The translations under genes and the position numbers were made by a program. Of a DNA stretch of 64,000 nt, positions 1-64,000 are shown in pieces; position 1 is the first letter of the stretch, and each line of letters starts with the position of its first letter. Below the pieces are notes generated by a model that was not told where the DNA came from, did not search any database, and was given only the letters and a program-made list of their open reading frames with translations. This stretch comes from Haplodiscus bocki (taxonomy: Eukaryota), in contig OZ296648.1 of the NCBI GenBank assembly GCA_965655095.1, positions 79,980,001-80,044,000 on the forward strand. Direction: 5' to 3'.

Positions 1-75
1 AATGTGTTTATCACGTGTTGTTTCAGATTCTAACTTGATTACATGTTCGTAGGAACTGGCAATTGTATTATATCC

Positions 76-1153
76 GGTTACATGTCTTTTCGTCCTACGC
101 CATTTCAACCGCTGCAATTTCAACCGTTCACACTTTCAACCGCTCGCCTTTTCGACCGCTTGCAAATTCAACCGCCACAAACTCGACCTATTTAATTAAG
201 TTCAAGGTTATTCAATTTTTTGAAGACGTTCGAAAACAAGTAAAGTATTTAAAGAATCAATTAAACATCATCAATAAGACAGTGTTACGTAACTTCCAAA
301 GGTCATTTTGGACAAACTACCATATGTACCAAACTTGAAAATGATGTTTCTGAACATCATTAGGAAGAAATCAGATGCAATTAGCATCTCACTAGGACAA
401 CAAACTTGAAGGGACTTTGATTTCTTGTCACCGGCTTTGAACATTTTTCTAAAGGGTTAGCCAGCCCGTAGTCCAAATGTACTTCCGATCTCACAGACAG
501 GTTAAAAGATTGCGTCAGGTGGAAGACATATCGCTGTTTGTCGTTTTCGAGAGACTGCTCGCAACAGGTTGTCTTTTTTCGGCATTGCAAGCTGAACTGC
601 ATAATCATCCGAAATCTCGTATATTTCATTGGCAATTGCCACAGTTGGTGTTGAATATTGGGCTCTTCTTTTAATTTGGTTCACAACTTCTTTGGCGGGA
701 CATTTTAGCTTATAATATTTTGTGCAACGCCAGTGGATACAGTTAATAGTTGATTGTTTCTGGTTGTATGAGTGGCCGTCGTGAAGTACAATTTTTCCGG
801 CATTTTGGAACGTCTGATAGGTGCTGCTACTGGAATACTGAATGGCTCAAAATTTTTACACAATTTCGATTACGATTAGGTGCGAACTGTGTTAATTTCC
901 TATTATTGGTAAGTTAATTTCTGAATCCGGTAACTACGACGCTTTTATATTCAAACCTTATTTCAATTATTACGTTTAAAAAGGATTATTCTTTATTACA
1001 CTTAGTTACTGTAATTAATTGATTACAAGATAATTGAAGCGGTTGAATTTGCGGCGGTTGAAATGGCTCGCGGTTGAAATGGCACGCGGTTGAATGTGTG
1101 AACGGTTGAAATTGCAGCGGTTGAAATGGCATAGGACGAAATGTCCTGACACC
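76..1153 (-). mobile_element. Non-autonomous Mutator-like (MULE, Phantom-type) DNA transposon
   Basis: Perfect 9-bp direct repeat ATTATATCC at 67-75 and 1154-1162; termini GG...CC; imperfect ~110-bp TIRs (76-~188 vs ~1035-1153) built from ~15-bp subrepeats containing TTCAACCG / CGGTTGAA; internal FLYWCH-like coding remnant. Confidence 0.9.
502..846 (-). pseudogene. Truncated FLYWCH zinc-finger / MULE transposase N-terminal remnant
   Basis: Minus-strand translation GKIVLHDGHSYNQKQSTINCIHWRCTKYYKLKCPA (~798-694) matches the FLYWCH pattern (hydrophobic-DG-x-Y...WRC...KCPA) and continues in frame into ORF 502..684. The terminal HxH is missing and no DDE domain is recognisable. Confidence 0.7.
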
Positions 1154-1819
1154 ATTATATCCAACGTTATCATCTCAAGTACTCTGGTGGACCGAATTAT
1201 CGGGGGGATACAAATATCAGGGGGTATCCAATAGAAAATTTTCGGATAACTATTAGGTGGGGTCTAAAAGAGGGGGGAGGGTCTAAAATTTGACATTATG
1301 GCACAGAGTAATGACATCTCGAACTACGACTACACGTTTGAATAGACAGCGTTTTATTGCAATAGAGCTTCTGACTAACGAATTTTGAAGTTCCAGAGGC
1401 GGAAGATGAACGTTTGGTAAGAAATGACCATTTTTTGCAATCATCCGTTTTTGACGAGGCCAAACTTTTTAGCGGGTTCTAAAAATACGGACTCATAAAA
1501 GTTTGTAATGTATATAGACACAGTAATTTTCCCGAACTATTTAACCTTGAGTATGAAGAATTGTGCACTCCTGGGCTAACTGAACTGTATGCCTTGATGC
1601 GGCCCGCTAGAAATAATATCACCTACCTCAATCGGTAACAAAAAAGCAACAGAACAATTCCGGTAGCAATCTCTAGGTTTAGTGCACTTGACCCGGAATT
1701 GACAATTGCTTCAGTATTTAGACAAGTATTTATGTTGCCAAACTATTTCCGGAAATATTTTTTGCACGACCTTTGCTTTATGGATTCTGCGCTGCTATAG
1801 AATTCCAGGAAGTCGAAAA

Positions 1820-2290
1820 CGCATCAACAACCACTAACCATGTACCGACGATCGAAGCTGATGCAAGTGTGCAATATGTGTGGCGTGAGAAAGCACGATC
1901 TTTGGGGTGAAGGCAACTTCTAGCGAAAATGTATTTGCCAATGTGGTGGAAGTTGCTGAGTCCGCCGGCGTCACAACAACTTCAGCAGATATCAGCATTT
2001 GCCAACGTTTAACAACAAATTGACCGACCTGCGCCAAGAACGCTTATTGATACGTTTGAACGACGAGAAACGGAGTCAGCTGATGAAAAACAAAAAACAA
2101 ACGAACATACCAAAGTCTGTGAATGATGTTCTGATGACGTTCGAGCTAAGCTAACGAGTGAACCGACAAAAAGAGATGAGCGGAAAGAAGTCAATGCGAT
2201 TGTGGTCTTCAAATAAATGAAACTGAAGTTTTTTGAGAACTTATGTAGACTGCAGCAAGGGGATTCCAACTTGTTCTTAGGCGTTTGCAA
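1820..2290 (+). pseudogene. Degenerate LINE ORF1-like fragment (L1-type RRM/CTD, as in CR1/L2 elements)
   Basis: Frameshifted plus-strand translation DASVQY.WRE...ENVFANVVEVAESAGVTTTSADISICQRL...PRTLIDTFERRET...LMKNKK...VND...RAKL resembles the ORF1 pattern EQYSRR...DISI.HRL...PR.IIV.F.RR...LMKNK...IND.LT. Confidence 0.6.
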
Positions 2291-3157
2291 AGATTCAAAG
2301 CTTTTCGCTATGTGAAATACTGGAATAACGTTTACATCAAATAACTGTTCATATTAATTTTCCTTCTTTTATCTTTCTGTCACATCGACACAAATCCCGG
2401 ACCTGAACAAAATTATCCGCATTTTCTGGAAACTTCCGTATTTTAGCCAGTTGTAGCCTCGGCTTATTGCATATTTTGGGGCTAAATTTTCCGTCCTCAC
2501 ATCGAATGCTTCCAATTCACATGCGGCCAGTCGCAAAAAGATGGGTAGCTAACTAGTGCCTCTCACGGAAGACATATCTCGGGTTTAATTACTCCGCATT
2601 TGATTAAAATACTACTAGTTACAAAAAAGGCGATTTCACGTTTCAATTCCACAAGTTTCACCATGATTATTCAACACTCAGGGGCAGAATTCAACGTTTG
2701 TTAAGGCTTATATTCGTGTACGGACACTATTTTTTTCAAACTTGTGCGGCTTGAATACGAATTTTTTATATAGTACTGGAAAAATGCTTTTCAATATAAC
2801 ATATAATCAAGGAAACTCTTAAAAATTCATTTTTTCAAACAAAGAGTAGATAACCTTGATAGCGTTTTATTTGAGTCACTACCAATTGTGTGGCTGATCG
2901 ACTACAAATTTGACTGTTAAAGAAAGATAATCTAGATACTGTGAGTGCCCTACTTGATACTATGGGTTCTCACCGGCTAGGCCCAGTTTACTTAATATAG
3001 AGTGAGAAGTCAACCAACACTCACACTGGTGAAACAATCCCTCAAACATATAGTAGGGATCAAAACCTCGATTTCAACTGGTTGTCAAAGCAGATAATTA
3101 CGCATCAGTTTACATGATATATTTCGTGAAAAACCCTCTATTGGTAAACAAATTTGA

Positions 3158-3247
3158 TAGACGCTCAAAAGTTTTGACCAAAATTTATTAGAACTCCCCT
3201 GGTAGACGCTCAAAAGTTTTGACCAAAATTTATTAGAACTCCCATGG
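3158..3247 (+). repeat. 45-bp tandem duplication (2 copies, 1 mismatch)
   Basis: TAGACGCTCAAAAGTTTTGACCAAAATTTATTAGAACTCCC(C/A)TGG at 3158 and 3203. Confidence 0.95.
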
Positions 3248-4958
3248 TATAAGATGAATGAAATTACAATTATTGATGATATGTTCGTATACTAGATAGC
3301 GAGTGGTCTAGAAAAGCATGCCACGCGTTACGCAGTTTTTGTGTAAAAGAAAAAAAATGTTTGCATATGAATGCAAAAGTTCAACGAAAAACAAGCAAAA
3401 ACGTCAGAAAGCGAACGAGTCCTACATAAATGTTCCAAAAAGTGAACAAGTTTCGAGTTTCTCTGGTACACGACATGCTGTGACAATTTCTCAAAAAGAA
3501 CAAGAGTTGTTTTAGTTTGCTTCGAACAGTGAAAGACCGTTGGAATTTAACGGAAAACATCTCAAAATATCATACCTACAAGGAATTCGTTTGTGCAGAT
3601 TTAATTGTAGACTCGGGAAAAAGCGCTGATCATTTCAAATTGGTTTTCTCAAAGTTGGGAGAGTAAGTTGGTGAGAAAAAAGTGGAGCCCCTGAGTTGTC
3701 GAAACGAAATTCAGAAATCAGTTCAAAAAAATTATCAAGAAGACTTTTTATGTCTGAAGTTTGAACCCCAGCAAACCGCAGGAACTTGCACAGTTCTCGC
3801 TTCGGAAAAACAGATGGAAAAAAGTTGAAGTATCCCATTGAAAACTTTGATCCATCAATGCATTTTACAACCAAATTGAAACGAGCGATTGTCAACTCCT
3901 TCATGTAAGAACTATAACATACTTCATGCAGTTGATTATAGCTTATCCCATCACGACAGTTTTCTGGAAAAAAACTGGAAAATTCTACAGAAAACATATA
4001 CGTATGTTGAAAGTAGAAAAATTTTACACAGAGGCGAAGATGAGTTCTGAAGACACATGGCAGGTAAAAATCTGCATCGAATCATAGCCTACCGACGAGT
4101 TTTGCTCACCGAGGAAAAACCTCACATGAGAGCGCAAATTAGTGTGGAATCACGGTGAAGGTAATTGAAAAACAAGAAAAAAAATTCTGCAATTTCACAG
4201 ATTGACTAGATGGTGCGGTTTTGAATGAGCCCCGCTAAACATGGGCTAAACTGAGTTCCGCAAAGCAGGCCACATGATAAGAGCAGCGATTGCAGCTTCC
4301 ACCAGAGTAATTTTTCAATTTCTAGTTAAATAAGTCTAAACCATCAACTTCTAACCTTTTGAACTTCGTAAGTTTTTATTTGAAAAATCATACACATGAA
4401 GTAACCTTTCTTTTCTTGGCTTTGAGCAAAATTCAACTACAAGGACTTCTATCAACTGCGGACTACCAATGCAAAAAATAGTGTTCAGGACAAACACTTT
4501 CAAAAAATCTGCGTAAAAACGAGCTGAATTTCGGAATTTGAAGAACTTTTGGGATGGTACATGAAAATGGAGATAAATGGCATCTAGCAGATTTTTCGAA
4601 AAAAGAAAAGTTAGATAAAAAAGGCAGATTGGCGATAAGACAGTAGTGTACAATGACGTCACCGTCGAAAACATTTTTTACCGGAAAAAAGTAAAGCTTA
4701 AGGTGAAAAACAAATTCCAGAAAATGCGAAAAATATCACATTTTCTGAGCCACAACTTTACAAAAACTACACGATTGGAAAAAATATAGTTCAAGGAAGT
4801 AACTTTGAAAACATTAGCTCACCAAAATGTTATTTAAGTTTCGCAGTTCAAAATGAAATATTTCGTTGACAGCATATCAAAATGGAAATTATAGGTTTCC
4901 TGCAAATTTTGAAAAATAGTAGTTGAATTAAAAGCGTGAGATTGCAATCCAATCAACA

Positions 4959-5011
4959 TCTGATGCAAAAACAGTAAGTCTGATGCAAAAACAGTATGTC
5001 TGATGCAAAAA
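4959..5011 (+). repeat. 20-bp minisatellite, ~2.6 copies
   Basis: TCTGATGCAAAAACAGTA(A/T)G at 4959 and 4979, partial at 4999. Confidence 0.9.
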
Positions 5012-5641
5012 AGAGTGTATGATAAAAGCACTTCTAATTTACTGAGGATCCATTTCCACGGTCCCATCTTTCATTCCATCGTTTTCACTTGACTTTCAAT
5101 TTTCAGACGTTGAAAAGAATCAACTTTAAGACGTTGAAAAGAAAAAAGCATTTCAACGGTCTAGAACAGTTCTGACCACCCATCTACTGTCAGCGAAGCA
5201 AGCAAACGATGAATTTAATTAATTAACACGATTTGTTCAGGTGCAGTGCAGAAAAAAAGTCTGTTACGACAAAAAGCTGGCGTTGCCATCTAAAATACTG
5301 TTGCAGGGTGATCTTCGAGAAATATATTGCTCTTTGGATGCTCTTCTCTGGATGCTTCTTCACTGAAAAAGTACGTAATGAAATGCAGATTAGCAATATT
5401 GTTCATGCAATAGCGTTCGATTTGTTGAAACTTTTGTCTCGACTTCCCTATAGATACTTCAACGAAAAATTCAGGTAATGATTTTTTCGCCCTCACATTC
5501 AGATATGGTCAAAAGTTCCACTAGTAAAGAACTTTACAAGTAAAAACCAACAACAACTTCTGATTTCATTGATTTGAAACTAGGAGTTCCTCGGGTTACC
5601 GTGTTGAGACCATCGCAGTTTAAATTGTACGTTAACAGAGA

Positions 5642-5684
5642 GGCGAAGATGTCTTTCGCAATACTTCCACCAACGGCATACTAG
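5642..5684 (+). mobile_element. Helitron-like 3' end (hairpin + CTAG), copy 1
   Basis: GGCGAAGATGT...ATACTTCCACC-AACGGCATA-CTAG|T; homologous to 10213-10255 and 32618-32663. Confidence 0.55.
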
Positions 5685-5719
5685 TAAAAAATGACTATAT
5701 TTGTTGATTTAGAACCAGA

Positions 5720-6255
5720 CTCAAAAAATCTCATTTCACTTGTCAATCATGAGGACATGAGAAGCAAGAAGTTGCATAAATTGGGTCGAATAAGAGTAAA
5801 CAATTTTCATAACATGAACCTATGTGGCTATCTTCACAATTTGAGATTCAATGGTGTCAATTTTGATGACTGACCGGCGGTATGTGCGGTCATGAAAAAT
5901 GTTCGGAAGAATTGTTTAATAATAATAACCAAACTGAGAACTTGAAAATTTTACATGTAAAGTTCTTTCGGGACACCTAATACACTGCCTACGCTGTCTC
6001 ATTTTCAAAAAATTGTGTGAATCACCCTTCAAAACGCTGTTGTACAATTTTTAGACCAATGTAAAAAATTGCACTTTTCAGAACGCGAAAATAAATAAGT
6101 ACCTGCCAACATACTTCAGGAAGGGCCGTCTTTGACTTCTTACACTCGATGACTAGTTTCTCTGATGACGTCACAAAATGCAAGTTTTAGACAGGCTGAG
6201 AAAACTATGCACAAGCCGACTTCCATTACACATTCTTCCTGTCAGTCAGAAAATA
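5720..6255 (+). repeat. Dispersed ~550-bp repeat, copy A
   Basis: Collinear with ~30405-30960; shared strings include TGACTGACCGGCGGTATGTGCGGTC and AATAATAACCAAACTGAGAACTTGAAAATTTTACATGTAA. Confidence 0.9.
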
Positions 6256-6278
6256 CAAATAAAGATACTGATTCTTAA

Positions 6279-6452
6279 ACGGCCATGGCCTAGTCAGTAG
6301 AACATGGGACTGTGGCGCCAAAGGTTCCAGTTTCGAGCCTACGACACTGCCTTCTCTGATTTGTCAAAATCTAGGAACTTGTGAGAGTTCTAAACGTATC
6401 AGGAAAAAAAGAATGCAGAGGCCTGTGATAAAACAATTGCTTGCAGTGTAAT
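6279..6452 (+). mobile_element. tRNA-His(GTG)-derived SINE-like unit, copy 1
   Basis: A-box-like TGGCCTAGTCAG (6286), anticodon loop CT-GTG-GC (GTG 6312-6314), B-box-like GTTTCGAGCC (6330), plus a ~100-bp non-tRNA tail shared with copies 2 and 3. Confidence 0.75.
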
Positions 6453-7841
6453 GACATACCTCGCCGAGACCGTTGATAATGATCGTAATGTATGGCATGC
6501 AGACAACTGCTTAAAGTTCTGTAGTCATAAAACATCTAACTCCTTCGAAATTGCAAATTTATGTTAACAAACTAGAACCTATTTAACTTTTAATTGTTCA
6601 AATGTCAACTACACCAGAACTAAATTTTTAAATTTTTCGAAGAAAAACAACATAGGCACGTGATTATTCATAAAAGTATTGAAAACGGAGTCACACTGTC
6701 CAAGAGGCGCGAGGAATGGAAAAAATGGGCATCATAATATATCCAAATGTCACTCTTCAATCGCGAGTCAAAGAAGTACTTAAGAAGATCGCAATTGGAA
6801 TTCAAACAGTTGAAACTGTACAGAACATGTTTACCGCTATGACTCTGCTATTTGCAAACTCTTGTTATAATTTTCCAGACTCTTGTTTTGAGCCATTTGG
6901 AGTATTCTGCTATTTGTTTGTTGCAAGTTCCCCCATCTCTCATCTTAACCCTAGGGAAACTTGAACTGGACCTTACAGTGTGTATTTCTTCGGTCAAACT
7001 TCAAGTCGTCAGAATAATAACCAAGCAAAAAGATAATATCAGAATACGACAGCTAATTGAATTGAAATTTTTCTTTGATCTTTTTTAATATATCGCAAAC
7101 AAAAAATGAGCCATCCCATGAGCATTAAACTACCAAGAACCAACTTTCGTTTCAGCTATCGATCGAATGAGACAATTCTGTTGGGGAAATATTCATTTGT
7201 TTCTCGTCAATAGTCTTTCGTCACTCAAATTTCTCATAAGTGGAGCATCTAACCTTAGCACCTGCACGATACTACTGTCAGTTTACAAGTTTTCAAAATA
7301 AGTTGAAGAGACAATGAATTTTTGAGACTAAGGCGCTTTCATTCCACCTTGCTAACAGAAGCCGTGATTTCCACTTCAGGTAGATGAAACTAGTTGTTTT
7401 GAATTGATAATATTCTGTGCTTATGGTTAATGCATAAATCGTTTATACTTGGTATATTTGGCTTCGGCTCTCATTAACTATGGATAAAGTGTTCTCTCTC
7501 ATGTTAACCAGGCATTTCGTTTTGTGGCAGAGTAGTTTAACAAAAACTTTTGACAGCACCCATATCAATTGAAGTTGTCTGAAAAATAAAAAAGACGATA
7601 GTTCTGCGCCATTAATTAAATCGCTGAAGCATTCTTTAGCGGCCGCGATTTCTCTGAGCTACTTAAAGGCACGTCAGATCCCTGATATTTAACTTCTGAC
7701 TTCGGGCTAGATGAACAAAACTAAATTTGTATTTAATTTATGGAGAAAATATATGGTGGAACAGATTCTCACCGGTTTTTCTGTTATTTGGCGAAATCTG
7801 ACAAAAAAATGTTTCAGAAACTGTCAACTAATGCAGCTAAC

Positions 7842-7976
7842 CGATAGATCCTCCTGCAGGCCCATTAGAAGAGTGCAACTTCGTGGTTCCAATGGGTGAA
7901 GTGAAGGGAGAATGTTGAGAGGGTTGAATTGCAGACACACCCGTAGCAAAAGCCACGCCTCCTGTACTAGTCGACC
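7842..7976 (-). CDS. Internal exon of the minus-strand host gene (STSTGGVAFATGVSAIQPSQHSPFTSPIGTTKLHSSNGPAGGSI)
   Basis: Acceptor ttttccAG, donor GTTAG, 135 nt open, phase 1/1, compatible with the phase-1 end of exon 17178-17329; same Ser/Gly/Pro/Thr-rich composition and locally higher GC. Confidence 0.65.
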
Positions 7977-8820
7977 CTGGAAAAATCAATAATGATTTAT
8001 AATATAAGTATCATATATACATCAAATTAATACAGGTTGATTTCCAACTGACCCATGGAACCGATTTTTCAATTCAACGAAAGTAGCTGAATCAAAAGAT
8101 ACAACTGACTGGCCCATAGGCTTTGCTTACCACTATCGATACCGATGCGAAGTGGAGGATTAGCATGACATGTTTACCAGAACAGCGACAAATCAAAAAT
8201 TACATCTTCAGCGAGCGGCAGGGCAGCATGACAGAATTTGCTAGTCTTGGGAAAAAAGAATTATACATTGAAATAGTTATTATCATCAAGAAAACTTCGA
8301 AGATCCGAAAGACTAACAATAGTGGAATCATACACTATATGTCAACATAATCTTTTCGGAAACATCAATTTGCATACAGTTGTTTGGCAATTATGTAACT
8401 CGCAAACGAGGAAGTGCCTGCCTTTTCAACAAGCTTTTAACGCTCAGGTCAAACTACTACACTTTCTGATATCGTTGCAAAAAGTACTTTAGGCCAGATG
8501 AAAAAAAGTTTATCACCAAATTCTAATATACAACTGAAATTCAATTTAACCACGTGTAAAAACAACTATATGTTGACGAAACAGATTCTTTGCAACATGT
8601 ATGCTGGCACACGACAACCACACGCCAAAACTCATATTGGTTCAAAAAACAATTGAAAAAAACACAAGGATCTTCAGAGACAATTGATACAAAAACCTAC
8701 ATATAAGTGACATTTCTAGAAGTACGATACCAATTATTAATCAAGCGTCTGCTCAAAAAAATCAAATAGAGACGAGTACTTGGCAGTCTCGTACTTGATT
8801 ATCTAATCTAGCTTCGATAG

Positions 8821-9233
8821 GGGTGCCGTACATTTAGCCGACCACTCAATCGACTGTCCTATTGAACTGATTTGCATTGCGCGTATTTAACTTCCGCTCA
8901 TCGCTCGGAAATCTTACGTAACCGAATCTCGCTAGCTCAGCCAATAGTATTCGAGAAACACGCTAAATTCGGCGGACAGAACAATCAGTTTAATGAGCAG
9001 TCGGTCACTTGATACGGGTGCCGTTCAATTAGCCGACCGCTCAATGAACCGAATGTGCTATTGAAGGAATTTGCATTGCGCGTATTTAACTTCCACTCAT
9101 CGCTCGGAATTATTACGTAACGAATCACAGTACCTCAGCCAATAATACTTCAGAAGTAAGTTAAAATCGGATCGTTGAACAATCGGTTAACAGATCCGTC
9201 GGCCAGTTGATACGTCACCCATTTGATACGTCC
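8821..9233. mobile_element. Two nested ~200-bp MULE-like MITEs
   Basis: Units start GGGTGCCGT..A.TTAGCCGAC at 8821 and 9016. Unit 2 ends GTCGGCCAGTTGATACGTCACCC (9220, imperfect TIR) and is flanked by ACTTGATAC (9007-9015) / ATTTGATAC (9221-9229), an 8/9 match TSD. Confidence 0.75.
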
Positions 9234-9562
9234 GTTGATGTAACTGATGTCCTATATTTCAAAACTTCACACATTCAAGAACTCGAATATGAAAAAAGTA
9301 AACATGGAAATTTTATCAAGTGTTTCGATCGATTACGTACCAAATGAAATAGGACCGCTAAACATAAATTTGAGAGTAGTCTAACTAAACATAAAATTGT
9401 CAATAAACATTAGTCACAATGAGTACAATTCTGCTAATAACAGCCGGAAAGGGATTTTCACTACCGGCATCATTGAAACCAACGACTTCGGCACCTCGAT
9501 ATTGCCCGTTTCCACCGCTTGGTGGCAGTTATTTGTACCTTGCTACGCTTGGGGAAACTTAC

Positions 9563-9604
9563 CTGCCGCCAGTAGTAACAATTTGTTGTTCATGAAAACA
9601 TCCG
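9563..9604 (-). CDS. Candidate 42-nt cassette exon of the host gene (DVFMNNKLLLLAA)
   Basis: Strong donor CAG|GTAAGT, acceptor aatcAG with weak pyrimidine tract, phase 1/1, frame-preserving. Confidence 0.35.
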
Positions 9605-10212
9605 CTGATTATATTCTAACAAAGTTATTGGATAGTATGCATGTAAATTTCAGCCAATCAGAAAATTTTGTCGGTACGAGATTTAACTTTTATGTATATT
9701 GAGACTCTTTTCAATTTTACGTTTACTGGTCTAATGTCATTTGGGAATCCACTGTTTCGATCAAACAGCAAGATTTTCTTAAGGCATTAAAGAGTTTTTA
9801 TTAATTAAAAAGGAAGCGTCTCGGATAACAATTTAAATAAGTGAGTAGAAAGATAGCAAGATTGGAACTTAATTCTCCAAATTTTCGATTGAAAAGTTCG
9901 ATTGTCCATCAAATTTTTTTACTTATTCGAAATCGAGAGTATTATTTCAAAAGTTTTCAGCATTTTCGACCATCGACGCATAAGACTTCTTTTTATACCC
10001 AAAGCCGATATCGAGTGGTTGGGAGAATTTCCTATCCTTCCACTCCAGAGCATTTGACTTCAACTTGTTTTCAAACAGTCACTTATTGAAAACGCTCATA
10101 TAAGTTGAAATATATCAATCATCTTATTCTAAATCAAGTAAATTGCATCTGTAGCACCTAAAAACAATGAGATATTAGAAATAACGCAAATTACGAAAAA
10201 TTGAAACACCGA

Positions 10213-10255
10213 GGCGAAATTGTGCTCCGCAACATTTTCGCCAATGGAATACTAG
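10213..10255 (+). mobile_element. Helitron-like 3' end (hairpin + CTAG), copy 2
   Basis: Stem GGCGAAATTGT / ACATTTTCGCC followed after 9 nt by CTAG|T. Confidence 0.6.
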
Positions 10256-10425
10256 TTAACAAAGCGACGAAATAAAACTGATTTTTGAAGAAGCCACGGT
10301 ACTACGAATACTATTCATAACAAATGTACAGAAACTCAGTTAGTTCTTCTGCATATATATATACTAGTAAGAAACGCTATAATATTTTACTCGGTTGATA
10401 TTTCAAATAAAAACACTAATATCAA

Positions 10426-10592
10426 GCTGCAATGGCACACTCAGTAGAACATGCGACTGCGGCGCGAGAGATACCAGGTTCAAGCCTGGGACAATTCATC
10501 CTCTCTTTGGTCATAATCTAAGAACTTGTGCAAGTTGAACGCATCAAAAAAAGAATTCAGAAGCCTATGATATAACACTTGCTTGCGCAAGT
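10426..10592 (+). mobile_element. tRNA-derived SINE-like unit, copy 2
   Basis: TGGCACACTCAGTAGAAC...CTGCGGC...GGTTCAAGCC (10477); tail GTCATAATCTAAGAACTTGTG...AAGAATTCAGAAGCCT...TGCTTGC homologous to copies 1 and 3. Confidence 0.75.
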
Positions 10593-11508
10593 TTAATAAA
10601 ACTAACAAAGGCAAGACGGAGTCTTAGCAACACATACTATTCAAAATTACGACTTTTGAAAACTTATCTTGAAACAACTGAAAACCGCAGATCCTGAAAA
10701 ACATTTGATACCACGACTACACATGTGATTTGAAATTTTTACAATAATGAGAGCTGTCAATGTTTTCTTTTCAAAAAAGATACTAGGTGACCTAGAAAAA
10801 ACCATAAATAATCCGAATTTGCAGCTCTTGGATTGCAGCCAGTATTGGATGATAAATTTGCTATAGCTTAGGTATTCGCTAGTCATTCTCGTTCGCTGGC
10901 TCACAACCGAATTTCCACCGTATTCAAAACATAGAAACTCAATCACATGTGTGAAAATACCTAAAAGAAAATTCTGCAACAAGAATCCCGTGGAAAAATA
11001 TACACAGTATACGATAATTGAAACTTGCAGTACCATTCAAACAAAACTCGGACTCATTGCAGGCGTAGGCTCCAAGTTGAAGAATTCCGCATTTTGGAAC
11101 GTTACATCAAGAACAAACGTACAATGGTCACCACTTTCTCACTGCCAAAAACACAAGAAAAAAATCTAGTCCCAATCAAAAGTCCCAACGTGATAAAATG
11201 AACTGTTTGAATAAATTACATGCCAAATTCAGGCCAATTGAAACCTTAGAAGCCAAATTTCGGCATTTGAAAGATTTCTCCAATCCGGACAATTTTTGAA
11301 AAAAAACCTTTTCTCCAGCAGAAACTTCCAAACCTTCAAACAAAACAATTCATCAAGTCCAGAAGGTTTCGAGAAGCGAAATGTATTTTAATTCAAAAAT
11401 TTTGAACATGAAAAATTTCTCGAACAGCCCTTTTTTCGTCAACTGTTTGTTCATTTCTCTATCTGCTTTAACTGTAACCAAATAGTCAGAAAAGACGTCA
11501 CATCTATT

Positions 11509-11590
11509 GCACATTTTCGAAAAAGCCAAAAAACACCATTTGCAAATACCGCACATTTTCGAAAAAGCCAAAAAACACCATTTGCAAATA
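11509..11590 (+). repeat. 42-bp tandem duplication
   Basis: GCACATTTTCGAAAAAGCCAAAAAACACCATTTGCAAATA at 11509 and 11551. Confidence 0.95.
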
Positions 11591-12229
11591 AATCAGTATG
11601 TGTAGTAAGTGGTTCAAATTTCACAAACGGTAGTCTTCGTCGTCGTTCACTTTGATCCATTTTGATGCAGTTTCTCGAAGTCTCTTGTTTTTCTCAGAAC
11701 ACCGCGAGAAGCATGGCAACAGAGCATAGATAAGATTGTGCTTCTGTAATAAAAATTTAACTTCAGGAGCCAAGAGAGGTATGGCTAGAAATTTCTTTTA
11801 AGAGCAAAGAAAGCCTACTAGCAATTCTTCAATCGTGGAACGAATTGAATTAAAATTAGTGTAAAAAACATACATCATCATAAAAAATACAACAATTCAA
11901 GCGAAATATTGAAAACTTTGATTCATGTATATTCATAACACTCTATTAAATCTTGTCAAAAAAGAATTGTAAATGAAAAGGCAGGTTGGTGATTCCATTT
12001 AGAAGTGAAAATCAAAACCGGTGACGATGAATCAAGTTACGGGATCACTCACCTGGGCTACTGAATATTCTCACTTAAATCCACAAAATAGATATTTACC
12101 CAACCAACTATGCAAGGGAGAAAAGTTTCCCGTCTTCGAAGGATTCCAAGGTTGTATGTATTTTTGCGACTTCAAGCGACCTATTTTACATTAACAGAAC
12201 CTTCTGTCCTCAGCAATTGGGCCGATCGA

Positions 12230-14700
12230 ACGTTGAACTATGTACTCGTGTTTCGTTTTTGTCTGCCGACTTCCCCGCAAAAAGAGAACAAGACTCGAGA
12301 GCAAAGCTTAATTGAGTTCTAATACAAGCTATTACAAAAGCGTAAGAGTTGTAATTCTTGCCGCTGATGCTTGCGGCCAGACGCCTCATAATTTTCCTAG
12401 CACTTGGACCGGCTCCTCCAGTGCTGGCGAACACTACGAGATTGAAGCTATCTTACCTATTCGAGGTTCAAATCTGAGCCTTTACCTGTTTTCATGGATT
12501 ACGCAGGATTCCGGTATGGAAGTCGCGCAAGTTTTTGCGAATGGACCAAATATTTTGCCATCGAAAAAAACTTGGCACTGAATCTACTATCCTAAAGACT
12601 GCGTTGATGTCTAATCGAACGTCATCTTCATTTGTTGCTGTTTTGTTTGAAGGATTCATCTTGTTACAACTAAGGCTCCGCTCGAGCTCAACGGCAAAAA
12701 AGCGTCGCTCATAAGTTGAACGAACATATCTCTGAGCCCATTGTCAGCGTATTTTCAGGTATTAGGATCTTCAAACCACTTTTACTAATCGGGAGAAAAC
12801 TCCGCAGAAATTTTCATGGAAACTTCCATTGTCTAGCAAATTCGGTAGGAGTTCATTCATGACAATTTTATCGGCCGCATTTAGTAAGCAAGTACAAACC
12901 GTCGTTTCGCCGTGAAATTAGTGTTAATTTATGTTGCACATAAATTGTTAGTCTTTTTTAACCCACTTTGGAGCAGATCTTCGCATGTTCAGCCAAACTT
13001 CCAAGTTTGGCTTGTTGACTAACTTGATTAGCTAAGAACTATGGTTGAGCTTCGTGTGCGCAAAGAACGGCGCCTAAAACTCTACGTCCTCAATCTCGAC
13101 TTTAGCGTCATGAAACATCTCGGCAGCAATTTTTAAAAATGCGGTTTGATTATCAGATGACGTTTGGTGAAAAGGGAGTCGAACACAGGGCCAAGCCTTT
13201 TCAGTAGTTGTAATGGAATCTAGCTTACCACTGCGTTGCCATCACCAGCTTACCATTTGTGAGTGATGTTGCTTTCTAAACTTTTTGATCACAAGAAGTA
13301 TTGCTATGCCGTACATTACCACTGAGAGGGGATTGTCTTGGGTAATTTCTTCCTGTGATTAAAGGATTTTCTTCCCGGTGAACAAATTAAAAGATTTCAG
13401 ATAGGAATTCAGAAGGGCTGCATAGATCGATGGGCACAGGACTCAGATGTCTTCCAAACCAAATGAACGTTTTGAGAGAAATGAATGCATTTTCCGCCTT
13501 GTTTTGCAAAATCGTTTCGGTTTCATTTCGCCGGAATTCAGTCATGAGCATGCTAATTTAATGCTCAATGTCCCCTTCTTGGCTAAGGTACAAATGTGAA
13601 AATGCACCCAAATGTTTGAGGTGTACAGCGATACAGCTAACGATTTTCCTGCTGATAATTCTCCGTAAAACGTTGCCAACGCAAAATGGCCTGACTTCGG
13701 GGTTCTTGTTCACGGTGATCAATCTGCAGGCACTGTATGCATACAGGCCATCCCATCGTTCGATTTCCTCTTCGATTGCGAAATTCAATATATGTTTACA
13801 CCGATTGACCGAGTCATCATCGAAAGTTGACAAGAATCGCCGCCATTCACTAATATTCAGACCTGAGGGTCCAGTGCTACCATGTGTTCTCATTGCATTT
13901 TTTTTTGATGGACGCCGCATTTAATTTACCAAAGTTTGAGTGGCAAAAGACGAAAGCGTTTGGGTTATTTGACTGAACAAAGTACTCGAGGTCGGCAGCT
14001 TTTGCATGTTTCTCTTTTAGAATGGACTTCCACATCTCCAACGCTTTCCTTCGACTTCAGAAGAATCCCTTTGCTTTCGTCTGATATACACTCGAACAGC
14101 ATTCTTTAAAATACTTGGGGCCTCATCTTTATGGAATTCTCGAAACAAGTCAAAATTACGCTTCCGTTTATATTCTACAAGTCTCTTTTGAACAGCTTTA
14201 GCTTCATTCATAAGGTTAGAAATCACATTTCCCCATGATTAAAGCCGGCGCTCTAGATTTTTTTGCGAATCAGTGAGTGGTGTTCTTTGTTCTCGAAAGA
14301 ATCAATTGTGACATGATCGTCCTTGCAGTCAACGCCAACTACAGATAGCGATCTTGAAAACATTTGAGAGGCTGAAGGAGAGCCTTCCAACAAACTCGCT
14401 GTCTGTTCTGTTCTCATTGATAATGAGCTGTAATTCAGCTTGTCCAATTGGTCGAGACTACTGTTTTTTCCAGAAGTTGCTCGGCTCGCGGGTAGATGCA
14501 GCTGTTTCTTGGCGGCTAATGCACGTCTTGCAGACGAAATTGTCGAGCCTGCCGACTTTAAACCGCTACATTTGATGAGCATCTTAGCTGCGCATTTACA
14601 GCACTGAAGTCTTCCGTCTTCCAGATTATTTTCTTCGTCTTGAACAGTTAAATTGATCTGGCACTGCATAGGGAGTAAGGCTTTTAAGTCGGCTCACAAA
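12230..14700 (-). mobile_element. Decayed CRE-clade (R2-group, restriction-like endonuclease) non-LTR retrotransposon
   Basis: ORF 13558..13920 has HGSTGPSGL...ACRLITVNKNPEVRPFCVGNVLRRIISR (RT 0-2). Downstream are ENAF.SL and ITQDNPLSVVMYGIA (degenerate QGDPL). C-terminal ORF 12210..12434 FASTGGAGPSARKIMRRLA...IRTQLSFAL matches the CRE RLE tail. N-terminal CxxC in ORF 14253..14669. Many stops and frameshifts. Confidence 0.85.
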
Positions 14701-14866
14701 AAGAGTCTATTGAAAATGTTGCAATAAAAGCAGAGAAATTCAGCAAACATCTCTTTACCAATAATGGTTAAATGAAAAGCATATCTGCTACATCATCATC
14801 TTCTGATGCAGTAACTGATATCAGGCGAAAAAAAGTTGCATTGAGAAAAAAAGGCGTCAATAAGTC

Positions 14867-15200
14867 TCAGCATTGTAGAGCTCCAAATTTTTGAATTGAC
14901 AAAAAACCATTGGAGGTGCAAAGGGTCTTGGGTAAAATTAGTTGGAGGGGATTGAATTTTAAAATGATTGATTGTTGTAAAGGCCCCCAGTTTCCAATGA
15001 GAGTTTGTGATTTCACCCGATGGTTGTTAAAACAAGCAACAGTAGTCACCACTGCCAGCCTTCAGTTTGGGGTATTCATGAACTAAGGTCTCCAATTCCC
15101 TGACAGATGTCCCTCGGCATGTATGAACATTTGATCCAACGCTTCTCCGGTCCAGGTATTTTGTTTGCCTTGTCCCCAATATCAAAATCACGGATCTGGG
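14867..15200 (-). pseudogene. SGNH/GDSL esterase-like LINE ORF1 remnant
   Basis: Translation VILILGTRQTKYLDRRSVGSNVHTCRGTSVRELETLVHEYPKLK, then (frameshift) VTTVACFNNHR...IILKFNP, resembles SGNH blocks I-III (LILGDS, RGA, AGxND) of CR1/L2 ORF1 esterases. Confidence 0.5.
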
Positions 15201-15339
15201 GTCAAGGTACTTCGGTGTGATTGTGGCTCATTTGCACCGGACTTCCTGAAATCCCTCGTAGACAAGGGCTTCCCAATTGGTAGATTGTCGGTTAACAGAA
15301 AATATGCAATGATTTATTAAACAGCGGATGCTATTTAAT

Positions 15340-16460
15340 AAGTTTATCACAACAATTAGGTTTTAATCGTACTGTTGTGATGGGTTCAGTCTAGTAAGTC
15401 AGCAATCCGAATACAGCAACATTATCTAATTTTCGAATTTGTACATGTGCGCAGGACCGTAAAAATTACAAATTTGCTTTTGAAAAGATGAACTGTCAAT
15501 TAAATGAATGTCCCAGCTCTCGAGTTGGGCAATGCACCCAGTCAATGCGCTGTTTGAGGCAATAAATTTCGTGCCATCTGCAAAAATATACAAAAAAAAG
15601 CATGAAAGGGAGCAAAAATTTCAGGAAAAGTCATTCATATATACAAGGAAAAGAACCAGTCCAGGCCTAGATTCTTGTGGGACGCCACTAGATACAGCCA
15701 AATTCATAGACATTTTCCCATCTACAGCGACATATTGCATGCGCTCCGTTAAACAGTCTACAGTGATTCTCGGAAGGTACCGATTTACACCCCTTCTAGA
15801 GAGTTTGCTGATCGAAAGATTTTCGCAGGTCAAGATAGAGTGCGTGGGTTGAAAACTTTTCATCTCGGCTGCCAAACAACTTGTTCAGACAAAGTAGCAA
15901 TTGTAAAACACCAGAACACATTTTTCGCAAGAAAACTGAGCGTTAGTCTATGGAGACTCCACCACAGTCTACAATTGCAAATAAATACACTTCTCATAGA
16001 TTTTACGCAAATTTGAAAATAAAGCCACCCGTCGGTAATTTTCTACATAATTCTTAGCTCCTTCTTTGTAGCTAGACCTGATTTCCGCAATTTTCTATTG
16101 GTGAGGATACTTTGTTTGTCTTGACTTCATAAATAATGTGGAGATTTACTAAGAACCTGGGCGCAATTTCGCAAAAATGTATAGGTATTTTTTTTCTGGT
16201 CTGGCAAATAGCGACATAAGTTTGAGTGAACCGGTACATTATCTGTTGAAGGGAGATTCTACAATTACAATGATTGAAAGTATAGATTAAATAAATCGGC
16301 TTTCTGTTTGCTTTTTCTGGCAACAATATATTCCCTGAATAACTGGTGATATCCTTGTCGCCTTCCTTACTTGATTCATAATTTCTGATTGAACGACATA
16401 ATCCAAAAGTTTTCCAATTCCAGAACAGGCCTTTGGTGCAGCTTTTCATACTCCCTCAGC
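15340..16460 (-). mobile_element. CR1/L2/Jockey-group LINE reverse-transcriptase fragment
   Basis: Motifs in order on the minus strand: KQKADLFNLYFQS; CEIAP; KEGAKNYVENYRRVALFSNLRKIYEK; RMQYVAVDG...VSSGVPQES.PGLVLFLVYMND (ORF 15621..15875); FADGTK. Confidence 0.85.
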
Positions 16461-17177
16461 AATTTAAACACTTTATTTTTTCTATTGGAGAGCAAGTCAG
16501 AGACAACGTGTATGACAAAGATTTCTGCTGCTTTGACTTGTTCGTGGACGTGATGTTGGGCGTTCCGGCAATAGAGGAGCTTTCACTCGGTGTTTTCTGA
16601 TCCGTAAAGACCACATAGCTGCGAGGTTGTAAGAGGTTTGTTCTTGTTGCTTTTCTGATCTGACAGGGAGTTGTTCAGAAGATCATGGTAGATAACAAGT
16701 CTTCTCCCAGATAATTTTTCAAATAATACTGAACAGCTTTTCGTGGGTTCACACCTCAATCAATGAAACTGATTCCGGGTATTGCTAGGATTCTTTTCCT
16801 TGGTCTTCTGTTGTCGCTTAGGAATGAATTAATGAATTCACAGTCAAAATAAAAACATTTGACAAGGGCGAGATTCTACAATTTCAGATTTACTTTATAC
16901 GTCTGTATCTAAAATCCCATACGGGGCTACCCAAACAGAAAATTAAGATTACAGGCAGAACACCATATATCATCTATTCGATAAGTTTATCAGTAAAGTA
17001 ATTTTTGATTTTGGAGTTTTCCATTTTCTAGCTAGATGTCTGAAAAAGGTGAAGGCATGTCCCTACAATATCGAATACCTTCGGCTTCGAGATGAAAAAA
17101 TGGCTACAACGTTTAATGATTGATGTGATAGTCTCGACATTTAATCCACGTTAATTTGCTACACGGATAATACTCAC

Positions 17178-17329
17178 TGATACTTGCTCTATCATTCACA
17201 GGGTGTTGATATAAAAGTTGTCGATGATCGTCACTCGCTCCTGGTCCACTCGTGTCACCCACAGTGCTACTGTTGATCTTCTTACACTGTGATGTCGTCA
17301 GTTTCGAGCTACCGTGATGGGGCTTGTCT
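17178..17329 (-). CDS. Exon of host gene (DKPHHGSSKLTTSQCKKINSSTVGDTSGPGASDDHRQLLYQHPVNDRASI)
   Basis: Acceptor ttttttatccAG, phase 2, matching the upstream exon (AT|A = Ile); consensus donor GTGAGT at 17177. Confidence 0.7.
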
Positions 17330-17791
17330 CTGGATAAAAAAACACAAAGCAACAATGAGGTTTATTACCATGACATTAGAAGTTGAATGTAACAGCATGA
17401 TTTGACGCTAGTGAACGAGAGCATCTGCAGCTAATAGTCTCCTCAGTGAGTTTTACTTCACATCAAAAAGAGCCGAAGTCAATTTCCCAAACCGCCAAAA
17501 AATGTTCGCAATAAGGAATCAAAGCTACAGCTAAAAAGTCGTCCGAGATATCCACTCAGTTCACTAGTTGCAAATGGATAGAACCTTGAGTCAAATGAAA
17601 GAAGTATATACATCCGACTTATAAAAATTATTATCAAGCTATCAAAACTATGAAGCATATCGCGCCCGTTTTTCGACATCTTTGGTACGTTTTAGACCGT
17701 TAGAAAAAATCAATAATGAAAATGCTTCGATTTCATAAGCGTTTTTTAGCTTCCGAAAAAGTCGTGTAATATTCGGTTTTAGAGAACTTAC

Positions 17792-18340
17792 ATAGCTGCA
17801 AGACGGGAGAATGCATTATTAGGCAAAGGTTCGTCTTCTTCATCGTCGTCTTCATTTTCTTCGTCATCCGATGACGCTTCTTCGTTGGAATTGTCACTAG
17901 ACGCCGAGTCACCGGATGAAGAACACATCCTCGTCTGGTGAAGGTGCGCCTGTGGTGCAAGGTGCGGGGGCAGGGTTACACCCCTGTTCGCACTGCCAGT
18001 AGGGGGCGTGCTTCTATAGCTAGAGACTACTACTGCGTTGGCGGCAATTGATTGGTGGTTGCTACTAAATTTATTGTTGTCTGAGAGGGACCCTAGTTTG
18101 GCGGCCATTCCCATCCCTGGCATGGGTACCGGCTTCACAGAGTAGGAGCCAGGCGGGGGTTCTCCAGGGCCGGAGGAAGATGATAGAACTGCTGAGTTGA
18201 GTAGCCTGGGCTGCACAGTGATAGGGTCTCGATTTATCCCGCTGATAGCTATGCTATTATTGTTGTTACTTGAAGAACAACTAGTGGTCTCTGAGAACTG
18301 CACAGGCGTTGAAAAACTGTTTGCCCTGTTTGCCAATGCA
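17792..18340 (-). CDS. 549-nt exon of host gene; Ser/Pro/Gly-rich with acidic tract (SSDDEENEDDDEEDE)
   Basis: Lies within ORF 17788..18384; acceptor ccttatAG, donor GTAAGT; phase 2/2 consistent with both neighbours; elevated GC. Confidence 0.85.
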
Positions 18341-18642
18341 CTATAAGGCCACAAAGAGCTAATAAACTGATGTTGGAAATACACGATTCTAGGAAATTTG
18401 AAAAATTCAAGAAATTTCTATTTTTCGAGATGTACATATTCGTCATTTTGTGCGATAAATCTATGATTTTCGAAACATTCGCAACGTGATGTGGAACACA
18501 TAATCAGCATGCAAGTTTGTGAAAGCTTGAGACTCCGCGATTCAATTGAAATTCAAGTTTTCCTGTGAAAATTAGTCCGCCAGAAACTAGAAAGATTTCA
18601 CATAATTAGAATGAGTGTTGAAAGTAAGCAAAAGGTTCTCAC

Positions 18643-18829
18643 CCAGCAAACTTTTCAGCCAGCTCCGCCTTCATTCTTTCGGTGGTTTTGTTAATTGTGT
18701 CATTATCCGACGGACTTCCCTTCGAGGCCGCTTGTCGCAATGAGTTGTTGCCACTTGCAGAAGCAGACTGGGTGAAATCGGGAGTGGTCGCCGCCGAACC
18801 TCCTCCAGGTTGGAACTCATTTGTGGATT
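18643..18829 (-). CDS. Exon of host gene (STNEFQPGGGSAATTPDF...ERMKAELAEKFAG)
   Basis: Acceptor tctgtttAG, donor GTGAG, 187 nt, phase 1/2. Confidence 0.8.
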
Positions 18830-18923
18830 CTAAACAGACCAAAAAAATTGGTATATAGTTTAAACACCGAAAAATTTCATTCAACTCATAATTTCAAAAA
18901 GTTGCAGGCTTGATTCTCTCTAC

Positions 18924-19013
18924 CTCGGCTATGGCTTCGTTCTTTGTCAGTAACTAAATTAGCTGCAAGCTCGTGGTCGTAAAAAGTCCTGACATCACGC
19001 AAAGCGGCGGGTT
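18924..19013 (-). CDS. Exon of host gene (PAALRDVRTFYDHELAANLVTDKERSHSRE)
   Basis: Acceptor gttttttAG, donor GAG|GTAGAG, 90 nt, phase 1/1; a 94-bp intron joins it in frame to the next exon. Confidence 0.75.
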
Positions 19014-19570
19014 CTAAAAAACTTCCAAGAAACCAGACCATAAATGGTCAGACAGAAGATAACTTAGGTCGATAAGGTCAGTTATAAGGGTGCATTCCAT
19101 ACGACGACTATATTATTGTTATTTCTTACGGTTTGCATGTATACGATGGCCCAGAAGTACTTTTCAGATACATTTCCTCTAAGACAAAATTTACTTGACT
19201 ACTCAGGCAAATTATCAGAATTCGTAATCAACAAGGCTTTTAAGGTAAGAAAAATGTCTCCTACGAGCCAAAATTCGCCAAAACATTAATATAGTCAGAT
19301 CAGACAGTACTTGAAGGAAGAATATAAAAAAAAACAAACTTTCGGAACTCGGAAGGCGAGAAAAAATCAAACTCTTAATTTACGGATAACTCTCGTACAA
19401 AAGATCAGTGAAATTTGTATCATTGATACCTGTTGAAACGTTTCAATATTTGAAAATGGAAAAATGACGCTTTTCTGCTCTTGTTCAAGCATTCAATAGC
19501 ATTTAGCAAAAGGTCTCAATTGTTGGCATTTTGAAGTTTTTCTTGCCGAACAAATTTTGAGAACATTGTC

Positions 19571-20540
19571 ATGACGCACAGAGAGAACATGACAGCGTGA
19601 AGAACAGTTCGTACGTAGCCTACGACTGCTTGTTTGATTTGAAAAAATACGAAATCTTTCAACGCCGCTACCGAAAATGGACCTAGGTGATAAAACAAAA
19701 AGCATTGACGATTCAGAAAATGCTTCAATTTTACTGAAATTGCACGCATTATTAATGTAATAAAACTATCAAATTACGGATTTGCAAAACACAATTACCG
19801 ATTTGGAACGTAGAATTACAGAACAAGAGATCTATTCATCGAAAGATTCAATTACCATTGAAAACTCAGCAACTAAAGACGGTATTGTATCAATCTCCAA
19901 ACAAGTTTTTTTCAACGATTTCTAGGATACAAAATATTTCCGGGCAGATTCAAGGCTTGTCATTATCTGGGGAAAGGAAAAAAGACAAAACCAGCGCCTG
20001 TTATTGTGAAGTTCATCTATTTCGAAGAGAAGAATGAGATACATGGTCGCAAATTATGGCTTGCGAAACATATAAATCCAAACGAGGGCCGAAAAATTTA
20101 TTTACGAGAACCCCTTCATCCACATAGAAAAGGGATCTTGGACCATGCATTGGAACACAATTTGATTACTGCAACCAATAATTGCAGTGAATTTTTTCTT
20201 TTTGCAAAAATCAAGCTGGAAAGTTCAACAGCGTCGCTGTAAACTCGAAAAAAGCAGTTGATATTGAAAATAAAGCTGTGAGAGAAAAGCTGAGGAATTC
20301 AAACGTTTTTACTGGGTCAGCCAATAAAACACGTGACACAAGGAAACACTTGAGACGGAGAATTTCCAGCGTTCCTAAAGCGAATCAGGGGATCGCCAGG
20401 CGAAGAGGGACTACAAGTTTTCAAAAGTATCTTTTTGGATTCCAATACTGACAAAGAAACCAATTCGACTGAAGAACCAAACAATGAAGCATCAAGAGAT
20501 GATTACATGGAACTGAGTCATAAACCTAGGGGACAAAAAT
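19571..20540 (+). pseudogene. LINE ORF1 (coiled coil + RRM-like), frameshifted
   Basis: DLERRITEQEIYSSKDSITIEN...FKACHYLG...PAPVIVKFIYFEEKNEI...KIYLRE.L. Confidence 0.75.
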
Positions 20541-20685
20541 AAAAAGTAAGAAACATGATAAACCTAAAACAAACGTGTAACGTAGGTGCCTTTAACGCAT
20601 ATTACAAAAATCTTGACTGCTAAACGAGGTAACGGTTGCTCTTTAGCGCCCCAGGAACTCAAAACCTTTTAGTTTTACGATACTG

Positions 20686-23490
20686 ATGGTTGAGAACCAA
20701 TTACAAGGGTATGAAATTAGTGACGTCGAAAATCAAATGTCCCTTTTAGGTCTTAAGATAAGGTCACTTTCCTTTCATTTTGATGGACTCCTACTTACAT
20801 TGAACGACTTTCAAACACAACCAAACGCGATATTGTTAACTGAAACTTGGTTGACCAAGGAAGATGACTTGGAACAACTTAAAATTGATGGATATCAAGC
20901 CGTGGAATGAATCACGTGAGAACCTTCGCGAAAAAGATGTGGCATTCGTTTCCATTTCAGAAATGGTACTTTCTATGAAGCTATGAAATTCCAAAGTAAG
21001 ATAGAATGCGCGATAATTAACACTAGATTTGATGACGAAAATATAGGGAACATTTGCGTTATATATAAAAGGCAATCCAAAAAAGGCATTTTTTTCTTTG
21101 AGAAATTTCAGAAAGTTCTCCTGAGATCATTGAAAGACGATTCCATTTTGTTTGGTGACTATAACATAGACATATTGGAAACGCATATAGATAGCACGAA
21201 GTATGAGAATTTGTCAGAATCCTACAATTTCAAAATTTCTTAACTACCAGAGTGACGACGAAATCAAAAACATGCATAGACCATGTGACCACTAGTTTCT
21301 CAATAGAAACCCGAACTATACCATTGACTAATTCAAATCACTACGCGGTCGAACCTATTATACCACTTCTACCATGCCTAACGAAAAACGATTGTTCATA
21401 CTGTCCAAAATGGAGGAATCCTGAATAAACGAAAAGGCAAAAATTCGTTGCGTTTCTTATTTCTACTGAATCACTATCTAGGTCTTAAACCGCAATTTTC
21501 ATCTATCGAGGAAGATACTACCTAGGTATTGGGAATAAAAAAATGTGTTGAGAAAAATGCACCTGAAGAATACATAAAATCAAACAAAGTAGAGAATACC
21601 TCGTGAAATAACTGAAAAACCTTTTGACGAAAAGAAAACCATTTCAAAAACTAACCGAAAAGCCAACTGAAGAAACGAGCAAGCAATATGAAAAAATTTG
21701 AAATTGAGTAAAAAAAAAATTAGAAATGCTAAAAGCGAACAAAACTTCAAATTACTGGGTGATAATCCATGAGCTAAAAAATGAACCATAAACTGAAGAT
21801 GCAACGTGCTAAAAGTCAACCAAGTTTCAAAACTCCGGATGTTAACACATTAAATGAATACTTCACAAACATTCGACCAGCTGTAGCCAAAAAATTTGAT
21901 GACCAACAACAAAGAATCCTTCACATTCAACGCCGTTCAAAAATGATGGCCATGTTCCGAGCAACTATTGATGAAGCTCGAAAAATCATTAGCAACTTAA
22001 AAACAAAAGGATCACTACTCATGATGGAATAAGCAGTGAGATAATTAAATGCTGCTCACCGGTAATTGAACCATACTAGGTCGAACTCTTCAACAAATGT
22101 CTCAATGGGTAAAAGTTTCCAGACGAAATGAAAATTGCAAAAGTAGTTCCCTTCTTCAAAAACAGTCATAAGCTCCAACCTGAAAATTACAGACCTATCA
22201 GCCCTCTAAGCAACATCAGCAAACTTTTCGAATCAATTATATGCAAACGAATCACAAAATTTCCTTCACAAAGTGACCTCTTCGGAAAACCAAAAAGCTT
22301 TTCGAAAAAATCGATCTTGCATTAACGCTATCATTGACGATACAGAATACATACGAGAACAAAAAGCAAAAATTGTACAGGACACCTTTGTTTCCTTGAT
22401 TTTGAAAAAGCATTCGATATAATCGACCACAAAATTTCTTTCATGTAAGCTAGAAAGATATGGTTTCAGGGGAAAGATACTTTCACCTATTGAAGATTAC
22501 TTAGAAAACCGGACGTAATGCCACTCTCAACGGAAAAACTTCATCCATGAAACAAATTACCACAGGCGTTCCACAAAGCTCAGTAGTGGGCCCATTATTA
22601 CTTCTAATATACATCAATGATCTGCCAAACGCTTGCGAGAGTGAAAAATCGACACTGTTTGATGATGATACATCCTTGTATAAGATGGAGAAAAAATCAA
22701 CGCATAAAATGAAGGTCGATATAGAAAATGTCGAGAAGTGGCTGAAACAAAACACACTCACACTACATAATGAGAAATGTGTGTCATTATGCATAGGAAA
22801 AACAAAACCTATTTGAAATAGTATTTTCCAAAACGAAAATATGAACAAACCTTCCTTCATATATCTAGGAGTTTACATAGACAAAAATCTCGATTTCAAA
22901 CACCACATTCCATATGTATCAAAGAAACAACAAGTTTTGTGGATTGATATACAAAGTGCGACAAATCTATCCTCGGGAATGTTTAATGATGATCTATAAT
23001 GCTTACGCAAAATCAATCATGGAATACGGAATTCTTAGCTACGGTGCAGTTATCAAGACAAATTTAGTAAAAATGTTTGGCAAAGAAGAATAATGAAAGC
23101 AATTTTTCAAAAGATAGATAGATTCCCTGATGTCTACATATAGTGAATTCCAGTTCTAACAGTAAATGAAACATACATATCGGAACTTTGTCATGAAGTA
23201 TTCAGGCAGATGGCATGGAAAAACGAAACCATTCTGGACCGGAATGAGGATCCAAATACATAAGTTACGCGCAAAAAAATTAAGAAGCTACTTCTTTCCT
23301 TGTATAAAAGAACGGAAAGGAAACAAAAAACGAACTAATAGTGGTCTACAACTGGCTCAAAACACTGAATTTAATACCCGATAATATTGACAGTGTCACG
23401 AAAAATGAGCTGAAAGCTAGTATGGAAAGTATCAGTCATCTTTACATTGTCGACAGCAAAGATCTATATGAAATGTTTTACCAAATAGTC
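20686..23490 (+). pseudogene. LINE ORF2 (apurinic-type endonuclease + reverse transcriptase), multiple stops/frameshifts
   Basis: APE: IRSL, ILLTETWL, ICVIY, FGDYNID, TRVTTKSKTCIDHV. RT: KIAKVVPFFK...NYRPISPLSNISKLFE, FLDFEKAFDIIDH, GVPQSSVVGPLLLLIYINDLP, LFDDDT, YLGVYID. Confidence 0.92.
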
Positions 23491-23567
23491 TTTTTAAGAG
23501 CGTGCTCTAAGACAGTCACTGGTTTGCCTATCTCTCTGAATTTTGGTTCTCAAGGTCACAATTCAAC

Positions 23568-23581
23568 GAGCTGAACAGCTC
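23568..23581 (+). other. 3' UTR stem-loop of the LINE (putative RT recognition hairpin)
   Basis: GAGCTG-AA-CAGCTC ~75 nt upstream of AATAAA; CR1/L2 elements carry a 3' hairpin in this position. Confidence 0.5.
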
Positions 23582-24929
23582 TTTTGTGTACCCTTTTGGA
23601 TGCCTTGAAAATACAATTCAATATAGTGTTTTTTTAACAGGGCATTCATTTAAATAAACTTCTCTTCTAACTTTCAACAGCAATTAGCAAAATGTCTCAA
23701 TTATTGGCACTCTGACGTTTTTGTGCTGAACAAATTATGGTAGCTGAACGATTGCTTTCTGACGCAGCACATCAGCAGTATTTCCGGAGCCTGTGAATGA
23801 CAACAGCCGGCCAATATGCACATTTTGATATGTTTGGGAATTATACCAACTACATTGCAACGAAGAAAACTTCAACATTTAATTCACTTTCCTTGATCTT
23901 CCAGGGATTATCTTTCTTTTTATAATAGGCATTTCGCTGTTTAATATTTATTGATTTTCATTTATAATTTATTAACAATCCATCGTTACAGTAAACTAGC
24001 CGATAAAATTAATGATCCGTTCTTTTTTATAATAATTTCCGAGTTCAATCTTCATAGGTCATTTCACACTTCGAAAAAATTCTACAGAAGCTAATTATTC
24101 TTAGATTTTGAAGTAATTTCAATTGCACTTTTTGTTTGGAAATTAAACCCGTACTCTAAAAGTTATGCTACCTCAATTTTTACACGTTTTGATAATTTTC
24201 TGATAAATCTAGAATGGTCGAAAACGCAGAAAAATTAGGCTATGATAACTTAGTCAGATTCTCGAATAAAAATTTATAGTCAGATTCTCGAAAGAAAACT
24301 TTCAAATTCTAAGAATATCTTGCTTCAGCAGGCTTTTTCCGAACTTGATGAACTGTCCATGAAAACTGGACCTTAAAAATAAACTACCAAAAAAATAACT
24401 AATGGTTACTTTTGCCACTTAGTGTAGTTTAAGACGAGCAGCTAATAACTACGATTAAATCTAAAATTTCTACGCCAAATTTGCTATAATTTGGTGAAAA
24501 AAAATTAAAAAACTTAAGATCGTGCAATTGTTTAAAGCACGTAAGAAACGCACGCGACGAGTGGATGATTTTCCACCGCAATTGATTCACGCGTGGGTTC
24601 AACGTTAGACAAGCATCTTCATTTTACTGTTGGAAAAAATATCATTTTCAAGTTCGACCGACAGTTTTCAAAAAATAGGCCCCTTTGGGGCTCAGCTATC
24701 GGAGGATTAAACAGCAAAAAAATTTCTGGAGGTGAATCAGTCCTCGTGTTACTTCTGAGCAACATTTATTTTTGCTTAAACCAAGAAACAGGATAATTAA
24801 AAAAGTAACAGCTAAAAGCCAAAACCTATTAAATTTCCCAAAACCTATTGAAAAATTCTTGAACCGCAGCTAGCATTTAAAAACTCGTGGATCGCATTTT
24901 TCTCGTTACAGCTATGCAAAAATTAAGTG

Positions 24930-25620
24930 GTTTGTTACTTCTATGCAAAATTTACCTGATTTGAAGGCACAGGTTCCAAAATACAAGACATCAAAGAGGA
25001 CAAACTATCGACAAAATAGCCAAAATCAGCTCGATTTTTCGCCAACTAAATCGCAAAAACGTCAGAAGGTAATCAATGGTTAGTACGTCAGAGATAGGAA
25101 TCCACTTGTGTTTTTAACTAAAATTCAGAAGATTCAGAGGCTTTAGGCCAAGAAGTAGTTTTTCGATAATAAAGTATCGACAAAACAGCTGGAATGAGCT
25201 CGATTGTCGAGTTTATCCCGACTCATTAATTTAGTTATTTGCATAAATCAGGTGCTTTGGACGCCCAGATGCCAGCATATACGACTTCAGGTTCGAGTTT
25301 TTTTCGGGAACATATCGAAAAATATGGGACAGCAATCGAAAACTATAAGTTTATGAATCTGAGTCTTCTTGTTAAATCGAAGAAAGCCTAAGGTCCAGGA
25401 TTTAGGACTTACAAAATGATAGAGTATCCGCAATGCAGCCCTAATCAGCTTCATTGAAACTCGATCGCTAAAAACGAGGAAAAATTTTGGACAGCAACCA
25501 AACATCATTGAGTAGGTCGGACTCTTTAGAGTAGTAGTTATATGACAAATAGAGATAATTTGGAGGCCCCGATGCCTAGATACAGGACTTTGAGTAAAAA
25601 AGCCAGAACCTGTTCGACAT
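24930..25620 (+). repeat. Highly degenerate local tandem repeat
   Basis: Recurrent TATCGACAAAA.AGC...AAT.AGCTCGATT (~25006, ~25176, degenerate ~25425), TTTG(A/G)A.GC.C.G.T.CC..ATAC..GAC.T (~24960, ~25257, ~25559) and GGACAGCAA (~25328, ~25489). Confidence 0.5.
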
Positions 25621-28600
25621 TCAAGCTCACAGTATCAAAAAAGTGAGCCTTCCGTAATTCATATGCGTTACTCTTTACATGGTACGCATCCACCAACGGC
25701 AGCGTGCACGGCGTTATGCCAGTTAAATCTGTCAAGGCTCGGAATCTGTCAGTGCTATAAGCACAAGCTATAAAGGTTATCTAACTCCGAAGATTACGGA
25801 ACAGCACCGCCCTCACTAAAGCTAAACTCAAAAACCGTTTTCTATTAGCCTTGATGGTGGCAAGACATTGCAGGATTTTGTGCCACATTATTCGTAACTC
25901 TGCGCGTAAACTGCTTTCCGAACTACTCATTCCTCCCGATAAGAAAATTGGAAAAGGCGAAAAGAGAACTACGGGATCCTAGCGCAGAAAAGAAGATCTG
26001 GAGAAAAAGCATCAAACGTTACATTTTGATGAAGAGGCTAGAACAAAATGTGGATCCGGCAAGCATACGATTGACTGCTGATCATGGTTGAAAAAAGAGA
26101 TACATGGATCAAAGAAATCTCACCAAAAGGCGTTAACCTGCGTCACTGAAAATATCGAGCTCCAAAAAAAATATTTTTCAAAATTTACATTCATCGAGTT
26201 AGGATTTTGAAGTTAGTGCATATAAAATCTGCTTTTGATGAGAAGAGGTATTAGTGACTGCGGAGATTTACGGGGCGTTTTTGACGAGAGAATTGTGGCA
26301 AGATGTATTTAACAACACATTTAAAATTTGGAAAAGTGTGAAATCAATAGAAACCCACACTGCCCAATAACAGAGGGTAACTAAAGTAATGGTAGCACTT
26401 CTGTCAACAAGTGTGAACGATGTTCCTTTCATATTGGATGACGACATCCCGCTCTGACGGTTGCAATAACAATGAGTTGTAGTAGCAATGGATCCTTACG
26501 CTATTTTTTTATTGCTTGCACCCAGATAATACTTATAAACACTTTTGGGGCATCAGTCATTGAGTAATGCAACAATTCCTGACAATATTGTTGGGCAATT
26601 ACACTTTGTTGGAAAATAAGCCAGCGAAGAATATGTAATTGCGAAGAAAATCTACACGGAAACATTAACGACGTAAAAAAGGAAAAATGCTTGATATAAC
26701 TTGCTAAAAAGTGTGCACGAAGTCTGCCGAATCTCTTCTCGGAATATAAAAACAGATCATAATCCTTTCATTTAACAAAAAATTAGCTTCAATTTCCTCA
26801 CACAAAAAAATTTTTGAAACAAATTAAATTTCGAAACAAAGGATGAACATTATTTGCTCATTCTTGATTAATTTTGATTGAATTTAAAATTTTACTCATT
26901 GTCAATTGTTTGTTTAGTCGCTGCATTCAGACAATACATGTAAACAGGATTCCAAGCAACATGTACTGAAGCAAACTCATAAGACTCAAGAGATTCATTT
27001 TGTCCCCAGTCAATCAGTCAATTTCCTTAACTTGTTAGCAACATTGACTGACAAAGTATTCTGTTTAACAATGCATAAGGAAAATGACAACTACTAGGTC
27101 AGTTCCTTGAACCTGAAAGTTTCAAACTACGGAAAAAATGCAAAAGACTGGACCGAAAATGACAAAGAATGGTATCATGCAATTATAACAATTGAGTATG
27201 TCAGAACATCAAGCTAACTCAGGTATGGAAGTCTACTCCAGGTGTCGCCGCAAATTTGATGCTTCAGATAAATCACTTGTACACAGGCATGCTTTAGTAC
27301 ATTTCAGAATGTTAAGTTGGATAGCTGGTGTAAAAGAACAAGAGGAAATGGTGTTTTCAAGTCGAGAAAAAATGCTTTCAAGAACATCAGGTGTGGATCA
27401 TGGCCCTGGCATTATTCGAAACGTTTGTTGCCAAGATGGACAGTGCCTGTGAAGAAGAGAACCAGATGGTCTTCGTGCTGTCCTTTATTCTAGACGTGTA
27501 ATCGATGTTAACCGTATTCGCCAAAAAAGGCAAACTTTGTTTAAATGCCAGCGAAGAGAAATCTAAGTCAACTGCTGAACATGATTTTAAGACACAATTT
27601 TCTAGGAGAAAACGCGAAATATACGATCGCAAAAACTGCTAGTCCGATAGGGGTGACAGAGGACAACATGTTTGACGAAAAGCGAAAGAGAAACGAAGTG
27701 TCGTCTAGAGTGAGTATGCTAGAGAAGCTAAGAAAAAGAAGAAAAACAAGCGAACAAGAAGAAACTAATGGTCAAGATGGTATAACTGCAAAAAATACTA
27801 CAAGCTGACCTTTGCAGGCAAATACTAGAAATTTCGCCAAAGTTAGCAAATGAAACAAAATCATCTTTTTAAAAGTAACTTTCTTTGAGGCTCCCATCAG
27901 ACGTTAATGAACCAACCATCCATCAATTTGGATTTCGGTTGCAATTTCGCCATCGAGCTAAGATTTGCAGTACCTTAGATACTAAAAGATAAACTAAGAA
28001 AACACTCAACGAGAAATAAAAAAATTATCGAAAGCTAATTGAGATTTTTTGTTTAGCACTACTTTTAGTAACAAAATCCTGGTGCACAACTTAATGAAAC
28101 CTGTTAGAAGTATTCAACAAATGTCCCTTCAAAGCTCAGATGTCCCATATCAACTACGAAGAATTAAGCCAAAATAGTTTCTCAATACATTGAATTTTGA
28201 TGTCCGTCTATGATCCTATCACGCTGACGAGGTAGAAAAAGAGCTTCTGGACACAATGTTCGCACGGGATAATGATATCATAAGCGGAAACTACGAAATT
28301 GGAAAAAAATTAAAGCATTCGTGAAATGTTTTTTTTTTGGTGATGACATAAGAAAGCGGCGATTCCTATACCATAAACTCCACCCGAAATTCCAATCAAC
28401 CAGAGTTAAGGGCAGTTGTGATTTGATTTGAAAAGTTGTTTTGAGAAGAAATATTGTTATCTCTCTTCTACAACACAAAAAAAATTGCATAACAGGGAGC
28501 GGGAAATGCTGGAGAAGGTGCAAACTCTGAAACTTTTAATCGACGAGACCATGTCAAACAATAGTGCAGATCATTCTAGGTTGAAATACAGGTGTTGTTA

Positions 28601-30404
28601 CAGAAATTGTTTATTAATTTTGTTTCGAAATTTTTCAAAATGAAGTAGTTAGTTCTGTCTCAGGAAATACAGCAGAAAATGACAAACCCTTCTCGGCATT
28701 TTCGGATGTTGGAGAAATGTTTTCCTGACCTATTCTAATGCATAGGGGAAATTTACTAATAATGGAAGAATCGAAAACATTCTTACAAAGCAGTTTCATA
28801 AGAACTCACAGAAAAGAAAAGATCCATATGCATGATGATGTTGACCAAAATTGAGATCATAGAAATTGCAGTTTTTATTTCAAAAGTTTTGGGCTCGTTT
28901 TATTCTAGGATCTTCGGAAACTACCTTATCAGTATCTGACATTTCAATGTACTCCTGCAGCAGTTTTTCAAAGCTCTGGATACTGTACCACCAGGAGAGC
29001 ATGAGTTCAACAAACAATGCTGTCTCTTCGTTGGCATGCATCAAATTAGCATGTCCGTCAGATGATAGCATTGAATCATGTCCACTGTCACTTATAAAAT
29101 ATATAACTTGAGTCTTCAACTGAATTGTCGAAAACAGGATATCCGCCAAACATTTGTAATGCCTCATGACAAAAAAGCTCCGACATTATTTTTATAAGCA
29201 ATTGATTTTTTTTCAAAAAAAGCTAGGGGGAAAATAACCGTCACCTGCTATTTCAATTGACCTTTCTGATTAAAAGTTATCAGCATTGCAGCGGCTAGTA
29301 CTCGAATGGTTGTTGCAGAAAACAAGGGACGGAGCACTAGTAGCTTTTTCACCAAATCGGCTAATCAAAGAAAAAATGTGTGCTTTACTTTCATTAGTTG
29401 AAACAAAATGCAGTGGTTTCAACAGAGAACTGTGTAGACATAGTGTTAATAGTGGGTTAAGGAGTAAAGAATAACAGAGTATTACATCAAAACTATTGAA
29501 AGTTTTCTCTAATATCAATCCCACATACTGCAGGTCGAGAATCAAATGTAGATCAGAAGGACGCTTGTTTGAATTTTTGAACTGAAAAAAATTTTAGTGC
29601 AGAAAGTTCAAGTAACTTGAAATTTCTTTTCAAGGGACGCTATTGTTGTAAGACCATAAACAAGACATTGAAACTGGCTGAAACCTCGGATGCTATTCGT
29701 CGCCTAACCAGGTGCTCTTTTCGGTTACGCCATAGTCATCTCGGCTGTCGTGGACTACGTTATAGTTTTTGGTCCGGAATGGGTCGCATAATTAGCATAT
29801 ATGCTTAATCACTCAACCCTTGCCTCGGATTAACTGCTACTACAACTTCTGAAATTCGCATCTTTTCGAGTCATAAGAATTCAGTTGAACTAAAAATGGA
29901 CCATTATTGAATTATGACGTATGTTGCGCTCACTCAAACGACCAATAAAAACGTATTCGAAGTTTTTGAAGGATTGGGAAAATTGTATTGTAGTAGCATT
30001 TCTACTTCAAATAAAATTCATGAGAAACTCAAACACAGAGGCGAAGTGGAACTTCTCGAGACATTCTGACTTATCAGTTCAAATCAAAGATAAAGTTGAC
30101 AGATTAAATGCCCCGAGACATTTGAAACTTGATCGGATACGTGATTGATTTTGAAAAACACTGCACCTGATATCCATCAAAAAGTTGTTCGAAAAAGTCG
30201 AAATAAGACAAGAACCTGTCACAGATTCTCGAAAAGCTGAACTGTCAATCATCTCTTTTTAAATTCCCCCATTTTGCGACCTAAGACTGACAAAGTAAAC
30301 AACGCCAAAAAATGAACATTACTATGTGCACTAAAAAAACTTTGAATGAAAAAAATTCGAACTCTCAGAATGGATAATATTAGTCAACAACACATTAAAG
30401 AGGC

Positions 30405-30960
30405 TTCAAAAATTTCTTATTCACTTTTCAATCATGAGGACTTGTAAATCAAGAAGAAAGTTGCATGATTTTGGTCAAACAAGTGTAGTCAACTTTCATA
30501 GCTTGAACCTATAAGTGGCCATTTTCACAATCTGAGATTCAGTGGTGTCAATTTCGTTGACTGACCGGCGGTATGTGCGGTCTTGAAAAACGTTAGGAAG
30601 AATTGTTGAATTGTTTAATAATAATAACCAAACTGAGAACTTGAAAATTTTACATGTAACGTTTTCTTGGGGACACCTCATATACTGCTCACGCAGTCTC
30701 ATATTCAAAATATTGTTTTGTGAGTCACCTTTCAAAACGTTGTTGAACAATTTTTAAGACTAATTTAAAAAAATTTGCACTTTTCAGAACGCGAAAATAA
30801 ACAAGTACCTGCTAATATATTTCAAAAAGGGCCGTTTTTGACCTCTTACACTCAATGACTAGACTCTCTGTTGACGTCACAAAATGGAAGTTTTGGACAA
30901 GATAAAAAAACTATACATAAGCCGGTTTCCAAAACACTTCTTCCTTTTAGTCAGAATGTA
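30405..30960 (+). repeat. Dispersed ~550-bp repeat, copy B
   Basis: Collinear homolog of 5720-6255. Confidence 0.9.
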
Positions 30961-31274
30961 AAAATAACACTATACAACTTCGACTTTGTGAGCGTTCAAT
31001 CGAAGAAACTTGAAGCACGAAAACAATTGACAAGTTTTTTGCATTTCCTATACCTCGCTCCCTCGCTCTTTTCTTCCTATTTGCATCTGTACTTCCACAG
31101 TTTGCTCCGAAACTGAAAACGCATTTACCCAAAGTGAACACCAATTAGAGACCCCAGAAAGACGTTCAAAAAGATTTATCGGTTCACAAAATTAATAATA
31201 CACATGTAAGCATGCAAAATGTTACTAGATGAGAATAATGAAGTATCAATTGCCCGCTCGAAAGAGGTAATCAA

Positions 31275-31992
31275 CGGGGCCGCGCAATTAAAAATTGCAA
31301 TTCAATTGCATCTGAAATATCTCAAGAGCAATTAATTGGCAACTGGTAACTCACTACAATTAAAATCGCAACAATTGTACATAACTCGAGACTAAATTTA
31401 ACAACAGAAGTCATCTGTAATTTAATGTCATCACTTTTAGTGTATCACTTTCTGTCTGGAAAACGTGTAAACAGTTATTTAAAACATAGGCTCCCAACAC
31501 AAGGTGGTTTAGACTTCGAAAAATTTTTCACTAACCAGAGCACAGCCCCCCCCCCCCCCCTAACTCTTATCTCTTATTCCGTTTTCCCGCGAATTGCGAT
31601 AAATGAATTCAAAATGTCCCGGTTTTTACTCTTTGATAAGTATATTGATTGGGGAGCAAGAAAATTTTTTATTTACTTTATTTGGGCGCTCTCAACGCTA
31701 CTAAGATGGTCCGTATGGTCTCTCCCGCACTCCCTCGCAACTTTGTTGCATTTTTGAAACTTGAAACAACTTTCGAAATGTCGCACGAAAATCTCATGTC
31801 GGACGAAGTCGCTAAATGTTGTACGAAAAAGCGTTAAAAAACAAAAACCGAGTAACACTATGTATATTTCATATAATTAAAATTTTCCTGAGTTTCAAAA
31901 ATTGCTACATTTTTAAAATTAATTAGTAATTGCAAACTGGGAGATTCAAAATTGCAATAATTGTAACTGCAAGTAATTATTACGGGTCCCTG
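31275..31992. mobile_element. Non-autonomous hAT-type element (MITE)
   Basis: Perfect 8-bp TSD GTAATCAA at 31267-31274 and 31993-32000; imperfect TIRs CGGGGCCGCGCAAT / ATTACGGGTCCCTG; AATTGCA-rich subterminal repeats at both ends; internal C15 run. Confidence 0.85.
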
Positions 31993-32024
31993 GTAATCAA
32001 TCTACTTGAATTCACTTTACCCAG

Positions 32025-32170
32025 AGGGAGGGAATTGTGACGAGGAAGCTGATGTTTCTTATTATTCTTTTTCCAAGCCCAGGGCCGAACAATTCGAGAT
32101 AAATTCCATTTCTTCTTCCGATATTCGCATTGTTCAGGAGGCACAGAATCACAGTTTTCACGGGGGTTGG
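32025..32170 (+). CDS. Candidate isolated exon of a plus-strand gene (GGNCDEEADVSYYSFSKPRAEQFEINSISSSDIRIVQEAQNHSFHGGW)
   Basis: Acceptor cactttacccAG, donor TGG|GTGAGC, open frame, higher GC; no partner exons identified. Confidence 0.4.
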
Positions 32171-32356
32171 GTGAGCTCCTTACAGAGCCTTTAATTTTTG
32201 TCATTTTTCACTGCTATGCTACATGACACTGAAAAAGTTACAAAAAACGTTAAAAGACCAAGATCAAAGAAGTAGATTGGAAATGGGCATTAAAAATACA
32301 TACAAAAATTTCAAGCATATGTAAACGCATGAATATTGTTCACCCAAGGGAGATTT

Positions 32357-32408
32357 TGCCCTGCGAAAAGGGCACGAAGCGCCCGAGGACAGGCATACCA
32401 CAACTACT
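32357..32408 (+). mobile_element. Second type of Helitron-like 3' end (GC hairpin, degenerate CTAG)
   Basis: Overlapping hairpins TGCCCT-GCGAAA-AGGGCA and GGGCA-CGAAG-CGCCC, followed by CACAACTACT (one change from CAACTAGT). Confidence 0.4.
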
Positions 32409-32617
32409 AATAAAGGACTTGAACTATGTTACAAAGAACATAACCACTTTCAAGATGCTATAAAAATTTACTTCAACAGAATAACGTTTCACAAATCGCG
32501 CACAAATATCTCAATTATAAGAATATAGAAATTTTTCTCAAAATACCTTCCAATTGTGTTTGAACGTTTCCTTCTCTCGTGTAAACTCGATATCGATAAT
32601 TCAGATTCAAGCACAGA

Positions 32618-32663
32618 GGCGAAGCTGTGCTTCGGAACACTTCATGCGCCAACGGAATACTAG
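32618..32663 (+). mobile_element. Helitron-like 3' end (hairpin + CTAG), copy 3
   Basis: GGCGAAGCTGTG-CTTCGGAA-CACTTCATGCGCC-AACGGAATA-CTAG|T. Confidence 0.55.
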
Positions 32664-32812
32664 TGAACAAATCGACTAAATATAACTGATTTTCGAAGGC
32701 GCCACGATACTACAGATAACAAGCGCACAAAAACTCAGTTAATCTTCTTAAAGTGGGAAAAGCTATAATATTTCATTCGTTTGATATGATATATTGAAAA
32801 ATAGATACCCAA

Positions 32813-32975
32813 GCGGTAATGGCACAGTCAGTAGAGCGCGCGAGTGTGGCGCCAAAGGTCCAAGGTTCGAGCCCAAGACACTCCCTCATGTCTCTGGTCA
32901 AGATCAACGGATTGTGCGGGTTGTAAACGGATCTGAACAAAGAATTCAGAAGCCTAACGCTTGCTAATGTGTAAT
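32813..32975 (+). mobile_element. tRNA-His-derived SINE-like unit, copy 3
   Basis: A-box TGGCACAGTCAG (32820), GTG anticodon context, B-box GGTTCGAGCCC (32864), shared tail AAGAATTCAGAAGCCT...GCTTGC...TGTAAT. Confidence 0.75.
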
Positions 32976-34149
32976 ATTTCACCAATTTTATGGCTCAAAA
33001 AAGTCTGCGGAACTTGTCCCTTTTCTCTCCATACATTGCTAAAATTTTTGTTTGAATCTGCAGAGATAATGACAAGATTTCAGACTTTTTGACATTTACG
33101 GGGAAATGTTGAGTAGAAGAGCCAAAAATAGTTCGAGAAAACTAAAAAAATCTTGTGGGGAAAGAAAAGGCCAAATTTCGGTCTAGAGCCGATTGATTAG
33201 CTTCAACAGAAAATTGATTACTAATGGACCAAAGTCATGTTCCTTCATAGGTTTTCCATTCAAGCCAAACAAATCTCTAGATTTTCGACCCAAACATCGA
33301 TTTCAGAAGTACAAGAAAGTACATCGTAGAGCTGAAACGAGAAACGGGTAACCTTCCGAAAGACGAGTTTTTGTATTCATTCTTGTATGATATCCACTTT
33401 GACACTCGATTAGAGAAAAACTTTCAAATTTGTAGTAGTAGCATATCAGAATTTAGCACGCAGTCTATCGCTTAATCATCCTTGATTAAGAGTCTAATCT
33501 GTCAATTTTCGGATAATGATTCAGTGTTCACGTCTACAGCAAACTGGTCATGAGCATTTCTCTTTCAAGAGTGGACAGTTTCTGCAATAGTGTTCCAACA
33601 CAGTCTCAATGTTTGGTCTGCTTGGATCCTTAGTTGGGGAGGATCAATAGGACCTGGTTGTACAATATGTGATCTCACGAAATTATGTTTGGTCGGCTCT
33701 GTGAAGTTTCGCTAGTTTCTACTGAACTGAGAGTTCATGGCAATTCTTTCTGAGTGTTCTAGTTGGATATTTTTTCCAATGAGAAATAACTTCGTCAAAC
33801 TGGCCTTCCAGGAGAGCTGTCAAGCACAGTAAATCAAGAAATTCGAAGTAGAGTGAAAAACGCAGTAATTTCAGCTGCCGAAAAATGTCTCGTGTGACTT
33901 ATCTGGGCCAAAAACTCACTTCATTGCTATTTTTCAACATTTCTCAAAACACTCGTTCCTTTCGCACGGAGACCAAGCCTGAGAGCAGTATCTAGCAACT
34001 AGTATTTTGTAGCCTACGTGAACATCATGTATGTTCGAAGTGAAGCAGTTTTTCCACATTTTTTTCCGAAAAACAATTTTCAATAAAAAGCAAAGAAATT
34101 TGTCCAAACTCCGAAAGTTTCTTAAAAAAGAAACTATTCAAAAATCAAA

Positions 34150-37100
34150 AGTCCTCAAATGCTCCTCCAAACCTGGCGAAGGCAATTTTGACAACCCTGG
34201 CAAAACTGTCGGAAATCTTCAAAGTCTTTTTCCTCTAAGTCCGACAAATGCTCGAAACTTATATTTTTTTCCAAAATGAATCGTTTTTCCCAAAAATGAT
34301 CCTCTTGATATGTAGATTTCAGCTTTGACAACACTACTGTTTTTTTCCGCCAGACATGATCGCAAGATAACAGTTTTCCCCAAACGTTTCTTTAGGCACG
34401 TGGAATGGAGTTTCGACAACCCTGCCATGTAACTGTCAATAAACTTCAAAGTTTTTTCACTCAAAGTCCGAAAACGACTGAAAAAGTCCTATTTTCAAAC
34501 AAAGTGAAAATTTTAGATCAAAAGAAACTTCTGGAGACGTAGAATGCGCTTTTGACAACACTGCCATTTTTTTTGCCAAACAAACGAAGAAGATGGGGAA
34601 ACTTATAATTTTAGAATTAAAATTTCTACCACGATGTCCGAAAATCCTTGCAAGAAATTTTTTTTTCCAATTTTTTTGCCTGAATTTTTCCTCCGGACTT
34701 GTATAATGCAAGTTTCAAAACCCTGTTGATTTTTTTTTCAAAAATCCGACCGTTTCTTTGCCTATAGTCCAAAATAAAAAACAAAAAATTTATATCACAA
34801 CACATGTCATGGAATTGTTCCTCTTGACCCGTAGATTGATTTTTTGACATCTCTGTTTGAAGTTTTTGTCCCGATGTCCGAAAACACTTTAAGAAAAACA
34901 ATTAAAAAATATTTTCCTAAAGTGTTCATCCGGACATATAATTTGTAGATATGACAACACTGCTGTCAACCTCTCGCTGAAATTCTGAAAAAAACTTGAC
35001 TAACGATAGCTACCCTCGATATTTTTTCTCTTGAAAGTGTTCCTCTGGACTTGTATAATGCAAGTTTTGCAACCCTGCTGGTGTTGTTTTGTCCAAAATC
35101 AGAAGTTTTTTTAGCTCAAACCCCGGAAATAAACGAAAAACTGCTGAAAATGTGTTTCGCAAAAATAAAACTTTTTCTCTGGACTTGTATGAAACGAGTT
35201 TGACAATGCTGTTGGTAATTTGTTGTAAAGAAGAACAAATGTTTTGCGGAGATTTTCTTCGCCTGGTTCCGGAAAAGTTGGGCTCAAAATCTGGAAAAAA
35301 AGGAAAAGGGATGAAAAATTCACAAAGAAGTCCTCAAAAAATGCCGTCCGACTGGCAGATTGTAGTTTTGACAAGCTGACGAAGGTTTTCCGCCAAAAAT
35401 TCAAAAATAGTTTTGAAAAAGGGCCCATCTTGGAAATTTTTCTTAGAAAGCAGTTCTGATATTTCTGCTAAAAATTTCAGGTCTTTCAATTTAAGCCCAA
35501 AAACAATCTTTCGACGTACGGAAAAGTTTTAAAAATTGAAGAACTATTCAGAGTTTTAAAAGTCTTCGAAAAAAGCTACCGGAATTCGCCGAAGCAGTTC
35601 TGACAAAACTGCCGAAAGACACTCAGTGGAGTCCGAAATATATTTGCTCATAGCCAAAAAAAAGTACAGAAAACATTAATTTTTTGAAAATTGATAGATC
35701 CTCCTCGTAATCTTTGCCAAAAAAACGAAAAACTTGGGAAGCATAGATTTTTTTTGGATTGAAAAGTTTCTCTCAAAATCATCTTCTGAAAACGTAAAAT
35801 GTGGCTATCACAACACTGCCAAAAACCTCTTGCTGAAATTACCAAAGAATTTGGAAGACATAATTTTTTTGGAACAAAAGAACTCCCTCAAAAAAATCGT
35901 CTGGAGACGTAGGAGGTTTTGACAACATTATTGAAAGTCTTCTGTCAAAAAATGGAACCTTTTCTGCTCAGCTTTCGAAAACGTCCAAAATACATGTAAT
36001 TCTCCAATGAACAAATTTTCCTCAAAACTTTCCGCCATACAAGCGCAATGCTGTTTTGAGAACCCTACTTCACAAACATTGTCTACAGTATGAAAGATTT
36101 CCGCTCGAATTCCGTTCTTTTTTCAAATTGTTTTTCTTTGAACAATATAAAACTTTTCTCTTATATTGTTCTTCTGATTTAGAATGAAGGTTTGTCAATC
36201 ATGGCGCAACATGTTTGCGAAAAATCTGAATTTTTTCCGTCTAAAGTGCGAACTTCATCGATGAAATATGAAAAACCAAGGAAAGTTCCTGGAAGTGTTC
36301 TTCCGGACACGTAGAATCCACTTTTGACAAAACTACCGAAAAACTTTTCCAATCCGGTTTTCTCAAAAATATTGCTTATAAGAAACATTCCTCAGAAAAT
36401 TCCACCGGAGACGTGAGAAGTTTTGACGCTCCTGCCAAAATTTTTTCAATTAAAATCCAAAAAGTTTCACTCAAAAATCGAAAGCCGAAAATTTGTCGAA
36501 AAAGTCCGAAATCATGCTGCTCAATTTCGACAAATACTTGAAAAACACCTACTTTTAAATAGGAGTGAAAATTTTCTGAATGAAAATGATCCGCTGGGGA
36601 TGTAGATTGAGGTTCTGATGACACTGTCAAGAATAATTTGCAGAAAGTACGAAAAAAGATGGAAAATAAAGATTTTCTTGGATTTTAAAAATTCTCTCAG
36701 AAAAATCCCCTAAGCACGTAGAATGCGGTTATGACAACCCAGCCCTTTTTTCGCCGTAAAGGTAAAAAGACTTCAAAAAAAGTTTTTCTTGAAGAAAAAA
36801 CATCCTAAAAGCGTTCATCTGGAGACATAGGAAGCAGTTTCGGGAATTCTGCCCAAAATCATTCATTGAAAGTCCAAAACAATTTCACTCAAAGTCCGTA
36901 TAGGTTTTAAAAATGGAACTATACTCAAGACTGTAAAAAGTCCCCAAACTCCTCTTCCAGACACGGCGAATGCGGTTAAGACAACACTGCCGTAGAAGTC
37001 TTGATAATGTCTGAAAAAAACTCAATCAAAAAAAAATTCTCATTGAAACGAAAATTCTGTACTCTGGATTTGTGGAATCCACGTTTCACAACCCTGTCGA

Positions 37101-37300
37101 AAATTTTTGACCGGAAACTGAAAATTTTTTGCCTATAGTCCAAGTTTCATCTGAAAAAAACCTGTTTTTCTACCAAAGATTTCATCAGAAATTTCATTTG
37201 TAACCGTATATTGCGTTTTTGATAACTTTGCCGAAAATTTACTGCCTAATTCTTGAAAACTTTAGCTCATTAAGCGAAAAAAAAACGGAAAAAAAGTTAA
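34150..37300 (+). repeat. Divergent satellite fringe: ~35-bp core separated by variable A/T-tract spacers
   Basis: About 20 degenerate copies of C(C/T)GGACACGTAGAATGCAGTTTTGACAACACTGCCGAAA (e.g. 34531, 34693, 35045, 35901, 36303, 36957, 37064) at ~90-230-bp spacing, with no ~900-bp periodicity. Confidence 0.85.
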
Positions 37301-40300
37301 CAAAAGCAACATAACATGGAGAGTCCCGTCGTAGACCTAGATTGCAGATTTGACAACTGTGTCCAGACTTCAGTGCCTAGTTTCGGAAAACTATAGCTCA
37401 AACTTTTAAGATAAAATAGAAAAAAAACGTTTTCAACAAAACAGATGCCCCGAACTGTACATTTGGAACAGCACATCGTAGTTTTTACAATCCTGCTGAA
37501 CTTTTCCCACATAAAAACCTAGAGTACTAAAAACAGTGGTTTTTAACAGTAAAAAGTTTTCCTGAAAATGTTCATATGGAGACGTGGAACGCAGTTTCGA
37601 CATTCCCGCTTTATATTTTCAACAAAAGTCTAAAAAAGAATCACTAAACGTGAAAGTTTTTTGGAATGGAAAACTACTCAGAAAAATAAAAGTACTCAAA
37701 TTGCTCCGCTGGACATGGTGAATGCACTTACAGCAACAGATACGACAAGCTGTCCAAGAAGTCCCCCGAAATTTTTGTTAAAAGTTGGCGAACACTGAAT
37801 AAATGGATCATTTTATCAAAAACGATTTTTCCCCCAAATTAATCCTCTGGAGTCGTCGGATGTGGTTTTGACAACACTGCTGAAAATTTGAATACACTTG
37901 GAGGATGATAAATTTCTCATTCGTTTTTTGTCCTGAAGTTGTTCCTCTGGACTTATGTAATGCAGATTTCGCAACAACATAGAAACTTTTTTGTCGAAAA
38001 TCCGATATTTTGTCGCGTTCAGTCCGAAAACTACTTCAAAAAACAAGTTATCACCGAATATATCATCAAGATAGTCATTTGGATTCGTAGATTGGGATTT
38101 TGAAATTTCTGCCGAGAGTTTCTAGCCAAGTTTTTGAAAATGTGAGCTCGTAAGGCAAAAGAGTAACTGGGAAAAAAGCAACAAAAGAAACATACCCTAG
38201 AATGTAGCTTCGGACTACCAGATTGCAGTTTTCTCAAAGGTGTCAAGAATTCAGTGCCATGTTCGGGGAAACTATGGCCTAAACTTTTAAAAGAAAATAG
38301 AAAAAAAACGTTTTCACCGAAAAAAAATATGCCTAATATTGTACCTCTGGACCAGTAGATTGTAGTTTTCACAACTTTGCCGAAAGTTTCCCGCGAAAAG
38401 TCCTAGAACACTAAACACATTAGTTTTTGTCAGTAAAAAAGTTTTCCTTAAAGTGTTCATATGGAGATGTGGACGAGATGTGGAAAGCAGTTTGGACATT
38501 CCCGCTTTAAATTTTCAACAATAGTCTAAAAAGGATCACCAAAGGTGAAAGTTTTTTGGCATGGAAAACTATTAGGAAAATTAAAAGTCCTTGAATTGCA
38601 CCGCTGGACATGGTGAATGCACTTACAGCAACAGATATGAGAAGCTGTCCAAGATGTCCCCCAAAATTTTTGTTAAAATCCGCAAGTCCTGAATAAATGC
38701 ATCATTTTATGAAAAACGAATTTTCCCCCCAAATTGATCCTCTAGAGTCGTCGGATGTGGTTTTGACAACACTGCTGAACATTTGAAAACACTTGGAGGA
38801 TGATAATTTTCTCATTCGTTTTTTGTCCTGAAGTTGTTCCTCTGGACTTATGTAATGCAGATTTCGCAACAACATAGAAACTTTTTTGTCGAAAATCCGA
38901 CATTTTGTCAAGACTAGTCCAGATACTGCTTCCAAAAAACAAGTCAACACAAAATAGATCATCAAGATAATCATTTGGATTGGTAGATTGCATTTATGAA
39001 ATTTCTGCCGAGATTTTCTTGCCAAACTTTTGAGAATGTTAGCTCGTCAGCCAAAAGAGTAATTGGAAAAAAACCAACAAGAGAAACATATCCTAGAATG
39101 TAGCTTCGGACTACCAAATTGCAGTTTTCGCAAAGGCGTCAAGATTTCAGTGCAATCTTCCGGGAAACTATGGCTCAAACCTTTGCAAAAAAATAGAAAA
39201 GACGTTTCCACTAAAACGTATGCCCTAAATTGTACGTCCGGATTGGTGGATTGCAGTTTTCACAAATCTGGCGAAAAGTTTCCGCCAAAAGTGCTACAAT
39301 ACTAATTACATTAGTTTCTCTCAGTAAAAAGTTTTCCTTAAAATGTTCATAAGGAAATGCGGAAAACGGTCTGGACATTTTTGCTACAAATTTTTAGACA
39401 AAGTCCAAAAACACACTGAGTCCGAAAACTTTTTGAGACGAGAAACTCTTCAGAGTAATGAAAGTCCCCAAAAGGCTCCGCCGGACTTGGTGAAAGCAAT
39501 TAGAGCAACATAACGGAGAATCTGATGAAAACTTCCGCCGAAATGTTTCACAAAATTCCGGAAATACTGAATAAATGCATCATTTTATCAAAAACTGCAT
39601 CGTTAAAAATCCGCAGGCACTGAATAAATGCATCGATTTATCAAAGAAAAAAAATCCCCTAAATTGTTTCTCCGGAGATGTAGAATGTGGTTTCCGAAAC
39701 ACTACTGAAAATCCAAACAAACTTGGATGATCATAATTTTCCTCATTAGTTTTTTTGCCTGAAAATGTTCATCTGGAATTATATAAGGCAGATTTTAAAA
39801 AAATAAAAAAATTTTTTTGTCAAAACTCCGACATTTTGTCGCGTTTAGTCCGAAAACTATTGCAAAAATCAAGTTATCACAAAATAGATAATCAAGATAA
39901 TCTTCTGGATTCGTAGATTGCAATTATGAAATTTTCGCCGAGACTCTCCAGACAAAATTTCAAAAATGTTAGCTTCTGCGGGCAGCAAGAGTAATTGGAA
40001 AGAAATTTACCAAATGAAACATCCTCCAGAAGGTATCTTCAGGCCGCTAGATTGCAGCTTGGCAACTGTGTTGAGATTCTAGTGCCAGGTTCCGGAAAAC
40101 CATGGCTCAGACGTTTACTGGAAAATCGGAAAAAAAGGTTTTCACTAAAACAGATGCCCTGAAATATACATTTAGACCGGTAGATTGTACTTTTCAAAAA
40201 CATGCTGAAACTTTCTCGTCAAAAGTCCTAGAGTAATAAAAACAGCAGTTTTTAACAGTAAAAAAAATTCCTTAGAATGTTCATATGGAGACGTGGAAAA

Positions 40301-43300
40301 CAGTTTGGACATTCTTGCTTTATATTTTCATTGAAAGTCTAAATAGAATCAGTAAATGTGAAAATTTTGCGGAATGGAAGAACTATTCAGAAAATTAAAA
40401 GTCCTCGAATTGATCCGCTGGACACGCTGAATGCACTTACAGCAACAGATACGAGAAGCTGTCCAAGAATTCCCCGGAAGTTTTTGTTAAAAGTCCGCAA
40501 GCACTGAATGAATGCAAGATTTCATCAAAAAAAAACAATTTTTCCCTCAAGTTGATCCTGTGGAGGAGTCGAGAGTGGTTTTGAGAAGACTGCTGAAAAT
40601 CCAAAGACACATAGGAGATGACAGTTTCTCTCATTTGTTATTTCTCTTGAAGTTGTACCTCTGGACTTATAGAATGCAGATTTCACAACAATGTGGGAAT
40701 TTTTTGTCGAAAGTCCAACATTTTGACGCGTTCAGTCCGAAAACTACTTCAAAAAACAAGTTATCACCGATTGTATCATCAAGATAGTCATTTGGATTCG
40801 TAGATTGGGATTTTGAAATTTCTGCCGAGAGTTTCTAGCCAAGTTTTTGAAAATGTGAGCTCGTAAGGCAAAAGAGTAATTGGAAAAAAAACCAACAAGA
40901 GAAACATACCCTAGAATGTAGCTTCGGACTACAAAATTGCAGTTTTCGCAAAGGCGTCAAGATTTCAGTGCCATCTTCCGGGAAACTATGGCTCAAACCG
41001 TTGCAAAAAAATAGAAAAGACGTTTCCACTAAAACGTATGCCCTAAATTGTACGTCCGGATTGGTGGATTGCAGTTTTCACAAATCTGGCGAAAAGTTTC
41101 CGCCAAAGTGCTACAATGCCAATTACAGTAGTTTCTCTCAGTAAAAAGTTTTCCTTAAAATGTTCATAAGGAAATGCGGAAAACGGTCTGGACATTTTTG
41201 CTAAAAATTTTCAGAAAAAGTCCAAAAATACACTGAGTCCGAAACCTTTTTGAGACGAGAAACTCTTCAGAGTAATGAAAGTCCCCAAAAGGCTCCGCCG
41301 GACATGGTGAATGCAATTAGAGCAACATAACGGAGAATCTGATGAAAACTTCCGCCGAAATGTTTGACGAAATTCCGGAAATACTGAATAAATGCATCAT
41401 TTTATCAAAAACTGCATCGTTAAAAATCCGCAGGTACTGAATAAATGCATCGCTTTATCAAAGAAAAGAAATCCCCTAAATTGATTCTCCAGAGATGTAG
41501 AATGTGGTTTCCGAAACACTTCTGAAAATCCAAACATACTTGGATGATCATAATTTTCCTCATTAGTTTTTTTGCCTGAAAATGTTCATCTGAACTTATA
41601 TAAGGCAGATTTTAAAAGATTATAGAAATTTTTTTGTCAAAACTCCGACATTTTGTCGCGTTTAGTCCGAAAACTATTACAAAAATCAAGTTATCACAAA
41701 ATAGATAATCAAGATAATCTTCTGGATTCGTAGATTGCAATTATGAAATTTTCGCCGAGACTCTCCAGACAAAATTTCAAAAATGTTAGCTTCTGCGGGC
41801 AGCAAGAGTAATTGGAAAGAAATTTGCCAAATGAAACATCCTCCAAAAGGTATCTTCAGGCCGCTAGATTGCAGCTTGGCAACTGTGTTGAGATTCTAGT
41901 GCCAGGTTCCGGAAAACCATGGCTCAGACGTTTACTGGAAAATTGGAAAAAACGTTTTCACTAAAACAGATGCCGTGAAATATACATTTAGACCGGTAGA
42001 TTGTACTTTTCAAAAACATGCTGAAATTTTCTCGTCAAAAGTCCTAGAGTAATAAAAACAGCAGTTTTTAACAGTAAAAAAAAATTCCTTAAAATGTTCA
42101 AATGGAGACGTGGAAAACAGTTTGGACATTCTTGCTTTATATTTTCATTGAAAGTCTAAATAGAATCAGTAAATGTGAAAATTTCGCGGAATGGAAGAAT
42201 TATTCAGAAAATTAAAAGTCCTCGAATTGATCCGCTGGACACGCTGAATGCACTTACAGCAACAGATACGAGAAGCTGTCCAAGAAGTCCCCCGAAGTTT
42301 TTGTTAAAAGTCCGCAAGCACTGAATAAATGCAAGATTTTATCAAAAAAAACCATTTTTCCCTCAAGTTGATCCTGTGGAGGCGTCGAGAGTGGTTTTGA
42401 GAAGACTGCTGAAAATCCAAAGACACATAGGGGATGACAGTTTCTCTCATTCGTTATTTCTCTTGAAGTTGTACCTCTGGACTTATAGAATGCAGATTTC
42501 ACAACAATGTGGGAATTTTTTGTCGAAAGTCCAACATTTTGTCGCGTTCAGTCCGAAAACTACTTCAAAAAACAAGTTATCACAAAACAGATAATCAAGA
42601 TAATCTTCTGGATTCGTAGATTGCAATTATGAGTTTTTCGCCGAGACTCTCCAGACAAAATTTCAAAAATGTTAGCTTCTGCGGGCAGCAAGAGTAATTG
42701 GAAAGAAATTTACCAAATGAAACATCCTCCAGAAGGTATCTTCACGCCGCTAGATTGCAGCTTGGCAACTGTGTTGAGATTCTAGTGCCAGGTTCCGGAA
42801 AACCATGGCTCAGACGTTTACTGGAAAATTGGAAAAAAAGGTTTTCACTAAAACACATGCCCTGAAATATACATTTAGACCGGTAGATTGTACTTTTCAA
42901 AAACATGCTGAAATTTTCTCGTCAAAAGTCCTAGAGTAATAAAAACAGCAGTTTTTAACAGTAAAAAAAAATTCCTTAAAATGTTCATATGGAGACGTGG
43001 AAAACAGTTTGGACATTCTTGCTTTATATTTTCATTGAAAGTCTAAATAGAATAAGTAAATGTGAAAAATTTGCGGAATGGAAGAACTATTCAGAAAATT
43101 AAAAGTCCTCGAATTGATCCGCTGGACACGCTGAATGCACTTACAGCAACAGATACGAGAAGCTGTCCAAGAAGTCCCCCGAAGTTTTTGTTAAAAGTCC
43201 GCAAGCACTGAATAAATGCAAGATTTTATCAAAAAAAAACCATTTTTCCCTCAAGTTGATCCTGTGGAGGCGTGGAGATTGGTTTTGAGAAGACTGCTGA

Positions 43301-46300
43301 AAATCCAAATACACATAGGTGATGACAGTTTTTCTCATTCGTTATTTCTCTTGAAGTTGTACCTCTGGATTTATATAATGCAGATTTCACAACAATGTGG
43401 GAATTTTTTGTCGAAAGTCCAACATTTTGTCGCGTTCAGTCCGAAAACTACTTCGAAAAACAAGTTATCACAGAATATATCATCAAGATAGTCATTTGGA
43501 TTCGTAGATTGGGATTTTGAAATTTCTGCCGAGAATTTCTAGCCAAGTTTTTGAAAATGTGAGCTCGTAAGGCAAAAGAGTAATTGGAAAAAAAACCAAC
43601 AAGAGAAACATACCCTAGAATGTAGCTTCGGACTACAAAATTGCAGTTTTCGCAAAGGCGTCAAGATTTCAGTGCCATCTTCCGGGAAACTATGGCTCAA
43701 ACCGTTGCAAAAAAATAGAAAAGACGTTTCCACTAAAACGTATGCCCTAAATTGTACGTCCGGATTGGTGGATTGCAGTTTTCACAAATCTGGCGAAAAG
43801 TTTCCGCCAAAGTGCTACAATGCCAATTACAGTAGTTTCTCTCAGTAAAAAGTTTTCCTTAAAATGTTCATAAGGAAATGCGGAAAACGGTCTGGACATT
43901 TTTGCTAAAAATTTTCAGACAATGTCCAAAAATACACTGAGTCCGAAACCTTTTTGAGACGAGAAACTCTTCAGAGTAATGAAAGTCCCCAAAAGGCTCC
44001 ACCGGACATGGTGAATGCAATTAGAGCAACATAACGGAGAATCTGATGAAAACTTCCGCCGAAATCTTTGACAAAATTCCGGAAATACTGAATAAATGCA
44101 TCATTTCATCAAAAACTACATCGTTAAAAATCCGCAGGTACTGAATAAATGCATCGCTTTATCAAAGAAAAAAAATCCCCTAAATTGATTCTCCGGAGAT
44201 GTAGATTGTGGTTTCCGAAACACTACTGAAAATCCAAACATACTTGGATGATCATAATTTTCCTCATTAGTTTTTTTGCCTGAAAATGTTCATCTGGACT
44301 TATATAAGGCAGATTTTAAAAGAATATAGAAATTTTTTTGTCAAAACTCCGACATTTTGTCGCGTTTAGTCCGAAAACTATTACAAAAATCAAGTTATCA
44401 CAAAATAGATAATCAAGATAATCTTCTGGATTCGTAGATTGCAATTATGAATTTTTCGCCGAGACTCTCCAGACAAATTTCCAAAAATGTTAGCTTCTGC
44501 GGGCAGCAAGAGTAATTGGAAAGAAAATTACTAAATGAAACATCCTCCAGAAGGTATCTTCAGGCCGCTAGATTGCAGCTTGGCAACTGTGTTGAGATTC
44601 TAGTGCCAGGTTCCGGAAAACCATGGCTCAGACGTTTACTGGAAAATTGGAAAAAAAGGATTTCACTAAAGCAGATGCCCTGAAATATACATTTAGACCG
44701 GTAGATTGTACTTTTCAAATACATGCTGAAATTTTCTCGTCAAAAGTCTGAGAGTAATAAAAACAGCAGTTTTTAACAGTGAAAAAATTTTCCTTAAAAT
44801 GTTCATATGGAGACGTGGAAAACAGTTTGGACATTCTTGCTTTATTTTTTCATTGAAAGTCTAAATAGAATCAGTAAATGTGAAAATTTCGCGGAATGGA
44901 AGAATTATTCAGAAAATTAAAAGTCCTCGAATTGATCCGCTGGACACGCTGAATGCACTTACAGCAACAGATACGAGAAGCTGTCCAAGAAGTCCCCCGA
45001 AGTTTTTGTTAAAAGTCCGCAAGTACTGAATAAATGCAAGATTTTATCAAAAAAAAACCATTTTTCCCTCAAGTTGATCCTGTGGAGGCGTGGAGAGTGG
45101 TTTTGAGAAGACTGCTGAAAATCCAAATACACATAGGTGATGACAGTTTTTCTCATTCGTTATTTCTCTTGAAGTTGTACCTCTGGATTTATATAATGCA
45201 GATTTCACAACAATGTGGGAATTTTTTGTCGAAAGTCCAACATTTTGACGCGTTCAGTCCGAAAACTACTTCAAAAAACAAGTTATCACCGATTGTATCA
45301 TCAAGATAGTCATTTGGATTCGTAGATTGGGATTTTGAAATTTCTGCCGAGAGTTTCTAGCCAAGTTTTTGAAAATGTGAGCTCGTAAGGCAAAAGAGTA
45401 ATTGGAAAAAAAACCAACAAGAGAAACATACCCTAGAATGTAGCTTCGGACTACCAAATTGCAGTTTTCGCATAGGCGTCAAGATTTCAGTGCCATCTTC
45501 CGGGAAACTATGGCTCAAACCTTTGCAAAAAAATAGAAAAGACGTTTCCACTAAAACGGATGCCCTAAATTGTACGTCCGGATTGGTGGATTGCAGTTTT
45601 CACAAATCTGGCGAAAAGTTTCCGCCAAAAGTGCTACAATACTAATTACATTAGTTTCTCTCAGTAAAAAGTTTTCCTTAAAATGTTCATAAGGAAATGC
45701 GGAAAACGGTCTGGACATTTTTGCTACAAATTTTTAGACAAAGTCCAAAAATACACTGAGTCCGAAACCTTTTTGAGACGAGAAACTCTTCAGAGTAATG
45801 AAAGTCCCCAAAAGGCTCCGCCGGACATGGTGAATGCAATTAGAGCAACATAACGGAGAATCTGATGAAAACTTCCGCCGAAATGTTTGACAAAATTCCG
45901 GAAATACTGAATAAATGCATCATTTTATCAAAAACTGCATCGTTAAAAATCCGCAGTTACTGAATAAATGCATCGCTTTATCAAAGAAAAAAAATCGCCT
46001 AAATTGATTCTCCGGAGATGTAGAATGTGGTTTCCGAAACACTACTGAAAATCCAAACATACTTGGATGATCATAATTTTCCTCATTAGTTTTTTTGCCT
46101 GAAAATGTTCATCTGGACTAATATAAGGCAGAATTTAAAAGAATATAGAATTTTTTTTGTCCAAACTCCGACATTTTGTCGCGTTTAGTCCGAAAACTAT
46201 TACAAAAATCAAGTTATCACAAAATAGATAATCAAGATAATCTTCTGGATTCGTAGATTGCAATTATGAATTTTTCGCCGAGACTCTCCAGACAAATTTC

Positions 46301-49300
46301 CAAAAATGTTAGCTTCTGCGGGCAGCAAGAGAAATTGGAAAGAAATTTACCAAATGAAACATCCTCCAGAAGGTATCTTCAGGCCGCTAGATTGCAGCTT
46401 GGCAACTGTGTTGAGATTCTAGTGCCAGGTTCCGGAAAACCATGGCTCAGACGTTTACTGGATAATTGGAAAAAAAGGTTTTCACTAAAACACATGCCCT
46501 GAAATATACATTTAGACCGGTAGATTGTACTTTTCAAAAACATGCTGAAATTTTCTCGTCAAAAGTCCTAGAGTAATAAAAACAGCAGTTTTTAACAGTA
46601 AAAAAAAATTCCTTAAAATGTTCATATGGAGACGTGGAAAACAGTTTGGACATTCTTGCTTTATATTTTCATTGAAAGTCTAAATAGAATCAGTAAATGT
46701 GAAAAATTTGCGGAATGGAAGAACTATTCAGAAAATTAAAAGTCCTCGAATTGATCCGCTGGACACGCTGAATGCACTTACAGCAACAGATACGAGAAGC
46801 TGTCCAAGAAGTCCCCCGAAGTTTTTGTTAAAAGTCCGCAAGTACTGAATAAATGCAAGATTTTATCAAAAAAAAACAATTTTTCCCTCAAGTTGATCCT
46901 GTGGAGGCGTCGAAAGGGGTTTTGAGAAGACTGCTGAAAATCCAAATACACATAGGAGATGACAGTTTTTCTCATTCGTTATTTCTCTTGAAGTTGTACC
47001 TCTGGACTTATATAATGCAGATTTCACAACAATGTGGGAATTTTTTGTCGAAAGTCCAACATTTGGTCGCGTTCAGTCCGAAAACTGCTTCAAAAAACAA
47101 GTTATCACCGAATATATCATCAAGATAGTCATTTGGATACGTAGATTGGGATTTTGAAATTTCTGCCGAGAGTTTCTAGCCAAGTTTTTGAAAATGTGAG
47201 CTCGTAAGGCAAAAGAGTAATTGGGAAAAAAGCAACAAAAAATCATACCCTATAATGTAGTTTTGGACTACCAGATTGCAGTTTTCTCAAAGGTGTCAAG
47301 AATTCAGTGCCATGTTCGGGAAAACTATGGCTTAAACTTTTAAAAGAAAATAGAAAAAAACGTTTTCACTGAAAGAAAATGCTTCTATTGTACCTCCGGA
47401 CCCGTAGATTGTATTTTTCACAAATTTGCCGAAAGTTTTCCGCGAAAAGTCCTAGAACACTAAACACATTAGTTTTTGTCAGTAAAAAGTTTTCCTTAAA
47501 GTGTTCATATGGAGATGTGGAAAGCAGTTTGGACATTCCCGCTTTAAATTTTCAACAATAGTCTAAAAAAGATCAATAAATGTGAAAGTTTTTTGGAATG
47601 GAAAACTATTAGGAAAATAAAAATCCTTGAATTGCACTGCTGGACATGGTGAGTGCACTTACAGCAACAGATATGAGAAGCTGTCCAAGATGTCGCCCAA
47701 AATATTTGTTAAAATGCGCAAGTCCTGAATAAATGCACCATTTTATGAAAAACGAAATTCCCCCCCCCAAATTGATCCTCTGGAGTCGTCGGATGTGGTT
47801 TTGACAACACTGCTGAACATTTGAAAACACTTGGAGGATGATAATTTTCTCATTCGTTTTTTGTCCTGAAGTTGTTCCTCTGGATTTATATAATGCAGAT
47901 TTCGCAACAACATAGAAACTTTTTTGTCGAAAATCCGACATTTTGTCAAGACTAGTCCAGATACTGCTTCCAAAAAACAAGTCAACACAAAATAGATCAT
48001 CAAGATAATCATTTGGATTGGTAGATTGCATTTATGAAATTTCTGCCGAGATTTTCTTGCCAAACTTTTGAGAATGTTAGCTCGTCAGCCAAAAGAGTAA
48101 TTGGAAAAAAACCAACAAGAGAAACATATCCTAGAATGTAGCTTCGGACTACCAAATTGCAGTTTTCGCAAAGGCGTCAAGATTTCAGTGCAATCTTCCG
48201 GGAAACTATGGCTCAAACCTTTGCAAAAAAATAGAAAAGACGTTTCCACTAAAACGTATGCCCTAAATTGTACGTCCGGATTGGTGGATTGCAGTTTTCA
48301 CAAATCTGGCGAAAAGTTTCCGCCAAAGTGCTACAATGCCAATTACAGTAGTTTCTCTCAGTAAAAAGTTTTCCTTAAAATGTTCATAAGGAAATGCGGA
48401 AAACGGTCTGGACATTTTTGCTAAAAATTTTCAGACAATGTCCAAAAATACACTGAGTCCGAAACCTTTTTGAGACGAGAAACTCTTCAGAGTAATGAAA
48501 GTCCCCAAAAGGCTCCACCGGACATGGTGAATGCAATTAGAGCAACATAACGGAGAATCTGATGAAAACTTCCGCCGAAATCTTTGACAAAATTCCGGAA
48601 ATACTGAATAAATGCATCATTTCATCAAAAACTACATCGTTAAAAATCCGCAGGTACTGAATAAATGCATCGCTTTATCAAAGAAAAAAAATCCCCTAAA
48701 TTGATTCTCCGGAGATGTAGATTGTGGTTTCCGAAACACTACTGAAAATCCAAACATACTTGGATGATCATAATTTTCCTCATTAGTTTTTTTGCCTGAA
48801 AATGTTCATCTGGACTTATATAAGGCAGATTTTAAAAGAATATAGAAATTTTTTTGTCAAAACTCCGACATTTTGTCGCGTTTAGTCCGAAAACTATTAC
48901 AAAAATCAAGTTATCACAAAATAGATAATCAAGATAATCTTCTGGATTCGTAGATTGCAATTATGAATTTTTCGCCGAGACTCTCCAGACAAATTTCCAA
49001 AAATGTTAGCTTCTGCGGGCAGCAAGAGTAATTGGAAAGAAAATTACTAAATGAAACATCCTCCAGAAGGTATCTTCAGGCCGCTAGATTGCAGCTTGGC
49101 AACTGTGTTGAGATTCTAGTGCCAGGTTCCGGAAAACCATGGCTCAGACGTTTACTGGAAAATTGGAAAAAAAGGTTTTCACTAAAACAGATGCCCTGAA
49201 ATATACATTTAGACCGGTAGATTGTACTTTTCAAAAACATGCTGAAATTTTCTCGTCAAAAGTCCTAGAGTAATAAAAACAGCAGTTTTTAACAGTAAAA

Positions 49301-50160
49301 AAAATTCCTTAAAATGTTCATATGGAGACGTGGAAAACAGTTTGGACATTCTTGCTTTATATTTTCATTGAAAGTCTAAATAGAATCAGTAAATGTGAAA
49401 ATTTCGCGGAATGGAAGAATTATTCAGAAAATTAAAAGTCCTCGAATTGATCCGCTGGACACGCTGAATGCACTTACAGCAACAGATACGAGAAGCTGTC
49501 CAAGAAGTCCCCCGAAGTTTTTGTTAAAAGTCCGCAAGCACTGAATAAATGCAAGATTTTATCAAAAAAAACCATTTTTCCCTCAAGTTGATCCTGTGGA
49601 GGCGTGGAGATTGGTTTTGAGAAGACTGCTGAAAATCCAAATACACATAGGTGATGACAGTTTTTCTCATTCGTTATTTCTCTTGAAGTTGTACCTCTGG
49701 ATTTATATAATGCAGATTTCACAACAATGTGGGAATTTTTTGTCGAAAGTCCAACATTTTGTCGCGTTCAGTCCGAAAACTACTTCGAAAAACAAGTTAT
49801 CACAGAATATATCATCAAGATAGTCATTTGGATTCGTAGATTGGGATTTTGAAATTTCTGCCGAGAGTTTCTAGCCAAGTTTTTGAAATTGTGAGCTCGT
49901 AATGCAAAAGAGTATTTCGGAAAATATATAACAAATGAAACATACCCTAGAATTTAGATTCGGACCGTTAGGTTGCAGTTTTGACAACTGTGTCGAAGTT
50001 TCAGTGCCACGTTCCGGAAAACTATGACTCAAACTTTTGGAAAAAATGGAACAAAATGTTTTCACTAAAACATATGCCCTAATAAGTACCTCCGGAGCGG
50101 TAGATTGTAGTTTTCTCAACAATGCCGAATTTTTTTAACTAAAAGTCCTACACTACTACT
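37300..50160 (+). repeat. Satellite domain 1: ~880-bp and ~937-bp monomers, mostly alternating (~1818-bp dimer)
   Basis: Anchor GGACA(T/C)G(G/C)TGAATGCA at 37711, 38606, 39483, 40420, 41300, 42237, 43124, 44004, 44942, 45823, 46761, 47642, 48520, 49457; repeated ORF translations offset by 1818-1819. Confidence 0.95.
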
Positions 50161-53100
50161 TACTTTTGAAGAAAACTGGGAAAAACGTTTTCAATTAAAT
50201 GTATGCCTTAAATTGTACCTCCGGACCGGTAGGTTGTAGTTTTCACAACCATGGCGAACCGTTTCCGCCAAAAGTCCTACGAGACTGATTAAGGTAGTTT
50301 TTATCAGTAAAATTTTTTATTAAAAATGTTCATATGGAAGTTCGGAAAGCGGTTTGGACATTCCTGCTAAAATATTTGAATGAAAGTCCGAAAAAACATT
50401 GAGTACGTAACTTTTTGGAACGAAAAACTCTTCAGGGTAATGAAAGTCCTCGAAAGGCTCCTCCGGACATGGTGAATGCAATTAGAGCAACATAATGGAG
50501 AATCTGATGAAAATTTCCGCCAAAAAATTGACAAAAACCCGGAAATACTGAATTAATGCATCACTTTATCAAAAACTGTAACGCTAGAAAGCCGCAAGTG
50601 CTGAATAGATGCATCGTTTTACCATATAAAAAATTTCCCTCAAATTGATCATCTGGAGATAAAAATGTGGTTTTGACAACGCTGCAGAAAATCCAAAACA
50701 CTTGGAAGATCTTAATTTTTATCATTCTTGTTTTCTCTTGAAGTTGTTCCTCTGGACTTCTACAATGCGGATTTCACAACAATATAGAAAGGTGTTTGTC
50801 AAAAGTTCGACATTTTGTCGCGTTTAGTCCGAAAACTAACACAAAAATTACGTTATCACAAAATAGATCATCAAGACAATCTTCTGCATTCAGAGACTGA
50901 AGTTATGAAATATCTGCCGAGTTTTTTTTCCAGATATTTGAAATTGTTAGCTGGTAATGTAAAAAAGTAATTGACAAAAAAGCTAACATAAAAAACATAC
51001 CCTAGAAAGTAGATCGGGACCGCTAGATTGCAGATTTGATAACAGTGTCGAGACATTAGTGCCATGTTCCGGAAAACTATGGCTCAAAGTTTTGAAAAAA
51101 AAATAGAAAATAACGTTTTCACTAAAACATATGCCTCAAAATGTACCTCCGGACCGGAAGATTGTGGTTTTCACAACCAAGGCGAATAGTTTCCGCCAAA
51201 AGACCTACAATACTAAATACAGTAGTTTTTCTTATTAAAAAGTTTTACTTAATATATTCATATGGTGATGTGGAAAGCAGTTTGTACATATTTAATAAAT
51301 TTTTTCAACGAAAGTTAAAAAAAACTCAGTTCGAAAGTTTTTTCGAGTTAAGACTATTCAGAATAGTAAAAGTCCTCGAAAAGCGCCGCCGGACATGGTG
51401 AATGCATTTAGAGCAACAGAACTGAGAAGCTGGTGAAAAAATCCGCCGAAATTTTTGACAAAACCCGGAAAAACTGAACAAAGGCAATAATTTTATCAAA
51501 AACTGCGTCGTTAAAAAACCGCAGTTGCTGAGTAAATGCATCGTTTTATCAAAAAAAAATTCTCTAAAACTGATCCCCTAGAGATAAAGCATGTGGTTTT
51601 GACAACGCTGCTGAAAATCCAAAAACACTTGGAAGGTCATAATTTTTCTCATTCGTGTTTTCTCTTGAAGTTGTTCCTCTGGACTTCTATAATGCGGATT
51701 TCACAACAACATAGAAATGTTTTTGTCAAAAGTCCGACATTTTGTCGCGTTTAGTGCGAAAACTAATACAAAAATTAAGTTATGACATAATAGATCATCA
51801 AGATAATCTTCTGGATTCGTAGATTGCAGTTATGAAATTTCTGCCGAGTTTTTTTTCCAAAGGTTTGAAATTTGTTAGCTGGTAATGTAAGAGTAATTGG
51901 TTAAAAAGTTAACAGAAGAATCAAACCCTAGAATGTTTATTTGGATCGCTAGATTGTAGTTTTAATAACAGTGTCGAGATATCGGTGCCATGATCCGGAA
52001 AACTATGGCTCGAACTTCTAAAAAAAAGCGGAAAAAAACGTTTTCACCTAAATGTATGCCTTAAATTGTACCTCCGGACCGGTAGGTTGTAGTTTTCACA
52101 ACCATGGCGAACAGTTGCCGCCAGAAGTCTTATGAGACTGATTAAGGTAGTTTTTCTCAGTAAAAAGTTTACATTAAAATGTTCTTATGGAGATTCGGAA
52201 AGCGGTTTGGACATTCTTGCTAAAAATTTTGAATGAAAGTCCAAAAAAACACTGAATCCGAAACCTTGTGGAACGAAAAACTCTTCAGGGTAATGAAAGT
52301 CCCTGAAAGGCACCGCCGGACAAGGTGAGTGCATTTAGAGCAACATAACGGAGAATCTGATGAAAACTTCCGCCGAAACTTTTGACAAAAATCAGGAAAT
52401 ACTGAATAAATGCATCATTTTATCAAAAACTGTATCGATAGAAACCCGCAAGTACTGAAAAAATGCATCGCTTTACCAAAAAAAATTTCCCCCAAATTGA
52501 TCACCTGGAGATAAAAATGTGTCTGACAACGCTGCTGAAAAACCAAAGACACTTGGGAGATCATAAGTTTTCTCAGCGTGTTCTCTCTTGAAGTTTTTCG
52601 TCTGGTTTTCTATGACGCAGATTTCACAACGGAAAAGAAAATTTTTTGTCAAAAGTCCGATACTTTGTCGCGTTTATTCCGAAAAATATTACACAAATTA
52701 AGTTGTCACAAATTAGATCATCCAGAAAATCGTTTGGATTCGTAGATTGCGATTTTGAAACTTCTGCCGAGATTCTGTTGCCAGAAACTTGAATTTGTTA
52801 GCTTGTAATGTAAAAGAGTAATTGGGAAAAAAGCTAACACAACAAATATACCCTAGAAAGTAGATTGGGACAGCTAGATTGCAGTTTTGATAACAGTGTC
52901 GAGACATAAGTGCAATGTTCCAGAAAACTATGGCTCGAACTTTTGGAAAAAACTCGAAAAACTGTTTTCACCTAAACGTATGCCTTAAATTGTACCTCCG
53001 GACCGGTAGAGTGTAGTTTTCACAACCATGGCGAACAGTTTCCGCCAAAAGTCCTACGAGACTGATTAAGAAAGTTTTTCTCAGTAAAAAGTTTACCTTA

Positions 53101-56100
53101 AAATGTTCAAATGGAGATTCGGAAAGCGGTTTGGACATTCTTGCTAAGAAATTTGAATGAAAGTCCAAAAAAACACTAAGTCCGAAACCTTTTGGAACGA
53201 AAAACTCTTCTGGGTGATGAAAGTCCCCAAAAGGCTCCGCCTGACATGGTGAATGTGAATGCAATTAGAGCAACATAACGGAGAATCTGATGAAAACTTC
53301 CGCCGAATATTTTGACAAAAATCCGGAATTAAAGAATAAATGCATCATTTTATCGAAAACTGTATCGCTAGAAGTCCGCAAGTACTGAATAAAAGCATCG
53401 TTTTACCATATAAAAAACTTCCCTCAAATTGATCATCTGGAGATAAAAATGTGGTTTTGACAACGCTGCTGAAAATCCAAAATCACTTGGATTATCATAA
53501 TTTTTTTCGGCGTGTTTTTTCTTGAAGTTCTTCCTCTGGACTTCTATGACGCAAATTTCACAACGGAAAAGAAAATTTTTTGTCAAAAGTTCAACACTTT
53601 GTCGCGTTTAGTCCGAAAACTGTCACAAAAATTAAGTTATGACAAAATAGATCATCAAGAAAATCATTTGTTTTCGTAGATTGAGATTTTGAAATTTCTG
53701 CCAAGATTTTCTTGCCAGAAATTTGAATTTGTGAGCTGGTAATGTAAAAGAGCAATTGGGAAAAAAGCTAAAATAAAAAACATACCCTAGAAAGTAGATC
53801 GGGACCGCTAGATTGCAGTTTTGATAACAGTGTCGAGACATTAGTGCCATGTTCCGGAAAACTATGGCTCGAACTTTTGAAAAAAAAATGGAAAAAACGT
53901 TTCCAACAAAACATATTCCTTAAATTGTACCTCCGGACCGGTAGATTGTAGTTTTCACAACCATGGCGAATAGTTGCCGCCAAAAGTCCTACCAGACTGA
54001 TTAAGGTAGTTTTTCTCAGTAAAAAGTTTACCTTAAAATGTTCATATGGAGATTCGGAAAGCGGTTCGGACATTCTTGCTAAATATTTTGAATTAAAGTC
54101 CAAAAAACACTAAGTCCGAAACATTTTGGAACAAAAAACTCTTCAGGGTAATGAAAGTCCCCAAAACGCTCCGCCGGACAAGGTGAATGCAATTAGAGCA
54201 ACATAACGGAGAATTTGGTGAAAACTTCTGCCGAAATTTTTGACAAAAACCCGGAAATACTGAATAAATGCATCATTTTATCAAACACTGTATCGCTAGA
54301 AAGCCGCAAATGCTGAATAAATGCATCGTTTTACCATATAAAAAATTTCCCTCAAATTGATCATCTGGAGATAAAAATGTGGTTTTGACAACGCTGCTGA
54401 AAATCCAAAATCACTTGGATTATCATAATTTTTTTCAGCGTGTTTTTTCTTGAAGTTCTTCCTCTGGACTTCTATGTCGCAGATTTCACAACAAAAAAGA
54501 GTTTTTTTGTCAAAAGTCCGACATTTTGTCGCGTTTATTCCGAAAAAAATTACACAAGATAAGTTATCACAAATTAGATCATCAAGAAAATCATTTGGAT
54601 TCGTAGATTGCGATTTTGAAACTTCTGCCGAGATTTTCTTGCCAGAATTTTGAATTTGTTAGCTGGTAATGTAAAAGAGTAATTGGGAAAAAAGCTAACA
54701 TAAGAAACATACCCTAGAAAGTAGATTGGGACCGCTGAATTGCAGTTTTGATAACAGTGTTGAGACATTACTGCCATGTTCCAGAAAACTATGGCTCGAA
54801 CTTTTGGAAAAAACTCGAAAAACTGTTTTCACCTAAACGTATGCCTTAAATTGTACCTCCGGACCGGTAGAGTGTAGTTTTCACAACCATGGCGAACAGT
54901 TTCCGCCAAAACTCCTACGAGACTGATTAAGATAGTTTTTCTCAGTAAAAAGTTTACCTTAAAATGTTCAAATGGAGATTCGGAAAGCGGTTTGGACATT
55001 CTTGCTAAATATTTTGATTGAAAGTCCAAAAAAACACTGAGGCCGAAACCTTTTGGAACGAAAAACTCTTCTGGGTGATGAAAGTCCCCAAAAGGCTCCG
55101 CCTGACATGGTGAATGTGAATGCAATTAGAGCAACATAACGGAGAATCTGATGAAAACTTCCGCCGAATATTTTGACAAAAATCCGGAATTAAAGAATAA
55201 ATGCATCATTTTATCGAAAACTGTATCGCTAGAAGTCCGCAAGTACTGAATAAAAGCATCGTTTTACCACAAAAAAATTCCCTCAAACTGATCATCGGGA
55301 GTTAAAAATGTGGTTTTGACAACGCTGCTGAAAATCCAAAATCACTTGGATTATCATAATTTTTTTCGGCGTGTTTTTTCTTGAAGTTCTTCCTCTGGAC
55401 TTCTATGACGCAGATTTCACAACGGAAAAGAAAACTTTTTGTCAAAAGTCCGACATTTTGTCGCGTTTGGTTTGAAAACTGTCACAAAAAATAAGTTATG
55501 ACAAAAAAGATCATCAAGAAAATCATTTGTATTCGTAGATTGAGATTTTGAAATTTCTGCCAAGATTTTCTTGCCAGAAATTTGAATTTGTGAGCTGGTA
55601 ATGTAAAAGAGTAATTGGGAAAAAAGCTAAAATAAAAAACATACCCTAGAAAGTAGATCGGGACCGCTAGATTGCAGTTTTGATAAAAGTGTCGAGACAT
55701 TAGTGCCATGTTCCGGAAAACTATGGCTCGAACTTTTGAAAAAAAAATTGGAAAAAACGTTTCCAACAAAACATATTCCTTAAATTGTACCTCCGGACCG
55801 GTAGATTGTAGTTTTCACAACCATGGCGAATAGTTGCCGCCAAAAGTCCTACCAGACTGATTAAGGTAGTTTTTCTCAGAAAAAGTTTACCTTAAAATGT
55901 TCATATGGTGATTCGGAAAGCGGTTCGGACATTCTTGCTAAATATTTTGAATTAAAGCCAAAAAACACTAAGTCCGAAACATTTTGGAACAAAAAACTCT
56001 TCAGGTTAATGAAAGTCCCCAAAAGGCTCCGCCGGACAAGGTGAATGCAATTAGAGCAACATAACGGAGAATTTGGTGAAAACTTCCGCCGAAATTTTTG

Positions 56101-59100
56101 ACAAAAACCCGGAAATACTGAATAAATGCATCATTTTATCAAACACTGTATCGCTAGAAAGCCGCAAATGCTGAATAAATGCATCGTTTTACCATATAAA
56201 AAATTTTCCTCAAATTGATCATCTGGAGATAAAAATGTGGTTTTGACAACGCTGCTGAAAATCCAAAATCACTTGGATTATCATAATTTTTTTCAGCGTG
56301 TTTTTTCTTGAAATTCTTCCTCTGGACTTCTATGACGCAGATTTCACAACGGAAAAGAAAATTTTTTGTCAAAAGTTCGACACTTTGTCGCGTTTAGTCC
56401 GAAAACTGTCACAAAAATTAAGTTATGACAAAATAGATCATCAAGAAAATCATTTGTATTCGTAGATTGAGATTTTGAAATTTCTGCCAAGATTTTCTTG
56501 CCAGAAATTTGAATTTGTGAGCTGGTAATGTAAAAGAGTAATTGGGAAAAAAGCTAAAATAAAAAACATACCCTAGAAAGTAGATCGGGACCGCTAGATT
56601 GCAGTTTTGATAACAGTGTCGAGACATTAGTGCCATGTTCCGGAAAACTATGGCTCGAACTTTTGAAAAAAAAATTGGAAAAAACGTTTCCAACAAAACA
56701 TATTCCTTAAATTGTACCTCCGGACCGGTAGATTGTAGTTTTCACAACCATGGCGAATAGTTGCCGCCAAAAGTCCTACCAGACTGATTAAAGTAGTTTT
56801 TCTCAGTAAAAAGTTTACCATAAAATGTTCATATGGTGATTCGGAAAGCGGTTCGGACATTCTTGCTAAATATTTTGAATTAAAGTCCAAAAAACACTAA
56901 GTCCGAAACATTTTGGAACAGAAAACTCTTCAGGGTAATGAAAGTCCCCAAAACGCTCCGCCGGACAAGGTGAATGCAATTAGAGCAACATAACGGAGAA
57001 TTTGGTGAAAACTTCCGCTGAAATTTTTGACAAAAACCCGGAAATACTGAATAAATGCATCATTTTATCAAACACTGTATCGCTAGAAAGCCGCAAGTGC
57101 TGAATAAATGCCTCGTTTTACCATATAAAAAATTTCCCTCAAATTGATCATCTGGAGATAAAAATGTGGTTTTGACAACGCTGCAGAAAATCCAAAAACA
57201 CTTGGAAGATCCTAATTTTTATCATTCTTGTTTTCTCTTGAAGTTGTTCCTCTGGACTTCTATAATGTGGATTTCACAACAATATAGAAAATTTTTTCTC
57301 AAAAGTCCGACACTTTGTCGCGTTTAGTTTGAAAACTGTCACAAAAATTAAGTTATGACAAAAAAGATCATCAAGAAAATCATTTGTTTTCGTAGATTGA
57401 GATTTTGAAAATTCTGCCGAGATTTTTTTGCCAGAAATTTTATTTTGTCAGCTGGTAGTGTAGAAGAGTAAATGGGAAAAAAGCTAAAATTAAAAACAAA
57501 CCCTAGAAAGTAGATCGGGACCGCTAGATTGCAGTTTTGATAACAATGTCGAGACATTAGTGCCATGTTCCGGAAAACTATGGCTCAAAATGTTGAAAAA
57601 AAACTGGAAAAAACGTTTCCAACAAAACATATTCCTTAAATTGTACCTCCGGACCGGTGGGTTGTAGTTTTCACAACCATGGCGAACAGTTTCCGCCAAA
57701 GGTCCTACCAGACTGACTAAGGTAGTTTTTCTCAGTAAAAAGTTTACCTTAAAATGTTCATATGGAGATTCGGAAAGCGGTTTGGACATTCTTGCTAAAT
57801 ATTTTGAATTAAAGTCCAAAAAACACTAAGTCCGAAACATTTTGGAACAAAAAACTCTTCAGGGTAATGAAAGTCCCCAAAACGCTCCGCCGGACAAGGT
57901 GAATGCAATTAGAGCAACATAACGGAGAATTTGGTGAAAACTTCTGCCGAAATTTTTGACAAAAACCCGGAAATACTGAATAAATGCATCATTTTATCAA
58001 ACACTGTATCGCTAGAAAGCCGCAAATGCTGAATAAATGCATCGTTTTACCATATAAAAAATTTCCCTCAAATTGATCATCTGGAGATAAAAATGTGGTT
58101 TTGACAACGCTGCTGAAAATCCAAAATCACTTGGATTATCATAATTTTTTTCAGCGTGTTTTTTCTTGAAGTTCTTCCTCTGGACTTCTATGTCGCAGAT
58201 TTCACAACAAAAAAGAGTTTTTTTGTCAAAAGTCCGACATTTTGTCGCGTTTATTCCGAAAAAAATTACACAAGATAAGTTATCACAAATTAGATCATCA
58301 AGAAAATCATTTGGATTCGTAGATTGCGATTTTGAAACTTCTGCCGAGATTTTCTTGCCAGAATTTTGAATTTGTTAGCTGGTAATGTAAAAGAGTAATT
58401 GGGAAAAAAGCTAACATAAGAAACATACCCTAGAAAGTAGATTGGGACCGCTGAATTGCAGTTTTGATAACAGTGTTGAGACATTACTGCCATGTTCCGG
58501 AAAACTATAGCTCGAATTTTTGAAGAAAACTGGAAAAAACGTTTTCAACAAAACATATTCCTTACATTGTATCTCCGGACCGGTAGATTGTAGTTTTCGC
58601 AACCATGGCGAATAGTTTCTGCCAAAAGTCCTACCAGACTGATTAAAGTAGTTTTTCTCACTAAAAATTTTTATTCAAAATGTTCATATGGAGTTCGGAA
58701 AGCGGTTTGGACATTCTTGCTAAAAATTTTGAATGAAATTCCAAAAAACACTAAGTCCGAAACATTTTGGAACAGAAAACTCTTCAGGGTAATGCAAGTC
58801 CCCAAAAGGCTCCGCCGGACATAGTGAATGCAATTAGAGCAACATAACGGAGAATCTGATGAAAACTTCCGCCGAAAATTGGACAAAAACCCGGAAATAC
58901 TGAATAAATGCATCATTTTATCAAAAACACTATCGCTAGAAAACCGCAAATGCTGAATAAATGCATCGTTTTACCATATAAAAATCTTCCTTCAAATTGA
59001 ACATCTGGAGATAAAAATGTGGTTTTGACAACGCTGCAGAAACTCCAAAACCACTTGGAAGATCATAATTTTTCTCAGCGTGTTCTCTCTTGAAGTTTTT

Positions 59101-62100
59101 CCTCTGGACTTCTCTGACGCAAATTTCACAACAAAAAAGAAAACTTTTTGTCAAAAGTCCGACATTTTGTCGCGTTTATTCCGAAAATAAATTACACAAA
59201 TTAAGTTATCACAAATTAGATCATCAAGAAAATCATTTGGATTCGTAGATTGCGATTTTGCAAATTCTGCCGAGGTTTCCTTGCCAGAAATTTGAATTTG
59301 TTAGCTGGTAATGTAAAAGAGTAATTGGGAAAAAAGCTAACATAAGAAACATACCCCAGAAAGTAGACTGCGACCGCTAGATTGCAGTTTTGATAACAGA
59401 GTCGAGACATTAGTGCCAGGTTCCGGAAAACTATGGCTCGAACATTTGAAGACAACTGGAAAAAACGTTTTCACTTTAACATATGCCTTAAATTGTACCT
59501 CTAGACCGGTAGGTTGTAGTTTTCACAACCATGGCAAACAATTTCCGCCGAAAGTCCTACGAGACTGATTGAGGTAGTTTTTCTCAGTAATAAGTTTACC
59601 TTAAAATGTTCATAAGGAGATTCGGAAAGCGGTTTGGACGTTCTTGCTAAAAATTTTGAATGAAAGTCCAAAAAACACTAAGTCCGAAACATTTTGGAAC
59701 AGAAAACTCTTCAGGGTAATGCAAGTCCCCAAAAGGCTCCGCCGGACATGGTGAATGCAATTAGAGCAACATAACGGAGAATCTGGTGAAAACTTCCGCC
59801 GAAATATTTGACAAAAATCCGGAAATAATGAATAAATGCATCATTTTATCAAAAACTGTATCGCTAGGAATCCGCAAGTACTGAAAGAATGCATCGTTTT
59901 ACCAAAAAAAAATTCCCCCAAATTGATCATCTGGAGATAAAAATGTGGTTTGACAATGCTGCTGAAAATCCAAAAACACTTGGAAGATCATAATTTTTCT
60001 CAGCGTGTTCTCTCTTGAAGTTTTTCTTCTGGACTTCTATGTCGCAGATTTCACAACAAAAAAGAGTTTTTTTGTCAAAAGTCCGACATTTTGTCGCGTT
60101 TATTCCGAAAAAAATTACACAAGATAAGTTATCACAAATTAGATCATCAAGAAAATCATTTGGATTCGTAGATTGCGATTTTGAAACTTCTGCCGAGATT
60201 TTCTTGCCAGAATTTTGAATTTGTTAGCTGGTAATGTAAAAGAGTAATTGGGAAAAAAGCTAACATAAGAAACATACCCTAGAAAGTAGATTGGGACCGC
60301 CAGATTGCAGTTTTGATAACAGTGTCGAGACATTAGTGCCATGTTCCGGAAAACTATGGCTCGAACTTTTGAAGAAAACTGGAAAAAACGTTTTCATTTA
60401 AACGTATGCCTTAAATTGTACCTCCAGACCGGTAGGTTGTAGTTTGCACAACCATGGCGAACAGTTTCCGCCAAAAATCCTACGAGACTGATTAAGGTAG
60501 TTTTTCTCAGTAAAAAGTTTAGCTTAAAATGTTCATATGGAGGTTCGGAAAGCGGTTTGGACATTATTGCTAAAAATTTTGAATGAAAGTCCAAAAAACA
60601 CTGAGTCCGAAACCTTTTGGAACGAAAAACTCTTCAGGATAATGAAAGTCCCCAAAAAGCTCCGCCTGACATGGTGAATGCAATTAGAGCAACATAACGG
60701 AGAATCTGATGAAAACTTCCGCCGAAATTTTGACAAAAAGCCGGAAATACTGAATAAATGCATCATTTTATCAAAAATTGTATCGCTAGAAAGCCTCAAG
60801 TGCTGAATAAATGCATCGTTTTACCATATAAAAATTTTCCCTCAAAATGATCATCTGGAGATAAAAATGTGGTTTTGACAACGCTGCAGAAAATCCAAAA
60901 ACACTTGGAAGATTGTAGTTTTTATCATTCGTATTTTCTCTTGAAGTTGCTCCTCCGGACTTCTACAATGCGGATTTCACAACATTATGGAAAGGTGTTT
61001 GTCAAAAGTTCGACAATTTGTCGCGTTTAGTCCGAAAAATAATACAAAAATTACGTTATCACAAAATAGATCATCAAGACAATCTTTTGCATTCAGAGAC
61101 TGAAGTTATGAAATATCTGCCGAGTTTTTTTCCAGATATTTGAAATTGTTAGCTGGTAATGTAAAAAAGTAAATGAGAAAAAAGCTAACTTAAGAAACAT
61201 ACCCTGGAAACTAGATTGGGACCGCTAGATTGCAGTTTTGATAACAGTGTCGAGACATTAGTGCCATGTTCCAGAAAACTATGGCTCGAACTTTTGAAAA
61301 AAACTAGAAAAAACGTTTTCACGTAAACGTATGCCTTAAATTGTACCTCCGGACCGGTAGACTCTAGTTTTCACAACCATGGCGAACAGTTTCCGCCAAA
61401 AGTCCTACGAGACTGATTAAGATAGTTTTTCTCAGTAAAAAGTTTAGCTTAAAATGTTCATATGGAGATTCGGAAAGCGGTTTGGACATTATTGCTAAAA
61501 ATTTTGAATGAAAGTCCAAAAAACACTGAATCCGAAACCTTTTGGAACGAAAAACTCTTCAAGATAATGAAAGTCCCCAAAAAGCTCCGCCTGACATGGT
61601 GAATGCAATTAGAGCAACATAACGGAGAATCTGATGAAAACTTCCGCCGAAATTTTTGACAAAAATCCGGAAATACTGAATAAATGCATCATTTTATCAA
61701 AAAATGTATCGATAGAAATCCGCAAGTACTGAAAAAATGCATCGTCTTACCATAAAAAAAATTTCCCTCAAAGTGATCATCTGGAGATAAAAATGCGGTT
61801 TTGACAACGCTGCAGAAAATCCAAAACACTTGGAAGATCTTAATTTTTATCATTCTTGGTTTCTCTTGAAGTTCTTCCTCTGGACTTCAATGACGCAGAT
61901 TTCACAACAATAAAGAAATTTTTTGTCAAAAGTCCGACACTTTGTCGCGTTTAGTCCGAAAACTAATAAAAAAATTACGTTATTACACAATAGATCATCA
62001 AGACAATCATTTGTATTCGTAGATTGAGATTTTGAAATTTCTGCCAAGATTTTCTTGCCAGAAATTTGAATTTGTGAGCTGGTAATGTAAAAGAGTAATT

Positions 62101-64000
62101 GGGAAAAAAGCTAACATAAGAAACATACCCTAGAAAGTAGATTGGGACCGCCAGATTGCAGTTTTGATAACAGTGTCGAGACATTAGTGCCATGTTCCGG
62201 AAAACTATGGCTCGAACTTTTGAAGAAAACTGGAAAAAACGTTTTCATTTAAACGTATGCCTTAAATTGTACCTCCAGACCGGTAGGTTGTAGTTTGCAC
62301 AACCATGACGAACAGTTTCCGCCAAAAATCCTACGAGACTGATTAAGGTAGTTTTTCTCAGTAAAAAGTTTACCTTAAAACGTTCATATGGAGATTCGGA
62401 AAGCGGTTTGGACATTCTTGCTAAAAACTTTGATTGAAAGTCCAAAAAAACACTGAGGCTGAAACCTTTTGGAACGAAAAACTCTTCAGGGTAATGAAAG
62501 TCCCCGAAAGGCTCCGCCGGACATGGTGAGTGCATTTAGAGCAACATAACGGAGAATCTGATGAAAACTTCCGCCGAAACTTTTGACAAAAAACCGGAAA
62601 TACTGAATAAATGCATCATTTTATCAAAAACTGTATCGATAGAAATCCGCAAGTACTGAATAAATGCATCGTTTTAAAATATAAAAAATTTCCCTCAAAT
62701 TGATCATCTGGAGATAAAAGTTTGGTTTTGACAACGCTGCAGAAAATCCAAAAACACTTGGAAGATCATATTTTTTATCATTCGTGTTCTCTCTTGAAGT
62801 TTTTCCGCTGGACTTCTATGACGCAGATTTCACGACAAAAAAGAAAACGTTTTGTCAAAAGTCCGACATTTTGTCGCGTTTAATTTGAAAACTGTCACAA
62901 AAATTAAGTTATGACAAAAAAGATCATCAAGAAAATCATTTGTTTTCGTAGATTGAGATTTTGAAAATTCTGCCGAGATTTTTTTGCCAGAAATTTTATT
63001 TTGTCAGCTGGTAGTGTAGAAGAGTAAATGGGAAAAAAGCTAAAATTAAAAACAAACCCTAGAAAGTAGATCGGGACCGCTAGATTGCAGTTTTGATAAC
63101 AATGTCGAGACATTAGTGCCATGTTCCGGAAAACTATGGCTCAAAATGTTGAAAAAAAACTGGAAAAAACGTTTCCAACAAAACATATTCCTTAAATTGT
63201 ACCTCCGGACCGGTGGGTTGTAGTTTTCACAACCATGGCGAACAGTTTCCGCCAAAGGTCCTACCAGACTGACTAAGGTAGTTTTTCTCAGTAAAAAGTT
63301 TACCTTAAAATGTTCATATGGATATTCAGAAAGCGGTTTGGACATTCTTGCTAAAAATTTTGAAAGAAAGTCCAAAAAACACTGAGTCCGAAACCTTTTG
63401 GAACGAAAAACACTTCAAGGTAATGAAAGTCCCCGAAAGGCTCCGCCGGACATGGTGAGTGCAATTAGAGCAACATAACGGAGAATCTGATGAAAACTTC
63501 CGCCGAAACTTTTGACAAAAATCCGGAAATACTGAATAAATGCATCATTTTATCAAAAACTGTATCGATAGAAATCCGCAAGTACTGAATAAATGCATCG
63601 TTTTACCATATAAAAAATTTCCCTCAAAGTGATCATCTGGAGATAAAAATGCGGTTTTGACAACGCTGCAGAAAATCCAAAACACTTGGAAGATCTTAAT
63701 TTTTATCATTCTTGGTTTCTCTTGAAGTTCTTCCTCTGGACTTCTATGACACAGATTTCACAACAAAAAAGAAAACTTTTTGTCAAAAGTCCGACATTTT
63801 GTCGCGTTTAGTCCGAAAACTGTCACAAAAATTGAGTTATGACAAAATAGATCATCAAGAAAAATATTTGTATTCGTAGATTGAGATTTTGAAGTTTCTG
63901 CCGAGATTTTTTTGCCAAAAATTTGAATTTGTAAGCTGGTAATGTAAAAGAGTTTTTGGGAAAAAAGCTAAACTTAAAAACATACCCTAGAAAAAAGATC
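50161..64000 (+). repeat. Satellite domain 2: ~927-bp monomers, continues beyond the window
   Basis: Anchor at 50465, 51391, 52318, ~53242, 54176, ~55103, 56034, 56963, 57892, 58817, 59744, ~60667, ~61592, 62519, 63448 (period 923-934). Confidence 0.95.

What the first reader, a model, noticed from the sequence alone, without database searches (positions are those of the whole stretch)
34150..64000. Three-tier satellite whose evolutionary layers are laid out along the chromosome
Seen: one ~35-bp core (C(C/T)GGAC..GTAGA(A/T)TGCAGTTTTGACAAC.CTGCCGAAA) is spaced irregularly at the edge (34-37 kb). It then becomes fixed as 7 distinct variants per ~900-bp monomer (e.g. ~53242, 53437, 53536, 53667, 53800, 53933, 54046), and monomers form dimers and larger blocks. 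Known: divergent monomeric fringes flanking higher-order arrays characterise centromeric/pericentromeric satellites. Inference: this is the edge of a major heterochromatic, possibly centromeric, array, and the core's persistence amid variable spacers hints at a protein-binding box.
Basis: partly seen in the sequence, partly recalled or inferred. Interest (0 to 1): 0.7.

Follow-up and report, generated by a model that had tools for sequence, protein, structure and literature searches.

The report
Short layered satellite from old 135-bp family
This is a real stretch of non-coding tandem repeats whose roughly 926-base unit is a fossil string of seven old 135-base repeats, but it looks like a small local array of about 35-45 kb, one of many in this genome, and nothing shows that it is a centromere.

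Summary
From about 34,043 to the window end, one strand carries a tandem array. A 21-nt core occurs 57 times there and nowhere else (0 expected by chance). About 30 units of 880-935 bp each hold seven core-bearing subunits at fixed places.

The units fall into three variants. A and B are interleaved at 37.4-50.1 kb as 1.82-kb dimers inside a 4.52-kb five-unit block that is 97-100% alike between copies. C fills 50.2-64 kb at about 90% identity, with no regular higher order.

- The edge (34.0-37.4 kb) is mostly decayed copies of the same seven-subunit unit, not a pre-existing plain 130-bp fringe.
- Contig word depth in the organism's own runs suggests only about 40-50 units genome-wide, so the array probably ends a few kb past the window. 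It is not a major block.
- Between A, B and C the core has diverged as fast as the spacers.

New here: the subunits belong to an old, multi-locus ~135-bp satellite family. It also turned up in 20 contigs of a coral (Cyphastrea sp. 2) metagenome. Across that family the core is modestly better kept (62% against 54%).

The scan has noted similar hidden higher-order satellites on other pieces of this genome, and one unverified note describes what may be the same core. Centromere role: untested.

The parts
34043..37440 (+). Decayed left border of the array: about 27-30 contiguous, strongly diverged subunits spaced 85-175 bp. From about 34.9 kb the subunit types recur in the order of the seven-subunit unit, and the same type recurs at about 0.85-0.97 kb. 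36,718-37,440 is clearly an old unit with a deletion. The outermost 0.9 kb is undecided.
37441..50069 (+). Domain II: 14 units of two variants. A is 933 bp (starts 39216, 41034, 43738, 45556, 48254) and its copies are 97-100% alike. B is about 884 bp and its copies are 78-97% alike. A against B is 72-74%. The order is B B A B A B B A B A B B A B.
39216..50069 (+). Third tier: a 4.52-kb five-unit block (A B A B B) present about 2.4 times, containing 1.82-kb A+B dimers. The two units before it (37441-39215) are the tail of an older copy; the unit at 38325 is 96% like the unit at 47374.
50070..50198 (+). Solitary extra copy of subunit 1 (129 bp) at the joint between the two domains.
50199..64000 (+). 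Domain III: 15 units of variant C (923-935 bp, the last cut by the window end). Interior units are 87-98% alike, and the border units at 50199 and 51127 are the most diverged (80-92%). There is no regular order above the unit.
53911..54836 (+). Example unit (926 bp) with its seven 39-nt cores starting at 53933, 54046, 54174, 54364, 54464, 54596 and 54728. Subunit lengths are 113, 128, 190, 100, 132, 132 and 132 bp.
53933..53971 (+). Best-kept core of the unit (subunit 1). It matches 30 of 39 positions of the family consensus core CTGGACACGTAGAATGCAGTTTTGACAACCCTGCCGAAA.

Best explanation
Window 34,043-64,000 (+ strand, running off the window) is a non-coding, locus-specific satellite array.

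Shown:
- Its roughly 926-bp unit is a string of seven diverged subunits of 100-190 bp (mode 132).
- Each subunit is a member of an old ~135-bp tandem-repeat family. The family's best-kept part is a ~39-nt core.
- The same family forms other arrays, with their own higher orders, in contigs of a coral-holobiont metagenome. Canonical copies also sit at other loci of this organism.
- The seven-subunit order is shared by all three unit variants and by most of the decayed border.

Inferred history:
- A seven-subunit stretch of an already old array was re-copied as a block by unequal exchange or segmental duplication, and split into variants B, A and C.
- A and B units were then re-copied together as 1.82-kb dimers and a 4.52-kb five-unit block. 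This is the youngest layer.
- C spread next door as a separate domain.
- Copies at domain borders escaped later homogenisation and decayed. CpG sites decayed fastest.

Inferred size: about 40-50 units in the genome, so an array of roughly 35-45 kb.

Inferred function: none is needed. The better-kept core is a family-level legacy (past constraint, or fewer deletions than in the A/T-rich spacers). It is not under measurable selection in this array.
For: Tandem, single-strand and far beyond chance.

Three variants and their identities. Offset analysis. Seven cores at the same places in A, B and C.

The whole subunit is homologous, not only the core: spacer alignment z about 1.8, core about 3.

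Non-coding: no Rfam family at the gathering score and only sub-threshold noise at E up to 1, no tRNA, no ORF over 140 aa, and no Pfam hit for the three longest array ORFs.

Family: 20 contigs of metagenome Ga0126343 are 79-95% covered by same-strand units of about 135 bp. Their consensus matches the window's subunits at 53-75% of columns and 22-30 of 39 core positions (one A-variant subunit, sub7, matches only 16 of 39). Several contigs carry their own higher periods of 274-1397 bp, one of them at 96%. That metagenome is labelled Cyphastrea sp. 2 (bioRxiv 10.1101/391565).

Other loci in this organism: contigs from its runs match the subunit-1 core and then run on into canonical family sequence (CCTCTGGACACGTA and TTTTTCGCTCAA, table 7). 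CTGGACACGTA and TTCGCTCAA, which lie within those runs, occur nowhere in the window.

Small size: with depth about 38 for unique pieces, 132-168 for A/B pieces, and summed depth equal to 18 A/B and 24-32 C units.

No extra conservation of the core between A, B and C.

Border made of old units.
Against: - The right end of the array is outside the window.
- The size estimate rests on contig word depth, which the tool warns is one figure per contig. It would miss copies less than 85% alike.
- Between 34.0 and 36.7 kb, alignment scores to the unit (0.29-0.46 per base) barely exceed those of unrelated arrays of the family (0.20-0.38). There, the 'old units' reading rests on type order and spacing only.
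- With CpG columns removed, the core diverges somewhat less than the rest (0.150 against 0.221, p=0.03 in one of three comparisons). Weak constraint is therefore not excluded.
- No chromatin, cytological or RNA data exist here.
Confidence: 0.78

Rival explanations
1. Border of a major heterochromatic, centromeric or pericentromeric satellite block. The core would be the binding box of a centromere or heterochromatin protein.
For: Layered, nested architecture with older copies at borders. The family is multi-locus and carries a better-kept, almost deletion-free core (identity 0.617 against 0.542, p=0.002; deletions 1% against 7.5%). The window lies in the interior of a piece at least 175 Mb long (positions given).
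Against: Summed word depth equals only about 40-50 units in the genome. The core is not spared between A, B and C. There is no CENP-B box. This genome holds very many such arrays (192 scan notes fit 'satellite monomer'), so the architecture alone does not single out a centromere. Older copies at array borders are expected for any tandem array evolving by unequal exchange (my own knowledge of the Smith and Stephan models, not tested here).
Confidence: 0.08
2. Tandem array carried inside, or grown out of, a large transposon, as another scan note reports for a different satellite of this genome. It would then be part of a dispersed mobile element.
For: Scan note s1-382623 describes a hidden ten-monomer satellite inside a transposon arm on the same piece (unverified). 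The family occurs at many loci.
Against: No inverted or direct terminal repeat and no coding remnant adjoins the array start. No subunit occurs on either strand in the 34 kb to the left. The metagenome contigs are wall-to-wall array with no non-repeat portion inside their 1-2.8 kb.
Confidence: 0.08
3. Tandem array of functional small RNA genes or regulatory modules, with the core acting as a promoter or a folded RNA element.
For: A fixed-strand, conserved ~39-nt core with a short TGCAG...CTGC dyad in the consensus.
Against: No Rfam family reaches its threshold. The dyad pairs show no covariation: the complementary fraction equals the shuffled expectation. Units decay freely, including in the core. 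No RNA run holds the stretch, which is weak evidence.
Confidence: 0.03

Closest known systems
Primate alpha satellite (171-bp monomers, higher-order repeats, diverged layers on the flanks)
   Same: Short monomers that differ strongly from each other are re-copied as multi-monomer blocks, and the blocks are far more alike than the monomers inside them. Several distinct higher orders of one monomer family exist at different loci. Older, diverged copies sit at array borders. One short box is better kept than the rest.
   Different: The monomer is about 132-137 bp. Subunits inside the unit are far more diverged (cores match the family consensus at 22-30 of 39 positions). The array is tens of kb, not Mb. 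There is no CENP-B box and no evidence of centromere function. A further ~21-22-bp periodicity lies inside the monomer.
Meloidogyne tandem repeats that share a conserved 19-bp box and associate with CenH3 (PMC8097292; title and abstract seen)
   Same: A short conserved box embedded in otherwise divergent tandem repeats spread over many loci.
   Different: There the box-bearing repeats were linked to CenH3 by experiment. Here there are no chromatin data, and the box advantage is modest (62% against 54% pairwise identity).
Euchromatic tandem-repeat families with satellite features in Tribolium castaneum chromosome arms (PMC4675708; abstract seen)
   Same: Satellite-like arrays of modest length, scattered in chromosome arms next to ordinary and transposon-derived DNA.
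   Different: Unit length and sequence are unrelated. The present array has a fossil seven-subunit unit and a third tier of block duplication.
Other hidden higher-order satellites noted by this scan in the same genome (s1-381258, s1-354055, s1-381257, s1-354061)
   Same: Kilobase units built from 7-10 very old short monomers, non-coding, layered, with no centromere evidence.
   Different: Their reported monomer lengths differ (167-180 bp). Whether any of them shares this core is unknown. Note s1-354124 (core TGCAG-N11-CTGCA on another piece) may be the same family but could not be checked.

Membership tests
Satellite DNA with higher-order repeat organisation | Head-to-tail units on one strand, non-coding | tested here: met
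Satellite DNA with higher-order repeat organisation | Copies one higher-order period apart are much more alike than neighbouring lower-order units | tested here: met
   Units are 87-100% alike, whereas their seven subunits share mainly the core. Neighbouring A and B units are 72-74% alike, against 97-100% at offsets of 2, 3 and 5 units. Domain III has no regular order above the unit.
Satellite DNA with higher-order repeat organisation | Older, diverged copies at array borders | tested here: met
Centromeric or major heterochromatic satellite | Very large copy number (hundreds of kb to Mb of near-identical units) | tested here: not met
   summed contig word depth equals about 40-50 units at a single-copy depth of about 38. 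This is a rough figure, since depth is one value per contig.
Centromeric or major heterochromatic satellite | CenH3/CENP-A occupancy or cytological centromere position | not testable with these tools
   No chromatin or FISH data available.
Centromeric or major heterochromatic satellite | Known centromere-protein box (CENP-B box TTCGNNNNANNCGGG); a mammalian feature, so not strictly defining here | tested here: not met
   0 matches in the window.
Conserved-box satellite family | Box is better conserved than the rest across independent arrays | tested here: met
   0.617 against 0.542, p=0.002, with deletions at 1% against 7.5%. The difference is modest.
Conserved-box satellite family | Box is spared by substitutions within this array (ongoing constraint) | tested here: not met
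   equal divergence in core and rest between A, B and C; only a weak trend without CpG columns.
Transposon-borne tandem array | Transposon termini or genes bracketing the array | tested here: inconclusive
   Nothing at the left border. The right border is outside the window.
Tandem array of structured RNA genes | Match to an RNA family, or covariation that preserves a fold | tested here: not met

The most novel reading that the evidence does not exclude
The ~135-bp family with its ~39-nt core is a genome-wide satellite superfamily of this animal lineage. It would be comparable to alpha satellite: many loci, many different local higher orders, and presence in DNA from a coral holobiont. Its core (peak AGTTTTGACAA) would be the landing site of a chromatin or centromere protein in the active arrays, and the window would hold a retired, decaying offshoot.
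Probability: 0.1. Interest if true: 0.6.

Novelty: new member of a known kind. Interest (0 to 1): 0.3.

Why it matters
By itself this array is an ordinary small satellite locus. Its use is as a clean worked example of how a kilobase 'macrosatellite' unit arises from a fossil string of short monomers and is then re-copied in blocks.

The more useful result is the link to an old, multi-locus ~135-bp family with a moderately conserved, almost deletion-free core. That family was also recovered from a coral-holobiont metagenome. No paper in the searched library describes such a family. If whole-genome mapping or chromatin data tie it to centromeres, it would give a first sequence handle on centromere DNA in this poorly studied group. 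If not, it documents how much of this repeat-rich genome is neutral satellite turnover.

Tried and rejected
- Tandem Repeats Finder sees only a 129-bp, two-copy piece. Its longest period is 500, so the structure was worked out with k-mer distances, blastn, MAFFT and nhmmer instead.
- RNA gene array: no Rfam family at the gathering score, only sub-threshold noise at E up to 1, and no tRNA.
- Coding unit or gene-fragment satellite, as other arrays of this genome are said to be: no long ORFs and no Pfam hit for the three longest array ORFs. Three flank ORFs also had no Pfam hit.
- CENP-B box: absent.
- Hairpin or dyad in the core (TGCAG-N11-CTGC): present in the consensus only, with no covariation.
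- Transposon ends at the left border: none found.
- First idea that the whole edge is colinear decayed units: weakened by a control. Unrelated arrays of the family align to the unit almost as well. I kept the idea only where type order and spacing support it.
- My first assumption that the window has 15 exact matches to the scan pattern was wrong; it has 4. The absence of window-type units among the metagenome hits therefore says nothing about species identity.
- L010 and L021 (single isolated pattern matches with no subunit profile hit) are taken as chance matches.
- Organism: not determined. Other scan notes disagree, some saying coral and one saying acoel worm. An exact-protein look-up of a flank ORF found nothing. 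The metagenome contigs could come from the coral or from an animal living on it.
- Findings look-up by sequence: blank.
- Literature: no description of this family or of coral satellite higher orders was found.
That should have been read from file, and it is not repeated here.
Full report

Yes. The 21-nt core GTAGAWTGYAGTTTTSACAAC, with up to 3 mismatches, occurs 57 times. Every match is on the + strand between 34,312 and 63,233. None appeared in 100 dinucleotide-preserving shuffles (a looser search gave 60, again + strand only). A profile built from four subunits finds 103 hits, all on the + strand and all from 34.4 kb onward.

K-mer distance peaks are absent in the first 34 kb. They are sharp at 1818, 2704, 4516 and 7220 bp for 38-50 kb, and at 925-929, 1858 and 3716 bp for 50-64 kb. 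Tandem Repeats Finder sees almost nothing because its longest period is 500.

**2. Anatomy**

One 926-bp copy tiles 37,453-64,000 head to tail. Cutting at a common phase gives 30 pieces:

| Variant | Copies | Length | Location | Identity among copies |
|---|---|---|---|---|
| A | 5 | 933 bp | interleaved with B, 37,441-50,069 | 97-100% |
| B | 9 | about 884 bp | interleaved with A, 37,441-50,069 | 78-97% |
| extra subunit | 1 | 129 bp | 50,070-50,198 | - |
| C | 15 | 923-935 bp | 50,199-64,000 (last copy cut by the window end) | 87-98% in the interior |

Between variants, A against B is 72-74%, A against C 78-80%, and B against C 71-76%.

The order in the first domain is B B A B A B B A B A B B A B. 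Identity at an offset of five units averages 91% and reaches 100%. So there is a 4.52-kb five-unit block (A B A B B) present about 2.4 times, plus the tail of an older copy. It contains 1.82-kb A+B dimers.

In the C domain, identity is 89-91% at every offset, with two isolated close pairs. There is no regular order above the unit. The two C units next to the domain joint are the most diverged (80-92%), and the first two B units are likewise the outliers of their domain. Each domain therefore keeps its oldest copies at its border.

**3. The seven subunits**

Five are clear and two are weak. Subunit lengths are 113, 128, 190, 100, 132, 132 and 132 bp. The seven-subunit string therefore predates the split into A, B and C.

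The spacers are also homologous among subunits (alignment z about 1.8, against about 3 for the much shorter core). The whole ~130-bp subunit is an old repeat. It is not a box inserted into unrelated spacers. In an ungapped stack, the better-kept part runs from about 15 nt before the core to about 55 nt after its start.

**4. Is the core under constraint here?**

- Among the seven paralogous subunits the core carries more information: 0.82-0.97 bits per column, against 0.32-0.67.
- Between the orthologous columns of A, B and C the core has diverged exactly as much as the rest: 17.3 against 17.3%, 21.6 against 22.7%, and 26.5 against 26.4%.
- Within-variant diversity is only slightly lower in the core (0.093 against 0.114, p about 0.06).
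- The core holds twice the share of CpG columns. Leaving those columns out gives a weak trend: 0.147 against 0.170, 0.150 against 0.221 (p=0.03), and 0.204 against 0.258.
- Distinct indel events per column are 0.034 in the core against 0.051 in the rest.

I conclude that any constraint on the core in this array is weak or gone.

**5. The edge**

The zone 34,043-37,440 is wall-to-wall decayed subunits, not isolated cores. Each was assigned to its best-matching subunit type. Of 24 neighbouring pairs, 10 are in unit order, against 3.45 expected (p about 0.001). In arrays of the same family from elsewhere, 15 of 146 pairs are in order. The same type recurs at about 0.85-0.97 kb between 34.9 and 36.6 kb.

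A control tempers this. Unrelated arrays of the family align to the unit with 0.20-0.38 score per base. Edge pieces give 0.29-0.46, rising to 0.60-0.73 only for 36,718-37,439.

So the inner edge is certainly old units with deletions. The stretch 34.9-36.7 kb probably is too. The outermost 0.9 kb cannot be told apart from a plain old monomeric array. The first tier is thus not simply 'laid out' at the edge.

**6. A wider family**

An exact scan of public metagenome contigs for the core gave 22 loci. Twenty are from one metagenome, Ga0126343, which a preprint names as the Cyphastrea sp. 2 coral metagenome (bioRxiv 10.1101/391565). The other two are isolated matches without any subunit similarity, at chance level.

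- The twenty contigs (1.0-2.8 kb) are 79-95% covered by same-strand units, with a mode of 135-137 bp.
- Apart from the core they are not blastn-similar to the window.
- Their consensus is plainly the same repeat. Window subunits match it at 53-75% of columns, and at 22-30 of 39 core positions apart from one A-variant subunit (sub7) at 16 of 39.
- Units within a contig are hardly more alike than units from different contigs (0.60 against 0.565). These are very old, un-homogenised arrays.
- Several contigs nonetheless show their own higher periods (274-282, 398, 557, 680, 858 at 96%, 1046 and 1397 bp). The seven-subunit unit of the window is therefore one of many local higher orders of one family.
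- Across the family the core is modestly but significantly better kept (0.617 against 0.542 pairwise identity, p=0.002). It is almost free of deletions (1% against 7.5%). The peak is at AGTTTTGACAA (0.73). A second kept block lies around AATGTCCGAAA.

**7. The family at other loci of this organism**

The organism's own sequencing runs (contigs only) were laid on 48,254-54,253. Several contigs match only the subunit-1 core and then run on into CCTCTGGACACGTA upstream and TTTTTCGCTCAA downstream (table 7). These are canonical family sequences, and CTGGACACGTA and TTCGCTCAA within them occur nowhere in the 64-kb window.

A first-reader note on another piece of this genome (s1-354124) describes a satellite core TGCAG-N11-CTGCA. 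That fits this core (TGCAG-N11-CTGCC) but could not be verified.

**8. How big is the array?**

In the same laying, contigs that match unique parts of the locus exactly have word depth about 38-40 (two runs), 30-42 (a third) and about 12 (the fourth). Exact A/B pieces have 132-168, or 3.5-4.4 times single copy, which fits the five near-identical A copies in the window.

Depth was summed over bins and divided by single-copy depth and unit length. This gives about 18 A/B units (the window has 14) and 24-32 C units (the window has 15) (arithmetic mine). The tool warns that depth is one figure per contig, so this is rough. A megabase array would nevertheless give depths one to two orders higher.

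I infer a total of about 40-50 units, meaning the array ends a few kb beyond the window.

**9. What it is not**

- No Rfam family at gathering level, only sub-threshold noise at E up to 1.
- No tRNA.
- No ORF over 140 aa in the array, and no Pfam hit for the three longest.
- No CENP-B box.
- No covariation in the short dyad of the core.
- No terminal repeats or coding remnants at the left border, and no subunits in the 34 kb to the left.

**10. Reading and context**

The best-supported reading is a neutral, locus-specific satellite. It was born when a seven-monomer stretch of an old 135-bp array was re-copied as a block, later diversified, and was partly re-amplified.

The architecture is the same as that of alpha-satellite higher-order repeats. 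It is also what unequal exchange produces in any tandem array (my knowledge, not tested). This genome has very many such arrays: 192 scan notes fit 'satellite monomer'. Earlier follow-ups of several of them reached the same 'real, but no centromere evidence' verdict.

The library searches found no paper describing this family. The organism was not determined. Other notes say coral or acoel worm, and the metagenome contigs could be from the coral or from an animal living on it.

Noticed in passing
L001-L022 (metagenome contigs); weaker in window 34043-64000: Inside the ~135-bp monomer there is a deeper periodicity of about 21-22 bp. CCGAAAA recurs three times at 22-bp spacing in the family consensus. 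The self-match at lag 21-22 (0.31) is almost as strong as at lag 137 (0.327), against a background of 0.274. This may be a still older tier.
   Followed up: partly
L006, L001, L012, L014, L016, L020: Arrays of the same family in the Cyphastrea sp. 2 metagenome carry their own higher-order periods: 858 bp at 96%, 680-681 bp, 557 bp, 398 bp and 1397 bp. They differ from the window's seven-subunit unit.
   Followed up: partly
window 102-180 and 1038-1131: Two short arrays of a 16-bp repeat lie in opposite orientation about 0.9 kb apart (ATTTCAACCGC and its reverse complement GCGGTTGAAAT). This looks like the subterminal repeats of a foldback or MITE-like element.
   Followed up: no
window 37441-64000, core columns: CpG columns are twice as frequent in the cores as elsewhere (47 of 273 against 54 of 654) and diverge fastest. 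This fits methylation-type CpG decay and masks a slight sparing of the other core positions.
   Followed up: partly
window 50070-50198: A lone extra copy of subunit 1 sits exactly at the joint between the A/B domain and the C domain. The units next to the joint are the most diverged of their domains.
   Followed up: partly
window 3158-3249 and 11509-11590: Two near-perfect two-copy tandem duplications (45 bp at 97% and 42 bp at 100%) lie in the transposon-rich left flank.
   Followed up: no
L010 2651-2671, L021 2415-2435: Isolated exact matches to the 21-nt core lie in long contigs of two other metagenomes, with no subunit similarity around them. I took these as chance matches given the size of the collection.
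   Followed up: partly
whole genome (scan notes): Earlier scan notes disagree on the organism; some say reef coral and one says 'clearly an acoel worm'. The piece that holds this window is at least 175 Mb long, which my own knowledge says would be large for a stony-coral chromosome.
   Followed up: no
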